This document shows positions 1-64,000 of a stretch of DNA of 64,000 nt, in pieces; the stretch's first letter is position 1, and each line of letters opens with the position of its first letter. A program made the translations under genes and the position numbers. The DNA comes from Octopus bimaculoides (taxonomy: Eukaryota). The notes under the pieces were generated by a model. It was not told the origin of the DNA. It did not search any database and saw only the letters and a list, made by a program, of their open reading frames with translations. The stretch is taken from assembly GCF_001194135.2 (NCBI RefSeq), contig NC_069008.1:17551128-17615127 (forward strand), given 5' to 3'.

Positions 1-175
1 CACCACCCACAGATCTGGTCGGTGGCTTTCAGCAGGTTGTCCCGCAGAAATCTCCAATTGCCTTCCACGTTGTATGATGCTATATCCCCTTCTATTTCGT
101 TAAATGCTTCAAGTAACTTGTCTCTGTCCATTTGCAGGGTCTTTAAGCTTCCACACCCTTCTCCTCCAAGCCGGT
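1..175 (-). mobile_element. Degenerate RTE-like LINE ORF fragment (endonuclease-RT linker region)
   Basis: Two frames joined by a frameshift read RRRVWKLKDPAN / DKLLEAFNEIEGDIASYNVEGNWRFLRDNLLKATDQICGW, a pattern typical of RTE-clade ORFs; family assignment is from memory. Confidence 0.6.
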
Positions 176-534
176 ATACATATACATATATACACATACA
201 CACATACATATTTTGGGTTGCTTAAATGAAAATATTTAATGAGACCCCCATGTAACTCCTGGCAGAGACCTGAAACTCTACCGGTGTGTTCAGTTACTAC
301 TTCTAAACACACTTACCTGCTGGACAATCAAAGAAGCAACAACTTTAAAGAGATATAATTACAATATTTAAATTTATTTCAATTATTGGGCAGAATTTGA
401 ATTCAGAAAGTAAAGACAGCTGGACATCGATGGTGGTGGCCACATTTGAACCCTTGAAAAACAAGAAATACAAGTTGACTGTGAGTAAATACTTTTGACT
501 CCGCTGGAGTTTTCTCTTGCTTTCCTTTATTAAA

Positions 535-2405
535 ATATTTCTTTATTGCCCACAGGGGGCTAAACATAGAGGGGACAAACAAGGGAATTAAGTCGATTAC
601 ATCGACCCCAGTGCGTAACTGGTACTTATTTAATCAACCCTGAAAGAAAAGGCAAAGTCAACCTCGGCGGAATTTGAACTCAGAACGTATTGGCAGACGA
701 AATACCGCTAAGCATTTCGCCCGGTGCGCTGACGATTCTTGCCACCCCTATTAAAATACTGCATAATGAAATTGGTTCATTCTTGTTGAATAACCGTCCA
801 ACAAAGCCCCCATCGACCATTAAGGGTAGCGGGTGTCCTTCGGTACCATTCCAATCGGTGTGTGANNNNNNNNNNNNNNNNNNNNNNNNNNNNNNNNNNN
901 NNNNNNNNNNNNNNNNNNNNNNNNNNNNNNNNNNNNNNNNNNNNNNNNNNNNNNNNNNNNNNNNNNNNNNNNNNNNNNNNNNNNNNNNNNNNNNNNNNNN
1001 NNNNNNNNNNNNNNNNNNNNNNNNNNNNNNNNNNNNNNNNNNNNNNNNNNNNNNNNNNNNNNNNNNNNNNNNNNNNNNNNNNNNNNNNNNNNNNNNNNNN
1101 NNNNNNNNNNNNNNNNNNNNNNNNNNNNNNNNNNNNNNNNNNNNNNNNNNNNNNNNNNNNNNNNNNNNNNNNNNNNNNNNNNNNNNNNNNNNNNNNNNNN
1201 NNNNNNNNNNNNNNNNNNNNNNNNNNNNNNNNNNNNNNNNNNNNNNNNNNNNNNNNNNNNNNNNNNNNNNNNNNNNNNNNNNNNNNNNNNNNNNNNNNNN
1301 NNNNNNNNNNNNNNNNNNNNNNNNNNNNNNNNNNNNNNNNNNNNNNNNNNNNNNNNNNNNNNNNNNNNNNNNNNNNNNNNNNNNNNNNNNNNNNNNNNNN
1401 NNNNNNNNNNNNNNNCAAAGTTGATTAAATTGACCTCTGTTCTTATTCCATCAACCCCGAAAGGATGAAAGACCACCGCAGTGAGATTTGAACTCCGAAT
1501 GTCAAGAGGGACAAAATGCTAAGCATTTTTTTTTGTCTGGCAATGCCAACCATTCTGCCAACATGCTGCCTTAAAAATAATGATAATAACCCCTTTTACA
1601 ACAGGTACAAGGCCTGGAATTTGTGGAGAGTAGGGTTAGTCAACCACATCGATCCCGGTAATTGATTGGTACTTCATTTATCGACCCCTGAAAGGATGAA
1701 AAGCAAAGTCGACCTCAGCAGAATTTGAACTCCAAATGTAACAATTGGACAGAATGCCACTAAGCATAACAGTCCTTTCTACTAGAGGCACACAGCCTCA
1801 AGTTTGGTGGGAAGAGACCAGTTGATTACATCAACCCCAGTGTTTTACTGGTACTTAATTTATTGACCCCGAAAGGATGAAAAGGTGAAGTTGACCTCGG
1901 TGGAATTTGAACACCAAACGTTAAGATGGGCAAAATGCCACAAAGCATTGTTAACAATTCTGCCAGCACCAGAGTATTTCGGTTCAATACGACCCAGTCC
2001 GAAGAATTTGGAAATGCCCTACAATCTTGGTGTATTGTAAAAACTAGATTTCTCTGGAACTGCACAAAGTACAGTTTAAAGTCCTTGTTGTGACTTGGCA
2101 GAAAATATGAATCCCTGATATTCACAATATCTTTTATCTACATCATAATATTGGATACTGTATAACATCCTCAACAATAATAATAATAAGCTTTTCTATT
2201 ATAGGCACAAGGCCAGGAATTTGGAGGAGGGAACTAGTCGATTACAGCGATCCCAATGCTCAACTGGTACTTAATTTATCGACCCGAAAAAGGATGAAAG
2301 GCAAAGTTGACCTCGGCGGAATTTGAGCTCAGAACGTAGCAGCAGATGAAATACCGTCAAGCATTTCGTCCAGTGTGCTAACAATTCTGCCAGATCGCCG
2401 CCTTA
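535..2405 (-). mobile_element. Cluster of about 5 copies of tRNA-derived SINE family A (about 535-745, 1430-1570, 1590-1770, 1775-1965, 2180-2405)
   Basis: Shared core ctggtacttaatttatcgaccccgaaaggatgaaaggcaaagtcgacctcggcggaatttgaactcagaac; on the minus strand A-box-like TGGCAGAATCG and B-box-like GAGTTCAAATT, with (TTA)n tails. Confidence 0.85.
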
Positions 2406-2449
2406 TAATAATAATAATAATATTATAACAATAACAATTGCTTCTTCCA

Positions 2450-3828
2450 GTTAAAAAAACAACAACAAAAAACAATCTGTAGGTATGTACGTTCATTTAT
2501 CAACATAGTTTGCTGGTTGTGTATATAAGATGTACCAGGGTGTAGAATGAAGCAACAATAGTTTCGATGAAGGGTATATCTGTATGTATACATATATAGA
2601 CGTGTATGTGTGTATATATATTGAAATGTGTATACTCACACACAAAACGTTTGTGTGTGTGTGTGTGTGTGTGTTTGGATCAATTGGGAAGAGTCAGAAA
2701 GGTGTGAGAGAAACGGTAATATATTTTTTCAACTATACGTACCTTTATTTTACCATAATTAATATCGTTATCATCATTATAACAAATGAGCTGAACATAA
2801 AGACAATAAATCCTTCGTATTCATTTTAAACAGTTTTAAAGATAAATTGATGCATCACATGAGCTGGAAAATATCGTGTATATACATGTGTGTGTGTGTG
2901 TGTGTGTATGTATATATATATATATACATACACACAGCTATATATGTATATATATATATATATATATAGCTATAGATATACATATACACACACAGCTATA
3001 TATATGTGTATGTATATTTATTCACACACAACTATATATATGTGTACTTATATATATATAACATCTCTATATGTATATATATACCTATATATACACACAC
3101 ACAGATGTATGTGCTTGTATATGTACATATACACCCTTTACTACCACATGTGTGCATATATATGTATATGTGTATGTATATATAGTTAGATACATACACA
3201 GACATATAAATATCTATAAAGTTGTGTGTGCGCGTGTATGTATATATATATATATGTATATATACACACACACACATTTGCATTTTTTTCACAGACAATG
3301 CTGGTGATGACAATGGAGTCAGAGAATAGCTCAGACCTGTTCGTCATCGACATCGTCGGTTGTCATCACAACACCTCACTTGGTGCACACACATGCAAAT
3401 TATACATACACACCGCTGGCTGCACGTAACATGCAAACAACTGTGTCTATTCAACATTGTCCAAAAACATCCTTTGACTCTTTCTCTCTCTCTCTCTCCT
3501 TTTGGCAGCAGTGTAAAGAAGAGCGGTGGGGTGTGGGGGCGGAGCAAAGGGTGGTAACACAGGAAGAGAGGGGTGGGGATGGGTGTGTCAGAAGGTCTTA
3601 TCTATTTTCTTTCACTCTTCTGTCTCTGCCCTCTCCTCCAACATGGAGGCAGATGTGAGGGAAGAGGGGTGCGGGAGCGGGGGAAGCACAGTGGTCTCCA
3701 TTTTATTTTAAAAAAATTTTCAGCTTTTTCCTTCGTTTTTCCTGGTTACAATTTTTTATATCTTGATGTATATCTATCAAACACAAATTTGCACATATAT
3801 GTGTGTGTGTGTGCATACATACATATGT

Positions 3829-3861
<33 letters not shown>

Positions 3862-5252
3862 GATAGATTTGGTGATACAAACAGGAAAACAGACCTCAGA
3901 GCACAGGTGTATATATTTATTTGTTAGAAGCTACAAAACGACTCAGGTGTTGAGAGTTTTGTGTAGTGTGGCACTTGCTAAAGTGACAACGCATGAAACT
4001 TCCAGCTCCTGAGCCACCTTGCCACTTCTGTCAATTATTTATATACATACATACGTGTGTGTGTACACCTGTATCAATCAAGGCCTACACCTGAAGGCCA
4101 CCTCTCATTAGTTGACACAAGGTCGATCCTATCTGCAGCTGTTACTCACTTGCCTGCAACAACATAAATGTGCGACCCCCATAGATACTCGAGTGCCACA
4201 CCCTAATGTTTAGGGCACACAATTTCAATACATATATAACATATACTCACACACAAACACATGTATGTACATACACAGGCTTAAAGCCAGTATACTGTTG
4301 CTACTTTTGAGACGTCTCCTGTTTTCTTCTGTAATTCGGTGCATTTACTCAAAAGCTCAAGCAATCTCTCTTTTGTTGCCAGAACCAACAAACGCAAGGG
4401 CAAGATGCTCTGAGTAACAAATGAAATGACTCTTTAGCTTAGTGAATAAATGATGCTCCCTACATGCCATTGTACAGTTTTACTCCTGTTTTATACAATC
4501 ATATATTGTATGTAATATATATATATATATATATATACTGCTTTATTAAATTTGCCTAAACGATATAACAGGGCACTGCTATATACATGTGCATATATAT
4601 ATATGTAATTTATTTTGGGGTTAGCAAGGCTGTCATTGGTTTGATGTTGGGAGAAATCTCAACAATATTCCAGCCTTTGACATGAAACTAATGGTAGCCT
4701 TGTTAACCCGTAATTACAGAATATTTATCCACCAATGCGATGTTGAGCACTCATTCTTGTTTGATATTAACCGTGTATATATATATATATATATATATAC
4801 ATATACACACAAAAGTATTCTATATGTATTGTAATACCATTTGCAATCAATATACATATATATATATATATATACACACACACATACATATAGATGGAAA
4901 GGTTTGATAATGAAATAAACTTATAAAAAATTTATTTTAAAAATTAAAAAGAGGAAAAATATAAAATAAATTCAAAATAACAAAAAAAAAACAACCCCCA
5001 ACAGAAAGAAATATGTAAGAAGGGGGATAATATTTAGGACCATCATGGAGTTTGAAATTTTAGCAGCAGTGTTTAATGTGTTGTGTGCACGTGTGTGTGT
5101 GTGTGTATGTATATATATACACAAACATATATATATACATACATACATACACACACAATAGACACATATCTAATAATAATATTTATATACACAGATATAT
5201 CTCGCACACATAATAGATGTGTAAAAAGGAGTTTAAAATAGAGAGCGAGGGN
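2450..5252 (-). other. Probable talin 3' UTR region (extent unknown)
   Basis: Non-coding, microsatellite-rich sequence directly downstream of the gap holding the stop codon; several AATAAA hexamers on the minus strand; cleavage site cannot be placed. Confidence 0.35.
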
Positions 5253-5689
5253 NNNNNNNNNNNNNNNNNNNNNNNNNNNNNNNNNNNNNNNNNNNNNNNN
5301 NNNNNNNNNNNNNNNNNNNNNNNNNNNNNNNNNNNNNNNNNNNNNNNNNNNNNNNNNNNNNNNNNNNNNNNNNNNNNNNNNNNNNNNNNNNNNNNNNNNN
5401 NNNNNNNNNNNNNNNNNNNNNNNNNNNNNNNNNNNNNNNNNNNNNNNNNNNNNNNNNNNNNNNNNNNNNNNNNNNNNNNNNNNNNNNNNNNNNNNNNNNN
5501 NNNNNNNNNNNNNNNNNNNNNNNNNNNNNNNNNNNNNNNNNNNNNNNNNNNNNNNNNNNNNNNNNNNNNNNNNNNNNNNNNNNNNNNNNNNNNNNNNNNN
5601 NNNNNNNNNNNNNNNNNNNNNNNNNNNNNNNNNNNNNNNNNNNNNNNNNNNNNNNNNNNNNNNNNNNNNNNNNNNNNNNNNNNNNNNNN

Positions 5690-5737
5690 GTCGAGCTCTT
5701 TTTCTTTCCGCAGAATTTCTTCCTGTGCCATAATTTC
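5690..5737 (-). CDS. TLN1: Talin last visible exon, partial ([16 protein letters not shown]...), dimerisation helix; runs into an N gap
   Basis: ctttttctttcag acceptor; resembles IIAAQEEMLRKERELE; truncated by the gap 5253-5689. Confidence 0.93.
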
Positions 5738-7346
5738 CTGAAAGAAAAAGATTAAATAAATGAATAAAATACAATTTTTTTTTTTATACTTGTTTCAGTC
5801 ATTTGACTGTGGCCATGCTGGAGCACCGCCTTTAGTCAATCAAATCAACCCCCGGGACTTATTCTTTGTAAGCCTAGTACTTATTTTATCGGTGTCTTTT
5901 GCCGAATTGCTAAGTTGTAAACACAGACACACAAACATATATATGGCTATAGTAGAAGACACTTGCCCAAGATGCCATGCAGTGGGACTGAACCCAGAAA
6001 CATGTGGTTGGAAAGCAAGCTACTTACCACACAGCCATTCCTATANNNNNNNNNNNNNNNNNNNNNNNNNNNNNNNNNNNNNNNNNNNNNNNNNNNNNNN
6101 NNNNNNNNNNNNNNNNNNNNNNNNNNNNNNNNNNNNNNNNNNNNNNNNNNNNNNNNNNNNNNNNNNNNNNNNNNNNNNNNNNNNNNNNNNNNNNNNNNNN
6201 NNNNNNNNNNNNNNNNNNNNNNNNNNNNNNNNNNNNNNNNNNNNNNNNNNNNNNNNNNNNNNNNNNNNNNNNNNNNNNNNNNNNNNNNNNNNNNNNNNNN
6301 NNNNNNNNNNNNNNNNNNNNNNNNNNNNNNNNNNNNNNNNNNNNNNNNNNNNNNNNNNNNNNNNNNNNNNNNNNNNNNNNNNNNNNNNNNNNNNNNNNNN
6401 NNNNNNNNNNNNNNNNNNNNNNNNNNNNNNNNNNNNNNNNNNNNNNNNNNNNNNNNNNNNNNNNNNNNNNNNNNNNNNNNNNNNNNNNNNNNNNNNNNNN
6501 NNNNNNNNNNNNNNNNNNNNNNNNNNNNNNNNNNNNNNNNNNNNNNNNNNNNNNNNNNNNNNNNNNNNNNNNNNNNNNNNNNNNNNNNNNNNNNNNNNNN
6601 NNNNNNNNNNNNNNNNNNTTACTCATTTTGCCCCGCTTCCCCATCACTCGTCCACTCACTCACTCATTCCCTCCCCTCACCCAGCCACACAGCTCATTCA
6701 TTCACCAAATGCCATAACCACCACCACCACCACCACAAACCCCCTCATCTCTTCCAACTCAACTCCCTTAAAAAAAAACATCACAAACACAGCCACAGTA
6801 AAACAAAAAAATAAAAAAATAACGAATAAAAATTAGTGGAAAGATTGTCCCACGAACCTGCAATCTTCGCATTGAGATTGAACCGGCATCAGCCTTCACT
6901 TTGCACGCCACCAAGAGGGCAGCGGTCGAACCAGCAACTTCCTTCGCTGATGCGATTAATTTTTCTTCACTTGCCTGACCCTGCACCATTGCATTAGCAG
7001 CCTCACACAGGCTTTGAGTTGCAGCTGCTACACGGCGAGCCTGCAAAAAAAGAGAAAGCAGAGAAACATCATCACCATTGTCATTTAATGCCCAGAATAA
7101 AATATATATATATACATATGTATGTATGCAGCAATTTACAGTTGATAACCAATGAATTTTTTACAATGTGTGTGTGTGTGTACTCTGTTCTCTTTATTCC
7201 TCTCTCTCTCTCCTCATCTGTCCTTTTTGTAGAAGAGCGAACGCTCAAAATGTTAAGAACTTCTTTGAATTTTCCTGATTATGAGCCTAATAAACCCTGT
7301 TTGTTCTTTTAACGTCATTCTCATGTTTTTTTTTTTTAACTTATAC

Positions 7347-7381
<35 letters not shown>

Positions 7382-7891
7382 GAAGCTACAAAGCTTCATA
7401 TATATATATGAGTGCCATTTGCGTGACACCAGTACCTCTGTAACAGAATGGAATCAAGTGCTTCCCCTGACGATTCATTGTGGTTAGGCATTTGGATAGT
7501 CTAATGCTCAGTTATAAATAACTGCTATGGTGAAACATGTAGCAACTAATAATTTTACACCAGTGTTTATTTTGATTTCTATTTTTCTGAAGGAGTGTAC
7601 AAGAGTTCAGAGAGTACAGGTGAATTAAATCAGAGTACAAGAGGGTAAGAAAAGTGAGTACTTACTGCAGAAATTAAGCCCTGAGACCACTGGCCATCTT
7701 CGTCCAGGGTAGACTTTGAGTATGAAGCGGACACCTAGGGAAGAATGAAAGACACAACATCAGTTTATAAACAAATAGGTTTCATTATAACTCTATGGTC
7801 ATTCAACATGCTGGAAATAACCAAATCCTCCTTAAATTAGAGAGTAACAATATTAAAAAATGGTTTGGTGTATATACATACATTATTTAGG

Positions 7892-7930
<39 letters not shown>

Positions 7931-10900
7931 CTGACAATATTTAGTGTTTATATATATACATATAGGTGCAGGCATGGCTGTGTGGTAAGAAGTTTGCTTC
8001 CCAACCACATGGTCCCAGGTTCAGTGCCACTGCACGGCACCTTGGGTAAGTGTCTTCTGCTATGTAGGATGGAATATTTCCTAGAACAGAAGACAAAAGC
8101 TAGTCCTTGAGAAGCAGTTTTTGTTACAGCAAGGCTCTGCATTCTTCAGGTGAGACCCTTAGTAGCTTATATCATTCCTAGCTATGAATATGGCTGTAGA
8201 TTGGACTTAATCTAAGAGAATTTACTTTGAATATTTCTAATTATTTTAATTAAATCAATGAATGTCTGCAGGTTTCTGTTACCTTTCCTTGGAGTATTAA
8301 TTCCTTCTGTGCAGCAGATGCTGACTTTACAAGGGCAGCTGTTGCAGTTGCAATAGATTTCGCTGCTTCCAGAATCTGTTCTTCGAATCCCAGGCTCTCG
8401 TCAGCTGTCTGGAAGTAGAAATAGGGTTAGAAGATGGATGGAAGGGGATAGCGGAAAGAGAGAAAATAGAGATAGAAATAGTAGACAGAATATATCAAAT
8501 GAATAGAGATGACAATTGTAGACAAAAGAAGACAGATGGAAGGTGATGGTAAGGGCCAGACATAAGAAGACAAGTAGAAGGAGATAGTAAGGGACAGGTG
8601 GAAGGAAGAAGAAAGTAGTAGTTACAGATAGAAGATAAATGAAGAGTGATGACAAAAGTGGACAGATACAAGAAGACAGGAAGAAGGAAAGAGAGAACAG
8701 ATAGAAATATTTGACAGACGAGAGAGAAGGGAGACAGTAATAGTAGACAGAAGGTAACAAATGAAGAGAGACGACAATAGGAGAGAGAAAGGGACAGATG
8801 ACAAAACAAGATGGAAGAAATCGAGAGAAGATAAAGGAAGGGGTGAGAAGAAAGACAAGAAATTAAAAAAAACAGATTCAATGAAAATCAAAAAAATACC
8901 AGACTAATACAAACAATCCTGAAGATAAATTTTGTGTAGATTGGGAGACAGAAATTGTGGCAGGGCCTTTGTGCGGGTGACACGTAAAAGCACCCACTAC
9001 ACTCTCTGAGTGGTTGGCGTTAGGAAGGGCATCCAGCTGTAGAAACTCTGCCAAATCAGATTGGAGCCTGGTGTAGCCATCTGGTTTCACCAGTCCTCAG
9101 TCAAATCGTCCAACCCATGCTAGCATGGAAAGTGGATGTTAAACGACGACGGTGAGGAGAGTTCTTGCTTCCATCTTTGTACTGCAAGGGTTGCTTAGCA
9201 ACTGTACTAGCTGAGGAGACAGGTTGGTTGGTTAGGGAGAGATTGAATTCAGGCAACCAGTTGGTGCTTGTAAAGAATGTGTTCTATCAAGAGCTGTATG
9301 TATGTTAGCAGGTGGGGGGGGGGCGATATGGCTAGATGATGTTTAGTATTGTAGGGATAGATGTCCAGGAGATGTGCTTTGTTCTCTTGGGTTCTACCTC
9401 TGGACACTGTGTCCTTTCTGGGAGTTGTTCGGAGTCCTGGTGTCTATGTTGGGGAGCTGCGATTTGTCCTGGAGGTGTATATCAGGGAGCTGCGCTGTGT
9501 CATAAGGTGTATGTCAAGGAACTGTAACATGTGTGGCTCATCCACATTACTTTGGAAGGAGCCTGGGGCTGGTTTCATGGCTTCTCTGGCACCAATGGAC
9601 AGGATGATGGTCTATTACAGGATCACTCATTTTTGTCACCTGAGTGGATTGGAACAAAGTGAGATGAAGTGTCTTGCTCAAGAACACAACAAATCACCCG
9701 ATCAAGGAATCGAAACCACAATCTTATGATCATGAGTCCAACACCCTAACTGCTAAACCAAATGTCTAAGGAAGACTACGACGCCTGAGACTATGTGCAG
9801 GAGCTGAGCTGTGTTTATGAAGAGTGCATGTACAGGAACCGTACTAAGTCAAAGAGGTGTATGTCAGAGGGGTGTACATCCAGGAGTTATCCTGTCATGG
9901 GCTGCACATACATTAACTGTGTTTTGTCATGGTATGTGAACATCTTGCAGCTGTGTTGTACCAGCAGTGTATGTCCAGAATTTGCTGTGTTTAGAGGAGT
10001 CTAAAATAAGGGGGCACATGTGATATAGTTCTGCTGTGTTATAGCAGTGTACGCTCGAGAGCAGGGCTCTATTGCGACCGTGCTAAATCAATTGGGTGTG
10101 TGTCAGAGACCTCTGCTGTATTATTGCAGTGTGCGCCCATGGGCAGTGCTGCGTCAAGGATTGTATGTGGGGTTGACTGTGTTGTGTTATGGAGGTGCAA
10201 GTCCAGGAGTTGTGCCACGTCTCGGGAACCATGTCTGGAAGCAGTGCTGCGCTGAAAGGTTGTACGTCCAGTGCGGGAAAGTGTGTTTGCTGCAGTGGCC
10301 TACCGCGACACGGACATGATTGATACTTGGTGGACTTAGGATATTGAACCACCAAAAAATATCAAACATATCTGGTCAAGGCATCCATCATCACCACCAT
10401 CACCATCATTGTTGTCCTAAAAAAAGATTTTTTTAAAGAAATTCACTTGCACATGTAGGCACGGGGAACCTCAACACCCATGGGCCCAGGAGCAGGGCAG
10501 CTTGAAGTTAGGTTTCTTCACAAAGAACAAAAATATAAAAAAAATAAAACAAGACCTTGTTTGTAAAAATTTTTGGACCTGGGTTCCCCCCACCCTCCAA
10601 TTAATGCTGTTCCTGGGCCAGTGGCAATGAAGGTACAAAGGAAAACAACTTACTTTCGCAGCTTGACGGGGTTGCAACTGGGCGAGTTTTTTCGCAGCAG
10701 CTTCAATTGAGCTTGCTGCACCACGGAGTTCATTTTCTGCAATAACTGTCGGGTCACCATAATCAACCCAATTAGGCCCTGTTTAATTTTGGTAATGAAT
10801 TAAAAAGAAATTAAAATTATTTACATAAAATCACAAAAACAATTGCTGCAAAAACAAACCAAAAAAAAAAAATGGTTAAAATGACTTATTATTAATAATA

Positions 10901-13900
10901 ATCATGATAATTATATAGTCTTTCGCAGCTATTTGACGAATTTAAAAATAGATTTTAATAACAACATCAAAGAGAAGTGTAAAATAGTTTAGCATCAGTC
11001 ATGCAAAAAAAAAAAAAAAAGCAATACTAAAAAAGTGAAGAGTTTATTGTCATTAATTAGTAATTAGTTAAATATATTATTATTTTTATTATTATTGTAT
11101 TTCCCAGCATTGCAGACACTATACGATGTTTCCCCTAAAATGTCTTGAAAATTTAATTATGAGAATTATTATTACTTTTAAAAAATAATGCTTTGTTTTG
11201 CATTTATTTGAATGAATTTAGAAATAAAATAATTTGAAAATAAAACAAAATGGTTGAATATACTTAAATAAAGAGTTTATTATTCATTAACTATTATTAT
11301 TGTGGAGGGGCAATGGCCCAGTGGTTAGGACAGCGGACTTGGAATCATAAGATCGTGGTTTCAATTCCAAGACTGGGCGTCGTGAGTGTTTATTGAGCGA
11401 AAACACCAAAAGCTCCGGCAGGGGGTGGTGGCGAACCCTGCTGTACCAGCACAGACACGACTATCAACACACACTACACATACTCTCGACCTTCTATTGG
11501 TCTATTTATAATGGCTGGTTACTACCACATTTTACTGAGAGGAGTGTACAGTTTCACTATACAACAGTCACCAAGGGACATGCTCAACTGGTTACGGTCA
11601 AACGACTGACAAGTAAGTCTGTGGTATTGAGCAGAATATTTGCTGTAGTCCCATCTTTTTATACCAAGACAAAACAATGTACATAACACTTCCAATCAGT
11701 TCAGATCAGAAGCCATGAGAGCCACTGCCTGGTACTGCATCCGGGCATTAGCAAATCTGTGGTATTGAGCAGAATATTTGCTGTAGCCCATCTTTTATAC
11801 TAAGACAAAACAATGTACATGACAACACTTCCAATCAGTTAAGATAAGAAGCCATGAGAGCCACTGCCTGGTATTGCATCCGGGCATTTTATTTATTATT
11901 ATTATTATTACTACTGTATTCCTCAATGCTGAAGGCATGACGTTCACCTTCCAAACGTCTGAGCATAAGTCGAGGGTTTATTGTGTGTTCTAAAAGGACA
12001 AGGGTTACACTTTAAATTGAAGCGACCCTCATCCTTAGACCTCTCACTCATTCTCCCGTTTAACACCAGGCGATGGTCATCTTCACTAAACTTACCATGT
12101 CTCCCCACTGTACTGTAAAAGAAGAAAAACACAAATGCAGACTGTAAGTGAGTCACAGGACCTGTATTGCTAATCCCCTAATTTTACTGTGGATATTAAC
12201 AATTTAAACACAATCATAATAAATTCAGAGCAAATAGTTACATTTCTAGATAAAGAAAAAAAAAAGTTATTTCTAAAAGTCACAATTAATTGAAAAGATA
12301 CAAATTCAGATTAAATAAATTAAAATCCAGTGAGTCATTGTATTGACGGGATCAATGCTTCTTGATCCCCCTCCCCCCCTTTTTTTAAACCCTATGGACC
12401 CCTTTGATACCCGTTTCATTCTACTGGACCCTCGTACCCATTCAGGGTTTCAAAAAATCCTATTATATCCTTATAATCAAATTTTGTTAGGAATTCTATT
12501 AAGAAAAATTGTTAAAATATTTTGTGGATCTGTAGAAGTAGAGCCGATTAATTCTTTTATTTCTTTTACTTGTTTCAGTCATTTGACTTCGGGCCATGCT
12601 GGAGCATTGCCTCAAGTCGAATAAATCAACCCCAGGACTTATTCTATTCATCTCTTTTGTCAAATTGCTAAGTTATGGTGTTGTAAATACACCAACATCA
12701 GTTGTCAAGCAATGGCTGGGAGACAAACACAGACACACAAATACATATATATATATATATATGTATGTATATATATATATACGATGGGCTTCTTTCAGTT
12801 TCCATCTACCAAATCCACTCACAAGGCTTTGGTCAGCCCGAGATTATAGTAGAAGACACTTGCCCACGGTGCCACACAGTGGGACTGAACCCGGAACCAT
12901 GTGGTTGGTTTTTACCACATAGCCACTCCTGTGCCTTATTGCAGATAAATTTTAACAACAAAATCTAATATGGGTCCCTGAGGGCTGGATGGATCCTAGT
13001 TGAGAATCACTGGTCCAAACTATCAGATGTTAAACACCACTGGCCACAATGTGCTTCCAATTCTTAATTTATCTACCCCGAAAGGATGAAAGGCAAAAAT
13101 CGACCTTAGCGGAATTTGAACTCAGAACGTAAAGACAGACAAAATACTGCTAAGCATCTCGCCCGGCGTGCTAACGATTCTACCAGCTCGCTGGTCTTGA
13201 AGATTATTGCAAGAAGATTTATCTTATGGTCTTGAAGATTATTGCAAGTGAAATGGGTGGACGATGATCAATAGGACAGAAATGCTTTGTACATTAAAGG
13301 AAAAAAAGTATGTGAAGTTTAACAATGGAAAGAAACAAAAATTAAATTAAATGGAAGGAAATTCAATTATAAGTTTTAAAATGTAAAAAGAAACAATTGT
13401 TAAAGAATTATCTCTTGTACTTGGAAATACATGAAATATATGCAAATGTGAAATGTATACAAGAATCTAATCTACGTACAATCATCATAGAATATATGCA
13501 CAAACATGGAACACAGTAAGTTAACTGCAACAAATTAAATTTTAAAAAAAATTATGTCATATGCATTAATGTGTGTGTGTAATGTATTGGGGTCCACTGT
13601 GAAATTTATGCAGGAACATTACATATTTGTACAAGTGTAAAACTTATTATTAAGAAAGGTGCAACCTGTTAACATCCTGTGAAATTTAAGGACTAAACAT
13701 GCAAGAGGAGTGTAATTGAGTAACTGTGAAATGTATGCAGGAATATGTAAGTATAGTTAAATCAACGGGGGAATGTAATAAAGGAAACAAATATTCGTGT
13801 AATTTGCATAGAAAATGTAGAAAAAACATGGCTGCATCACAATGAAATGTGTGCAGAAATTTAATCACTATTTTAAAACAGACTTGCGCACGTGTTATGT

Positions 13901-16900
13901 TAATAGACGTAATAGAGGTGTTTGTACTCTTATGTGAAATGTATGCAGAAGCATGTAATGTGATGAAGGCTTGGTAAACTGCAAGCAGGATCTTGTAGGC
14001 AAGATATATGAAATGTACACAAACATATAATGAAGATTATGTGAAATTTAAGCAGGAGTATATAGGTGGGTAACTGAAATATAGGTAAACAGATGGATCA
14101 CACTGAAATATACAAAGATAAACATAGATATAAGGCTTTGTTGAATGAAATCCCATAAAATATATGCAGAAAAATATCACTGTAAAATGTGTAATCTACA
14201 GCCAATAACTGTGAAATATGGATGACAATACACCTTGTAATATGTACAAAGTTACTGTGGAAAGTATACTGATTGAAATCAACAGTGTTATATAAAATAT
14301 GCAGAAAAAGAATGTAATATACAGTAGGTCACTGTGAAATGTATGTAGAAACACTGTAGAACATTGTGAAATGTAGAAACTGAAGAATGATATACAGATG
14401 TGAAATTTATGCAGGCTCATGAAGTGCATTCATACAATGTATCACTGTAGGTTGAAACAAAACTTAGTACACATTGAGGTGCTGTGAAATGTATGCAGAG
14501 ATACAGTGACTATGAAATGTATGTTGAACTAAAGAATGTAATATATAGTGGCTGAGTGCTAAAAACTACACAGAACCATTAAAATATACAATGGATGATT
14601 GTGAAATGTATGCAAAGCCATGAAATATAATACACAACTTATGAATGTGAAATGTTTGCTGTAACATAATTCACTGAACTTTAAATGGGTGAATTATAAA
14701 CGAAAGCCTCCTTTAACAACCAAACTAGGACAGCCAGTGAGGTTGCCCCAATGCTAGAAATAACAGCCAAAATCACCCTCAAATCACACAGATTGTCTCA
14801 TAAAGGACAGACGATATTGCAATAGATCTCTACGAGCAAATAATGATGTCTATGTGGTTTCTAGATTTGCTAGAAGTAGCAGCTAGTTCTTCCTGAAATT
14901 AAAATCTACTGTCATAAAGAGGAAGAGGCCGCACTGGATAAATGTAGTCCAGAATAAAAGATGGGATGGTCAGGGGTGGAACATCTTTGATCATAGGTCT
15001 GCTGGATAAAAGCTGCTCTGGGGGCTAAATTACAACAATGACGAGGAGGAGGGACATACGAGATAATGTACTCCTAGATATGCTATGTCTGAATAATAAA
15101 TGAGACGGTTATGGCTGGAACCCCTTTGATCACAGGTTTGCTGGATCTGGACTGACCTGGGGCTAAGCAACAAGGACACATGAGAACGTACTCCTAGATA
15201 CACTTATGCCTGAGTTAATGACTGTCATTATTAAGCTGGTGTTTGGTGCATAAATTAACATATAATTATGATGGAAGGTTCTAATTTAGATCCCTTTAAA
15301 ATAAGAAGTCTTTATCAGAAAAATGGGTGAAATCTGGCGGATTGGGATCAAAAGGGGTCAACTCTAGGTTAATCTTGGTAAAAATGCTGTTTATTTCTTT
15401 TGTTACTCACTTTTACTCCTTTACTTGTTTCAGTCATTTGACTGTGGCCATGCTGGAGCACCGCCTTTAGTCGAGCAAATCGACCCCAGGACTTATTCTT
15501 TGTAAGCCTGGTACTTATTCTATCGGTCTCTTTTGCCGAACCGTTAAGTTACGGGGACCGAAACACACCAGCATCGGTTGTCAAGCGATGTTGGGGGACA
15601 AACACAGACACACAAACGTATATATATATATATATATATATATNNNNNNNNNNNNNNNNNNNNNNNNNNNNNNNNNNNNNNNNNNNNNNNNNNNNNNNNN
15701 NNNNNNNNNNNNNNNNNNNNNNNNNNNNNNNNNNNNNNNNNNNNNNNNNNNNNNNNNNNNNNNNNNNNNNNNNNNNNNNNNNNNNNNNNNNNNNNNNNNN
15801 NNNNNNNNNNNNNNNNNNNNNNNNNNNNNNNNNNNNNNNNNNNNNNNNNNNNNNNNNNNNNNNNNNNNNNNNNNNNNNNNNNNNNNNNNNNNNNNNNNNN
15901 NNNNNNNNNNNNNNNNNNNNNNNNNNNNNNNNNNNNNNNNNNNNNNNNNNNNNNNNNNNNNNNNNNNNNNNNNNNNNNNNNNNNNNNNNNNNNNNNNNNN
16001 NNNNNNNNNNNNNNNNNNNNNNNNNNNNNNNNNNNNNNNNNNNNNNNNNNNNNNNNNNNNNNNNNNNNNNNNNNNNNNNNNNNNNNNNNNNNNNNNNNNN
16101 NNNNNNNNNNNNNNNNNNNNNNNNNNNNNNNNNNNNNNNNNNNNNNNNNNNNNNNNNNNNNNNNNNNNNNNNNNNNNNNNNNNNNNNNNNNNNNNNNNNN
16201 NNNNNNNNNNNNNNNNNNNNNNNNNNNNNNNNNNNNNNNNNNNNNNNNNNNNNNNNNNNNNNNNNNNNNNNNNNNNNNNNNNNATAACTCTCCAGAATTT
16301 TTTCTTCAGACGTAGAATATCTAAAATAACATTATGCAGGGTGCAGCAAAATAAGGAACCTCAGATTCACCATTCTTGATAAATGTTTCAACAGCAAACG
16401 CATAGCATGTGTCAGTCCGAACTACAATGGTAACTGAAAAACAAAATGGTAAAATATTAGCGACAGGAAGACACCATTTCCACCTGTCTAAGTTAATTAG
16501 TGCCACAAGAATGGCTGTGTAAAAGGTGGGAGGATTTTCTGCCACATCCGATAAATTGTGCTAATCTTTTTTAAGAGGGAAAGTGTGTGATCTGAGAGAG
16601 ATTTGGTAGATACTTCTAGCAGTTTGTAGAATGTTCTAAGGAAAAATATCTGCAGTGAGTATTGCAGAAATGCTAAGGAATGCTTACAGAAATGATGAGG
16701 AATGTGACTGAAGCATTGAAGATTGCCACAAGAATTCCAAGTATTGTAACGAGTGCTGCAAAGAAGGTCACAAGAATGCTACACGAATTGCAAAACATGC
16801 AACAGACACAAGAAAAACGGTAAAGAATGGCAACAGAATTGTAATAAACATCAAAATAATAATAGTAACGCCACAGGAAGGCTAAATGAATGTCAAAAGA

Positions 16901-17686
16901 ATTTTAAGGAATGCTAGATGAGTGCAACGGTGACGGCTATAACAACAATAATGGTGAGAAACAATGACGAGGAGGAGGGAATACGACATTCAATTGTAAT
17001 GAAGGCTAAAAGAAGGCTAAGGAACACAAGAACAGTTCTAGGATTCACAAGACTGCTTAAAGATATCACAATGGTTGCAGGAATAGTCACAGCTATATTA
17101 CAATTGTGACGACTGCTACACAGATAAGGAATGCCACAAAAGAAAAACAAAAATGGTACAAGAATGCTAAGAAATATCACAGAAAACACTTATGAGTGTC
17201 ACAAGAATGCTAAAGGAATGCCACAAGAACAAAAACAGAAAAGAATGGTAAAAAGAAAGTCGTAAGGATGTCAGTTTTGTACTTCACCTTACTACCTACT
17301 TCCACCACCCCTGCCACTCCCTGATTGTGGTTTAAAAAAAAGACCCCCCCCCCCCAGTGGTCCTCAACAGGGGTTCACATGACCCTTAGAGGACCACATA
17401 AGATCTGGTTGTTAAAATTTAGGTCCAATACACAAAATATTTTTTCACAATTTTTAATTAACACAATTCCTCATAATTCCTAATTATAAAGATATAAAGG
17501 GATTAAAAAAAAAAAATTAGGGTCCAATAGAGTAAAATAAGAATCAAAGGGGCCCATAGGTAAAAAGGGGTTGAGACCCTCTGGTATAGACCCCGAAAAG
17601 ATGAATAAAATTTTGACCATGGTGAGGTTTGAACTCAGGACACAAGGGCCTACAACTGAAGTGTTTTAAGTTAGCTTGTCCATCAT

Positions 17687-17718
<32 letters not shown>

Positions 17719-18154
17719 CCTTTCTACTAAAGGCACAAGGCCTGAAATTTGTGGGGAGGGAACTAGTCGATTACATGGACCCCAGTGCTTCACTGGTACT
17801 CAATTTATCGACCCCGTAAAGATGAAGTCGACCTTGGCGGAATTTGAACTCAGAATGTAAAGATGGACAAAATACTGCCAAACATTCTATGCAAACAATT
17901 CTGCCAGCTCACCACCTTAACAATAATCATAATAATAATAGTAATCCTTTCTACTATAGGCACAAGGCCTGACATTTTGGTGGAGGGGACCAGTTGATTA
18001 CATCAACCCCAGTGCATAACTGGTACTTAATTTATCGACCCTGAAAGGAGAAAAGGCAAAGTTGACCCCGACAGAATTTGAACTCAGAATGTAAAGGCCG
18101 GAGAAATGCCACTAAGCGTTTTACCCGGCATGCTAACGATTCTGCCAGCTCACC

Positions 18155-18187
<33 letters not shown>

Positions 18188-19322
18188 CTACAACAAGAAC
18201 AACATGGTAACAACAGCAAATACGAAAACAACAACAGTAATAATAATAACAATAATAATAATAACAACGATAATAATAACGATAATGACGACAACGATGA
18301 TTAAAACAAAAAAGGGTTTTGTTGTTAGAAATATGAAAGGTGACGAACCTAATTTACCATCTGGTGACGGTAATGCACTAGTATCTGTTTTATATTTTTC
18401 TGCAGAAAAGAACACATTGGACATGAGGCGGAGGAATACAAGAGGAAGAGAAAAAATAGTTCTTTGGGAAATCGGGCCAGGATATTAATAATGATGATAA
18501 TAATAATAATAATAATAATAATGATGAAAAGGATGATGATAATAATTATGACAAAGATAATGCTTCTTTCTACGATAGGCAGAAGACCTGATATTTTGGT
18601 GGAGGGACTAGTTGAGTGCAATAACCTCTCGTGCTCAACTAGTACGTATTTCATTGACCCATTGCCAAGAGGGTGAAGGGCAAAGTTGACCTGGGTGGAA
18701 TTTGAACTGAGGACGTAAAGACAGACGAAATGCTGCTAAGCATTTCGTCCAATGTGTTAACGATTCTACCAGTTTGCTGCCAAAATAAGTGGCAGCTACG
18801 AGAGTCAAACATAAAAGGTTATCCCTATTGTCATCAGAGCATTGGGGGTCAACACCACCCAATCTGAAAAAACATCTGTAAACCTTAGAAAAAAAACCTA
18901 CAATCTAGATGTATTGCAAAAGTCGGCATTACTTGGAATTGCACGCATATTGCGTAAAGTACTGTCTGTCTGAGGTCCTTGTTGTGACTTGACAAACAGT
19001 AAAAACCCCTGGTAGACACAATATCTTTAATCAATAACCTCACGGTATTGCATACTGTGCGACATCTATGATAACAACAACAACAATAATAATGGTTTCA
19101 AATTTTGACACAAGGCCAGTAAGTTTAGAGGAAGGGGTTAGTCAATTATATTGCCCCCCCCCCTTCTATGCTCAGCTGGTACTTATTTCATTGAACCCCC
19201 CCCAAAAAAGATGAAAGGCAAAGTCGACCTCAGTGGAATTTGAACTCAGAACGTAAGGATGGACGAAATGCCGCTAAGCAGTTTGCCCAACATGCTAACG
19301 ATTCTGCCGGCTTGCCGCTTTC

Positions 19323-19375
<53 letters not shown>

Positions 19376-21747
19376 GTAACAATAATCACGAGTGACTGAT
19401 GAGATTTTACTGGTGGAAGTTAGAGGGGGGGGGGAGAAAGGCATGAAAAATTGTAGCAAAACAGAAAGGACAATAAAGTGTTCTGTTAGCGCATGTCTAA
19501 ACACAAAGGGTCAATGAAAAAACCCCACAAATTCCAGATCATCAATTCTATCAAAGGCAAGTGTCTCCCCCTAGCCTTGTTCTCTGGTTTCCAGGTCCAT
19601 GTTGAGATTAAGGGCCCATTCAGCCACACCGAAATTTGTCACTCTCATCCATCATTAAGCAAATTTTTAGAATTTGTTGAGGGCACCATCTCCCTCTTCA
19701 AGGGACCAAAGTCCAAGGCCATAAATCTAACAAGAAGGGATCACAGCTGATCATATTTAGAAGGCATGTGGCTTACTGATTTGGGTGTTGCACTCATGAT
19801 TGTAAGATCATGGGTTCAATTTAAGGACTAGGCGGCACATTGTGTTCTTGAGCAAAACACTTCATTTCACGTTGCTCCAGTCGATTCTGCGACAGACTGG
19901 TATCCTGTTCAGAAGTAAGGGCAACAACTATGGCACAGGTCAAGCTCCCTGTGACTGGTGGAGGTTATCCTTAGACTGTAAACCTGGCCTAAAGGCTTGT
20001 AACAGACTAGAGTCTGCTAAATGCAACCCAGGAATATTAACCCTTTTGTCACCCTATTTCTGTTGAGATGCTCTGTGTTTCTTTCAAATAATTTTGAAAA
20101 TAACAAAGAATTTAGTAAAATAACTTTGTTATCATTAAGCTAGTGTTAGGAACATAAATTGTGACTAAGGTTTTGGTGGAAGATTTTAATTCAAAACTTA
20201 TGAAAACAAGACATTTGTACTACAAAGCCAGAAATGGTTTCAGCCAGTTTGGTATGGAAAGGGTTAAACACACTTCTACATTTGGGCAGATGCACATTAG
20301 AAGCAGTTGGAAGGGTGTGGATTGAAGGAAATTTAGGCTATTATTTCTAGCTTATAGAGCGGCCACATTGAGGTCTCCTTCTCTCATGTCTTCTGCTGAT
20401 TATTTTTCTTCTTAAAGGAGACAAGAAATTAAACTTAAATCCTAAGAACAGAAATGCTGGTCCTCATCTAGTTTCTGCCGACCAAAACTTCCTTTAAATT
20501 TTCAGTTGATCTGAAGCTAGAGAAGACACTTGCCTAAGGTGCTGCGCAGTGGGCTTGAACCCGAAACCTCATAGTTATAAAGCAGAGCGAACTTCTTAAC
20601 CACACAGCCATGCCTGCATAATACACTAAACTGAAATCAAAGCATTTGTTNNNNNNNNNNNNNNNNNNNNNNNNNNNNNNNNNNNNNNNNNNNNNNNNNN
20701 NNNNNNNNNNNNNNNNNNNNNNNNNNNNNNNNNNNNNNNNNNNNNNNNNNNNNNNNNNNNNNNNNNNNNNNNNNNNNNNNNNNNNNNNNNNNNNNNNNNN
20801 NNNNNNNNNNNNNNNNNNNNNNNNNNNNTATAAACATAAACCCCAACAACTTTATGTTTAGAAATAATATCATGAAATAAGAAACCAAATCAATTAGTTG
20901 ATAATTTCTAATTTCGGGACAAGGGCCAGCATTTTTGAGGGAAAGGTTTAGCTGAAACCACTGACCCTATTTCTTGACTGGTATCCTGATAGGATTTGAA
21001 CTCAAAACATAAAATGTCAGACACATGTCACAAGGCATTTTCCCAATGCTTTCATATTCTGCCAAACCACTAACTTCAATAATAATAATAATAATAATAA
21101 TGGTTTCATGTTTTGGCACAAGATGAGCAATTTCGGGGAATGAGGTCAGTCAAGTCAATTACATTGACCCCCAAGTATCCAACTGCTACTTATTTTACTG
21201 GACGAAAAAGGGTGAAAGGCAAAGTTGAACTCGGTGGAATTTGAACTAGGAATGGAAAGATGGATGAATTGCCGTTGAGCACTTCATCCAGCGCAGCAAC
21301 AATTCTACCAGCTTGCCAACTTAGTGACGATGACAACAACATCACGGTTTCAAATTTAGTTGGTACTTATTTAACAATCCTGCAGGAATCAAAGGTAAAT
21401 TCGACCATGGCAGAAATATATATATATATCAAAATATATTATGCAAAGTGTTCAGTTATTATATATCCATTACAACCGATCTTACCAATCGGTTTCGCAC
21501 AGGGGCTTCAAAGGGAGTGTTGGGTAACAATCCGATAATGTAACCCTGCACTCATCAGAGGTATCTGATCTGGAATGAAATATGGCGACTACCCTCTCAA
21601 TAGTATTTAAATACTACTGTATTTAAATATACAATATATGAATATAATAAAATACAATTATATGACAATATGTATATAAAATACTACATACATATACATA
21701 TGTATGTATAATACAATTATATATATAAATATACAATACATAAAATG

Positions 21748-21790
<43 letters not shown>

Positions 21791-22170
21791 GGAAAATGAA
21801 AAATAATAATAAGGCAGAATGCTAAACTGGAAGCATATTTTAATAGAGATTTCTCTAACCGGCTTTCATTGTGAAGCAAATTTTCAAGAAGAGGGAGAAT
21901 GAAAATGTTTTTTACAAAGAAGTACAAAATAAAGAAAATAATATATAAAAAAATAAATATACCAATACCTTATATTGTCTTTGAACTTCAAAAGCTCAAA
22001 GACAATATAAGGTATTGGTATATTTATTTTTTTATATATTATTTTCTTTATTTTGTACTTCTTTGTAAAAAACATTTTCATTCTCCNNNNNNNNNNNNNN
22101 NNNNNNNNNNNNNNNNNNNNNNNNNNNNNNNNNNNNNNNNNNNNNNNNNNNNNNNNNNNNNNNNNNNNNN

Positions 22171-22229
<59 letters not shown>

Positions 22230-23798
22230 CATATATACACATGTGTGTGTATATATGTATATATCTATACGTAAATGCATGCAAAAAATATATAACACTG
22301 ACTACGACTGTGCTGCGCTCTACTGGGTAAGGCAGGTGAGTGATAGGTAAGTAGTGGACAGGTGTTCACACATGGTTAGACAAGTAGGTCGATAGGTAGG
22401 CAGGTAAAGAAAAAAAATGTTCACACACTGTTAGCAAAACTCACAGTAACACAGACACACACACATTGGTCAGTGAGGGAACAGGTCAATCGAATCAGTG
22501 GTCCTCAACCAGTTTTTGCATTTGAAACCCTTTATTCAGATGGGTCCTCTTAGCCATTTGATATTTAAAAAAATCCTATTCACCATCATGATCATTTAAC
22601 GTCTGTTTTCCATGCTGGCATGGGTTGGATGGTTTCACTGAAAACTGGTAAGCTGCACCAGGTTCCAATCTGATTATATTTTCATAATTAATTTTTGTAA
22701 TTATATCATATAATTAAATATTATCAGGAATTTCATTAAAGAAATTAAACATATTTTGTGTATTCTAGAAAATACAACCAAATTTTATCAGATTTAAATT
22801 TTAGCAACAAAATTTTATACGGACCCACAATGGTCACATGGGCCCTGGTTGAGAACCACTNNNNNNNNNNNNNNNNNNNNNNNNNNNNNNNNNNNNNNNN
22901 NNNNNNNNNNNNNNNNNNNNNNNNNNNNNNNNNNNNNNNNNNNNNNNNNNNNNNNNNNNNNNNNNNNNNNNNNNNNNNNNNNNNNNNNNNNNNNNNNNNN
23001 NNNNNNNNNNNNNNNNNNNNNNNNNNNNNNNNNNNNNNNNNNNNNNNNNNNNNNNNNNNNNNNNNNNNNNNNNNNNNNNNNNNNNNNNNNNNNNNNNNNN
23101 NNNNNNNNNNNNNNNNNNNNNNNNNNNNNNNNNNNNNNNNNNNNNNNNNNNNNNNNNNNNNNNNNNNNNNNNNNNNNNNNNNNNNNNNNNNNNNNNNNNN
23201 NNNNNNNNNNNNNNNNNNNNNNNNNNNNNNNNNNNNNNNNNNNNNNNNNNNNNNNNNNNNNNNNNNNNNNNNNNNNNNNNNNNNNNNNNNNNNNNNNNNN
23301 NNNNNNNNNNNNNNNNNNNNNNNNNNNNNNNNNNNNNNNNNNNNNNNNNNNNNNNNNNNNNNNNNNNNNNNNNNNNNNNNNNNNNNNNNNNNNNNNNNNN
23401 NNNNNNNNNNNNNNNNNNNNNNNNNNNNNNNNNNNNNNNNNNNNNNNNNNNNNNNNNNNNNNNNNNNNNNNNNNNNNNNNNNNNNNNNNNNNNNNNNNNN
23501 NNNNNNNNNNNNNNNNNNNNNNNNNNNNNCAGCACTATTTTTCAAAAATTTCAATCATTTGATCTTATCAGAGTTGTCTCCATTTCTTCTTTATTTTGTT
23601 TAACCTTTCAGCATTTAAACCGGCCAATATATTCTACTCGTTTTATGTTCAAAACTGGCCAGATCAGGTATCTCATACCTACTCTGCAAGGTCAGCCTAA
23701 AAATAAGCTATCATATCATGAAAATTTCCAGGGGGGGTTACAGACAATGAACAATCACAGTGAATTGAAGATTTGTCTCCTCATTTCATTTGCCAAAA

Positions 23799-23839
<41 letters not shown>

Positions 23840-25253
23840 ATTTGTGGAGGCACATGATTTAGTGGTTAAAGTGTTGCCCTCCTGATCTGAGGTTGTGGTT
23901 TCAATCCCTGGCTCAAGCAATATGTTGAGTTCTTAAATGAAAGATTTCATTTCATGCTGCGCGTGTCCACTTGGCTGAGTAACCAATGGAGCGCCAGTTA
24001 TATATAAGGTGCATGGCTTAGTGGTTAGGGCATTTGGCTCAAGACCATAAGGTGAAGAGTTCAATTTCCCAGTAACATGCTGTGTCCTTGAGCAAGACAC
24101 TTGATTGCATGTTGCTCCTCCTGTCCACTCACCTAAAGGCCAGCCTTTTCACATCGTGTGTCACACAGAATCCCCCTGAGAACTACGTTAAGGGTACAAG
24201 TGTCTGTGGAGTACTCAGCCACTTTCACAAGCAGGCTGTTTCATTGATCAGATCAAGCAAAACACACATCGTTGTAGCTGACAGAGTGTGTGTGTGTGTG
24301 TGTATTTGAAAGTGTATGTGTGTGTGTATTTGGGAACAGAAGAGAAGACATTAGGGAAGGAGTGGGGGAGGGGGTGTTGCTAAAAAAAAGAAAAGAAAAA
24401 AAGAGAACCCTGCTCAGCAGCTCAATTAGTAAAAACAGCCATTAAAAATATATCCAACTAATTAACATTACAATTAGTAATAGTTTTTTTAATCATATTT
24501 TAATCAGTAGTAATTAAGGACAACAACACTTGGCTCAGGTGTTGTTGTATCGGAGTGCAGCGGAGAATGCAATGCAGTCTTATAGCAACAAGGCGGGGAG
24601 GAAAGAGAGTGTTGGGGGGGGGATGGAGGCACAAAAACTAAACAATGCAATTATAGTTGTGTGGTGGTAGCGGTGGTGATGAGGGAAATGATGATGATGA
24701 TGATGATGATGACAGTGGTGATGGTGGTGGTGATGACAGTGACGGCACCGCCACCGCTGGTGACAGTGGCAAAGATGGCAGCGGTTTTGAAGAATACTTA
24801 TGTCTGGCACAAGTCCAGCAATGTGCAGGGGCTGGGATGGGGTGGGGGTTGGGGTGGTTTCCGGGTGACGATAAAAGTGAACCCAGTATTATAACTGGGA
24901 CCTTACGGCGAGTGCATATCTCCGCTGGGACGGGCACTGGGGTGTGTAAACTCAACAGGAATAACTGTTGTATACAAACCTATATATAAAGCAAACCAGT
25001 TTTATTTTATACACTCATGATTGTTTATACATACAATTATGACTGTATACATACATTAGCATACATGGACAGATATTCACACACACACACACACACATAT
25101 ATATATACATACATATCACTGTATATTCATACATATATGATCCACTGTGAACAAACACACACACATACATACATACAATTATAACCAACACATACACATG
25201 TATGCACATATTGTATAAACACAACCTGTGCTGTATTATATATACATGTATGA

Positions 25254-25299
<46 letters not shown>

Positions 25300-25904
25300 N
25301 NNNNNNNNNNNNNNNNNNNNNNNNNNNNNNNNNNNNNNNNNNNNNNNNNNNNNNNNNNNNNNNNNNNNNNNNNNNNNNNNNNNNNNNNNNNNNNNNNNNN
25401 NNNNNNNNNNNNNNNNNNNNNNNNNNNNNNNNNNNCATCTATATTCTAGATAAAATATTTAAATTACAGATATATATATATATATATATGTTAATGTGTA
25501 AATAAAACATTGGACCTTCCTGGGGAATTTCCGATACAAAATAATATTAAAAAAAAAACAAAAATTTTTAAAAAAGATAAAAATTGGGTGCAATTTCTCT
25601 TTACGCCACAAAAGTAAACAAGGTAAAAATAAAAAAATAGACAAAAAAAAACAAAAGAATAATTATGAAGGAACACAGTATGACAAAGTGATAGGATTTG
25701 GTAAACAACAATGGCAAGAATTCCATGATTCTAATACTGGCACAAGGCCACCAGTTTTGAGGGGAGGGGGTTAGTTTATCACACTGAATCCAATGTGTGG
25801 CTGGTGCTATGTTTTATCAACTTTGGCGGGGAGGAACAGTAATGCCAACCTCAATAAATAACGATGTAATATTAACATAAGATATACATACATATATATA
25901 TACA

Positions 25905-25970
<66 letters not shown>

Positions 25971-26992
25971 TATATATATATATATATAAATGGAATGGTG
26001 GTAGCTGTAATATTTATCTCAAAGACCCTTCTCTTAAGACATTTTCTGTGTAAAGCGCGCGCACATACAAATGCTTTGTACTTCAATTTGTCACGTTTTA
26101 ACGAATATGAAGTAAGTTTAGATTATAATCACAAGCATGGTCATGTGGTTAAGAAGTTTAGTTCGCAGCTGTGTGGTTCTGGGTTCATTCCGACTGCATG
26201 GCATATTGCGCATAAAGGTGTTTTAATGCAAAGCGCCCAAATGGTTAAAGGAATTTCATACTGCTACCAAGGACTAAAGTTTAAGGTTTAGGCATCTCTT
26301 CGGTTATAGCTTCAGCTTCACCAATGCTTAATGAGAGGAATTTGGTTGACCGAAATGGTGCAGGTGTCCATCATATCCCATACACACACCGAGCAAAATC
26401 ATAGTTGTGGCAGATACCAGTGTCACACAAATGGCATCTGTGCCGGTGGCACATAAAAAGCAGTCGCTACACTCTCAGAGTGGTTGGCATTAGGAAGGGC
26501 ATCCAGCCGTAGGCTACCATGCCAAATCAGACTAGAGTCTGGCACAGCCTTCCAGCTTGCCAACCCAGTCAAACCATCCAACCCATGCCAGCATCGACAA
26601 TGGACGTTAAATGATGATGATGATGATGATGATGATGGTGGTTATTAATATGATGCTAATGCGTTGTATTAGAATGTTGTCTTGAAGTCTGATGACAAGT
26701 CTCTTCAAATCTCAAGATCCTTGTTTTGGATTCTTACAGAATATAGGATGGGACTTTTCTACCAGTTGACAACATGAGTCTCAACTTCAATGCTACCTTA
26801 AAGGGGTCACCCCTTTAAGGTAGCATTTTGGATGTTGTGTCAAGTGTACCTATTACTACAGACATTGTTCGCCGTCCTCTTATGTTCTCTGGCCGGATCC
26901 TCCTATTTCTCAGTTACTTTGGTATCCACTTATTACGTGTCAGATTGTAAAGTCTATGACTGTATAATTTGCTTCCATCCTTTACAATACCA

Positions 26993-27024
<32 letters not shown>

Positions 27025-27739
27025 ATGTTTTGGGTTAGATATAGCATCCTTGATGTTGATTNNNNNNNNNNNNNNNNNNNNNNNNNNNNNNNNNNNNNNN
27101 NNNNNNNNNNNNNNNNNNNNNNNNNNNNNNNNNNNNNNNNNNNNNNNNNNNNNNNNNNNNNNNNNNNNNNNNNNNNNNNNNNNNNNNNNNNNNNNNNNNN
27201 NNNNNNNNNNNNNNNNNNNNNNNNNNNNNNNNNNNNNNNNNNNNNNNNNNNNNNNNNNNNNNNNNNNNNNNNNNNNNNNNNNNNNNNNNNNNNNNNNNNN
27301 NNNNNNNNNNNNNNNNNNNNNNNNNNNNNNNNNNNNNNNNNNNNNNNNNNNNNNNNNNNNNNNNNNNNNNNNNNNNNNNNNNNNNNNNNNNNNNNNNNNN
27401 NNNNNNNNNNNNNNNNNNNNNNNNNNNNNNNNNNNNNNNNNNNNNNNNNNNNNNNNNNNNNNNNNNNNNNNNNNNNNNNNNNNNNNNNNNNNNNNNNNNN
27501 NNNNNNNNNNNNNNNNNNNNNNNNNNNCAAAAGATTAATTAATTGTAATATTATTATTATTATTATTATTAAGAAATACATCAGATTAAAAAAGAAAATA
27601 AAAATTATAAAACTTCATCATCATCATCATCATATTCATCATCCAAGCTGTGATGCTATTAATAGAATTGTCATCCTTTCAAAGCAGCCAATCAGAGGGG
27701 AGGACATACAGACAGACAAAACAAACAGATGAAAGGAAA

Positions 27740-27792
<53 letters not shown>

Positions 27793-29002
27793 AGCAGGTG
27801 GGTAGATGGAATACAGAGGGGGGAAGGAGACAGACAGACAGACAGACAAAGAGGAGGAGAAAGAGACAGGGAAAAGGGTGGAGGAGTGGGTGGAAGTGTG
27901 GATGGGTGGTTGGACAAATGGGTGGATGGAGGGATAGATAGATAGAAAAGCAGATGGGCAGGTACCTGGACAGACAGGCAAGTACCTGGACAGACGGGCA
28001 GGTACCAAGATAGTTGAGCAGGTATACAATTAAATACATACCTGGGTAGTTTGGTAGGTAGAGGGAAAGGGAAACAGACGAATAGAAAAGTAGTTGGATA
28101 TGTAGGCAGACAGGTGAGCAAACTGATAAATGGGTGGATAGAGAGATCTACCTGGACAGGTAGAGAAAGAGGCAGAAGAGCAAAGGGAAAAATAAGTAGA
28201 GTGGTTGTTAGTTAGATAGCTGAATAGGCAGGTGGATGATTAATCAGAGAGATGTAGAGGGAGATAGCTTGGCAGGTAGTTAATTAAGAGTTGAGAGGTG
28301 GGTAAGTACAAACAGATTGGTAGAATGTGAAATGAGAAAACGCAACACACAAAGAAGACAAACAAGAAAATTTTTTAAAATATAAAAGGAAGCAATGTAT
28401 GTATAAAAGTATGTGTATGTGTGTGTATATATATGTAAAAGTATAGGAATGAGACAATTGGGCACTGCTGTTTGGCTGCTGGTGATTTGGCATGGCTGAC
28501 TGGAGATTGAACTATTTTGATGCCAGTACTTTTTGGCACTGGAGGCAAATACACTCACACACACGCAGATAGAAAGATTGCAATTTATGAACTGAACATG
28601 ATTGACTAACACTTCCCCACTCTTCATACGCATACACATATAAACAGAGAGAAAGAGAGAGAGAGGAAGGGAGAGAGAGAGGAAGGGAGAGAGAGAGGAA
28701 GGGAGAGAGAGAGAGATATTATACATACAAAGATAAGCTCACACTCATAAACAGAGGGAAAGAGAGAGATTAGTATTGAATACAATTGACAGACACTTTT
28801 CCTCTCTTCAGACACATAAATCAAAATATAATTACACACATAAACAGAGGCATAAGGGGGAGGAGAAGATGAAAGAAGAATTCAAACATCTGATGTCAGT
28901 ATTGAATCAGCAACACCAAAGAGGCAGCGCCAAAACAGCAATGTCAAAATGTTCCACACCCTATATATACACACACACACACACAAAGACACAAATAAAT
29001 AC

Positions 29003-29038
<36 letters not shown>

Positions 29039-29839
29039 CTTTCTCATCTCCAACAACTTGGTCTGTACATCCACTTCAAATCTTACAATACTTTCACAAA
29101 AAATAGTCTTTCAGTCATTTTTCTTTTTTTTTTTTTGGCAAGTGGGGGTAAATATATCTTAGACTGTCTCTCTTACCTTTTAGCAACTATCGTTATGAAA
29201 ACATCAACACAATCACACAAACTGCTAGAAATAGCCAAATACCCGCTGAATCACATTGGTTAGTATCTTAACACATGTACCCCGACTGATTCATCGCAAA
29301 CTTCACACAAATGCACCACCAGTGGTACATTTTCATAATTTAAGAAAATATTTCATTCTGCATCTGTGACATAGTTTTGAGGACATTTAAATAACACGAA
29401 TGCTAAATATTAAGGTTTATCCTCATAATCAACATCCATTGTCCATGCTGGCATGGGTTGGACAGTTTGACCAGGGCTGGTAAGCTGAGGGGCTGCACCA
29501 GACTCCAGTCCAGTTTGGCATAGTTTCTATGGCTGGATGCCCTTCTAATGTCAACCACTCGGAGAGTAATGGGTGATTTCACGTGCGACCAACACGTTTG
29601 TCAGTTCAATTCTCTGATCAAGTAGCACATTTGTATCCTTGGGCAAGAAACTACTTCACATTGTCCTCCTTCAGTCATCTGAAAATGAATCACACTTAGG
29701 TGTTAAGCAGAGGCTATTGGCCCCCTAATCTTAAAAATGAGACAGGGACAACCCTTAGTAACTAAGACACATGAGACAACAAGGGCACAACAAGGTCCCT
29801 TTATGACATGTACAGATGTCTGGTCCTTTAGTTTGTCTC

Positions 29840-29880
<41 letters not shown>

Positions 29881-32615
29881 GTGATTGAGATGTCCTCCTC
29901 TAGAGCAATAACTTTCACCTTGGACATAAGTTTTGGTAAAATCTTCTCCCAACCAAACCAAAGAGCTGACCCAAGACATATTCACCACAGAAAAAAAAAT
30001 GACCGATTTAAAAAGAAATGAATAAAGTATTGAAAGAACTGAAAAGAAATTGAATCCATGAATTAATTAATTATAATTATTTTAACGACACACAACAAAC
30101 AAATTCATTATGTCAGTAGAAAAAAATAACTAAAAAAAAAAACCCTCTTAAGGCGTTGTTATGGTATTTTGTGCATTGATTGTTGCTAACAAACCAGTAA
30201 TTAATGTGGTTAATGAAGAAATATAACAAACACTCACTGGCTCGTTAGTTGACAATCATTGCTGTTTGTAGTGGTGGTCACCATAAGGTTTGGAGAGATG
30301 GACATCCAAAATATAACATTCACACAGGTGTACATATCTATATGTATGTATGTATATATAATACACACATATAGGAAGAATGAGCACTAGGTGGATTCCT
30401 CATATGCTAAAGGTAGACCCCATATGGTCTGACCATTAAGAAAAATTAGACGTCTTCTCTCGGGAGGTGAGGAATATCAATAAACAGTGAAGTTTGCTGT
30501 TGTTTGTTGTCAATAAATTTCACTGTATGTAGTTCAGGGCTTTTTCATGTGAAGTACAGAATGCAAACTTTTACATACAAAACAGGCCTTGTACATCATC
30601 ATCATCATCATCATCATCATTATCATGTACAAGTATGAAATATACCCACAAGGCATTGGCTGACCAGCGGCAACAACAGAAGGCACTTGCCAAATGTGCC
30701 ATGCAGTAGGGCCGATCCCAAAACCACACGGTCGACAAATGAAATTCTTAACCATGTAGCCATGTTTACACTTGTAATAAATATAATTTATGTGCTTTCA
30801 TGTAGGACGTGTTCCTAGAGCAACATTCGGGCTTGGTTATCAGACAGATCTGGCCCCTTACACCTATCCTACAATGTCATTGTAAAAAAAAAATAAACAA
30901 TCAAATCATTGGAATCTCAAAGCTATGAGATAATCCAGGATTAATTCAAAACAATCTGGATAAATAAGGATTATATTTAACAGATTAATCAGATTGCTAA
31001 AAGTAATTTGGTAAATGCATTTAATTACATTGGAGACACTAATTATTATTCGTTGTATATGAATTGGCATTTCCACTGAAGACTTTTATAGAGTGACCAC
31101 CACTTTGACCAAACTCTTCGCTGTCCATTTAAAAAACCATAACACAACGACAAAAAAAAAAAAAAAAAAAAAAAGAACAAAAAGAAGAGGGTTTTCTTTT
31201 TTTTTTTTTAACAAAATTTTTGACTGAATGTTGGAGAAGTTAAAAAACAGAAACAGGGGGGCGTGGGGCAGTGTTTCGGGGCCGACACACAACACATTGC
31301 TTTTGGAGAGCAAACCACAAACCTTCGTTATCTTGGATATAGTAAGCTGTAAAAACGAAAAACTCTTAAAGCTGAAGACAACAGAAATTTCAGATGAGTT
31401 CTGCAAAGAGGTGTCGGTAACAACAATAACAAAGCAACAATTGGTGCCACATGGTGAGTGTATATACACATATATACACGTGTGTGTATGTATGTATATA
31501 TATATATATTATGTTAGCATTTGATCCCATAGTGTGGTAAATAAAAGAAACATAAAAACATATAATATATACATATATATATATATATATAAAAATATTA
31601 ACTTTGCTACAATCTGTGTGTATTTATAATATATATATGTGTGTATATGTGGGGATAATTTCAACTAAATTTTTTTATAAGGAAGTGGAGGCTTTCAGTC
31701 ATTTGTAAGTTATCTCACTTCAAGTTTAACTTTGAAATGCAAAAAATGGGTCCAGGGAGGCGGGACTAAGCCACTTTGGTGTTTCTGCCCAAAGCAGAAA
31801 TTTTTTTCTCTATGGTAAACCGGAGTGAAAAAAGGGTCTTTTTTTTACAGGTTCAATATGTCCCCCAAATGTATTTGAACTGATTGGCAAGTTTGTTTAG
31901 TCCTCATCACTGCTTTGAATTCCAACCATGTGTATCTACTTATGTATACACACATATATTATCGTTATTACTTCAGCTTTAGCAAAAGTGAAAGTATTGT
32001 TTTTAGTTGTATTTGTTTGTTTGTCTGTGGACAAAATATCTCAAGATATCTCTTATACAACCTTTTTTCCAAATTTAAGCCCCCAAAATTAGAGGGTTTA
32101 TACACATTAAAATACAGTATATATATATATATTAATAGAGAGAGGATCATTAAGGGCCACCAGAAGGATATTTGAGGGTTGCACACAATCCTGGGAGCTG
32201 CAGGTAAGAATTGCTGGTCAAACCCTGTTTACCATACACACATATATATATTTGTGTACAAACAGTTATTGCTTATATTATATATATATACATTATTTCA
32301 TATATATACATATATATATATTGATATATAGACAGATGGATTACAAGTTGCTAGTGTTATCACAAACACAAAACATTTAACACAGTAAGATATTTACAGT
32401 TTTATTTCACTAATTAGTGGTAATTACTGATCAATATCATTAAGACTCATGTTCACAGCAATCATCAGATGTACATGGAAACAAATAGCCCTTGTAGAAG
32501 ACAGAAGACACAACACCAAACTCAGTTCTTTGAGAAGGTTCTTTGTTCCTAGGTCTGTCTGGTGATTACCATATCCATGACCCTTGGTACAGATGCAAAA
32601 CCAGTAGTTATCACC

Positions 32616-32647
<32 letters not shown>

Positions 32648-32866
32648 TTGTATTTGATGGCATAAAATAGATGCTTGGCCTTATTAGATGCAAAGAATCA
32701 GCAGCGCATTCTCAAGAAAAAAAAAAACGGTTTTCTTTTGAGTATTAAATCTTACGGGAGGCCCAACCATGCATATAGGACGTAGGGTGACTTTTTGGAG
32801 ATATTTTTTGGCTAAAAACAGGGCATCTTATATACCATGAAATACAGAATGTGCACGCATATATAA

Positions 32867-32898
<32 letters not shown>

Positions 32899-35800
32899 TT
32901 CAGAAAATCATTTAAACAGAAAATGTCAAAATTTTACAAATTCTAATTACAACATTGAATATTTGTTTTGAAACTAAACAGTAAAATATGTTAATTTTTT
33001 TTTTCTGTATGTTTTGGTTTTGTTGGGGAGAAAATATAAAAACAGGACTAGATAAACAAATAGACCCAAGCATACCACTGGTACATAGTTTACCCTTCGT
33101 TACCTCCCAACCAATAAGAATGCAGTAAAGCCTTATGCTGAGTGTAGTAGCATACGGGGATGGGGTGGAATGCGGGTGCATGTGTTGGGCCATTGTGTGT
33201 GCATGTGCACTTAGGTGTGTGTGGATGTGTGTTGTATTTGCACGCATATGCATCTCAATGCATGTGAGCCTGTGCATGTGTGTGCATGCATTAGTGTGTG
33301 TACATGATAGTGGGTTGTATGTGTACACTATTGCGTATGCATGTATATATGAGTATGTGTTTGTTTTCCACCAATGCTTGATGATGGTGTTGGTTTGATT
33401 ACTTCCCCCTACAACTTAATTGTTCGGCAAAAAAGACCGACAGAATAAGTACTAGGGTTTAAAAAATGTCCTGGGGTTGAGTTGGCTGGCATGAATTAAG
33501 ATAAATGATTTTGGTTTGTATTTGTGAGAGAACAAGCATAAAATTTGTATGGTTTGCTGTGTGTATAACCATGTATGTTTATATGTGTGTGTATATGAAT
33601 GTAACAAAACTAACAATAATTTAATATTATTATTATTAATAAAATAATTCTAAAATTTAAAAAATAAAATTTCCAAACAACAAAAAGAAAAAAAAACACA
33701 GGAAAATTCTTTGTTTTTTTTTAGTTTTACCTGAACACAGACCAAAAAAAGAAAACCAACCCAAAACATGCCCACCACCTCTGAAAACTGTGGGTAGGTG
33801 AGGGCGATGTAAGGCACAAGTGAAAGGAAATGGTTGTGCAGAAAAGCAAGGGTTCCAAACGCTACAATTATTTGCCAAAAGGTTAAAAGTAAGGGTCATG
33901 GCGGCAGGGGTCACACACATGCCAAAACCATTTTGGAATTCTGTGATTCTAGAGAACCTGACATTATACCCCGACAGAGTGATTCTCCTGACGCAAGTTT
34001 GATGCGAACATTGTGAAGTGTATACCTTGCTGATGAAGTGTAATAACATTTAAGCATGTTTGGAGTTGTCTTTCCTGATATGATGTTAGTTTTGAGTGAA
34101 TACGCAGAGCCTAGTGGTTAGGCAGTTCTACACATGGTCATAAGATTGGAGCGAGTGAGGTGTTATGTTCTTGGGCAAAACACTTCATTTCACTTTGCTC
34201 TGGTGCTGTGTTGGGGACTGGCACATCAAAGAATAGACCCAACGCTTCCTCTGCATGTCGTAAACGGCAATGAGAGGAGGGTCCAGTTAGGATTTGCACT
34301 CTGACCTTTTAAAAAAACCCTTACCAGTGATGACTACCCCGAACTGATCCATGGGCTGGAGGGCTGTCGCTTGAATGGCGCAAAGGGGTCACCAACAAGT
34401 GGTTGATGCTGTTACAGTGCATGTCCCCAGACATGAGCTAATCCTCAGCTAATCCTAAATCCTGACCATTCTTCTTAGACAGTTCAAATGAAGATTATTA
34501 TGAGAAATATCCTAAGTCTAATGTATATACATGTGTGAATGTGTGCGCATATGTATGTATATATATATGAGTGTATACATGTGTGTGCGTGTGTGTGTAT
34601 GCATGTATGTATATATGTGAGTGTATACATGTGTGTGTGTATGTATGTATATGTGTGTATGCATACATTGTGTGTGTGTGTATGTATATATACATGTGAG
34701 TATGTATGTATGTATGTATGCATATGTGTGTATGTATACATATATATGTGTATGTATGTATATATATGTGTATGTATACATATATGTGTATGTATGTATA
34801 CATGTGTGTCTATATATATATATATATATAAATATAAAGGCAAGTATGTATGTGTGTGTGTGTGTATGCATGTATGCTTGAGTAAAAGCTATGCAGTCTG
34901 TATGCACATATGCTGTGTAGATACACCAACTACATAACAATCCCTCCACCCTGGCCCACCCCATATACCGGGAACACACGGAAAAAGAATGTGAAGTGTT
35001 GTATCACCTTTGATGGCTTCCGCACACTGCACAATTTCTGCGACGGACGTGGCCACATTTCTTGACACGCTCACCATGTTCTGTTTTGATTCAGCTGAGG
35101 GCTTCTGCAGAGCCTGTAATGAAGCGGGGCAAAAAGAAACAGAAAAAAAAAAGGCTAAGTAAAATATAATCAAAGAAAAAAAAACTAATGTGTATTTATG
35201 TATCTGGGTGTCTGTCCCACCCTGCTGGGTGGTTGGAGCTAAGAAGGGCATCCGGCTGTAAAAAGCATGCCAAAACAGACACAGAAGTCTGGTGTAGGCT
35301 CCTGCCAGACCAGCCCCTATCAAACTATCCAACCCTTGCCAACATGGAAGGAAGAGGGCATTTAAATGATAATGTCTGTCGTAAGAGCTCACAAATGCTG
35401 AAGTCACAATGTGTACTGGCGCCATGTAAAAAGCACTGGTGATGGTGGCCAAGTAAAAAGCACCCATTGCACTCTGTAAAGTGGCTGGCATTAGGAAAGA
35501 CATCCAGCTGTAGAAACCATACCAAAACAGAGAGCAGAGTTTGGCGCAGTCTTCTGGCCTTGCCATCTCTGGTCAAATTGTCCAACCCATGCCAGGAAAC
35601 ATTTGGTATAGATTTGGTTTGGAAGCAAACCTTTTAACTGCACAGTCATGTCAGCACCTAACTTCTGGCTATCATCATCATCATCATTGTTTTAACATCC
35701 ATTTCTCCGTGGTTTTAGGGGGTCGGATATTTAATAAAAAGGGGTCAAAGGTTTGATGAAATACTTACGTAGCTAACATGCTCAAGGACTTCTTTGTATG

Positions 35801-37277
35801 CCATAGCACAAGAATAACCAGCCTTTTGAGTCTTCTGTCGGATATCTGCTGTCTCTCCGGTAAAGGAAGCAGCCTAGAAGAGAGAAGACACAGTGTGTGA
35901 GGCAGAAGAGGAAACATAATGGTTAAGGGTTCAGAACAGGGTTTCAGAGCAAAAGAACTTTCAAATAAGGACTGAGAGTAAGGATCACTTTAACTCTTTT
36001 GTTCCCATACATGGATTGAAAGACACTGTTTTTCAAGAATTTGGTAAAATAACTGTCTTGAAACATAAAATGGTGTGGAATTTTGATGGAAGGTTTTAAT
36101 TTAGGTCACTTTAAAACAGGAAGTTTGTATCCCAGAACCAGGAGTGATGGTCTCTGGTGGATTGGTACCTAAAGGGCTAAACCCCAAACCTTTTCGAACC
36201 ACATTTGTGTTGAAATCCACTGCCTTTGTTTCGATTCATTTTGGAAATAATAAAGAATTTAGTAAAAGAATTATTAATCTGGTTTTAATTTAGATCACTA
36301 TAAAACAGGAAGTTTGTTATCTTAGAGCCAGGAATGGTGGTCTCCATTGGATTGGTATGAAAAGGGTTAAAATCAACTTCTTTTATATTCCACCCGGTGA
36401 ACCAACTGACATTGGATGCCGGTTTCCATGACAACGACAACAATTAGGATCCTTACTTTGCAAACATTGAGAAGATCAAAGATGGCCCTGCGTCCAATGT
36501 TGGCTGCCACTATTACATCATCCTGGTTCCCTGAGTTTCCGGCGGCAACAGCTTTGGTCGTTGCCGTGGTGATAGGCTTTGTGTACTGTATCAGATCTTC
36601 GGCTGTAGCTTTCTGGTCAGGCGGAGTTGGTGACTGATACACCTGGAGAAGAGAAATGCACAAGAGAGGGAAGCAGACAATCAGTTGAAATGCGATGATG
36701 CTAAAGAAATATTTATTTCTTTATTGCCCCACAAGAGGCTAAACATAGAGGGGACAAACAAGGACAGACAAAGGGATTAAGTCAATTACATCAACTCCCA
36801 GTGTGTAACTGGTACTTAATTTATCGACCCCGAAAGGTTGAAAGGCAAAGTCGACCTCGGCGGAATTTGAACTCAGAACATTAACAGCAGACAAAATACC
36901 GCTAAGCATTTCGCCCGGCGTGCTAACAATTTTGCCAGGTCAGCACGAAAGAAATATTACAGTCGTTCTATACACTGAAATGTATGAGGTCTTGTCTTTT
37001 ACTTAAACTGTGGCCATGGTGGGGCACTGCCCCTGAAGAATTTTTAGTCGAATCAACCCCCATTGGGTTCAATACCACTGAACCTGAAAAAAACCATCTG
37101 AAAACCTTAGAAATACCCTACAATCTAGGTGTATTGCAAAAGTTGGCATTACTTGGAACTGCACGCATATTGCGTAAAGTACTATGTATCTGAGGTCCCT
37201 GTTGTGACTTGACAAACAGTGCAAACCCCCAGTGGACACAATATCTTCAATCAACAACCTCACAATATTGCGACGTC

Positions 37278-37315
<38 letters not shown>

Positions 37316-37504
37316 TAATAATGATACATACTCGGAGTTCCTGGCTAATAGCTTCAATGGTTGACTCTAGAGCTCTTGTACCTCTTTGCGTCTTGTCTTC
37401 AACGGCTTTCACCGTTTTAAGGAGAGAAGTGACATTGGTTACCATTGTCTGTAAGAAGAACAGGAGGACAGATCAGCAGAGATGAAGAAGCTGAAGGAAA
37501 ATAT

Positions 37505-37538
<34 letters not shown>

Positions 37539-40500
37539 AAGAGAGATGTGTTGTGGAAATGTGACCTATAAACAAGCATGTAAAGAACTAACTAAGGAGA
37601 CAGAAAGATTGATTATATATTTTAGAGATTTAGACATACAGATGGATATACAAACATCTAGAGATATAAAAGATAAACATACAGAGATACAGATAAATAA
37701 GGTAGAGGCATACAGATATATATATATATACAAACATATATATATATACGCACATATATATATAGGCTGCTACAAAGATAGGTAGATAGATAACTAGCTA
37801 GATAGATAGATAGAGAGATGGGTGGATGTGAGAGAGAGAGAGAGAGAGAGAGACACACACACATAAAAAGAGATAAACAGAAAAAAAATAGGGAAAACAA
37901 GCAGATAAATACATAGAGAGATATACAAATATGGAGGTAGAAGACAAACAGAATACAGGAAGAGAGAGAGAGAGAGAATGACAAGAAAAAATAGTAAATT
38001 GGTAGGAGATTGGGTGGGTGGGGGGCACGGGTAAAGTTTAAAGGTGCCAAGAACTAAAATATTTAGCAAAACTATTACAATGGAGAGCAGAGGGTAATTA
38101 TCTTAAACTAGTTGTCTAGTTTATGGAAATGTCTACTTTTTTTTTTTTAATGTTTAGATCTGTAATAAAATATTCAATTAAAATTATATTTAAGACTGTT
38201 TGTGAAATTATGATTCGTACCCTGGTGGAATAATTGAATTAGAAAACAAAAATAAGTGGGTTCTTTCATTAAGTTCCTGTAAATTAGTTATTTCTTTCAA
38301 GCTTAATTGAATCACACAGACGGTGTTTTTTTTTGTTTTTTTGTTACAAACACAGTCATGGAAGAATTTTATAAATAATTACAACATTCATATGCATTCA
38401 TGCGCTTAGATTATGATTTTGCTAAGGCACAAGCACTCAGCTCTGAGAGTAATGTGTCCTACAGCTGAAACAGCTCTAAGCCAATGAAATTGATTACATC
38501 AATCCTCTTGTCATTCATTCACACTCACACACCCCCAAACATCCACACACACNNNNNNNNNNCCCCCCCCCCCCCAAACATCCACACACACACACACACA
38601 CAGAACTGTTTTTAATCGAGTCAATCTATGCAACAACATAAATATTCTAAGCTTTAAAAACTCAAGTACACACACAGGCATACATACCTAAATATACATA
38701 TCTAGTTACACATACATGCATACAAATACAAAATAGATGTGGATGTGTGTATATATATGCATATATGTGTGTATATATATACACACACACACACAAACAA
38801 ATATTTATGTGTACATTTACACACACATATATAAATATATACATCAAGGGAGAGAGAGATATACACATTGTGCATACATTCATACAGAAACGAAATGTCT
38901 GATATATAAAAGTGCCAAGTTTTTATGTAAAGAAAAAAAATTGTTTAAAAGTGATGTTGCGCATGTCAGCGTGTGTAAGCACCAACATACACACACGTCC
39001 ATACGACAGATTACAGGCTGGTTACTAACGTTAATTGAATATGTTAAATAAATAAAATTAACTCAATTAATCAAAGAATAATTAACTTTTATCTCAATTA
39101 AAAGAAAATCTGACAAATAAGATTAAAAGACCAAACAATGAGCAAAAATACAATCAGAACAGAATGCAAAGAGTTAGCTCCCCTGAAGACAGATCGTCTC
39201 CCCTCCCACCATCTTTATCCTATTATAAATTTGAGTAATGTTTCTTTGTTCATTATGTTTTTATGTTCGTTAACTCCTCCTGGATGGTTGGTGCAAGGAC
39301 AATGAAACATCTAACCAGCAACTCCCCTAATACCAGGGAACGTCTTAAGGGGGTCTTTTTTTTTTTAAGGGCCACCTAATTGGTGCTATACTGACCCCCC
39401 TATTTTTACTGCATTTTAAACTAAATACATGGCATTGGTGACCAAATCGGAGCTATGACAATGAATTTCATACCATGAACCTCCAGGGAATACTGCAGGG
39501 AGGTTCACTTTCTGAAGGGCCACTTAAATGGTGCCCCACTGACCCCTCTCCCCATTTTTATTGCATTTACCTTGGTCCCATCCTTATTGGTTAAACTATG
39601 ATCAGCATCAGAGCTTGGCACATTTGCAGAAATAGGTTTGGGAATTCTAAATACCTTCACATACCTTCAAATCAAGATAAAGAGTTCTAACAGGTACGTT
39701 TCAGGTGTGGCTGTGTGTATATTTGTATTTTGTAGTTTATGAAGCTTATGTCTAGGTAACGAGTTTGGAATGAGACATTGGATAATTAATACTCGGAGAT
39801 ACATATACAATGAATGTGTCCAAGCCCATTACATTGCACAAGAGTAGAGGGCTGCAAAGTGGCCTGATAGTGGGGCAGAAGGCCTCAAAGGTGCCCACCA
39901 CAGGAACTAGGCTGCATGCTGCCTGAAGGGCGGCTTCAAGGCTAATATTTATCTTTTTACTAAATTTATCATTAGTTAATCTAACAATAGTTAATCTAAC
40001 AATAACTTTAATCCTACCTCACAACAGGATTAACTCTAAGTTTCTCCCCTCATGTCATTACCTACTTTATGACCTGCTTCTAATGTGTGTGGAGAGTAAA
40101 AAAGCCCCAGGGGGAAGAAAAAAAAAAGGGGGAAATGGACAAGAACAACATAAATTGGAAAAGTTGTGTTTGTATGTGTCTAAGAATTGAAACTGTGACC
40201 TGCAAACATCGAATTCACTCACCATNNNNNNNNNNNNNNNNNNNNNNNNNNNNNNNNNNNNNNNNNNNNNNNNNNNNNNNNNNNNNNNNNNNNNNNNNNN
40301 NNNNNNNNNNNNNNNNNNNNNNNNNNNNNNNNNNNNNNNNNNNNNNNNNNNNNNNNNNNNNNNNNNNNNNNNNNNNNNNNNNNNNNNNNNNNNNNNNNNN
40401 NNNNNNNNNNNNNNNNNNNNNNNNNNNNNNNNNNNNNNNNNNNNNNNNNNNNNNNNNNNNNNNNNNNNNNNNNNNNNNNNNNNNNNNNNNNNNNNNNNNN

Positions 40501-42012
40501 NNNNNNNNNNNNNNNNNNNNNNNNNNNNNNNNNNNNNNNNNNNNNNNNNNNNNNNNNNNNNNNNNNNNNNNNNNNNNNNNNNNNNNNNNNNNNNNNNNNN
40601 NNNNNNNNNNNNNNNNNNNNNNNNNNNNNNNNNNNNNNNNNNNNNNNNNNNNNNNNNNNNNNNNNNNNNNNNNNNNNNNNNNNNNNNNNNNNNNNNNNNN
40701 NNNNNNNNNNNNNNNNNNNNNNNNNNNNNNNNNNNNNNNNNNNNNNNNNNNNNNNNNNNNNNNNNNNNNNNNNNNNNNNNNNNNNNNNNNNNNNNNNNNN
40801 NNNNNNNNNNNNNNNNNNNNNNNNNNNNNNNNNNNNNNNNNNNNNNNNNNNNNNNNNNNNNNNNNNNNGATAAATGCAAACCTAATTTAGTCAAAGACCA
40901 GCCAGGAAAGGAAGTAAGGGTTGGGGGCAGGATCATTTGTCCCCCTCACCTCCAAAAAAATAAAATAAACACGTGCAGCATTCCGAATTAAACAAACAAA
41001 AAGGAAAGGACTGATAATATGAAAAAATGATAAAATATAAGGTGGAAAAAAAAGATTTATCAAGTTCTTCTGATGAAGAAGATATATATATATATAGACA
41101 GATATATAGATATATACATATGTGTGTGAGTGTGTGCATATCTGATAAATCCCTCAGGTGAAACAAAATATATTTTGTCAGATTCAAAGTTATAGATTAA
41201 ATATATTGATAACTCGGACTTCTTGCTTTGAGTTCTGTATTCCAAATGGTCTAACAATGTCCCTTTGAACCTGTCACCTCCAATTGCACACATATGTATA
41301 CCTATATGTTATATATCTATGTACAAATGCACTCAATGCATTGTAGTAAAAATTTATTCTTTCATTCAAAGCTGAGATTGTCTCATTCTGTCTCCACTAA
41401 GAAGAATTTATCCTGTTTTCTTTCCTTCCCTTTTTTGGCACAATCAGTTAGTCAACTAGAAGGACTTCATAGGTTGGAAATGGAACAGAATCGACACAAT
41501 CTGTATATGGTATGGCTTTAGCTTTGAAGGAATTAGTTTCACTGGTGATGCCTTGTTTTGTTTAAACAAAGAGCCACCACTGTCAACAGAGTGAATTATT
41601 TTACAAACCTGCTGTATATGAGGATTATGGACGGAAAGAAATCAAAACAAAACATGTGAAAGGAGAAATATCCTGACAAATGTAAGTAGAGTTATATGTT
41701 CGATAAAGAAAGCATTTTGTGTCAGGGAGGAGTAAATAGTGGGTTGGAAGGGGAGTTCAAAATATTGGCAAAGGCAATGTGGAAATGAAAACAAGGAGAC
41801 GGGAATGGGATGTGGTGGTGGTGGTGGTTCTTCTGAACTTATTGTTTGGTTACATTAGATGCCATGCAACTAGAAAGGATGAGACATGGCCAAGGGGATA
41901 GGCACCTCCATTATTTTGTCAGTAGTAAGGATAAATGAGGTTAAATACATATATATATACAGAAATAATAAAGCCAAGACAGAATGAACTACATACACAC
42001 ACACACACACAC

Positions 42013-42068
<56 letters not shown>

Positions 42069-42998
42069 NNNNNNNNNNNNNNNNNNNNNNNNNNNNNNNN
42101 NNNNNNNNNNNNNNNNNNNNNNNNNNNNNNNNNNNNNNNNNNNNNNNNNNNNNNNNNNNNNNNNNNNNNNNNNNNNNNNNNNNNNNNNNNNNNNNNNNNN
42201 NNNNNNNNNNNNNNNNNNNNNNNNNNNNNNNNNNNNNNNNNNNNNNNNNNNNNNNNNNNNNNNNNNNNNNNNNNNNNNNNNNNNNNNNNNNNNNNNNNNN
42301 NNNNNNNNNNNNNNNNNNNNNNNNNNNNNNNNNNNNNNNNNNNNNNNNNNNNNNNNNNNNNNNNNNNNNNNNNNNNNNNNNNNNNNNNNNNNNNNNNNNN
42401 NNNNNNNNNNNNNNNNNNNNNNNNNNNNNNNNNNNNNNNNNNNNNNNNNNNNNNNNNNNNNNNNNNNNNNNNNNNNNNNNNNNNNNNNNNNNNNNNNNNN
42501 NNNNNNNNNNNNNNNNNNNNNNNNNNNNNNNNNNNNNNNNNNNNNNNNNNNNNNNNNNNNNNNNNNNNNNNNNNNNNNNNNNNNNNNNNNNNNNNNNNNN
42601 NNNNNNNNNNNNNNNNNNNNNNNNNNNNNNNNNNNNNNNNNNNNNNNNNNNNNNNNNNNNNNNNNNNNNNNNNNNNNNNNNNNNNNNNNNNNNNNNNNNN
42701 NNNNNNNNNNNNNNNNNNNNNNNNNNNNNNNNNNNNNNNNNNNNNNNNNNNNNNNNNNNNNNNNNNNNNNNNNNNNNNNNNNNNNNNNNNNNNNNNNNNN
42801 NNNNNNNNNNNNNNNNNNNNNNNNNNNNNNNNNNNNNNNNNNNNNNNNNNNNNNNNNNNNNNNNNNNNNNNNNNNNNNNNNNNNNNNNNNNNNNNNNNNN
42901 NNNNNNNNNNNNNNNNNNNNNNNNNNNNNNNNNNNNNNNNNNNNNNNNNNNNNNNNNNNNNNNNNNNNNNNNNNNNNNNNNNNNNNNNNNNNNNNNNN

Positions 42999-43036
<38 letters not shown>

Positions 43037-43945
43037 TAAATAACCATCTGCATTTATAAACAAAATTTAAAAAAAAAGCACTCAGAAAATTAAACTACTT
43101 TTTGGATTCTCAACCATAATTCCAAAGTGTCACTTCAATCTATGTATCTATCTACATATATATACACATAACTATATATGCATATGTGTGTGTGTGTGTG
43201 TGTGTGTATACGCACACATATGCATGCATGCTCTAGAAATATTGAAGCCATAACTTAAAGAAGCCAAGCATGTTGTCCAGTTATGTGCAACATTATTTTT
43301 TTGTCTTTGATTTTTAAAAAAATATTTTTCCTTTACCCCCCAGCAGGAAAATAAACTTTTGCCCTACAACCTCTGAGGGAAAATATATAGCAGGTATGGA
43401 TGAATTATATTTTAGAATAATGTGGAGAATAAAATGGCAAGTATTTTATATCTTTAAGGTAAAAAACTGCAGAGAGGATGGTTGGTTCAGAGCAATTTGT
43501 GAGGAGCGGGGATTGAACCAGTACATCTTATAAGGGGGATTGATTTTAATAAATCTGATAGGGGACATGACTCAGCATATATGGGACATAATAATCCAGC
43601 ACACTTGGGAAGGGTTCAGTTCATAAGAGGTTAACTATTCAGTAATAAATTTACATACAGCCTTTTGAAGAAAAAAAAAAAACTAATAAAAATCCGCCAC
43701 AAAGCTTTACATGGTTACAAATTAATGTTCATGATAAGTCTATAAATACAAGAATTGGTCCCTGAAAACATTGGAAATTATGTAAAATATATTGGGTGTG
43801 TATGTGTGCATATTTAGAAGTACAAAGAAAAAGAGTACTCAATACAGAGAATAGAGTATGTTTGTTGTAGGGAGGGAATCACCAGCTCCAAATAAATTGA
43901 CAATATTATAAGAATTTGCAAACACCAGAGGGAGCCTGTGTCAAA

Positions 43946-43998
<53 letters not shown>

Positions 43999-44970
43999 NN
44001 NNNNNNNNNNNNNNNNNNNNNNNNNNNNNNNNNNNNNNNNNNNNNNNNNNNNNNNNNNNNNTATATATGTATCTCACATGATCGACCAGACAATTGGATG
44101 GTGTTATATACACTGCTGGTCACAATGCACTTTCGAAAGATGCCATCTTGCTAGCTTGGCAAGCAGGCCAATATTCCCCTGATCAGAGGGTTACTTTGTC
44201 ATCGGGTTACTCATTTACAACCAAGTGGACTGAAGCAACATGAAATAAAGTGTTTTGCTCCAGAACACAATATACCACTTGATCTGAGAACCAATCTCAC
44301 AACCTAGCAAATTACGAATGCAACAGCCTAACCCCTAGACCAAGCACCTTCACAATATATTAAATATACTTTTCTCTATTTACCTTTATCTATTTTATTG
44401 ATTGCCAAATCGTATCATCTTAGTAATTTTATTCTATTATCTTAGTTAGAAATATTAAGAAACGAGTTATGCGACTGGCCAGAGTAACAAAATCCTATGA
44501 ATCAATGAGAAAGGAGTGATATCAGAGCTACAATAATTAATTACACTAATTCGGTATTGAGTACTTCTTCTTGTCAGTAAACTCAAACATCTATGTATGT
44601 GTTTATATATATATATATATAAAATGGCATTTTTATATAAGCTTAAAGCTTATGGCGATCACCGTGCAGTGACTAAAGAAAATAGTCTAATAATGGGGCA
44701 CATAAGCCCTCGACAAAAAAAAGGCTTTCTCAGTCGCATTAAAGGGATGCGGGTTCGTGTCTCACGCTGATAGGAAAGCCTTTATTCTGTCGAGGGCTTA
44801 TATGCCCTGTTACTAGACTATTTTCCTTAGCCATAAGCTTTAAGCTGATATAAAAATACCATTATTATTATTTACATGATTGTAAAACACAGCACCATAT
44901 AACAAAACCATTCGCACCGAAAGCATGTGTGTATATATATCTATATATATATATATATATATATATACAT

Positions 44971-45005
<35 letters not shown>

Positions 45006-46941
45006 GGACAAGGGAGTAGCCAGAAGTTTGGATAATTTATTTAGTGCTTTCATTTTGTTTCCAAGAATCATCAGAAATGGTGATTCTCTGAAACAAGAAA
45101 AAAGCGTTAAAGAATTATCCAAAATTCTGACTACTTCCTTTTCGTTTATAGAAATAAAATCTGTACACCTCTTCAAACAATCATACATACATACATATAC
45201 ATATATACACACACACACACACACATATACACACATGCAGATGTGTGTGTTTAGAGCAATGTTGAGTCAGAAAGGGAGTAAATATATAAGGGTGTGTATG
45301 TGCATGTATTATGTGTGTGTGTGTGTGTGTGTTCATATGTGTGTGCGTGTGTGTGTGCATGTATGTATATGTTGGATGGTAGTGGTGGTGGTGGTGGTGG
45401 TGGTGGTGTGTGAATAGAAAANNNNNNNNNNNNNNNNNNNNNNNNNNNNNNNNNNNNNNNNNNNNNNNNNNNNNNNNNNNNNNNNNNNNNNNNNNNNNNN
45501 NNNNNNNNNNNNNNNNNNNNNNNNNNNNNNNNNNNNNNNNNNNNNNNNNNNNNNNNNNNNNNNNNNNNNNNNNNNNNNNNNNNNNNNNNNNNNNNNNNNN
45601 NNNNNNNNNNNNNNNNNNNNNNNNNNNNNNNNNNNNNNNNNNNNNNNNNNNNNNNNNNNNNNNNNNNNNNNNNNNNNNNNNAATCAGAACACAAAGGAAG
45701 GAAGGAAGGAAGGAAAAAAACCCCAGAACAAAACATATAAAAATAAATGAACAACAACTTATTACACCTGAAGATGATAAAACACGCACATGTAGGTGTG
45801 TGAGTGTGTGTGTGTGTGTGTGTATATATGTGTGTGTGTGTGTGTGTGCAGTGTTACATCAACAGTGCAACATTATATGCACAGAAGAAACAGCAGCAGC
45901 AGCAACAACAACAAATTAAAACTACTAATTAGGCAGAAGATATAACGATGCAATTAGATTCAACAAACCAACGTTGGGAACAGGGTATGTGTGGGAGGGG
46001 GAGACAGGGAGGGCATGTATGGTGGGAGCGGGAATAAAAATAAAACACAAAAAACCCCACAAAAATTTTAAAAAAACAACAAAACTGCGACAGTAATGAT
46101 AGTAATTTTGGAGAGGCACAAACCCCCTCCACCACCTCCCACCAATTGTGGGTGTGGTCGAGAACAATCACTTATCGTGCCACAGTATATGACTGGTATT
46201 CTGGGTTACTGACTGCTGGAAGGATAAAGAGGTGAAGTTTGCCTTAGGAGGATTTGAACTCAGAGCAACAAGGAATGTCGTTAAACATTTTGTCCAATGT
46301 GCTAATGGTTCTGCCATCTTGTCCCTTAGAATAATCCTTTCTCCTAAAGGCACATCGACCCCAGTGTTTTACTGGTACTTAATTTATCGACCCCGAAAGG
46401 ATGAAAGGCAAAGTCAACCTCGGCAGAATTTGAACTCAGAACATAGCAATGGGCAAAATACTGCTAAGCGTTTTGTCCAACGTGCTAGCCTTAATAACAA
46501 TAATTTTTTCTACTCCAGGCACAAGGCCCCAAATGTTTGGGGGAGGGGGCCAGTCGATTAGATCGACCCCAGTATGCAACTGGTACTTAATTTACCGACT
46601 CCGAAAGGACGAAAGGCAAAGCCAACCTCGGTGGAATTTGAACTCAGAACATAAGGACAGACGAAACACCGCTAAGCATTTCGCCCGGTAGCTCACCGCT
46701 TTGAATAATAATAAAAATAATAATAATAATCCTTTCTATTATAGGCCCAAGGGAGGAAATTTTGGAGGAGGGGACTCGTCGATTACATTGACCCCAGAAT
46801 TTCACTGTCACTCATTTCATCATCTCCGAAAGGATGAAAGGCAGAGATGACCTTGGCAGAATTTGAACTCAGAACGCAGCGATGGGCAAAATACCACAAA
46901 GCATCTTGTCCAACGTGCTAACAACTCTGCCAACTCACTGC

Positions 46942-46990
<49 letters not shown>

Positions 46991-48546
46991 GCACAAATGA
47001 GGGTGGTTGTAATAGCAATGGTATTAACTAGTAGTAGTAGTAGTAGTATCAAAAGACAATTTTGTACATACAGAAAAAATAAAATTACAAAACAAAATAA
47101 AAATTATAGGAACAAAAAAAAGCAAAAACTAAGAAAAAAGCCAAAAAAAAAAATGCCGGCGATGCCATGACAACTAACGATGGTATCTCCTCCATTACTG
47201 TTGCTGGTTGGTAGTAGTGGTGGTGGTTGTAGTGGTGGTGGTGGTTGTAGTGGTGGTGGTGGTTGTAGTGGTGGTGGTNNNNNNNNNNNNNNNNNNNNNN
47301 NNNNNNNNNNNNNNNNNNNNNNNNNNNNNNNNNNNNNNNNNNNNNNNNNNNNNNNNNNNNNNNNNNNNNNNNNNNNNNNNNNNNNNNNNNNNNNNNNNNN
47401 NNNNNNNNNNNNNNNNNNNNNNNNNNNNNNNNNNNNNNNNNNNNNNNNNNNNNNNNNNNNNNNNNNNNNNNNNNNNNNNNNNNNNNNNNNNNNNNNNNNN
47501 NNNNNNNNNNNNNNNNNNNNNNNNNNNNNNNNNNNNNNNNNNNNNNNNNNNNNNNNNNAGTGGTGGTAACTTAATTAGATCCCTGCACCCTGCCACTCGG
47601 CCAAGCGCTTGTGGGAGCGTGACAGTTGCTTCTTTCTTTGTTTCCGAAGTGTTGAGGGTACATGAAGAGGATTGGGGGGGTGGGTCTGTTGTTCACGGCG
47701 TTTCTAAGTCTCTTTGATTGGGATTTTAACAATGTATCTACCCTTCGGACAGTTTCATTGAATCTACAGCTGCAGGAGGAGGTCGATGTGTAGTGGTGGG
47801 GGGAAGAAGGAATTGCAGATTCACAACATCTTCAGAGGTTAACAATGTTACCCATTGGAGATATCCGTGGACGCAGTAGTTATGGGTAAGGCCTGGATCA
47901 GTGAAGGTCAGTGAAGTATGGACTTCTGGATCATCTAACCAAGATTAGCACACATGCACCCACATACTCATAATATATATATGTAGATATAATTTAATGT
48001 CCAAAATATAAAGACAGGAGCTACCAATAGTTTCATGCAAGATGCTGATCCAGGCAGATTTTTCTAACATACATTATGTCTCCAAGCAATTTTTAGGCTC
48101 TGAGCACATGGTCTCAGAGACCGAAGATTGCTTGGAGACAAAGCATGTTATAAGAACCTGCCTAGACTAGTGTCTTCACAGCAAGAAACTATTAGCAGTT
48201 TGTATCCTTATATTATGTAAATCAAATGATATTTACCTATCACTAGACAGAATACAGTAAACTAGCTCTCTATCTATCTCTTTTCATCTATCTATCTATC
48301 TATCTATATATATATTAGAGAGAGAGAGAAAGAGTGAGAAAGAGAGCATGGATACAAACCTTACAAACAGCTTCCTGTTTCACTGTGTATGTACCAACAT
48401 CTTCAGAGATAAGCATTTAACTTCTGAAGATATCTGTGCATAGACAGTGTAGCATGGTTGTGGCTATTTGTAGAATACTTGCAGTGTATAAAGAAATAAT
48501 CTATACATTGCAGTGTGTGTGTGTGTATATACACACACACACAGAC

Positions 48547-48606
<60 letters not shown>

Positions 48607-49473
48607 CATTCATTTTGTGAAACTATATACCGTTTCGACTGAAAGAGGCAGGGTACTGATTAAAGTTTTATCTAGTGACCAGCTACAGAACAAAACTTAA
48701 ATCAGTACTCAGCACTTTGAGTTTTAATAAATCTATCTTAAACTCTTTGCTTTAGCTAACTACTTGCATACTTTATTTAAGATAAAGATTTAAACTCAGA
48801 TGAATAAATCCAGTTTTGTATCTAAAATATTCTCTCTGTGTGGCTGAAATCAAACATGCTTTAACTAGACGATTCCATAAACACTGCTATGCCGGTTTCC
48901 TCTGTTGGTCATTTGAGCTTTCGTTAGAAAACATGCAATTTTCTAATCAAATTCCCAAATGGTTGGCTGACTGACGAAACTTTAGGTGCAATGTTTGTGG
49001 AAACTGTAAGGTTTGACCTGTTTAGTTTCAGCTGAACAAATTAAATTATATACATTCTACTTCCTGTACAGTGTGTATATATTTCTCCTTGCACACTTTA
49101 TAACTCAGTGCATGTGTGTGTGTGTGTGTGTGTGCATGCGCGCTTGATGATTTAATCATGTTAAACACACTTTGCTGGTTCAACTCACTGCAAGAGGAAT
49201 GGATAACTCTGTTTCTAGTTGGGCAAAGTGTTTCTGTGTGTATGTATACCCCAATAATACGCTAGGGACAGCAGGGCTTCTGGTCAAACCCTATCAGGAA
49301 AATTACCTCCCATAGGACAATTGCCCCTGACAATTACCCCATCTCTAATATATTAAGAAGTTTTGAATCATCATCTGTTGTCCTCAGGGGTAATTGTCCA
49401 TGGGGTGGGAGGTAAATGTCCTAGACTTGGTCAAACAGCTATTACGGGGTAGAAGAGTAGGAGCAGAGGAAAC

Positions 49474-49524
<51 letters not shown>

Positions 49525-49647
49525 GGGGGAGGGTCGGGGAGCATTCAAGCAGTTTCCACCAGCAACAGTAGTGAAAGGAAAAGAGAGAAGAAAAGAAAAA
49601 AAGAAATGAATGATGCTGAAGCTAATGATGTCCAATGAGGAGTAGTA

Positions 49648-49686
<39 letters not shown>

Positions 49687-52600
49687 ATAATAATAATAAC
49701 TGGCACTGCTTAATGATTTTATATATACATATATACACATACATATATATACGTATGTCTGCATGTATATGATTATACGCGTATATAAAGACATATATAT
49801 GAGACACAAACACACACATATATATATGCACATACATGTATATATATATTTTTTATTTTATTTATATTTTGGATAGCGTCAATCTTGTCATGCCATTGCA
49901 AAAGAAATAGGATACCCGACCTCTGCAGCAGAAGCAACGACGCCAGAGATCTGAAATATCAGGGGTGTATACAGATATATATATTATACATCATCAGTGC
50001 ATGTCTATTCATATATATATATATACAAATATATATATGATATTTAAAAAAAAAAAAAAGAAAAAGTCATTGTTGATGTGGATTCCATGAAATATGGTAA
50101 AGAATGCCAGATGGTTGCACCAAAGGGGAAAAAATGAAGAACACAGTAAAACATGTAAAACACAGTTTGGGAGAAGCAAGTTACATGAAGACTTAAGCAG
50201 ATATGAGATGGGGGATGGGACACAGAGGAATACATGAGGAAATGATAAAAATAGCAGCCAAATCTCCCTCAAACCACACCCTTTTGTCTAATGTATGTCT
50301 CTATGTATGTATGTATGGGCCAATGAGGGAGACTCCTACAAGGTAGCTAGACTTTGCAGAAACAGTGGCTGAATCTCTCTGAAATCGCACCCTAAAGTTC
50401 TATGTATATATGTATGAGCCAGATGAGAGAAATAGCAGCTAAATCTCCCTCTAATCACACTCAACTGTCTTATGTATATATATATGTGTCAGCTAATGAG
50501 GGAGATCTCTACCCAGAGCAGATAGAAATAGCAGCCAAATTTCCCTCAAATCATACCTTATTGTCTTGTGTGTGTGTGCTATGACAAATATAAACCAGTA
50601 AGGGAAACTTCTATATGGTAGATAGACTTGGTAGAAACAGCAGTGAAATGCCCCTCAAATCATACCCTATGTATAAGTCAATGAAGGAGACCTCTAGAAG
50701 GTAGTTAGACTGGGTAGAAATAGCAGCCAAATCTCCCTAGAAGTATGTATTTTATATGTGCTCGGCCAAATAGCCAAGTCAAAACCTCTGTGGAGGCATT
50801 TTTAGAAAGAAGGAAATACAAAAGACAGTTTTGTAAGGGAATATGGTTTAAAGAAGGCCGATGGGATAGAAGGGACTGGAGCAGTGGGTACGGGGTAAAA
50901 CTGCAAATGATGTAAGGTGGTGGTGGTGGAGGGGGGTGGGGGTGTGACAGCTGATGGATGAGAAGAAAGATGTGGAGGCCAGAACAGGGGTAAACATGAT
51001 ACACACATGGCAGTCGTTAACATTTAAGGCAGTTTTGAGTGGTGAAGATGGAATGTGGGGTGTGAGTGAAAAGAGTTGGAGTGAAGGCGTTCAAAAGATG
51101 GCTGCTGAAAAAAAAAATAACAACAAAAAAGGCAAAAAATTTGAACAAAAAAAAACAAAATGGAAGTTGAAATTTGAACGGAAAAAGTCAAAATAAAACA
51201 AGTGTTGAATGCAAAGGAAATAGTGGAGTGGAGTATGGCCCTGAGTGAATGCTGTCCAGAGAGTTTAACTCAGAGCAGAGTATAACTCAAAGTGGACTGT
51301 AGTTTGGAGTGAAGTGACCTTGGGGTGGAGTGTAACCTAGAAAGGAGTGTAACCTGGAGCAGAGTGCAGTACAGGGTGGAGAACTCAGATGGAGTGAGGC
51401 GCAAGATGGAGCCTTGAGTCCAGATGGAGTGGAGCTCAGATGGAGTAAGGCTCAATGTGGAATCTAGAGTCCAGATGGAGTGGAGCTTTAATGGAGTAAG
51501 GCTCAAGGTGGAGCCTAGACTCCAGATGGAGTGGAACTTTAATGGAGTAAGGCTCAAGGTGGAGCCTAGACTCCAGATGGAGTGGAGCTTTAATGGAGTA
51601 AGGCTCAAGGTGGAGCCTAGACTCCAGATGGAGTGGAACTCAGATGGAATGAGACTCAAAGTGAAGCTTGGAGTCCAGATATACGGTGTAGCAAAGAATG
51701 AAAGCCAAAACGGCAGAGAAAAGGTAAAACAGTCGAGCATGGAACTAGAGTGTAGGTTGGAGTGGGCATGGTGGGAGGGGCACTGATATTTCCCTAATGT
51801 AGCCGTGTGTCTTTTCTTTCTTTCTTTCTTCCCTTTAGGTAATGTCCTTCTCGTAGAGAGAGACACACAGACAGACAGATGTGCCATTAACATCACAACA
51901 CACACACACCAACACCAGACAGTTCAATAAATTGCTGAGGACAGGCGTTAAAATTACAGGTGATGGTACAAGAAATTGGTAGAAATAGCAGCCAAATCTC
52001 CCTCAAATCACACCCTACTCTCTCATCTATGTATATATGTATGTATGAGCCAATGAGGGAGGCCTCTGCATGGTAGCTGGACCTGCTAGAAATAGCAACC
52101 AAATCTCCCCCAAATCACACCCTACTCTCTTATCTATGTATATATGTAAGTATCAGCCAATGAGGGAGTCCTCCACGTGGCAACTAGACCTGCTAGAAAT
52201 AGCAGCCGAATCTCCCTCAAATCACACCCTACTCTTATCTATGTATATATGTAAGTATGAGCCAATGAGGGAGACCGCCACGTGGCAACTAGACCTGCTA
52301 GAAATAGCAGCCAAATCTCCCTCAAATCATACCCTGCTCTCTTATCTATGTATATATGTAAGTATGAGCCAATGAGGGAGACCTCCACGTGGCAACTAGA
52401 CCTGCTAGAAATAGCAGCCAAATCTCCCTCAAATCACACCCTACTCTCTTATCTATGTATATATGTAAGTATGAGCCAATGAGGGCACCCGCACCAGGAC
52501 ATTTTATGCTTCAACATTCAAAACCAGAACCATGTGAATGACAAGTTTAAATAAACATTTTATTTTCTACTCCTTCTCTTTCTCTTAGTTCAATAATCCC

Positions 52601-53258
52601 TCTTTTCGTCTTTCATTCTCTCGTGATTTTTCTCACCTCACTCTCACCTGCTTCTCTTCCTCCTTTTAATCCTTTTTCCTTCTCCTTCTCTCATGTTTCT
52701 CCTACTACTTCCTGCCCACATTTGGAACTCCCGTTGTCTCCCTTTTTGTGTTCCCATCATTTGCAGCCAGTTGCTCAGAAATAAACAATGAAAAACTTTG
52801 TCTTCTGTTTCTTTCTGTCAACTTTTCACTGAAATAGTACCATCCAAAACTTTGGATACTTTACCCTCCATGGCAATTTCCCTGTTACCTTTCCAGATAA
52901 TGCAAATTTTACCAACACAGACCTTCAGTCACCTCTGATTCCATTTTATCCAACATCCAGAGATTGGCACAACAATTTCTATCATCGCACAACCCTAATA
53001 CATACATTTTAAACACACACACACAAAGGCATGTAGACGAACTCCATGGGGCCATTTCAGCCAGGATAGCATTTTTTATTATCTTCCTTACCAATTTTCT
53101 TTGACTTTTCCTCCTCTTTCTTCCTAATCCACACCCAATTCTGAAAGATCATGTCCAAAACATCCCCCAACAATGTTCTTCATTTCTTCAAACTAATTAT
53201 TTTAATCATAAATTTATCCTGTTTTCACTTTTATGTATGCATGTACTTATAATTATAA

Positions 53259-53298
<40 letters not shown>

Positions 53299-53922
53299 CA
53301 TTTAACATACACAATTAAAAAAAGAGCTGCTATTAGTTTCATGCTTTAAGATACATAAAATTGGCAGATTTATATAACATGCCTTGTGTCTCCAATCAAA
53401 CCTTTAAGCTCAATACACATTATATAAATCTGCCGAGTTGTGCTTCCATGGCATGAAACTATTAATAGCTTATATCTAGATATTGCATATATTAAATCTC
53501 TCACTGGATGGAGTACCTTATTTTAGTTGATCCTACTTATGATAGAACTACGAACTATATATACAGGGTGATTCAAAAATTAATTGTTTTATAAGAAATG
53601 GTTAAATTAAAAAAAAAACTGTTTCTTATAAAAAATAAATTGTTCTTATGTTATGGCGACTTTTAAATCACCCTGTATATATGTGTGTATATCATCATCA
53701 TTTAATGCCTGTTTTCCATGCTGGCATGGGTTGAACAGTTTGACTAGACAGGGCAAACCACAAGACTGCATTAAGTTCCATTTTCTGTCATGTATTTTTT
53801 TTAAGGCCAGATGCCATGCCTAAAGCCAAGTATTTCGAAGAATGGACAGGATGTAAAATATATATATATATATTTGTATTTATGTATATATGTGTACACA
53901 TATGTATGTATATGCTTGTTTG

Positions 53923-53954
<32 letters not shown>

Positions 53955-54705
53955 GGAGTGTAAGTGTGTATATAATGTTCAAACATTACTTTTGTTAATA
54001 CATGAGGGAGTATTCAGTACATGGTAAAGAGTATATGATTTGTTTTAACTGGATTCCTTCCTTATGAGTCAATTTTCATGTCACGACATTGCCAGGCAAC
54101 AAATTGACCAAGAATCAAGCCCGACAAACACTGTAACACGAAACTCTGTGAGAAAGGAATCCAAACTGAACAGTAAGTTGCAAAACTACATAAGTGACTC
54201 TAGAATTTAAGGTTTCCTGCGAATGCACTTCTCAAAGTTCCACAAAAGTGCACTGGCAGGAAACCTGAGTTGCTTAAGCTACTAATAAATGGCATATGCA
54301 TTCTGCTTTATGCATTGAGTTTATTTTTCCCACCTGTAAAAGCAAACCTTTAAAAATATAATTCAATTAGCTGGAATGAAACCGCCTAATGCTGTCCGTT
54401 TCAATGAGGTACGACCACCTGTTTCCTCAGGTGGGGCATTTCGGTAAGTGACATCCAAAAAACAAATAAAATGGCAGGTGGAATAGAGTCTTCTGATTGG
54501 TCAGCATAAATCTTACAGTCACCAGCCTGTGACCATGTTGGAGGACTGCCTTCAAGAGTTTTGCTGATCTTTGTCGAGTAGATACCTTATCAAACTTCAT
54601 TTGATGAACTGTTATGTTACAGAACATAAACACCACCAGGTTTCACAGAGAATAAACAAAGAACACACAGACACACAAAGATATATGTGTGTATATATGT
54701 ATGTA

Positions 54706-54743
<38 letters not shown>

Positions 54744-55009
54744 TAGGTGTGTGTATGTCTATACGTAATTGTGCATACATCTGCATATATTATTTAACTC
54801 ATTTACTTGTTTCAGTCATTTGACTGTGGCCATGCTGGAGCACCGCCTTCAATCAAACAAATTGCCCCCCAGGATTTATTGTCTGTAAACCCAGTACTTA
54901 TTCTATCGGTCTCTTGCTGAACTGCTAAGTTATAGGGACGTAAACACACCAACATCGGTTATCAAGTGATGGTGGGGGAACAAACACAGACACACAAACA
55001 CACACACAC

Positions 55010-55056
<47 letters not shown>

Positions 55057-55305
55057 GGGATTCTTTCAGTTTCCATATATTAATACCACTACAACCAGTT
55101 GAAAACGAGGCTTAGAAATGGTATTTAAACATGGCTGTCTGCTGACCAGGGAAGTCCAGGACTAAAGCTACACCTGACGGATACTGTAGTCTTGTCCTTA
55201 GAAGAGCAAAGCCTATTTATGGTCAATCTCTAGAGTGTCCTCTATTAACGAAATTGAAAATTGCTATACTCTTACACCCACATTTATTGTTCACAACGAG
55301 AGAAT

Positions 55306-55342
<37 letters not shown>

Positions 55343-55948
55343 GGAGAGCGAGAGAGAGAGAGAGAGAAATATAGGTATATTAAATACCATACAACATAAA
55401 TTCTTCATTTGTTAGAATTATCTCCCCCTTTACAGAATGTATCATAATGACCAATTGGCAAGGAAGAAGAGCTCCACTTGAGAAGGGGAGACAATCCCAA
55501 GACTGAAGGATTTCTCCAAACATGACTTGCCATGAAAGAAAAGAACAGGGACATGTTTCTGGCTCTCTAGAGGTGGAGGTAATTTAAGTAAATAAAGAAA
55601 TTTATGTCACATGGTATCTGCTATACTTGTATTTGTTTAATTTGTTTGAAATACATGCCATTGGCCAATTTGAATTATTTCTCTTGGCTCAGCTTTTTTT
55701 TTTGTTTTGTTTTAAATCATTCAATAAAAACTAAAAAAAAAAAAAATCTATTAATTAACGATGCCAGTTAGAATAGTAACGAGTCAAAGGATCGTTAGTG
55801 AGGTTAACAGCATGTCATAACACATTTCTAAAAATTTTATTATTAATTTAATTAAACATTCGTAATTTTAATCTACAAACTGACAATGCAATCTACATCA
55901 TGGCAGGGAAAACTTGCTACTGTTAAATGCTTTATGTGGCAAACAACG

Positions 55949-55984
<36 letters not shown>

Positions 55985-56957
55985 TCTACTAAAGGCACAA
56001 GGCCTGAAATTTGAGGGGAAATTTGCAACTGGTACTTATTTTATCAACCCTCAAAGGATGAAAGGAAAAGTCAACCTTGGTGGAATTTGAACTCAATGTA
56101 TAAAGAGGGACGAAATGCTGCTATGCATTTAATAGTAATAGCCTGAAAGATTAAGAGATTGTGGAGGACTACGATGACAATTATTGCTGAGGTAATTGGT
56201 ACATTTGGCACAACATTCAAAATTCTTCCTAAAAGGCTGAAAGAAACTGGAATTGAAATTTGCATTTGCAGCCTCTGTCAAAGTACCGTCCGATATTTTT
56301 CAAGAATCTTCAGAAAGATTCTTGAGATTTGAGGAGACGTGTTGTCACAAAGCATCAAGATAACTTTGCTTACGGATGTATTTACTCTTTCGAAACAGCT
56401 GTCAAGAAACGTTTACATATCATATGTAAAATTCACTCTTTTCTACTTTTAACTGTTCTAAGTCTCTTCGCTTACATTTTAACTGATTCTCCTTATACAT
56501 ACCAGTTAATTCCATCAATATTTATTGCATTGTAATAATTCATTTGTGTTTGATGACATGTTGAACAATATAACTGACCCCTTAAATACTGTAGGTATAC
56601 TTTTATGCTTATACCTAAAGAGTTTGTGTGTATGTAAGCATTATATATATATAAAAGTTACATACATAATAGAGTAGAAATTACTGAAAGTATTGTTTGC
56701 AAAGTTATCATATAACAAAACAGGACATTTGGAAATGAAACGTGTGTAATGGTGAATAAATAATACCAAAATAATTTTCCAACTTCTTGTTTTGTTATAT
56801 ACATATATACGAGCCACAGAGGTTGTCTTTGAGACCATAGTGGGTTACTTCCTGGCAAGTAGGGATCCACCCGAACCAAAATGATGCAGTCAACACTTCT
56901 TCACCGAAGAAAGGAATACTTGGAAACAAGGAGGAACCACCACCAACGATATATACA

Positions 56958-56998
<41 letters not shown>

Positions 56999-57008
56999 NN
57001 NNNNNNNN

Positions 57009-57042
<34 letters not shown>

Positions 57043-58784
57043 CACACATGTATATATAATCTAAGCACGCATAATTGTGGGTATGTGTAAATAAATGTAT
57101 GTACATCTGTCTGTCTCTTTCTCTCTTTCTGTATATAAAAATCAATATGTATAGACATTTGTGTGTGTATAAATATACATTTATGCACATCTGTCTGTCT
57201 GTATGTGTATGCATAGATGTGTGGGTATGTATATATACAATATGTAACGATATATAGACATATATATATACACACACGCACATAAATACATTGGACCAAC
57301 AAGACAACCACTACAAGACACCAGAAAGGTATGGAAGAAAGAAGGAAAGACCCCTCCCCCCACAAATCATATATACAAACATATCTACATATATATATAT
57401 ATACTCACACACATATCTATATATATGTGTGTGCGTCCATGTGAGTATGCATATATAACTGTACACATCTATACACTTAATCAACGAGAAATGAAAATTG
57501 GCCCTTATTCGATCACTTACCTTAGCGGAATCCTTTAAACTACCCATAGCGGGATCAGACACATTTTTGCCAGAAGCGTTTTTCGTGGCGCTAATAAGAT
57601 CAGCGAGGGCAGAGGCGACATCTTTGACGGCATTTATCAACAAAACCTACACAGAAAAAACAGAACAAAGGGAGAGAAATCAAAAGGGATTTATGACGAA
57701 ATTCTTTCATAATTAGTGTAGAATATTGACTTTATCAACCCAGCTGTTTTATCTAGGCAGAAGTGGTAAGAAACTCTTAAGAGCAGATCTCCAGAGAAGA
57801 AACCTGACTCTTGGCCCTTAACCTCTTACACGTTGACTCAGCTTTGAAACAGAGTCAACAGAGAAGAGTCAAAATATAACATTACATTATGACCATCCTT
57901 GTCATCATTGCAGTTTTAACATTCACTTCTCTATGCTTGCATGGCTCAGATGGAAATTCATCGAGGCAGATTTTCTATAGCCTGACATGTTTTCATGGAG
58001 GATTGGAAACAAAGAATACCGCTTGTAGGATGGTGACTCTTGTTTTCCAACCGCCATGCAATGTCAAGACAAGAAGGCAGAAGGCACAAGACTCCAACAG
58101 ATCTATTTATAAAAATAGGGCACTCCAACACCACTGATGGATGTTATCTTATGAAAATACAACACTCCAATACCACTCGTACATGATACATTATAAACAA
58201 TACACCAAAGCAGAAAGAGAGGCAGAGAGAGAGAGAGACACACAGAGTCAGTACTCCACATTATAAAAGTACACCACTCCAATACCACTCCTGCACTCCA
58301 CAGTGAAAACACTTCAACCCAAGAAAAGAGGGAGAGAGAGTGAGAAAGAGTGAAAGACAGAAAGAAAGAGTGTCAGACAGAGAGAAACACACAGACAGAC
58401 ACAGCACTCCAACACTCCACATTATAAAAGTACGCCACTCCAACAGCAGACATTCAACCAACAGAAAACTATTTAAAAAAACACCAAAATTAAATAAGAA
58501 TAAATTATGAAACAATAAAAACAAAAATGGATGCAAGAAGGGTGTCGGCTGTTGTTGACTGACCTGTGCTTCTGGTTGGTCAGATCCGAGGGAGGCGGCC
58601 CCTAATTTCACAACATCTGATAACTGTGTTATGGTTTTGACGGCCATCTGGGCTGCATTGGCCAACTGTTCTTGATTGGAGGCAGCTCCAGCGACTAAGA
58701 GTTTGGTGTCATCAACCAGGGCCTTTGCTGTCTTTAAGATGTTCTCTCTGGATTGGATGGGAGATGAGAGAGTGAGTAACTCGC

Positions 58785-58815
<31 letters not shown>

Positions 58816-59144
58816 GAGAGAGAGATGGACAAATAAGGGGTGTGAGACACAGAGAGACTGATAGACAGATATACATAAGTGGGAGGACGGATGGATAGAT
58901 GGATGGACAAATGGACGGACAGATGATTGGATATACAGATGGATGATGGATAAAGGGATAGATGGACGGATGGGTAGATAGATAGATGGGTTGAAGGATG
59001 GACAGATGGAAGGATGGATAGGAGGGTGGATAGATAGGTAGGTAGGTGGTGGGTGGGTGAACAAATGGACGGACAGATGGCCAGATACATAGACAGAGGC
59101 ATACACTGAGAAACAGAAAGAGAGAGACAGACAAATGAACAGAG

Positions 59145-59176
<32 letters not shown>

Positions 59177-59364
59177 TGACAAAGCAGAAGGCACACACAC
59201 AAATAACAATAATAATAATAATAATGGTTTCAAATTTTGCCACAAGGGCAGCAATTTGCAGGGATGAGGTTAAGTCGATTACATTGACCCCAGTGCATAA
59301 CTGGTACTTATTTTATTGAGCTCGAAAGGATGAAAGGCAAAGTCGACCTCGGCAATGCTAATCC

Positions 59365-59403
<39 letters not shown>

Positions 59404-59411
59404 TAATAATG

Positions 59412-59447
<36 letters not shown>

Positions 59448-61400
59448 GTGATAAAAGTGATAAAGGTGACGACGTACTTGTGATCTGTGAAGTTCTCTTC
59501 GTCCTCTGTATTCAGGGTTCCAGCCGTTGCAAACATTATTGTGGTGTTGAGGTCTCCAATTATGCCACTTACAGTGCTGGCAGCATTGATACAAGCCTGG
59601 GTACCTCGAGACCCAGATTGTAGAGATGCCAGAACATAAGAAGCCTGGAAACAGAAGAAAAAGGGAGAGAGACGTTTAGTGTAAGGGTTACGACAGATGT
59701 AAGGGGTTTAGTGTCGGGGTTTATGTTGGATGTGTAGTGTGGTTTAGTGACAGGTGGTGGCATGGAAGAGGGCAGCCATGTGGTGCAGTGCAGTGCAGTA
59801 CATGTGGTGCTGTGTAGGAAATCCACATGTGGTGCCATGTAGACATATGTGATGCTGTGTAGGACAGTCACATGTGGCGTGGTAGATGGCAACCACATGT
59901 GATGCTGCCAAATGCAGCACTGTATAGGACAGCTACATGAGGTGTAGTGCAGTCACGTGGTGCTGTGTTGGACAGCTGTGATGCAGCACAGGGCTGTCAC
60001 ATGTGAATTGGTGTAGGGCAACCACATGTGGCTTGGTGTCGGGTAGCCACATGTGATGCAGTGTAGGGCAGATGCATGTGGTGCAATGCAAAACAGATGC
60101 ATGCAATGCAGCCACACATGTGGCTGCAAGAGAGTAACAGGTGGTGTAGGACAGTCACATGTGGTAGTGTGGTGTCATGTCACACAATGTTTACACCCTG
60201 CACAGACCCACATACACATAAGCATTCAGCAAGTTACAGACGAACACACGAAGACCCCCACCTCTAACACCTCCACCAACAAACACCTGCCTCTCGACCC
60301 CCACAGTGCCCCCTCTACCACATCATGCTCACACCAAGACCGTGCCACAGGTCCACCTGCTTTGCCCAGCCCAACATACATACAATCCATACACAAGTCC
60401 AAATCTCGGCTCACCTTTTCAGTAACCTCTTTCACGTGTGCATTCAAGTCCCGCTTACAGAACTCGTCCGAAGGGTTCGACTGCATGCTTCCCGCGTCTT
60501 GTGCCAGGGATATACAGCTCTTGCCCAGTTCAATCACTGATGTCTTGATACGGTTGGTCACCTGAAATTTAAAAGATCAACATGGGAGACAATGGACAAA
60601 CAGACAGACAGACAGACTGATACTGGGTCAATGAGAGCTAAACATATTTTTATTTTAGCCTCAGATGAGGTCAACACAAGGGTGGATGAGGGACCGGAAT
60701 GGGTTACCTTACCTCAGGGCTGTTAGCAGTCATGCATGCACCGCGAGAGTTGCTTGCTAGCTGACGATAATCTCTGGTCAGTTTATTGGCCAAAGCCCCA
60801 AGTTCTGATATGTTGGTTTCATTCTTTCCGAGCTGCAAAGAAACCAAAAGAAAAACAAACAAGTTAAAATCAGGAAATATCATCATCATCTTATTATGAA
60901 AACCATCACCGTTTTCCCCACCACCATTATTTCCACCATCATCATCATCATCATCTCTATTGTAATCACGGAAACCATCGTTGTTTTCCTCATCATCATC
61001 TCCATCATCATAATCATCAGTACCATTGTCGTCTCCAATGCCATTATCTCTGCCACAATCATCTCCACACCCATTGGTCAACAACAGCAATAGTTGTCTT
61101 GATCAGAGATGGCCACAAGAAGGCAGAACGGTCAGCACAGTGGACAAAATGCTTAAAAGCATTTCGTCTGCCTTTAAGTTCTGAGTTCAAATTCCGCTGG
61201 AGTCGATTTTGCTTTTTATCTTTTTGAGAGACAAATGAAATGAAATGACAGAATAAAAAGATGGACCAAGAAAGAGACTTTAGATGGAGGGGGGAGAGAG
61301 AGACAGGCTTTAGATGGGAGGAACAGAGACTTTAGATGGAGAGAGAGACTTCAGATGGAGAGAGAGAGAGACTTCAGATGGAGAGAGAGAGAGAGAGAGG

Positions 61401-61436
<36 letters not shown>

Positions 61437-61797
61437 CTTTTATGGAGAGAGAGAGAGAGAGAGAGACTTTAGCTGGAGAGAGAGAGGGAGGCTTTAGCTG
61501 GAGAGAGAGAGGGAGGCTTTAGCTGGAGAGAGAAGGAGGCTTTAGCTGGAGAGAGAGAGAGACTTTAGATGGAGAGAGAAAGAGACTTTAGATGGAGAGA
61601 GAAAGAGAGGGGGAGAGAGACATGAGAGAGCTACACATCAAAGTGAAAGTCATAAAAACAAGAAAAGAGAGGAGAAAGTGTTGTTGAAATCTTACCATAT
61701 CTTGAGCTGAGCTGGCAATTTGTCGAGCGAGACGTACCATACTGGTTTGATAATCTACATAGGATTTGCCATCAGTTACATCTAGGTTGAGATCAGT
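5690..61797 (-). CDS. TLN1: Talin, C-terminal part (rod R10-R13 plus start of dimerisation helix); multi-exon gene model, partial at both ends
   Basis: 15 exons with GT-AG boundaries join in one frame (1911 nt). The translation follows the recognisable talin rod sequence, e.g. [94 protein letters not shown]. The symbol marks the talin family; invertebrates usually have one talin. Confidence 0.97.
5790..6045 (-). mobile_element. SINE family B copy (others: 7970-8063 +, 12565-12935 -, 15420-15640 -, 20518-20615 -, 26130-26210 +, 30640-30770 -, 54805-55070 -, 61960-62480 -)
   Basis: Head ggctgtgtggtaag...ggttcagtcccactg (tRNA-like), core ccttgggcaagtgtcttctactatagcc, tail ggtgctccagcatggccacagtcaaatgactgaaac. 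Confidence 0.8.
6858..7040 (-). CDS. TLN1: Talin exon ([61 protein letters not shown]), R13
   Basis: 183 nt; tctttttttgcag / gttcgt; phase 0/0. Confidence 0.96.
7666..7734 (-). CDS. TLN1: Talin exon ([23 protein letters not shown]), I/LWEQ domain
   Basis: 69 nt; ttcattcttccctag / gtaagt; phase 0/0; conserved [11 protein letters not shown]. Confidence 0.96.
8283..8408 (-). CDS. TLN1: Talin exon ([42 protein letters not shown]), I/LWEQ block
   Basis: 126 nt; ttctacttccag / gtaac; phase 0/0; absent from the ORF track. Confidence 0.96.
8960..9150 (+). mobile_element. SINE family C copy (others: 22585-22672 -, 26400-26635 +, 29430-29590 -, 35200-35560 +, 53695-53820 -, 62550-62860 -, 63715-63905 -)
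   Basis: Core ggttggcgttaggaagggcatccagctgtagaaac and tail caacccatgc(t/c)agcatgga followed by (GAT)n/(GAC)n. Confidence 0.8.
10654..10778 (-). CDS. TLN1: Talin exon ([42 protein letters not shown]), start of R13
   Basis: 125 nt; aattaaacag / gtaagt; phase 1/0; mostly missed by the ORF track. Confidence 0.95.
11305..11890 (+). mobile_element. Near full-length tRNA-derived SINE (family D) with a tandemly duplicated 3' end; related heads at about 9600-9765 -, 19760-19900 +, 23845-24290 +, 34100-34480 +, 44180-44350 -
   Basis: A box tggcccagtgg, B box ggtttcaattcc; core resembling gtgtccttgagcaagacactt; tail segment repeated at 11618-11749 and 11756-11888. Confidence 0.7.
12096..12112 (-). CDS. 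Candidate 17-nt talin microexon (TVGRH)
   Basis: tgcatttgtgtttttcttcttttacag|TACAGTGGGGAGACATG|gtaagt; near-consensus sites; phase 2/1 restores the frame after the 58/73-nt candidate. Confidence 0.5.
13440..14700. repeat. Old degenerate tandem array built on a (c)tgtgaaat(g/t)tatgcag motif
   Basis: The motif recurs more than a dozen times at irregular spacing. Confidence 0.7.
16650..17280. repeat. Degenerate purine-rich array of (a/g)gaatg(c/g)t / cacaagaa motifs
   Basis: Repeated aagaatgct, aggaatgc and cacaagaa words. Confidence 0.6.
17355..17583. mobile_element. hAT/Charlie-like MITE; related copies at 22496-22860 and about 12350-13015
   Basis: Imperfect TIRs CAGTGGTCCTCAAC ... GTTGAGACCCTCTG; shared internal ggggcccatagg/ctatggacccc; no clean 8-bp TSD seen. 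Confidence 0.6.
17715..19325 (-). mobile_element. SINE family A cluster (about 17715-17920, 17945-18160, 18565-18785, 19100-19325)
   Basis: Same core as above, separated by (AAT)n tracts. Confidence 0.85.
18862..19070 (+). mobile_element. 3' end of an R4/Dong-like (RLE) non-LTR retrotransposon; related fragments at about 2000-2170 +, 37082-37280 +, 56145-56345 +
   Basis: [19 protein letters not shown] here and [19 protein letters not shown] at 37.1 kb, the typical C-terminus of RLE-type ORFs, followed by a short 3' UTR and (AAC/AAT)n; clade call is from memory. Confidence 0.65.
20900..21325 (-). mobile_element. Two degenerate SINE family A copies
   Basis: ggatttgaactcaaaac and ggaatttgaactagg cores with an (AAT)n spacer. 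Confidence 0.7.
21894..22086. repeat. 193-bp near-perfect palindrome (91-bp arms) abutting an N gap
   Basis: 21894-21984 is the reverse complement of 21996-22086; this explains the mirror-image ORFs in the track. Confidence 0.92.
24907..24979 (-). CDS. Candidate talin cassette exon, 58 nt (acceptor at 24964) or 73 nt (acceptor at 24979): [GLYTT][20 protein letters not shown]
   Basis: Donor gtaagg at 24906-24901; both acceptor choices give 3n+1 lengths, are open in the talin frame and end in phase 2. Confidence 0.4.
26660..26995 (-). mobile_element. Highly degenerate R4/Dong-like LINE 3' fragment (RLE region)
   Basis: Remnants [34 protein letters not shown] and a gatcttgagatttgaagagac end shared with the 56.3-kb copy. 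Confidence 0.5.
26789..26827. repeat. 39-bp palindrome (19-bp arms, 1-nt spacer)
   Basis: aatgctaccttaaaggggt c acccctttaaggtagcatt. Confidence 0.95.
31323..31346 (-). CDS. Candidate 24-nt talin cassette microexon (AYYIQDNE)
   Basis: gtttttcgtttttacag|CTTACTATATCCAAGATAACGAAG|gtttgt; symmetrical phase 1/1 and open in the talin frame; no transcript evidence. Confidence 0.45.
34510..34920. repeat. Compound (TA/TG/TATG)n microsatellite, representative of dozens in the window
   Basis: Direct inspection; source of the spurious Y/I/C/V/H/T-rich ORFs. Confidence 0.95.
35008..35113 (-). CDS. TLN1: Talin exon ([36 protein letters not shown]), end of R12
   Basis: 106 nt; ttcattacag / gtgata; phase 0/1. 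Confidence 0.93.
35769..35873 (-). CDS. TLN1: Talin exon ([35 protein letters not shown]), R12
   Basis: 105 nt, absent from the ORF track; tctcttctag / gtaagt; phase 0/0; occupies the position of vertebrate AAYHPEV...CANGYLELLDHV. Confidence 0.9.
36457..36642 (-). CDS. TLN1: Talin exon ([62 protein letters not shown]), R12
   Basis: 186 nt; tcttctccag / gtaag; phase 0/0. Confidence 0.95.
36712..36945 (-). mobile_element. SINE family A copy with the same variant tail as the copy at 535-745
   Basis: tttctttattgccc...ggctaaacatagaggggacaaacaagg shared with about 538-585. Confidence 0.85.
37332..37448 (-). CDS. TLN1: Talin exon ([39 protein letters not shown]), end of R11
   Basis: 117 nt; ttcttcttacag / gtatg; phase 0/0. 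Confidence 0.96.
44623..44863. mobile_element. Foldback/MITE-like element with long imperfect inverted arms
   Basis: aagcttaaagcttatggc/gccataagctttaagct, aaaatagtcta/tagactatttt and ataagccctcgaca/tgtcgagggcttat pair in nested order around a spacer of about 45 bp. Confidence 0.7.
46195..46945 (-). mobile_element. Four head-to-tail SINE family A copies
   Basis: gatttgaactcaga / gaatttgaactcaga core near 46253, 46427, 46637 and 46860. Confidence 0.85.
48017..48200. mobile_element. Hairpin MITE family, copy 1 (copy 2 at 53324-53470)
   Basis: Shared left end gagct.c.a.tagtttcatgc...ggcagatt...aacat...tgtctccaa; nested inverted repeats tgtctccaagcaat/attgcttggagaca. Confidence 0.55.
51410..51690. 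repeat. 51-bp minisatellite, about 5.5 copies
   Basis: Unit cagatggagtggagctttaatggagtaaggctcaaggtggagcctagactc starting at 51421, 51472, 51523, 51574 and 51625. Confidence 0.92.
51980..52484. repeat. About 107-bp tandem array, 5 copies, with degenerate relatives at 50250-50740, 14700-14900, 7810-7850 and 29220-29260
   Basis: tagaaatagc anchor at 51980, 52087, 52194, 52299 and 52406. Confidence 0.92.
53324..53470. mobile_element. Hairpin MITE family, copy 2
   Basis: tagtttcatgc/gcatgaaacta and ggcagatttatataa/ttatataaatctgcc inverted pairs. Confidence 0.55.
53564..53675. mobile_element. Tc1/mariner-type MITE, 112 bp
   Basis: TIRs CAGGGTGATTCAAAA / TTTTAAATCACCCTG flanked by TA on both sides. 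Confidence 0.75.
55980..56125 (-). mobile_element. SINE family A copy (internally deleted)
   Basis: Tail ctttctactaaaggcacaaggcctgaaa plus core ggaatttgaactc. Confidence 0.75.
57521..57646 (-). CDS. TLN1: Talin exon ([42 protein letters not shown]), R11
   Basis: 126 nt; tgtgtag / gtaag; phase 0/0. Confidence 0.95.
58564..58747 (-). CDS. TLN1: Talin exon ([62 protein letters not shown]), R11
   Basis: 184 nt; ccaatccag / gtcag; phase 2/0 complements the previous exon. Confidence 0.95.
59225..59358 (-). mobile_element. 5'-truncated SINE family A copy
   Basis: Tail half only, ending at aagtcgacctcggc, followed by a long (AAT)n. Confidence 0.75.
59478..59644 (-). CDS. TLN1: Talin exon ([55 protein letters not shown]), R10/R11 boundary
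   Basis: 167 nt; tttccag / gtacg; phase 0/2; highly conserved RGTQAC...[12 protein letters not shown]. Confidence 0.95.
59700..60200. repeat. Degenerate array of cacatgtg(g/a)tgc...gtgtaggacag units
   Basis: cacatgtg recurs about 10 times with tgtagg(a/g)ca spacers. Confidence 0.7.
60415..60561 (-). CDS. TLN1: Talin exon ([49 protein letters not shown]), R10
   Basis: 147 nt; aaatttcag / gtgag; phase 0/0. Confidence 0.93.
60713..60832 (-). CDS. TLN1: Talin exon ([40 protein letters not shown]), R10
   Basis: 120 nt; ctttgcag / gtaag; phase 0/0; resembles ELGPLANQLTSDYGRLA. Confidence 0.93.
61105..61225 (+). mobile_element. SINE family A head, the only plus-oriented copy seen
   Basis: ggcagaacggtcagcac...gttctgagttcaaattccgc. 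Confidence 0.7.
61270..61620. repeat. Compound repeat: (gac/ggc)ttt(a)g(a/c)tggag units separated by variable (AG)n
   Basis: More than 10 copies of ctt(t/c)ag(a/c)tggag visible. Confidence 0.85.
61696..61797 (-). CDS. TLN1: Talin exon ([34 protein letters not shown]), start of R10
   Basis: 102 nt; acceptor ttcttctcaacag, donor gtaag; phase 0/0; resembles vertebrate GSFVDYQTTMVRTAKAIA. Confidence 0.93.
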
Positions 61798-61850
61798 CTG
61801 TTGAGAAGAACACAAGACAGAGTTACAAAAAGAGCAGCAGCAGCAGCAGA

Positions 61851-61889
<39 letters not shown>

Positions 61890-62911
61890 TCTAGTAGAAG
61901 TTGTCTTGACACCTTGGTCAATCGTGACCAACCTGCCTTTCTAGCATATGTATTTTGTCTTATTTATTTCAATCATTGGACCGTGGCCATGCTGTGGCAC
62001 CATTTTGAAGAATTCTTAGTTGACCCTTGTACCTTTTTTTAAAGCTTGGTATGTACTCTATTTGACTCTTTTGCTGAACCGCAAAGTTATAGAGATGTAA
62101 ACAAACCAACACCGGTTGTGAAAAGATGGTGGAGGACAAAACGCAAAGACATACACATACTTATTTCTATGATGGGCTTCTTTCAGTTTCCAGCTAACAA
62201 ATCCACTCACAAGGCTTTGGTTGGCCCGAAGGTATAGTAGAAGACACTTGCCCAAGGTGCCACGCAGTGGGACTGAACCCAGAACCATGTGGTTGGGATG
62301 CAAACATCTTACAAACACAGCCACTATACATATATATTCTTTCATTTGTTTCAGTCATTTAACTGTGGCCATGCTGGAGCACCACCTTCAGTCGAACAAA
62401 TCAACCCCAGGATATTCTTTGTAAGCCTAGTACTTACTCTATTGGTTTCTCTTGCCAAACTGCTAAGTTACAGGGACATAAACACACAGACAGGTAAGAT
62501 GCTACATACATAGCTAATGTGCGTGTGTGAAGGAGACATCATCGTTTAGTGACCATCTTCCAAACTGGCATGGGTTGGATGGTTTGACAGGAGCTGGCAA
62601 CCCAGATGACTGCATCAGGCCCCAAAATCCATTTTGGAAAGGTTTCTATAGCCAGATGCCCTTCCTAATGCCAACAGTTTTACAGACTGAACTGCATGCT
62701 TTCTACGTGGCACCAGCAAGGTCTGCTTTGGCATGGTTCTTATAGCTGGATGACCTTCATTTGAATGGTTTCTTTGGCTGGATGCTCTTCCTAACACCAA
62801 CCACTTTACAGAGTGTACTGGGTGCTTTTTATGTGGCACCAGCACTAGTGAGGTTACCAAGTAACTTGCAAGACAAAGACCCTTAAAGAGAGAGAGAGAG
62901 AGAGAGAGAGA

Positions 62912-62974
<63 letters not shown>

Positions 62975-63474
62975 GAAGATTAATACAGTCAATATTCAAG
63001 ATTTCTTCCCTGAAAGATGACACATGACAAAAAAATTAAAAAGTTATAGAGTGATTCACCAGTCTTGAACAAAGAAATATACTCTTATGTGAGTATTGAG
63101 TATATTTTTCCACTGTTTGTTTACCCCAGCATACATATATTTATGTGTATATATATGTAAGTAGACAGAGAGAAAGATAGATAGATAAACAGAGAAAAAA
63201 GAAATAAAGAGACGGAGGAAGTGAAGGAGAAATAGTGCAAGAGAAAGATATTTGGAGAGCATGCAAATCCAACAGAGAAACAGGTAAATAAAGAAATCTA
63301 TACTAAGAGAGGATACACAGCCAGCTAGATGGAGAGGTAGATAGACCACTAGATATACAGGTAGAGAAATCGGTAGATAGATAGATACATATGCAAGATG
63401 ATGGATACAGAGATAGGTAGGGAGGGAGACAGAGGGGAAAAAAAAACAGATACGTAAAGGAACAGAAGTCAACA

Positions 63475-63520
<46 letters not shown>

Positions 63521-64000
63521 GTATATGTCGTTGCTATTATGTTAAAGTGTCGTATGTCCAAATTTGACCAAATGCGTTTTTTTCCAATATTTATTTTTAT
63601 TTGCAATAACTGGTTCTTTTGGTCAAACTATCGTATCTCCAGCTGCTTCAGATGCCAAGATATCAAAAATTGCCAAAGTGTAGAAGAACAGTTTTGCTAT
63701 GGAATCATCATCATTGTTTAAACATCTGCTTTCCATGCTGGCATGGGTAGAACCGTTAGACCGAGGACTGGCAAGCCAGGGGGCTGCACCAGGTTCCAGT
63801 CAGATCTGGCAAGGCTTCTACATCTGGATGCCCTTCCTAACACCAACTACTCCAAGAGTGTAGTGGGTGCTTCTTACATGCCACTGGCACAGGAGCCCGT
63901 CAGAGGGCACGGTGAAATATTTTTTTCATTTTCTGAAAAAGTAACAATTTGGACTTATGTTACTTTGCATAAAAGCAACAGAAATATATATATATATATA

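Follow-up and report, generated by a model that had tools for sequence, protein, structure and literature searches.

The talin gene and its linker intron

The window analysed here is a 64,000-nt stretch of the Octopus bimaculoides genome (contig NC_069008.1). Its host gene encodes the R11-R13/I_LWEQ part of a talin rod: the product matches the talin-1 structure PDB 6r9t with E = 9e-120, and its homologues bear the Pfam domains Talin_IBS2B and I_LWEQ. The last helix of bundle R12 is encoded by the exon at 35008-35113 (minus strand, like all features described below), which terminates in phase 1 as ...GCC ATC AAA G/gtgata at position 35008 (donor AAG/gtgata; slashes denote splice borders). The exon at 10654-10778, starting with acag/GG CCT AAT TGG at 10778, opens the R13/THATCH bundle. 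PDB 3dyj (R11-R12) can be aligned through the end of the upstream exon, as far as the G of AEAIKG, and PDB 2jsw (R13) begins six residues further on; the junction AEAIK/G therefore lies in the linker between R12 and R13, where the first-pass annotation had placed it.

The two exons are separated by a phase-1 intron of 24,229 nt (10779-35007), which includes 2,173 N and abounds in microsatellites and SINE-like repeats. Its length and phase are as previously noted, but it is not the only intron of such size in the gene, since another one (57520-37449) extends over 20,072 nt. The donors of the host gene are mostly GTAAGT-like. Ten acceptors were scored, and nine show pyrimidine fractions of 0.8-0.9; the tenth, at 10778, which closes the long intron, is weak (0.5) and is preceded by an AG-free zone of 67 nt. 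AG-free zones often accompany regulated splicing. The counterpart of this acceptor in the gastropod Bulinus truncatus is likewise weak and also follows an AG-free zone.

The intron that follows the first R13 exon contains mir-190 (10302-10382) in the sense orientation. The hairpin scores 49.2 bits against Rfam model RF00672 (gathering score 48) and has a folding energy of -35.2 kcal/mol (z = -4.5). Bulinus and Elysia chlorotica have it in the same place, which corresponds to intron 51 of mouse Tln2, in line with the known synteny of mir-190 and talin. Because mir-190 sits in the next intron, the 24,229-nt intron appears to be orthologous to mouse Tln2 intron 50.

Six assembly gaps leave about 9% of the long intron (2,173 of 24,229 nt) unassembled, three of them adjoined by TA/AT microsatellites; tandem repeats account for 50 annotated rows within the intron. 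A tRNA scan returned nothing, and matches to the recursive-splicing motif (pyrimidine tract followed by AG/GTRAGT, sense strand) number three in the window against 3.3 expected, with one of them in the intron at 24127-24140.

Three candidate exons in the intron

The first-pass annotation proposed that the intron conceals three small cassette exons, here called C1, C2 and C3, which together would insert 33-38 aa into the linker. All three segments are present with AG and GT at their borders; their phases chain 1>1>2>1, and the joined C1-C2-C3 sequence is free of stop codons and translates as it had been given. C1 (31323-31346, 24 nt; acag/CTTACT...CGAAG/gtttgt) encodes AYYIQDNE and is the only one of the three that preserves the frame when included alone. 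It has a moderate acceptor and a weak GTTTGT donor, with T at +3 and +4. C2 (24907-24979; acag/TTATTC...TCGCC/gtaagg) measures 58 nt (24964-24907), or 73 nt if the upstream acceptor at 24979 is used, and its acceptor is purine-rich (pyrimidine fraction 0.5). C3 (12096-12112, 17 nt; acag/TACAGTGGGGAGACATG/gtaagt) lies about 30 nt downstream of a branch-point-like CTTAC motif; a pyrimidine tract of 0.85 leads into its CAG acceptor, and its donor, ATG/gtaagt, agrees with the consensus at 8 of 9 positions. A second AG, 5 nt into C3, defines a 12-nt version (12107-12096), which is stop-free, in frame and adds VGRH.

Both C2 lengths and the 17-nt C3 break the frame: with C2 by itself, translation meets a stop after 21 codons, and with C3 by itself it meets one in the next exon. 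Obligate co-inclusion of C2 and C3 over a distance of 12.8 kb would thus be needed. The assembly gaps touch none of the three segments, and as the frame is carried by the splice junctions, gap length has no bearing on it. For both C1 and C3, unbroken sequence reaches to the adjoining real exon. C2 resides on an island of 1,770 nt (23530-25299) with a gap at each side, so that contiguous sequence guarantees neither its position nor its orientation. An origin of the segments from repeats was considered and rejected, as none of the three falls in any within-window repeat; the one element nearby is a microsatellite close to C2.

Chance expectation and splice-site quality

The intron contains 6,829 AG..GT segments of 3-120 nt. 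In-frame, stop-free combinations of these on the sense strand amount to 1,145 single cassettes, 1.62 million chains of two exons and 1.54 billion chains of three; the antisense strand of the same intron yields even more (1,330 single, 2.2 million double and 2.45 billion triple chains). Markov resampling of the intron gave 900 +/- 42 single cassettes, against the 1,145 on the sense strand. With some 1.5 billion triple chains on offer, the chaining of phases is worthless as evidence for C1-C3. Nor are the splice sites of C1 and C2 distinctive, since 32 and 160 decoy segments of the same intron, respectively, equal or surpass them, counts that resemble those for the antisense strand and for the second long intron (20 kb). 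The codon-usage score of the C1-C2-C3 insert is -0.24 per codon, compared with +0.44 to +0.95 for real exons, and 17% of open intronic decoy windows reach the score of the insert.

The annotation had interpreted the segments as co-regulated cassettes generating a Tyr/Ser/Pro-rich linker isoform, for which it conjectured tissue-specific use and added phosphosites. The AG/GT borders and the in-frame chain speak for this model, as does a gene model of Littorina saxatilis talin with up to 34 aa at the exact same junction. Taking into account the number of chance chains, the weak C1 donor and C2 acceptor, the obligate pairing of C2 with C3, the intron-like codon usage, the gap-bounded position of C2 and the lack of likeness to the insert of Littorina or of other gastropods, we consider the complete three-exon model extremely improbable. 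As a set, the segments are at chance level in their properties, and C1 and C2 are each most likely chance-derived.

C3 is the only one of the three whose splice sites distinguish it from intronic decoys. It ranks second among 6,802 splice-site pairs, with no pair as good in three control sequences; its pyrimidine tract belongs to the 9 best among 971 intronic AGs, and its donor to the 6 best among 1,331 GTs. C3 might, accordingly, be a real alternative microexon on its own, either 12 nt long and in frame, placing VGRH in the linker, or 17 nt long and frame-shifting. The latter form would cut talin short ahead of R13 and the dimerisation helix, acting as a poison/NMD exon or giving rise to a short protein devoid of actin-binding site 3. 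The strong-site architecture of C3, which matches that of real gastropod linker exons (see below), and the open frame of its 12-nt version favour such a role. Against it, the post-hoc expectation of one pair of this quality in 22 kb is about 0.07-0.3, 'strong' splice-site pairs are about as numerous in this intron (20) as in the other long one (17), the better of the two AGs is the first, which produces the frame-shifting form, and C3 bears no similarity to gastropod exons. On balance, a functional C3 seems decidedly improbable.

Talin proteins and transcripts at the junction

Direct joining of 35008 to 10778 produces the same spacing from K to DPT as in about 85 further talins representing many phyla. 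Searches with a 339-aa spliced query and a full-library HMMER search retrieved gastropod isoforms and one cephalopod-like transcript (L001); octopus talin was not among the matches of either. The transcript is 78% identical to the octopus sequence at the nucleotide level and ∼87% at the amino acid level, and shares with it the unusual motif WVDY. It reads AEAIK/GRDWVDYDDP and is insert-free, although a single transcript reports on the major isoform only. A bivalve talin model also has the direct junction.

When the insert-containing isoform was used as the protein query, the search returned only exon-sized pieces of talins from other animals, none of which fitted the insert (the proteins listed were ∼0.6-1.75 times as long as the query). 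Another query, extended by a shuffled N-terminus of 1,950 aa and aimed at full-length proteins, recovered barnacle talin only. Two metagenome scans, one with a degenerate cephalopod-talin pattern and the other with the octopus mir-190 arm, detected no cephalopod locus. Literature searches on talin microexons and linker variants, and on the SRA run, brought up nothing on the R12-R13 linker site.

Scattered gene models with insertions at the same linker site occur elsewhere (8 extra aa in a nematode, 2 in fish talin-2), and every linker insertion seen in gene models from other animals consists of whole codons. The nematode insert (ASLNDLEE) resembles the C1 peptide (AYYIQDNE) in being 8 aa long and in having A as the first and E as the last residue; with an alignment score of 11 the resemblance was not significant and was dropped. 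A search for the nematode insert in the octopus intron gave nothing above controls.

Linker exons in gastropod talins

Gastropod talin gene models carry insertions of 2-34 aa exactly at AEAIK/G, the longest being that of Littorina saxatilis. Conserved cassette exons of 36-45 nt in this intron are represented among the UniProt isoforms of Biomphalaria glabrata (A0A2C9KA95, KAF0, KA87 and KA86). In the orthologous intron of Bulinus we located two cassette exons of 36 and 42-45 nt with canonical splice sites, each of which preserves the frame individually. The 42-45-nt exon recurs in Elysia as an island of conserved nucleotides, and exon a stands out as such an island when these two distant heterobranchs are compared. 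We found no description of the gastropod linker exons in the literature. The general idea of a linker insertion, as put forward in the first-pass annotation, is therefore biologically plausible, and the existence of cassette exons in the orthologous gastropod intron raises the prior for hidden exons in the octopus.

The octopus intron could conceivably harbour real linker cassettes other than C1-C3, either elsewhere in its sequence or in the ∼2.2 kb that is unassembled. This possibility draws on the conserved exons of Bulinus and Elysia, on the orthologous intron exceeding all others in the part of the gene retrieved for each of these gastropods, and on the weak acceptor at 10778 with its AG-free zone, as in Bulinus. 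Three further in-frame candidates with strong sites can be listed in the octopus (18399-18358, 42 nt; 33787-33731, 57 nt; 16433-16371, 63 nt), but the number of such candidates in the intron is at the control level. Furthermore, searches of the sense frames of the assembled 22 kb for homologues of gastropod exons a and b (tblastn, Smith-Waterman and motif) revealed none above controls: the best Smith-Waterman score, 33, fell in low-complexity DNA and compares with 32 in the antisense control, and the motifs QI[DN]xCxF[FY]xxKAA and DxxxxRWSx[WY] had no matches in any sense frame. The direct junction in the bivalve model and in the cephalopod-like transcript points in the same direction. We thus regard cassettes hidden elsewhere in the intron as unlikely. 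Support by homology for the C1-C3 set itself fails in the same comparison, similarity to the gastropod linker exons not exceeding the antisense and other-intron controls.

Probably an ordinary long intron

It is likely that 10779-35007 is an ordinary long, repeat-rich talin intron and that C1-C3, as a set, do not constitute a real isoform. The intron would be removed whole, a direct splice from 35008 to 10778 yielding the canonical R12-linker-R13 arrangement; its size would be due to microsatellites, SINE-like repeats and low-complexity DNA, and the three 'exons' would represent chance open AG...GT stretches among thousands. This reading follows from the chain counts, the decoys of C1 and C2, the frame breaks of C2 and C3 and the intron-like codon usage, which together leave the proposed three-exon set no better than chance, as well as from the canonical protein spacing, the direct junction in the transcript, the absence of gastropod-exon homology and the repeat content. 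It is weakened by the architecture of C3, by the gastropod cassettes, by the unassembled portion of the intron and by the fact that the sole transcript represents the major isoform. Overall, C1-C3 are presumably not spliced into mRNA.

A broader proposal would be that octopus talin, like that of gastropods, employs one or more small regulated linker exons, with C3 (12 or 17 nt) as the best candidate, possibly accompanied by C1, and that a change of linker length is a recurrent, perhaps ancestral, way of tuning molluscan talin. We hold this to be rather improbable. As first proposed, the octopus exon set would add a class of talin isoforms at the tether that links the rod to the C-terminal actin-binding and dimerisation module, a site of critical mechanical importance. 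Since these particular octopus exons do no better than chance, the set does not merit treatment as a discovery. The by-product that matters is the occurrence of conserved cassettes at the linker in gastropods, as seen in annotated isoforms and two genomes, which makes it testable in molluscs whether the length of the linker preceding R13 tunes actin engagement.

Comparison with known systems

The gastropod linker exons are the closest counterpart of the octopus candidates. They occupy the same phase-1 intron, which separates AEAIK from G(S/T)DWVDP, they are small, contributing 12-15 aa to the linker (34 aa in Littorina), and mir-190 is found in the next intron. However, their pyrimidine tracts are strong, their donors read GTAAGT or GTAATG and each of them preserves the frame, features that the octopus candidates lack, except for the splice sites of C3.

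Neural microexons are 3-27 nt long and depend on SRRM3/4. C1 (24 nt) and C3 (12 or 17 nt) are in this size range, and the strong sites flanking C3 are typical of microexons, whereas its 17-nt form does not preserve the frame.

Among talin splice variants, exon 17b of TLN1 (Gallego-Paez et al. 2023, PMC9997659) is a previously unannotated in-frame cassette of 51 nt for which altered mechanics have been proposed. Like the octopus candidates, it is a small cassette hidden in a talin intron; unlike them, it lies between exons 17 and 18 rather than at the R12-R13 linker and is backed by RNA-seq and experiments. Exon 54b of mouse and human Tln2 (Debrand et al. 2009, PMC2702505), which lengthens exon 54 and is supported by ESTs, adds 15 aa in frame to the C-terminal actin-binding region in a tissue-specific manner. 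It is similar in being an in-frame insertion in C-terminal talin, in a gene that hosts mir-190 too, and differs in that it is inserted between residues 2458 and 2459, inside R13 and not in the linker. Talin-a and Talin-b of Ciona intestinalis (Singiser and McCann 2006, PMC1702346) result from alternative last exons, which swap the C-terminal 78 aa, and not from a linker cassette; they nevertheless illustrate that, in an invertebrate with a single talin gene, splicing can alter the actin-binding behaviour of the C-terminal module.

Position of the long intron in the octopus talin gene

The window carries a minus-strand talin gene, covering the protein from roughly R11 almost to the C-terminus. 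Exons were located by tblastn with the talin C-terminus and their borders were fixed by splice-aware refinement; full-length talin-1 (PDB 6r9t) matched the host gene with E = 9e-120. The alignment to R11-R12 (PDB 3dyj) reaches the G of AEAIKG and that to R13 (PDB 2jsw) begins six residues on. The phase-1 intron at 10779-35007 (minus strand) therefore interrupts the R12-R13 linker, where the first-pass annotation had placed it. Its length of 24,229 nt is an estimate because the intron includes six N runs (2,173 nt in total). The intron had also been regarded as exceptional in length; this holds only in part, since another giant talin intron (20,072 nt; 37449-57520, minus strand) separates the exon ending ...KDSAK from the one starting TMVTNV. 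Its counterpart in Elysia is also large (about 7 kb), and in the Bulinus annotation the talin gene is divided at this intron.

The exon for AAGNAVKK...NKRMVGG, with its MVGG end, is not in the assembled window sequence and is presumably located in the gap at 6046-6618, and the last talin coding exon is interrupted by the gap at 5252-5689. The first R13 exon, starting at 10778, has a weak acceptor preceded by a 67-nt AG-free zone (10779-10846, minus strand), at the far end of which lie a strong pyrimidine tract and an AG at 10846; together these suggest a distant branch point. The layout ahead of the first R13 exon in Bulinus is similar.

Candidate cassette exons in the linker intron

Three exon-like segments, C1-C3, had been proposed to act jointly as cassette exons inserting 33-38 aa into the linker. 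On the minus strand the coordinates of all three and of the flanking exons were confirmed, as were the phase chain 1>1>2>1 and the translated join. The upstream exon (35113-35008) ends ...GCC ATC AAA G/gtgata and is followed by C1 (31346-31323, 24 nt; acag/CTTACTATATCCAAGATAACGAAG/gtttgt), C2 (24964-24907, 58 nt, or 73 nt from 24979; ending ...CTCGCC/gtaagg), C3 (12112-12096, 17 nt; ttttacag/TACAGTGGGGAGACATG/gtaagt) and the downstream exon at 10778 (aaacag/GGCCTAAT). The N runs touch none of C1-C3 nor their splice sites, and since the reading frame passes via splice junctions rather than contiguous sequence, uncertain gap lengths are irrelevant to it. No gap separates C1 from the upstream exons or C3 from the downstream exon. 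C2 sits on a 1,770-nt island (23530-25299) with gaps on either side, so that its order and orientation depend on scaffolding alone. TA/AT microsatellites, the usual cause of assembly breaks, adjoin three of the gaps.

Chains of this kind are abundant. The intron contains 6,829 AG...GT segments of 3-120 nt in the sense and 8,883 in the antisense orientation, among them 1,145 and 1,330 single in-frame stop-free cassettes (phase 1 to 1), respectively. These combine into 1.62 million sense and 2.20 million antisense two-exon chains and 1.54 billion and 2.45 billion three-exon chains that stay in frame. The other long intron yields 870 sense and 1,137 antisense single cassettes, and first-order Markov resamples of the linker intron 900 +/- 42. 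The stop-free chain of C1-C3, offered as evidence for exons, is thus not above chance and is uninformative.

Only C1 keeps the frame by itself; C2 alone brings a stop after 21 codons, and C3 alone shifts the frame to a stop in the next exon. The three-exon model consequently requires obligate co-inclusion of two exons, C2 and C3, 12.8 kb apart. By a crude codon log-odds test trained on the window's own exons, the joint insert scores -0.24 per codon, against +0.44 to +0.95 for real exons (self-scored, hence optimistic) and -0.64 +/- 0.43 for open intronic decoy windows, 17% of which equal or exceed the insert. Despite its correct phases, we regard the full three-exon model as extremely improbable.

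Splice sites were assessed by a generic position-weight score, the fraction of pyrimidines between -22 and -3, and the number of positions agreeing with MAG/GTRAGT. Segments equal to or better than C1 number 32 in this intron (14, 32 and 14 in three control sequences), and for C2 the count is 160 (174, 174 and 142). Nine of the ten acceptors scored have pyrimidine fractions of 0.8-0.9, the exception being that at 10778 (0.5), and real talin donors are mostly GTAAGT-like; the C2 acceptor has a fraction of 0.5 and the C1 donor reads GTTTGT. C3 is matched or bettered by two segments in the intron and by none in any of the three controls. Its acceptor (pyrimidine fraction 0.85) is in the top 9 of 971 AGs, its donor (8/9 consensus positions) in the top 6 of 1,331 GTs, and the pair ranks 2 of 6,802; a CTTAC motif lies about 30 nt upstream. 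A second AG (...acagtacag/), absent from the proposed model, would give a 12-nt in-frame exon (12107-12096) adding VGRH. The post-hoc expectation of a C3-like pair within 30-120 nt, from AG/GT counts, is about 0.07-0.3, and at looser thresholds this intron holds 20 'strong' pairs versus 17 in the other long intron. The C3 pair is notable, yet not compelling: it merits a look, with a slim chance that C3 alone is a real exon.

Just downstream of C3, at 11618-11888, a 139-nt unit resembling a dispersed SINE-like element is duplicated in tandem (2.0 copies, 93% match); a further SINE-like piece lies at about 17964-18040. A CT-rich low-complexity block (27640-28150, minus strand) gives long Ser/Leu/Pro-rich open frames and the top-scoring, but spurious, splice-site pair (28151-28042).

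Two metagenome scans returned no cephalopod DNA. The closest available sequence, a cephalopod-like talin transcript contig (L001; Logan RNA contig, run SRR9970006), is 78% identical in nucleotides and about 87% in amino acids, and shares with octopus talin a WVDY motif otherwise unseen. Its junction runs straight into GRDWVDYDDPTV without an insert, and exactly this K-to-DPT spacing is kept by some 85 talins across many phyla. At about 1125-1140 the contig has a frameshift in a run of A (cgccaaaaaaaacact), which breaks the reading frame so that two genes are called; the probable cause is an error of assembly or sequencing. The linker intron is most likely an ordinary long, repeat-rich intron that would be spliced directly, with C1-C3 as a set arising by chance.

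Linker exons in gastropod talins

In talin models of gastropods, insertions occur precisely at the AEAIK/G junction. Among Biomphalaria glabrata models, P0169 has K-G with no insert, P0171 K-VS-G, P0172 K-DALQVRWSHWVA-G and P0173 K-AQIDVCSFYDRKAAS-R. Elysia chlorotica P0185 has K-DQINACLFFVKKAA-R, and Littorina saxatilis P0174 a 34-aa insert whose tail, DSHSFRWSGYNP, resembles the P0172 insert. The orthologous intron, examined for exons in the Elysia chlorotica (L002) and Bulinus truncatus (L003) loci, is the largest in the fetched part of either gene (16.7 kb and 6.8 kb, respectively). It contains exon a in Bulinus (L003 6388-6432, 45 nt; ttttcag/.../gtaagt) and Elysia (L002 16220-16261, 42 nt; gtttcag/.../gtaagt) and exon b in Bulinus (L003 9620-9655, 36 nt; ctctcag/.../gtaatg). 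Both preserve the frame, with changed flanking residues consistent with a phase-1 intron. They agree with the Elysia model and with four annotated isoforms of Biomphalaria; at the nucleotide level, exon a stands out as an island of identity amid an otherwise unalignable intron. Gastropods thus have real cassette exons in the intron of the R12-R13 linker.

This precedent raises the broader idea that the octopus intron hides some linker exon, and the roughly 9% of it that is unread could hold one. The absence of any homologue lowers it: tblastn, motif searches covering every sense frame and Smith-Waterman alignment of each of the 1,171 in-frame cassettes gave nothing above antisense and other-intron controls (top Smith-Waterman score 33, in low-complexity DNA, versus 32), and C1-C3 score 7-11 against gastropod and nematode inserts. 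Either the exons are absent in cephalopods, or they have diverged past recognition, or they lie in gaps. On balance we consider a hidden octopus linker exon rather unlikely.

One two-residue addition is seen in the snail Biomphalaria (K-VS-G) and another in three talin-2-like entries from fish (K-DG-G). Both are compatible with use of an acceptor lying 6 nt further upstream; at that distance the octopus acceptor at 10778 has no AG. A model from the nematode Parelaphostrongylus tenuis has eight additional residues (ASLNDLEE); P0171, P0179, P0205, P0210 and P0217 cover these +2 and +8 cases. Judging from these sequences, small insertions seem to recur at this junction.

Comparison with known talin variants and mir-190 synteny

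No paper describing the gastropod linker exons was found in the literature searched. Known talin variants lie elsewhere than the linker: TLN1 exon 17b (PMC9997659), Tln2 exon 54b and exon 43 skipping (PMC2702505), and the Ciona alternative last exon (PMC1702346). The intron directly after the first R13 exon contains, in sense orientation, a stable mir-190 hairpin (10302-10382, minus strand), which reaches 49.2 bits on Rfam RF00672 (gathering score 48) and folds at -35.2 kcal/mol (z = -4.5). In Bulinus (L003 12858-12934) and Elysia (L002 30313-30388) mir-190 occupies the same place, as it does in mouse, where Tln2 intron 51 hosts it (PMC2702505). The 24-kb octopus intron would thus be the equivalent of intron 50, and the host-gene synteny of mir-190, already known, is deeply conserved.
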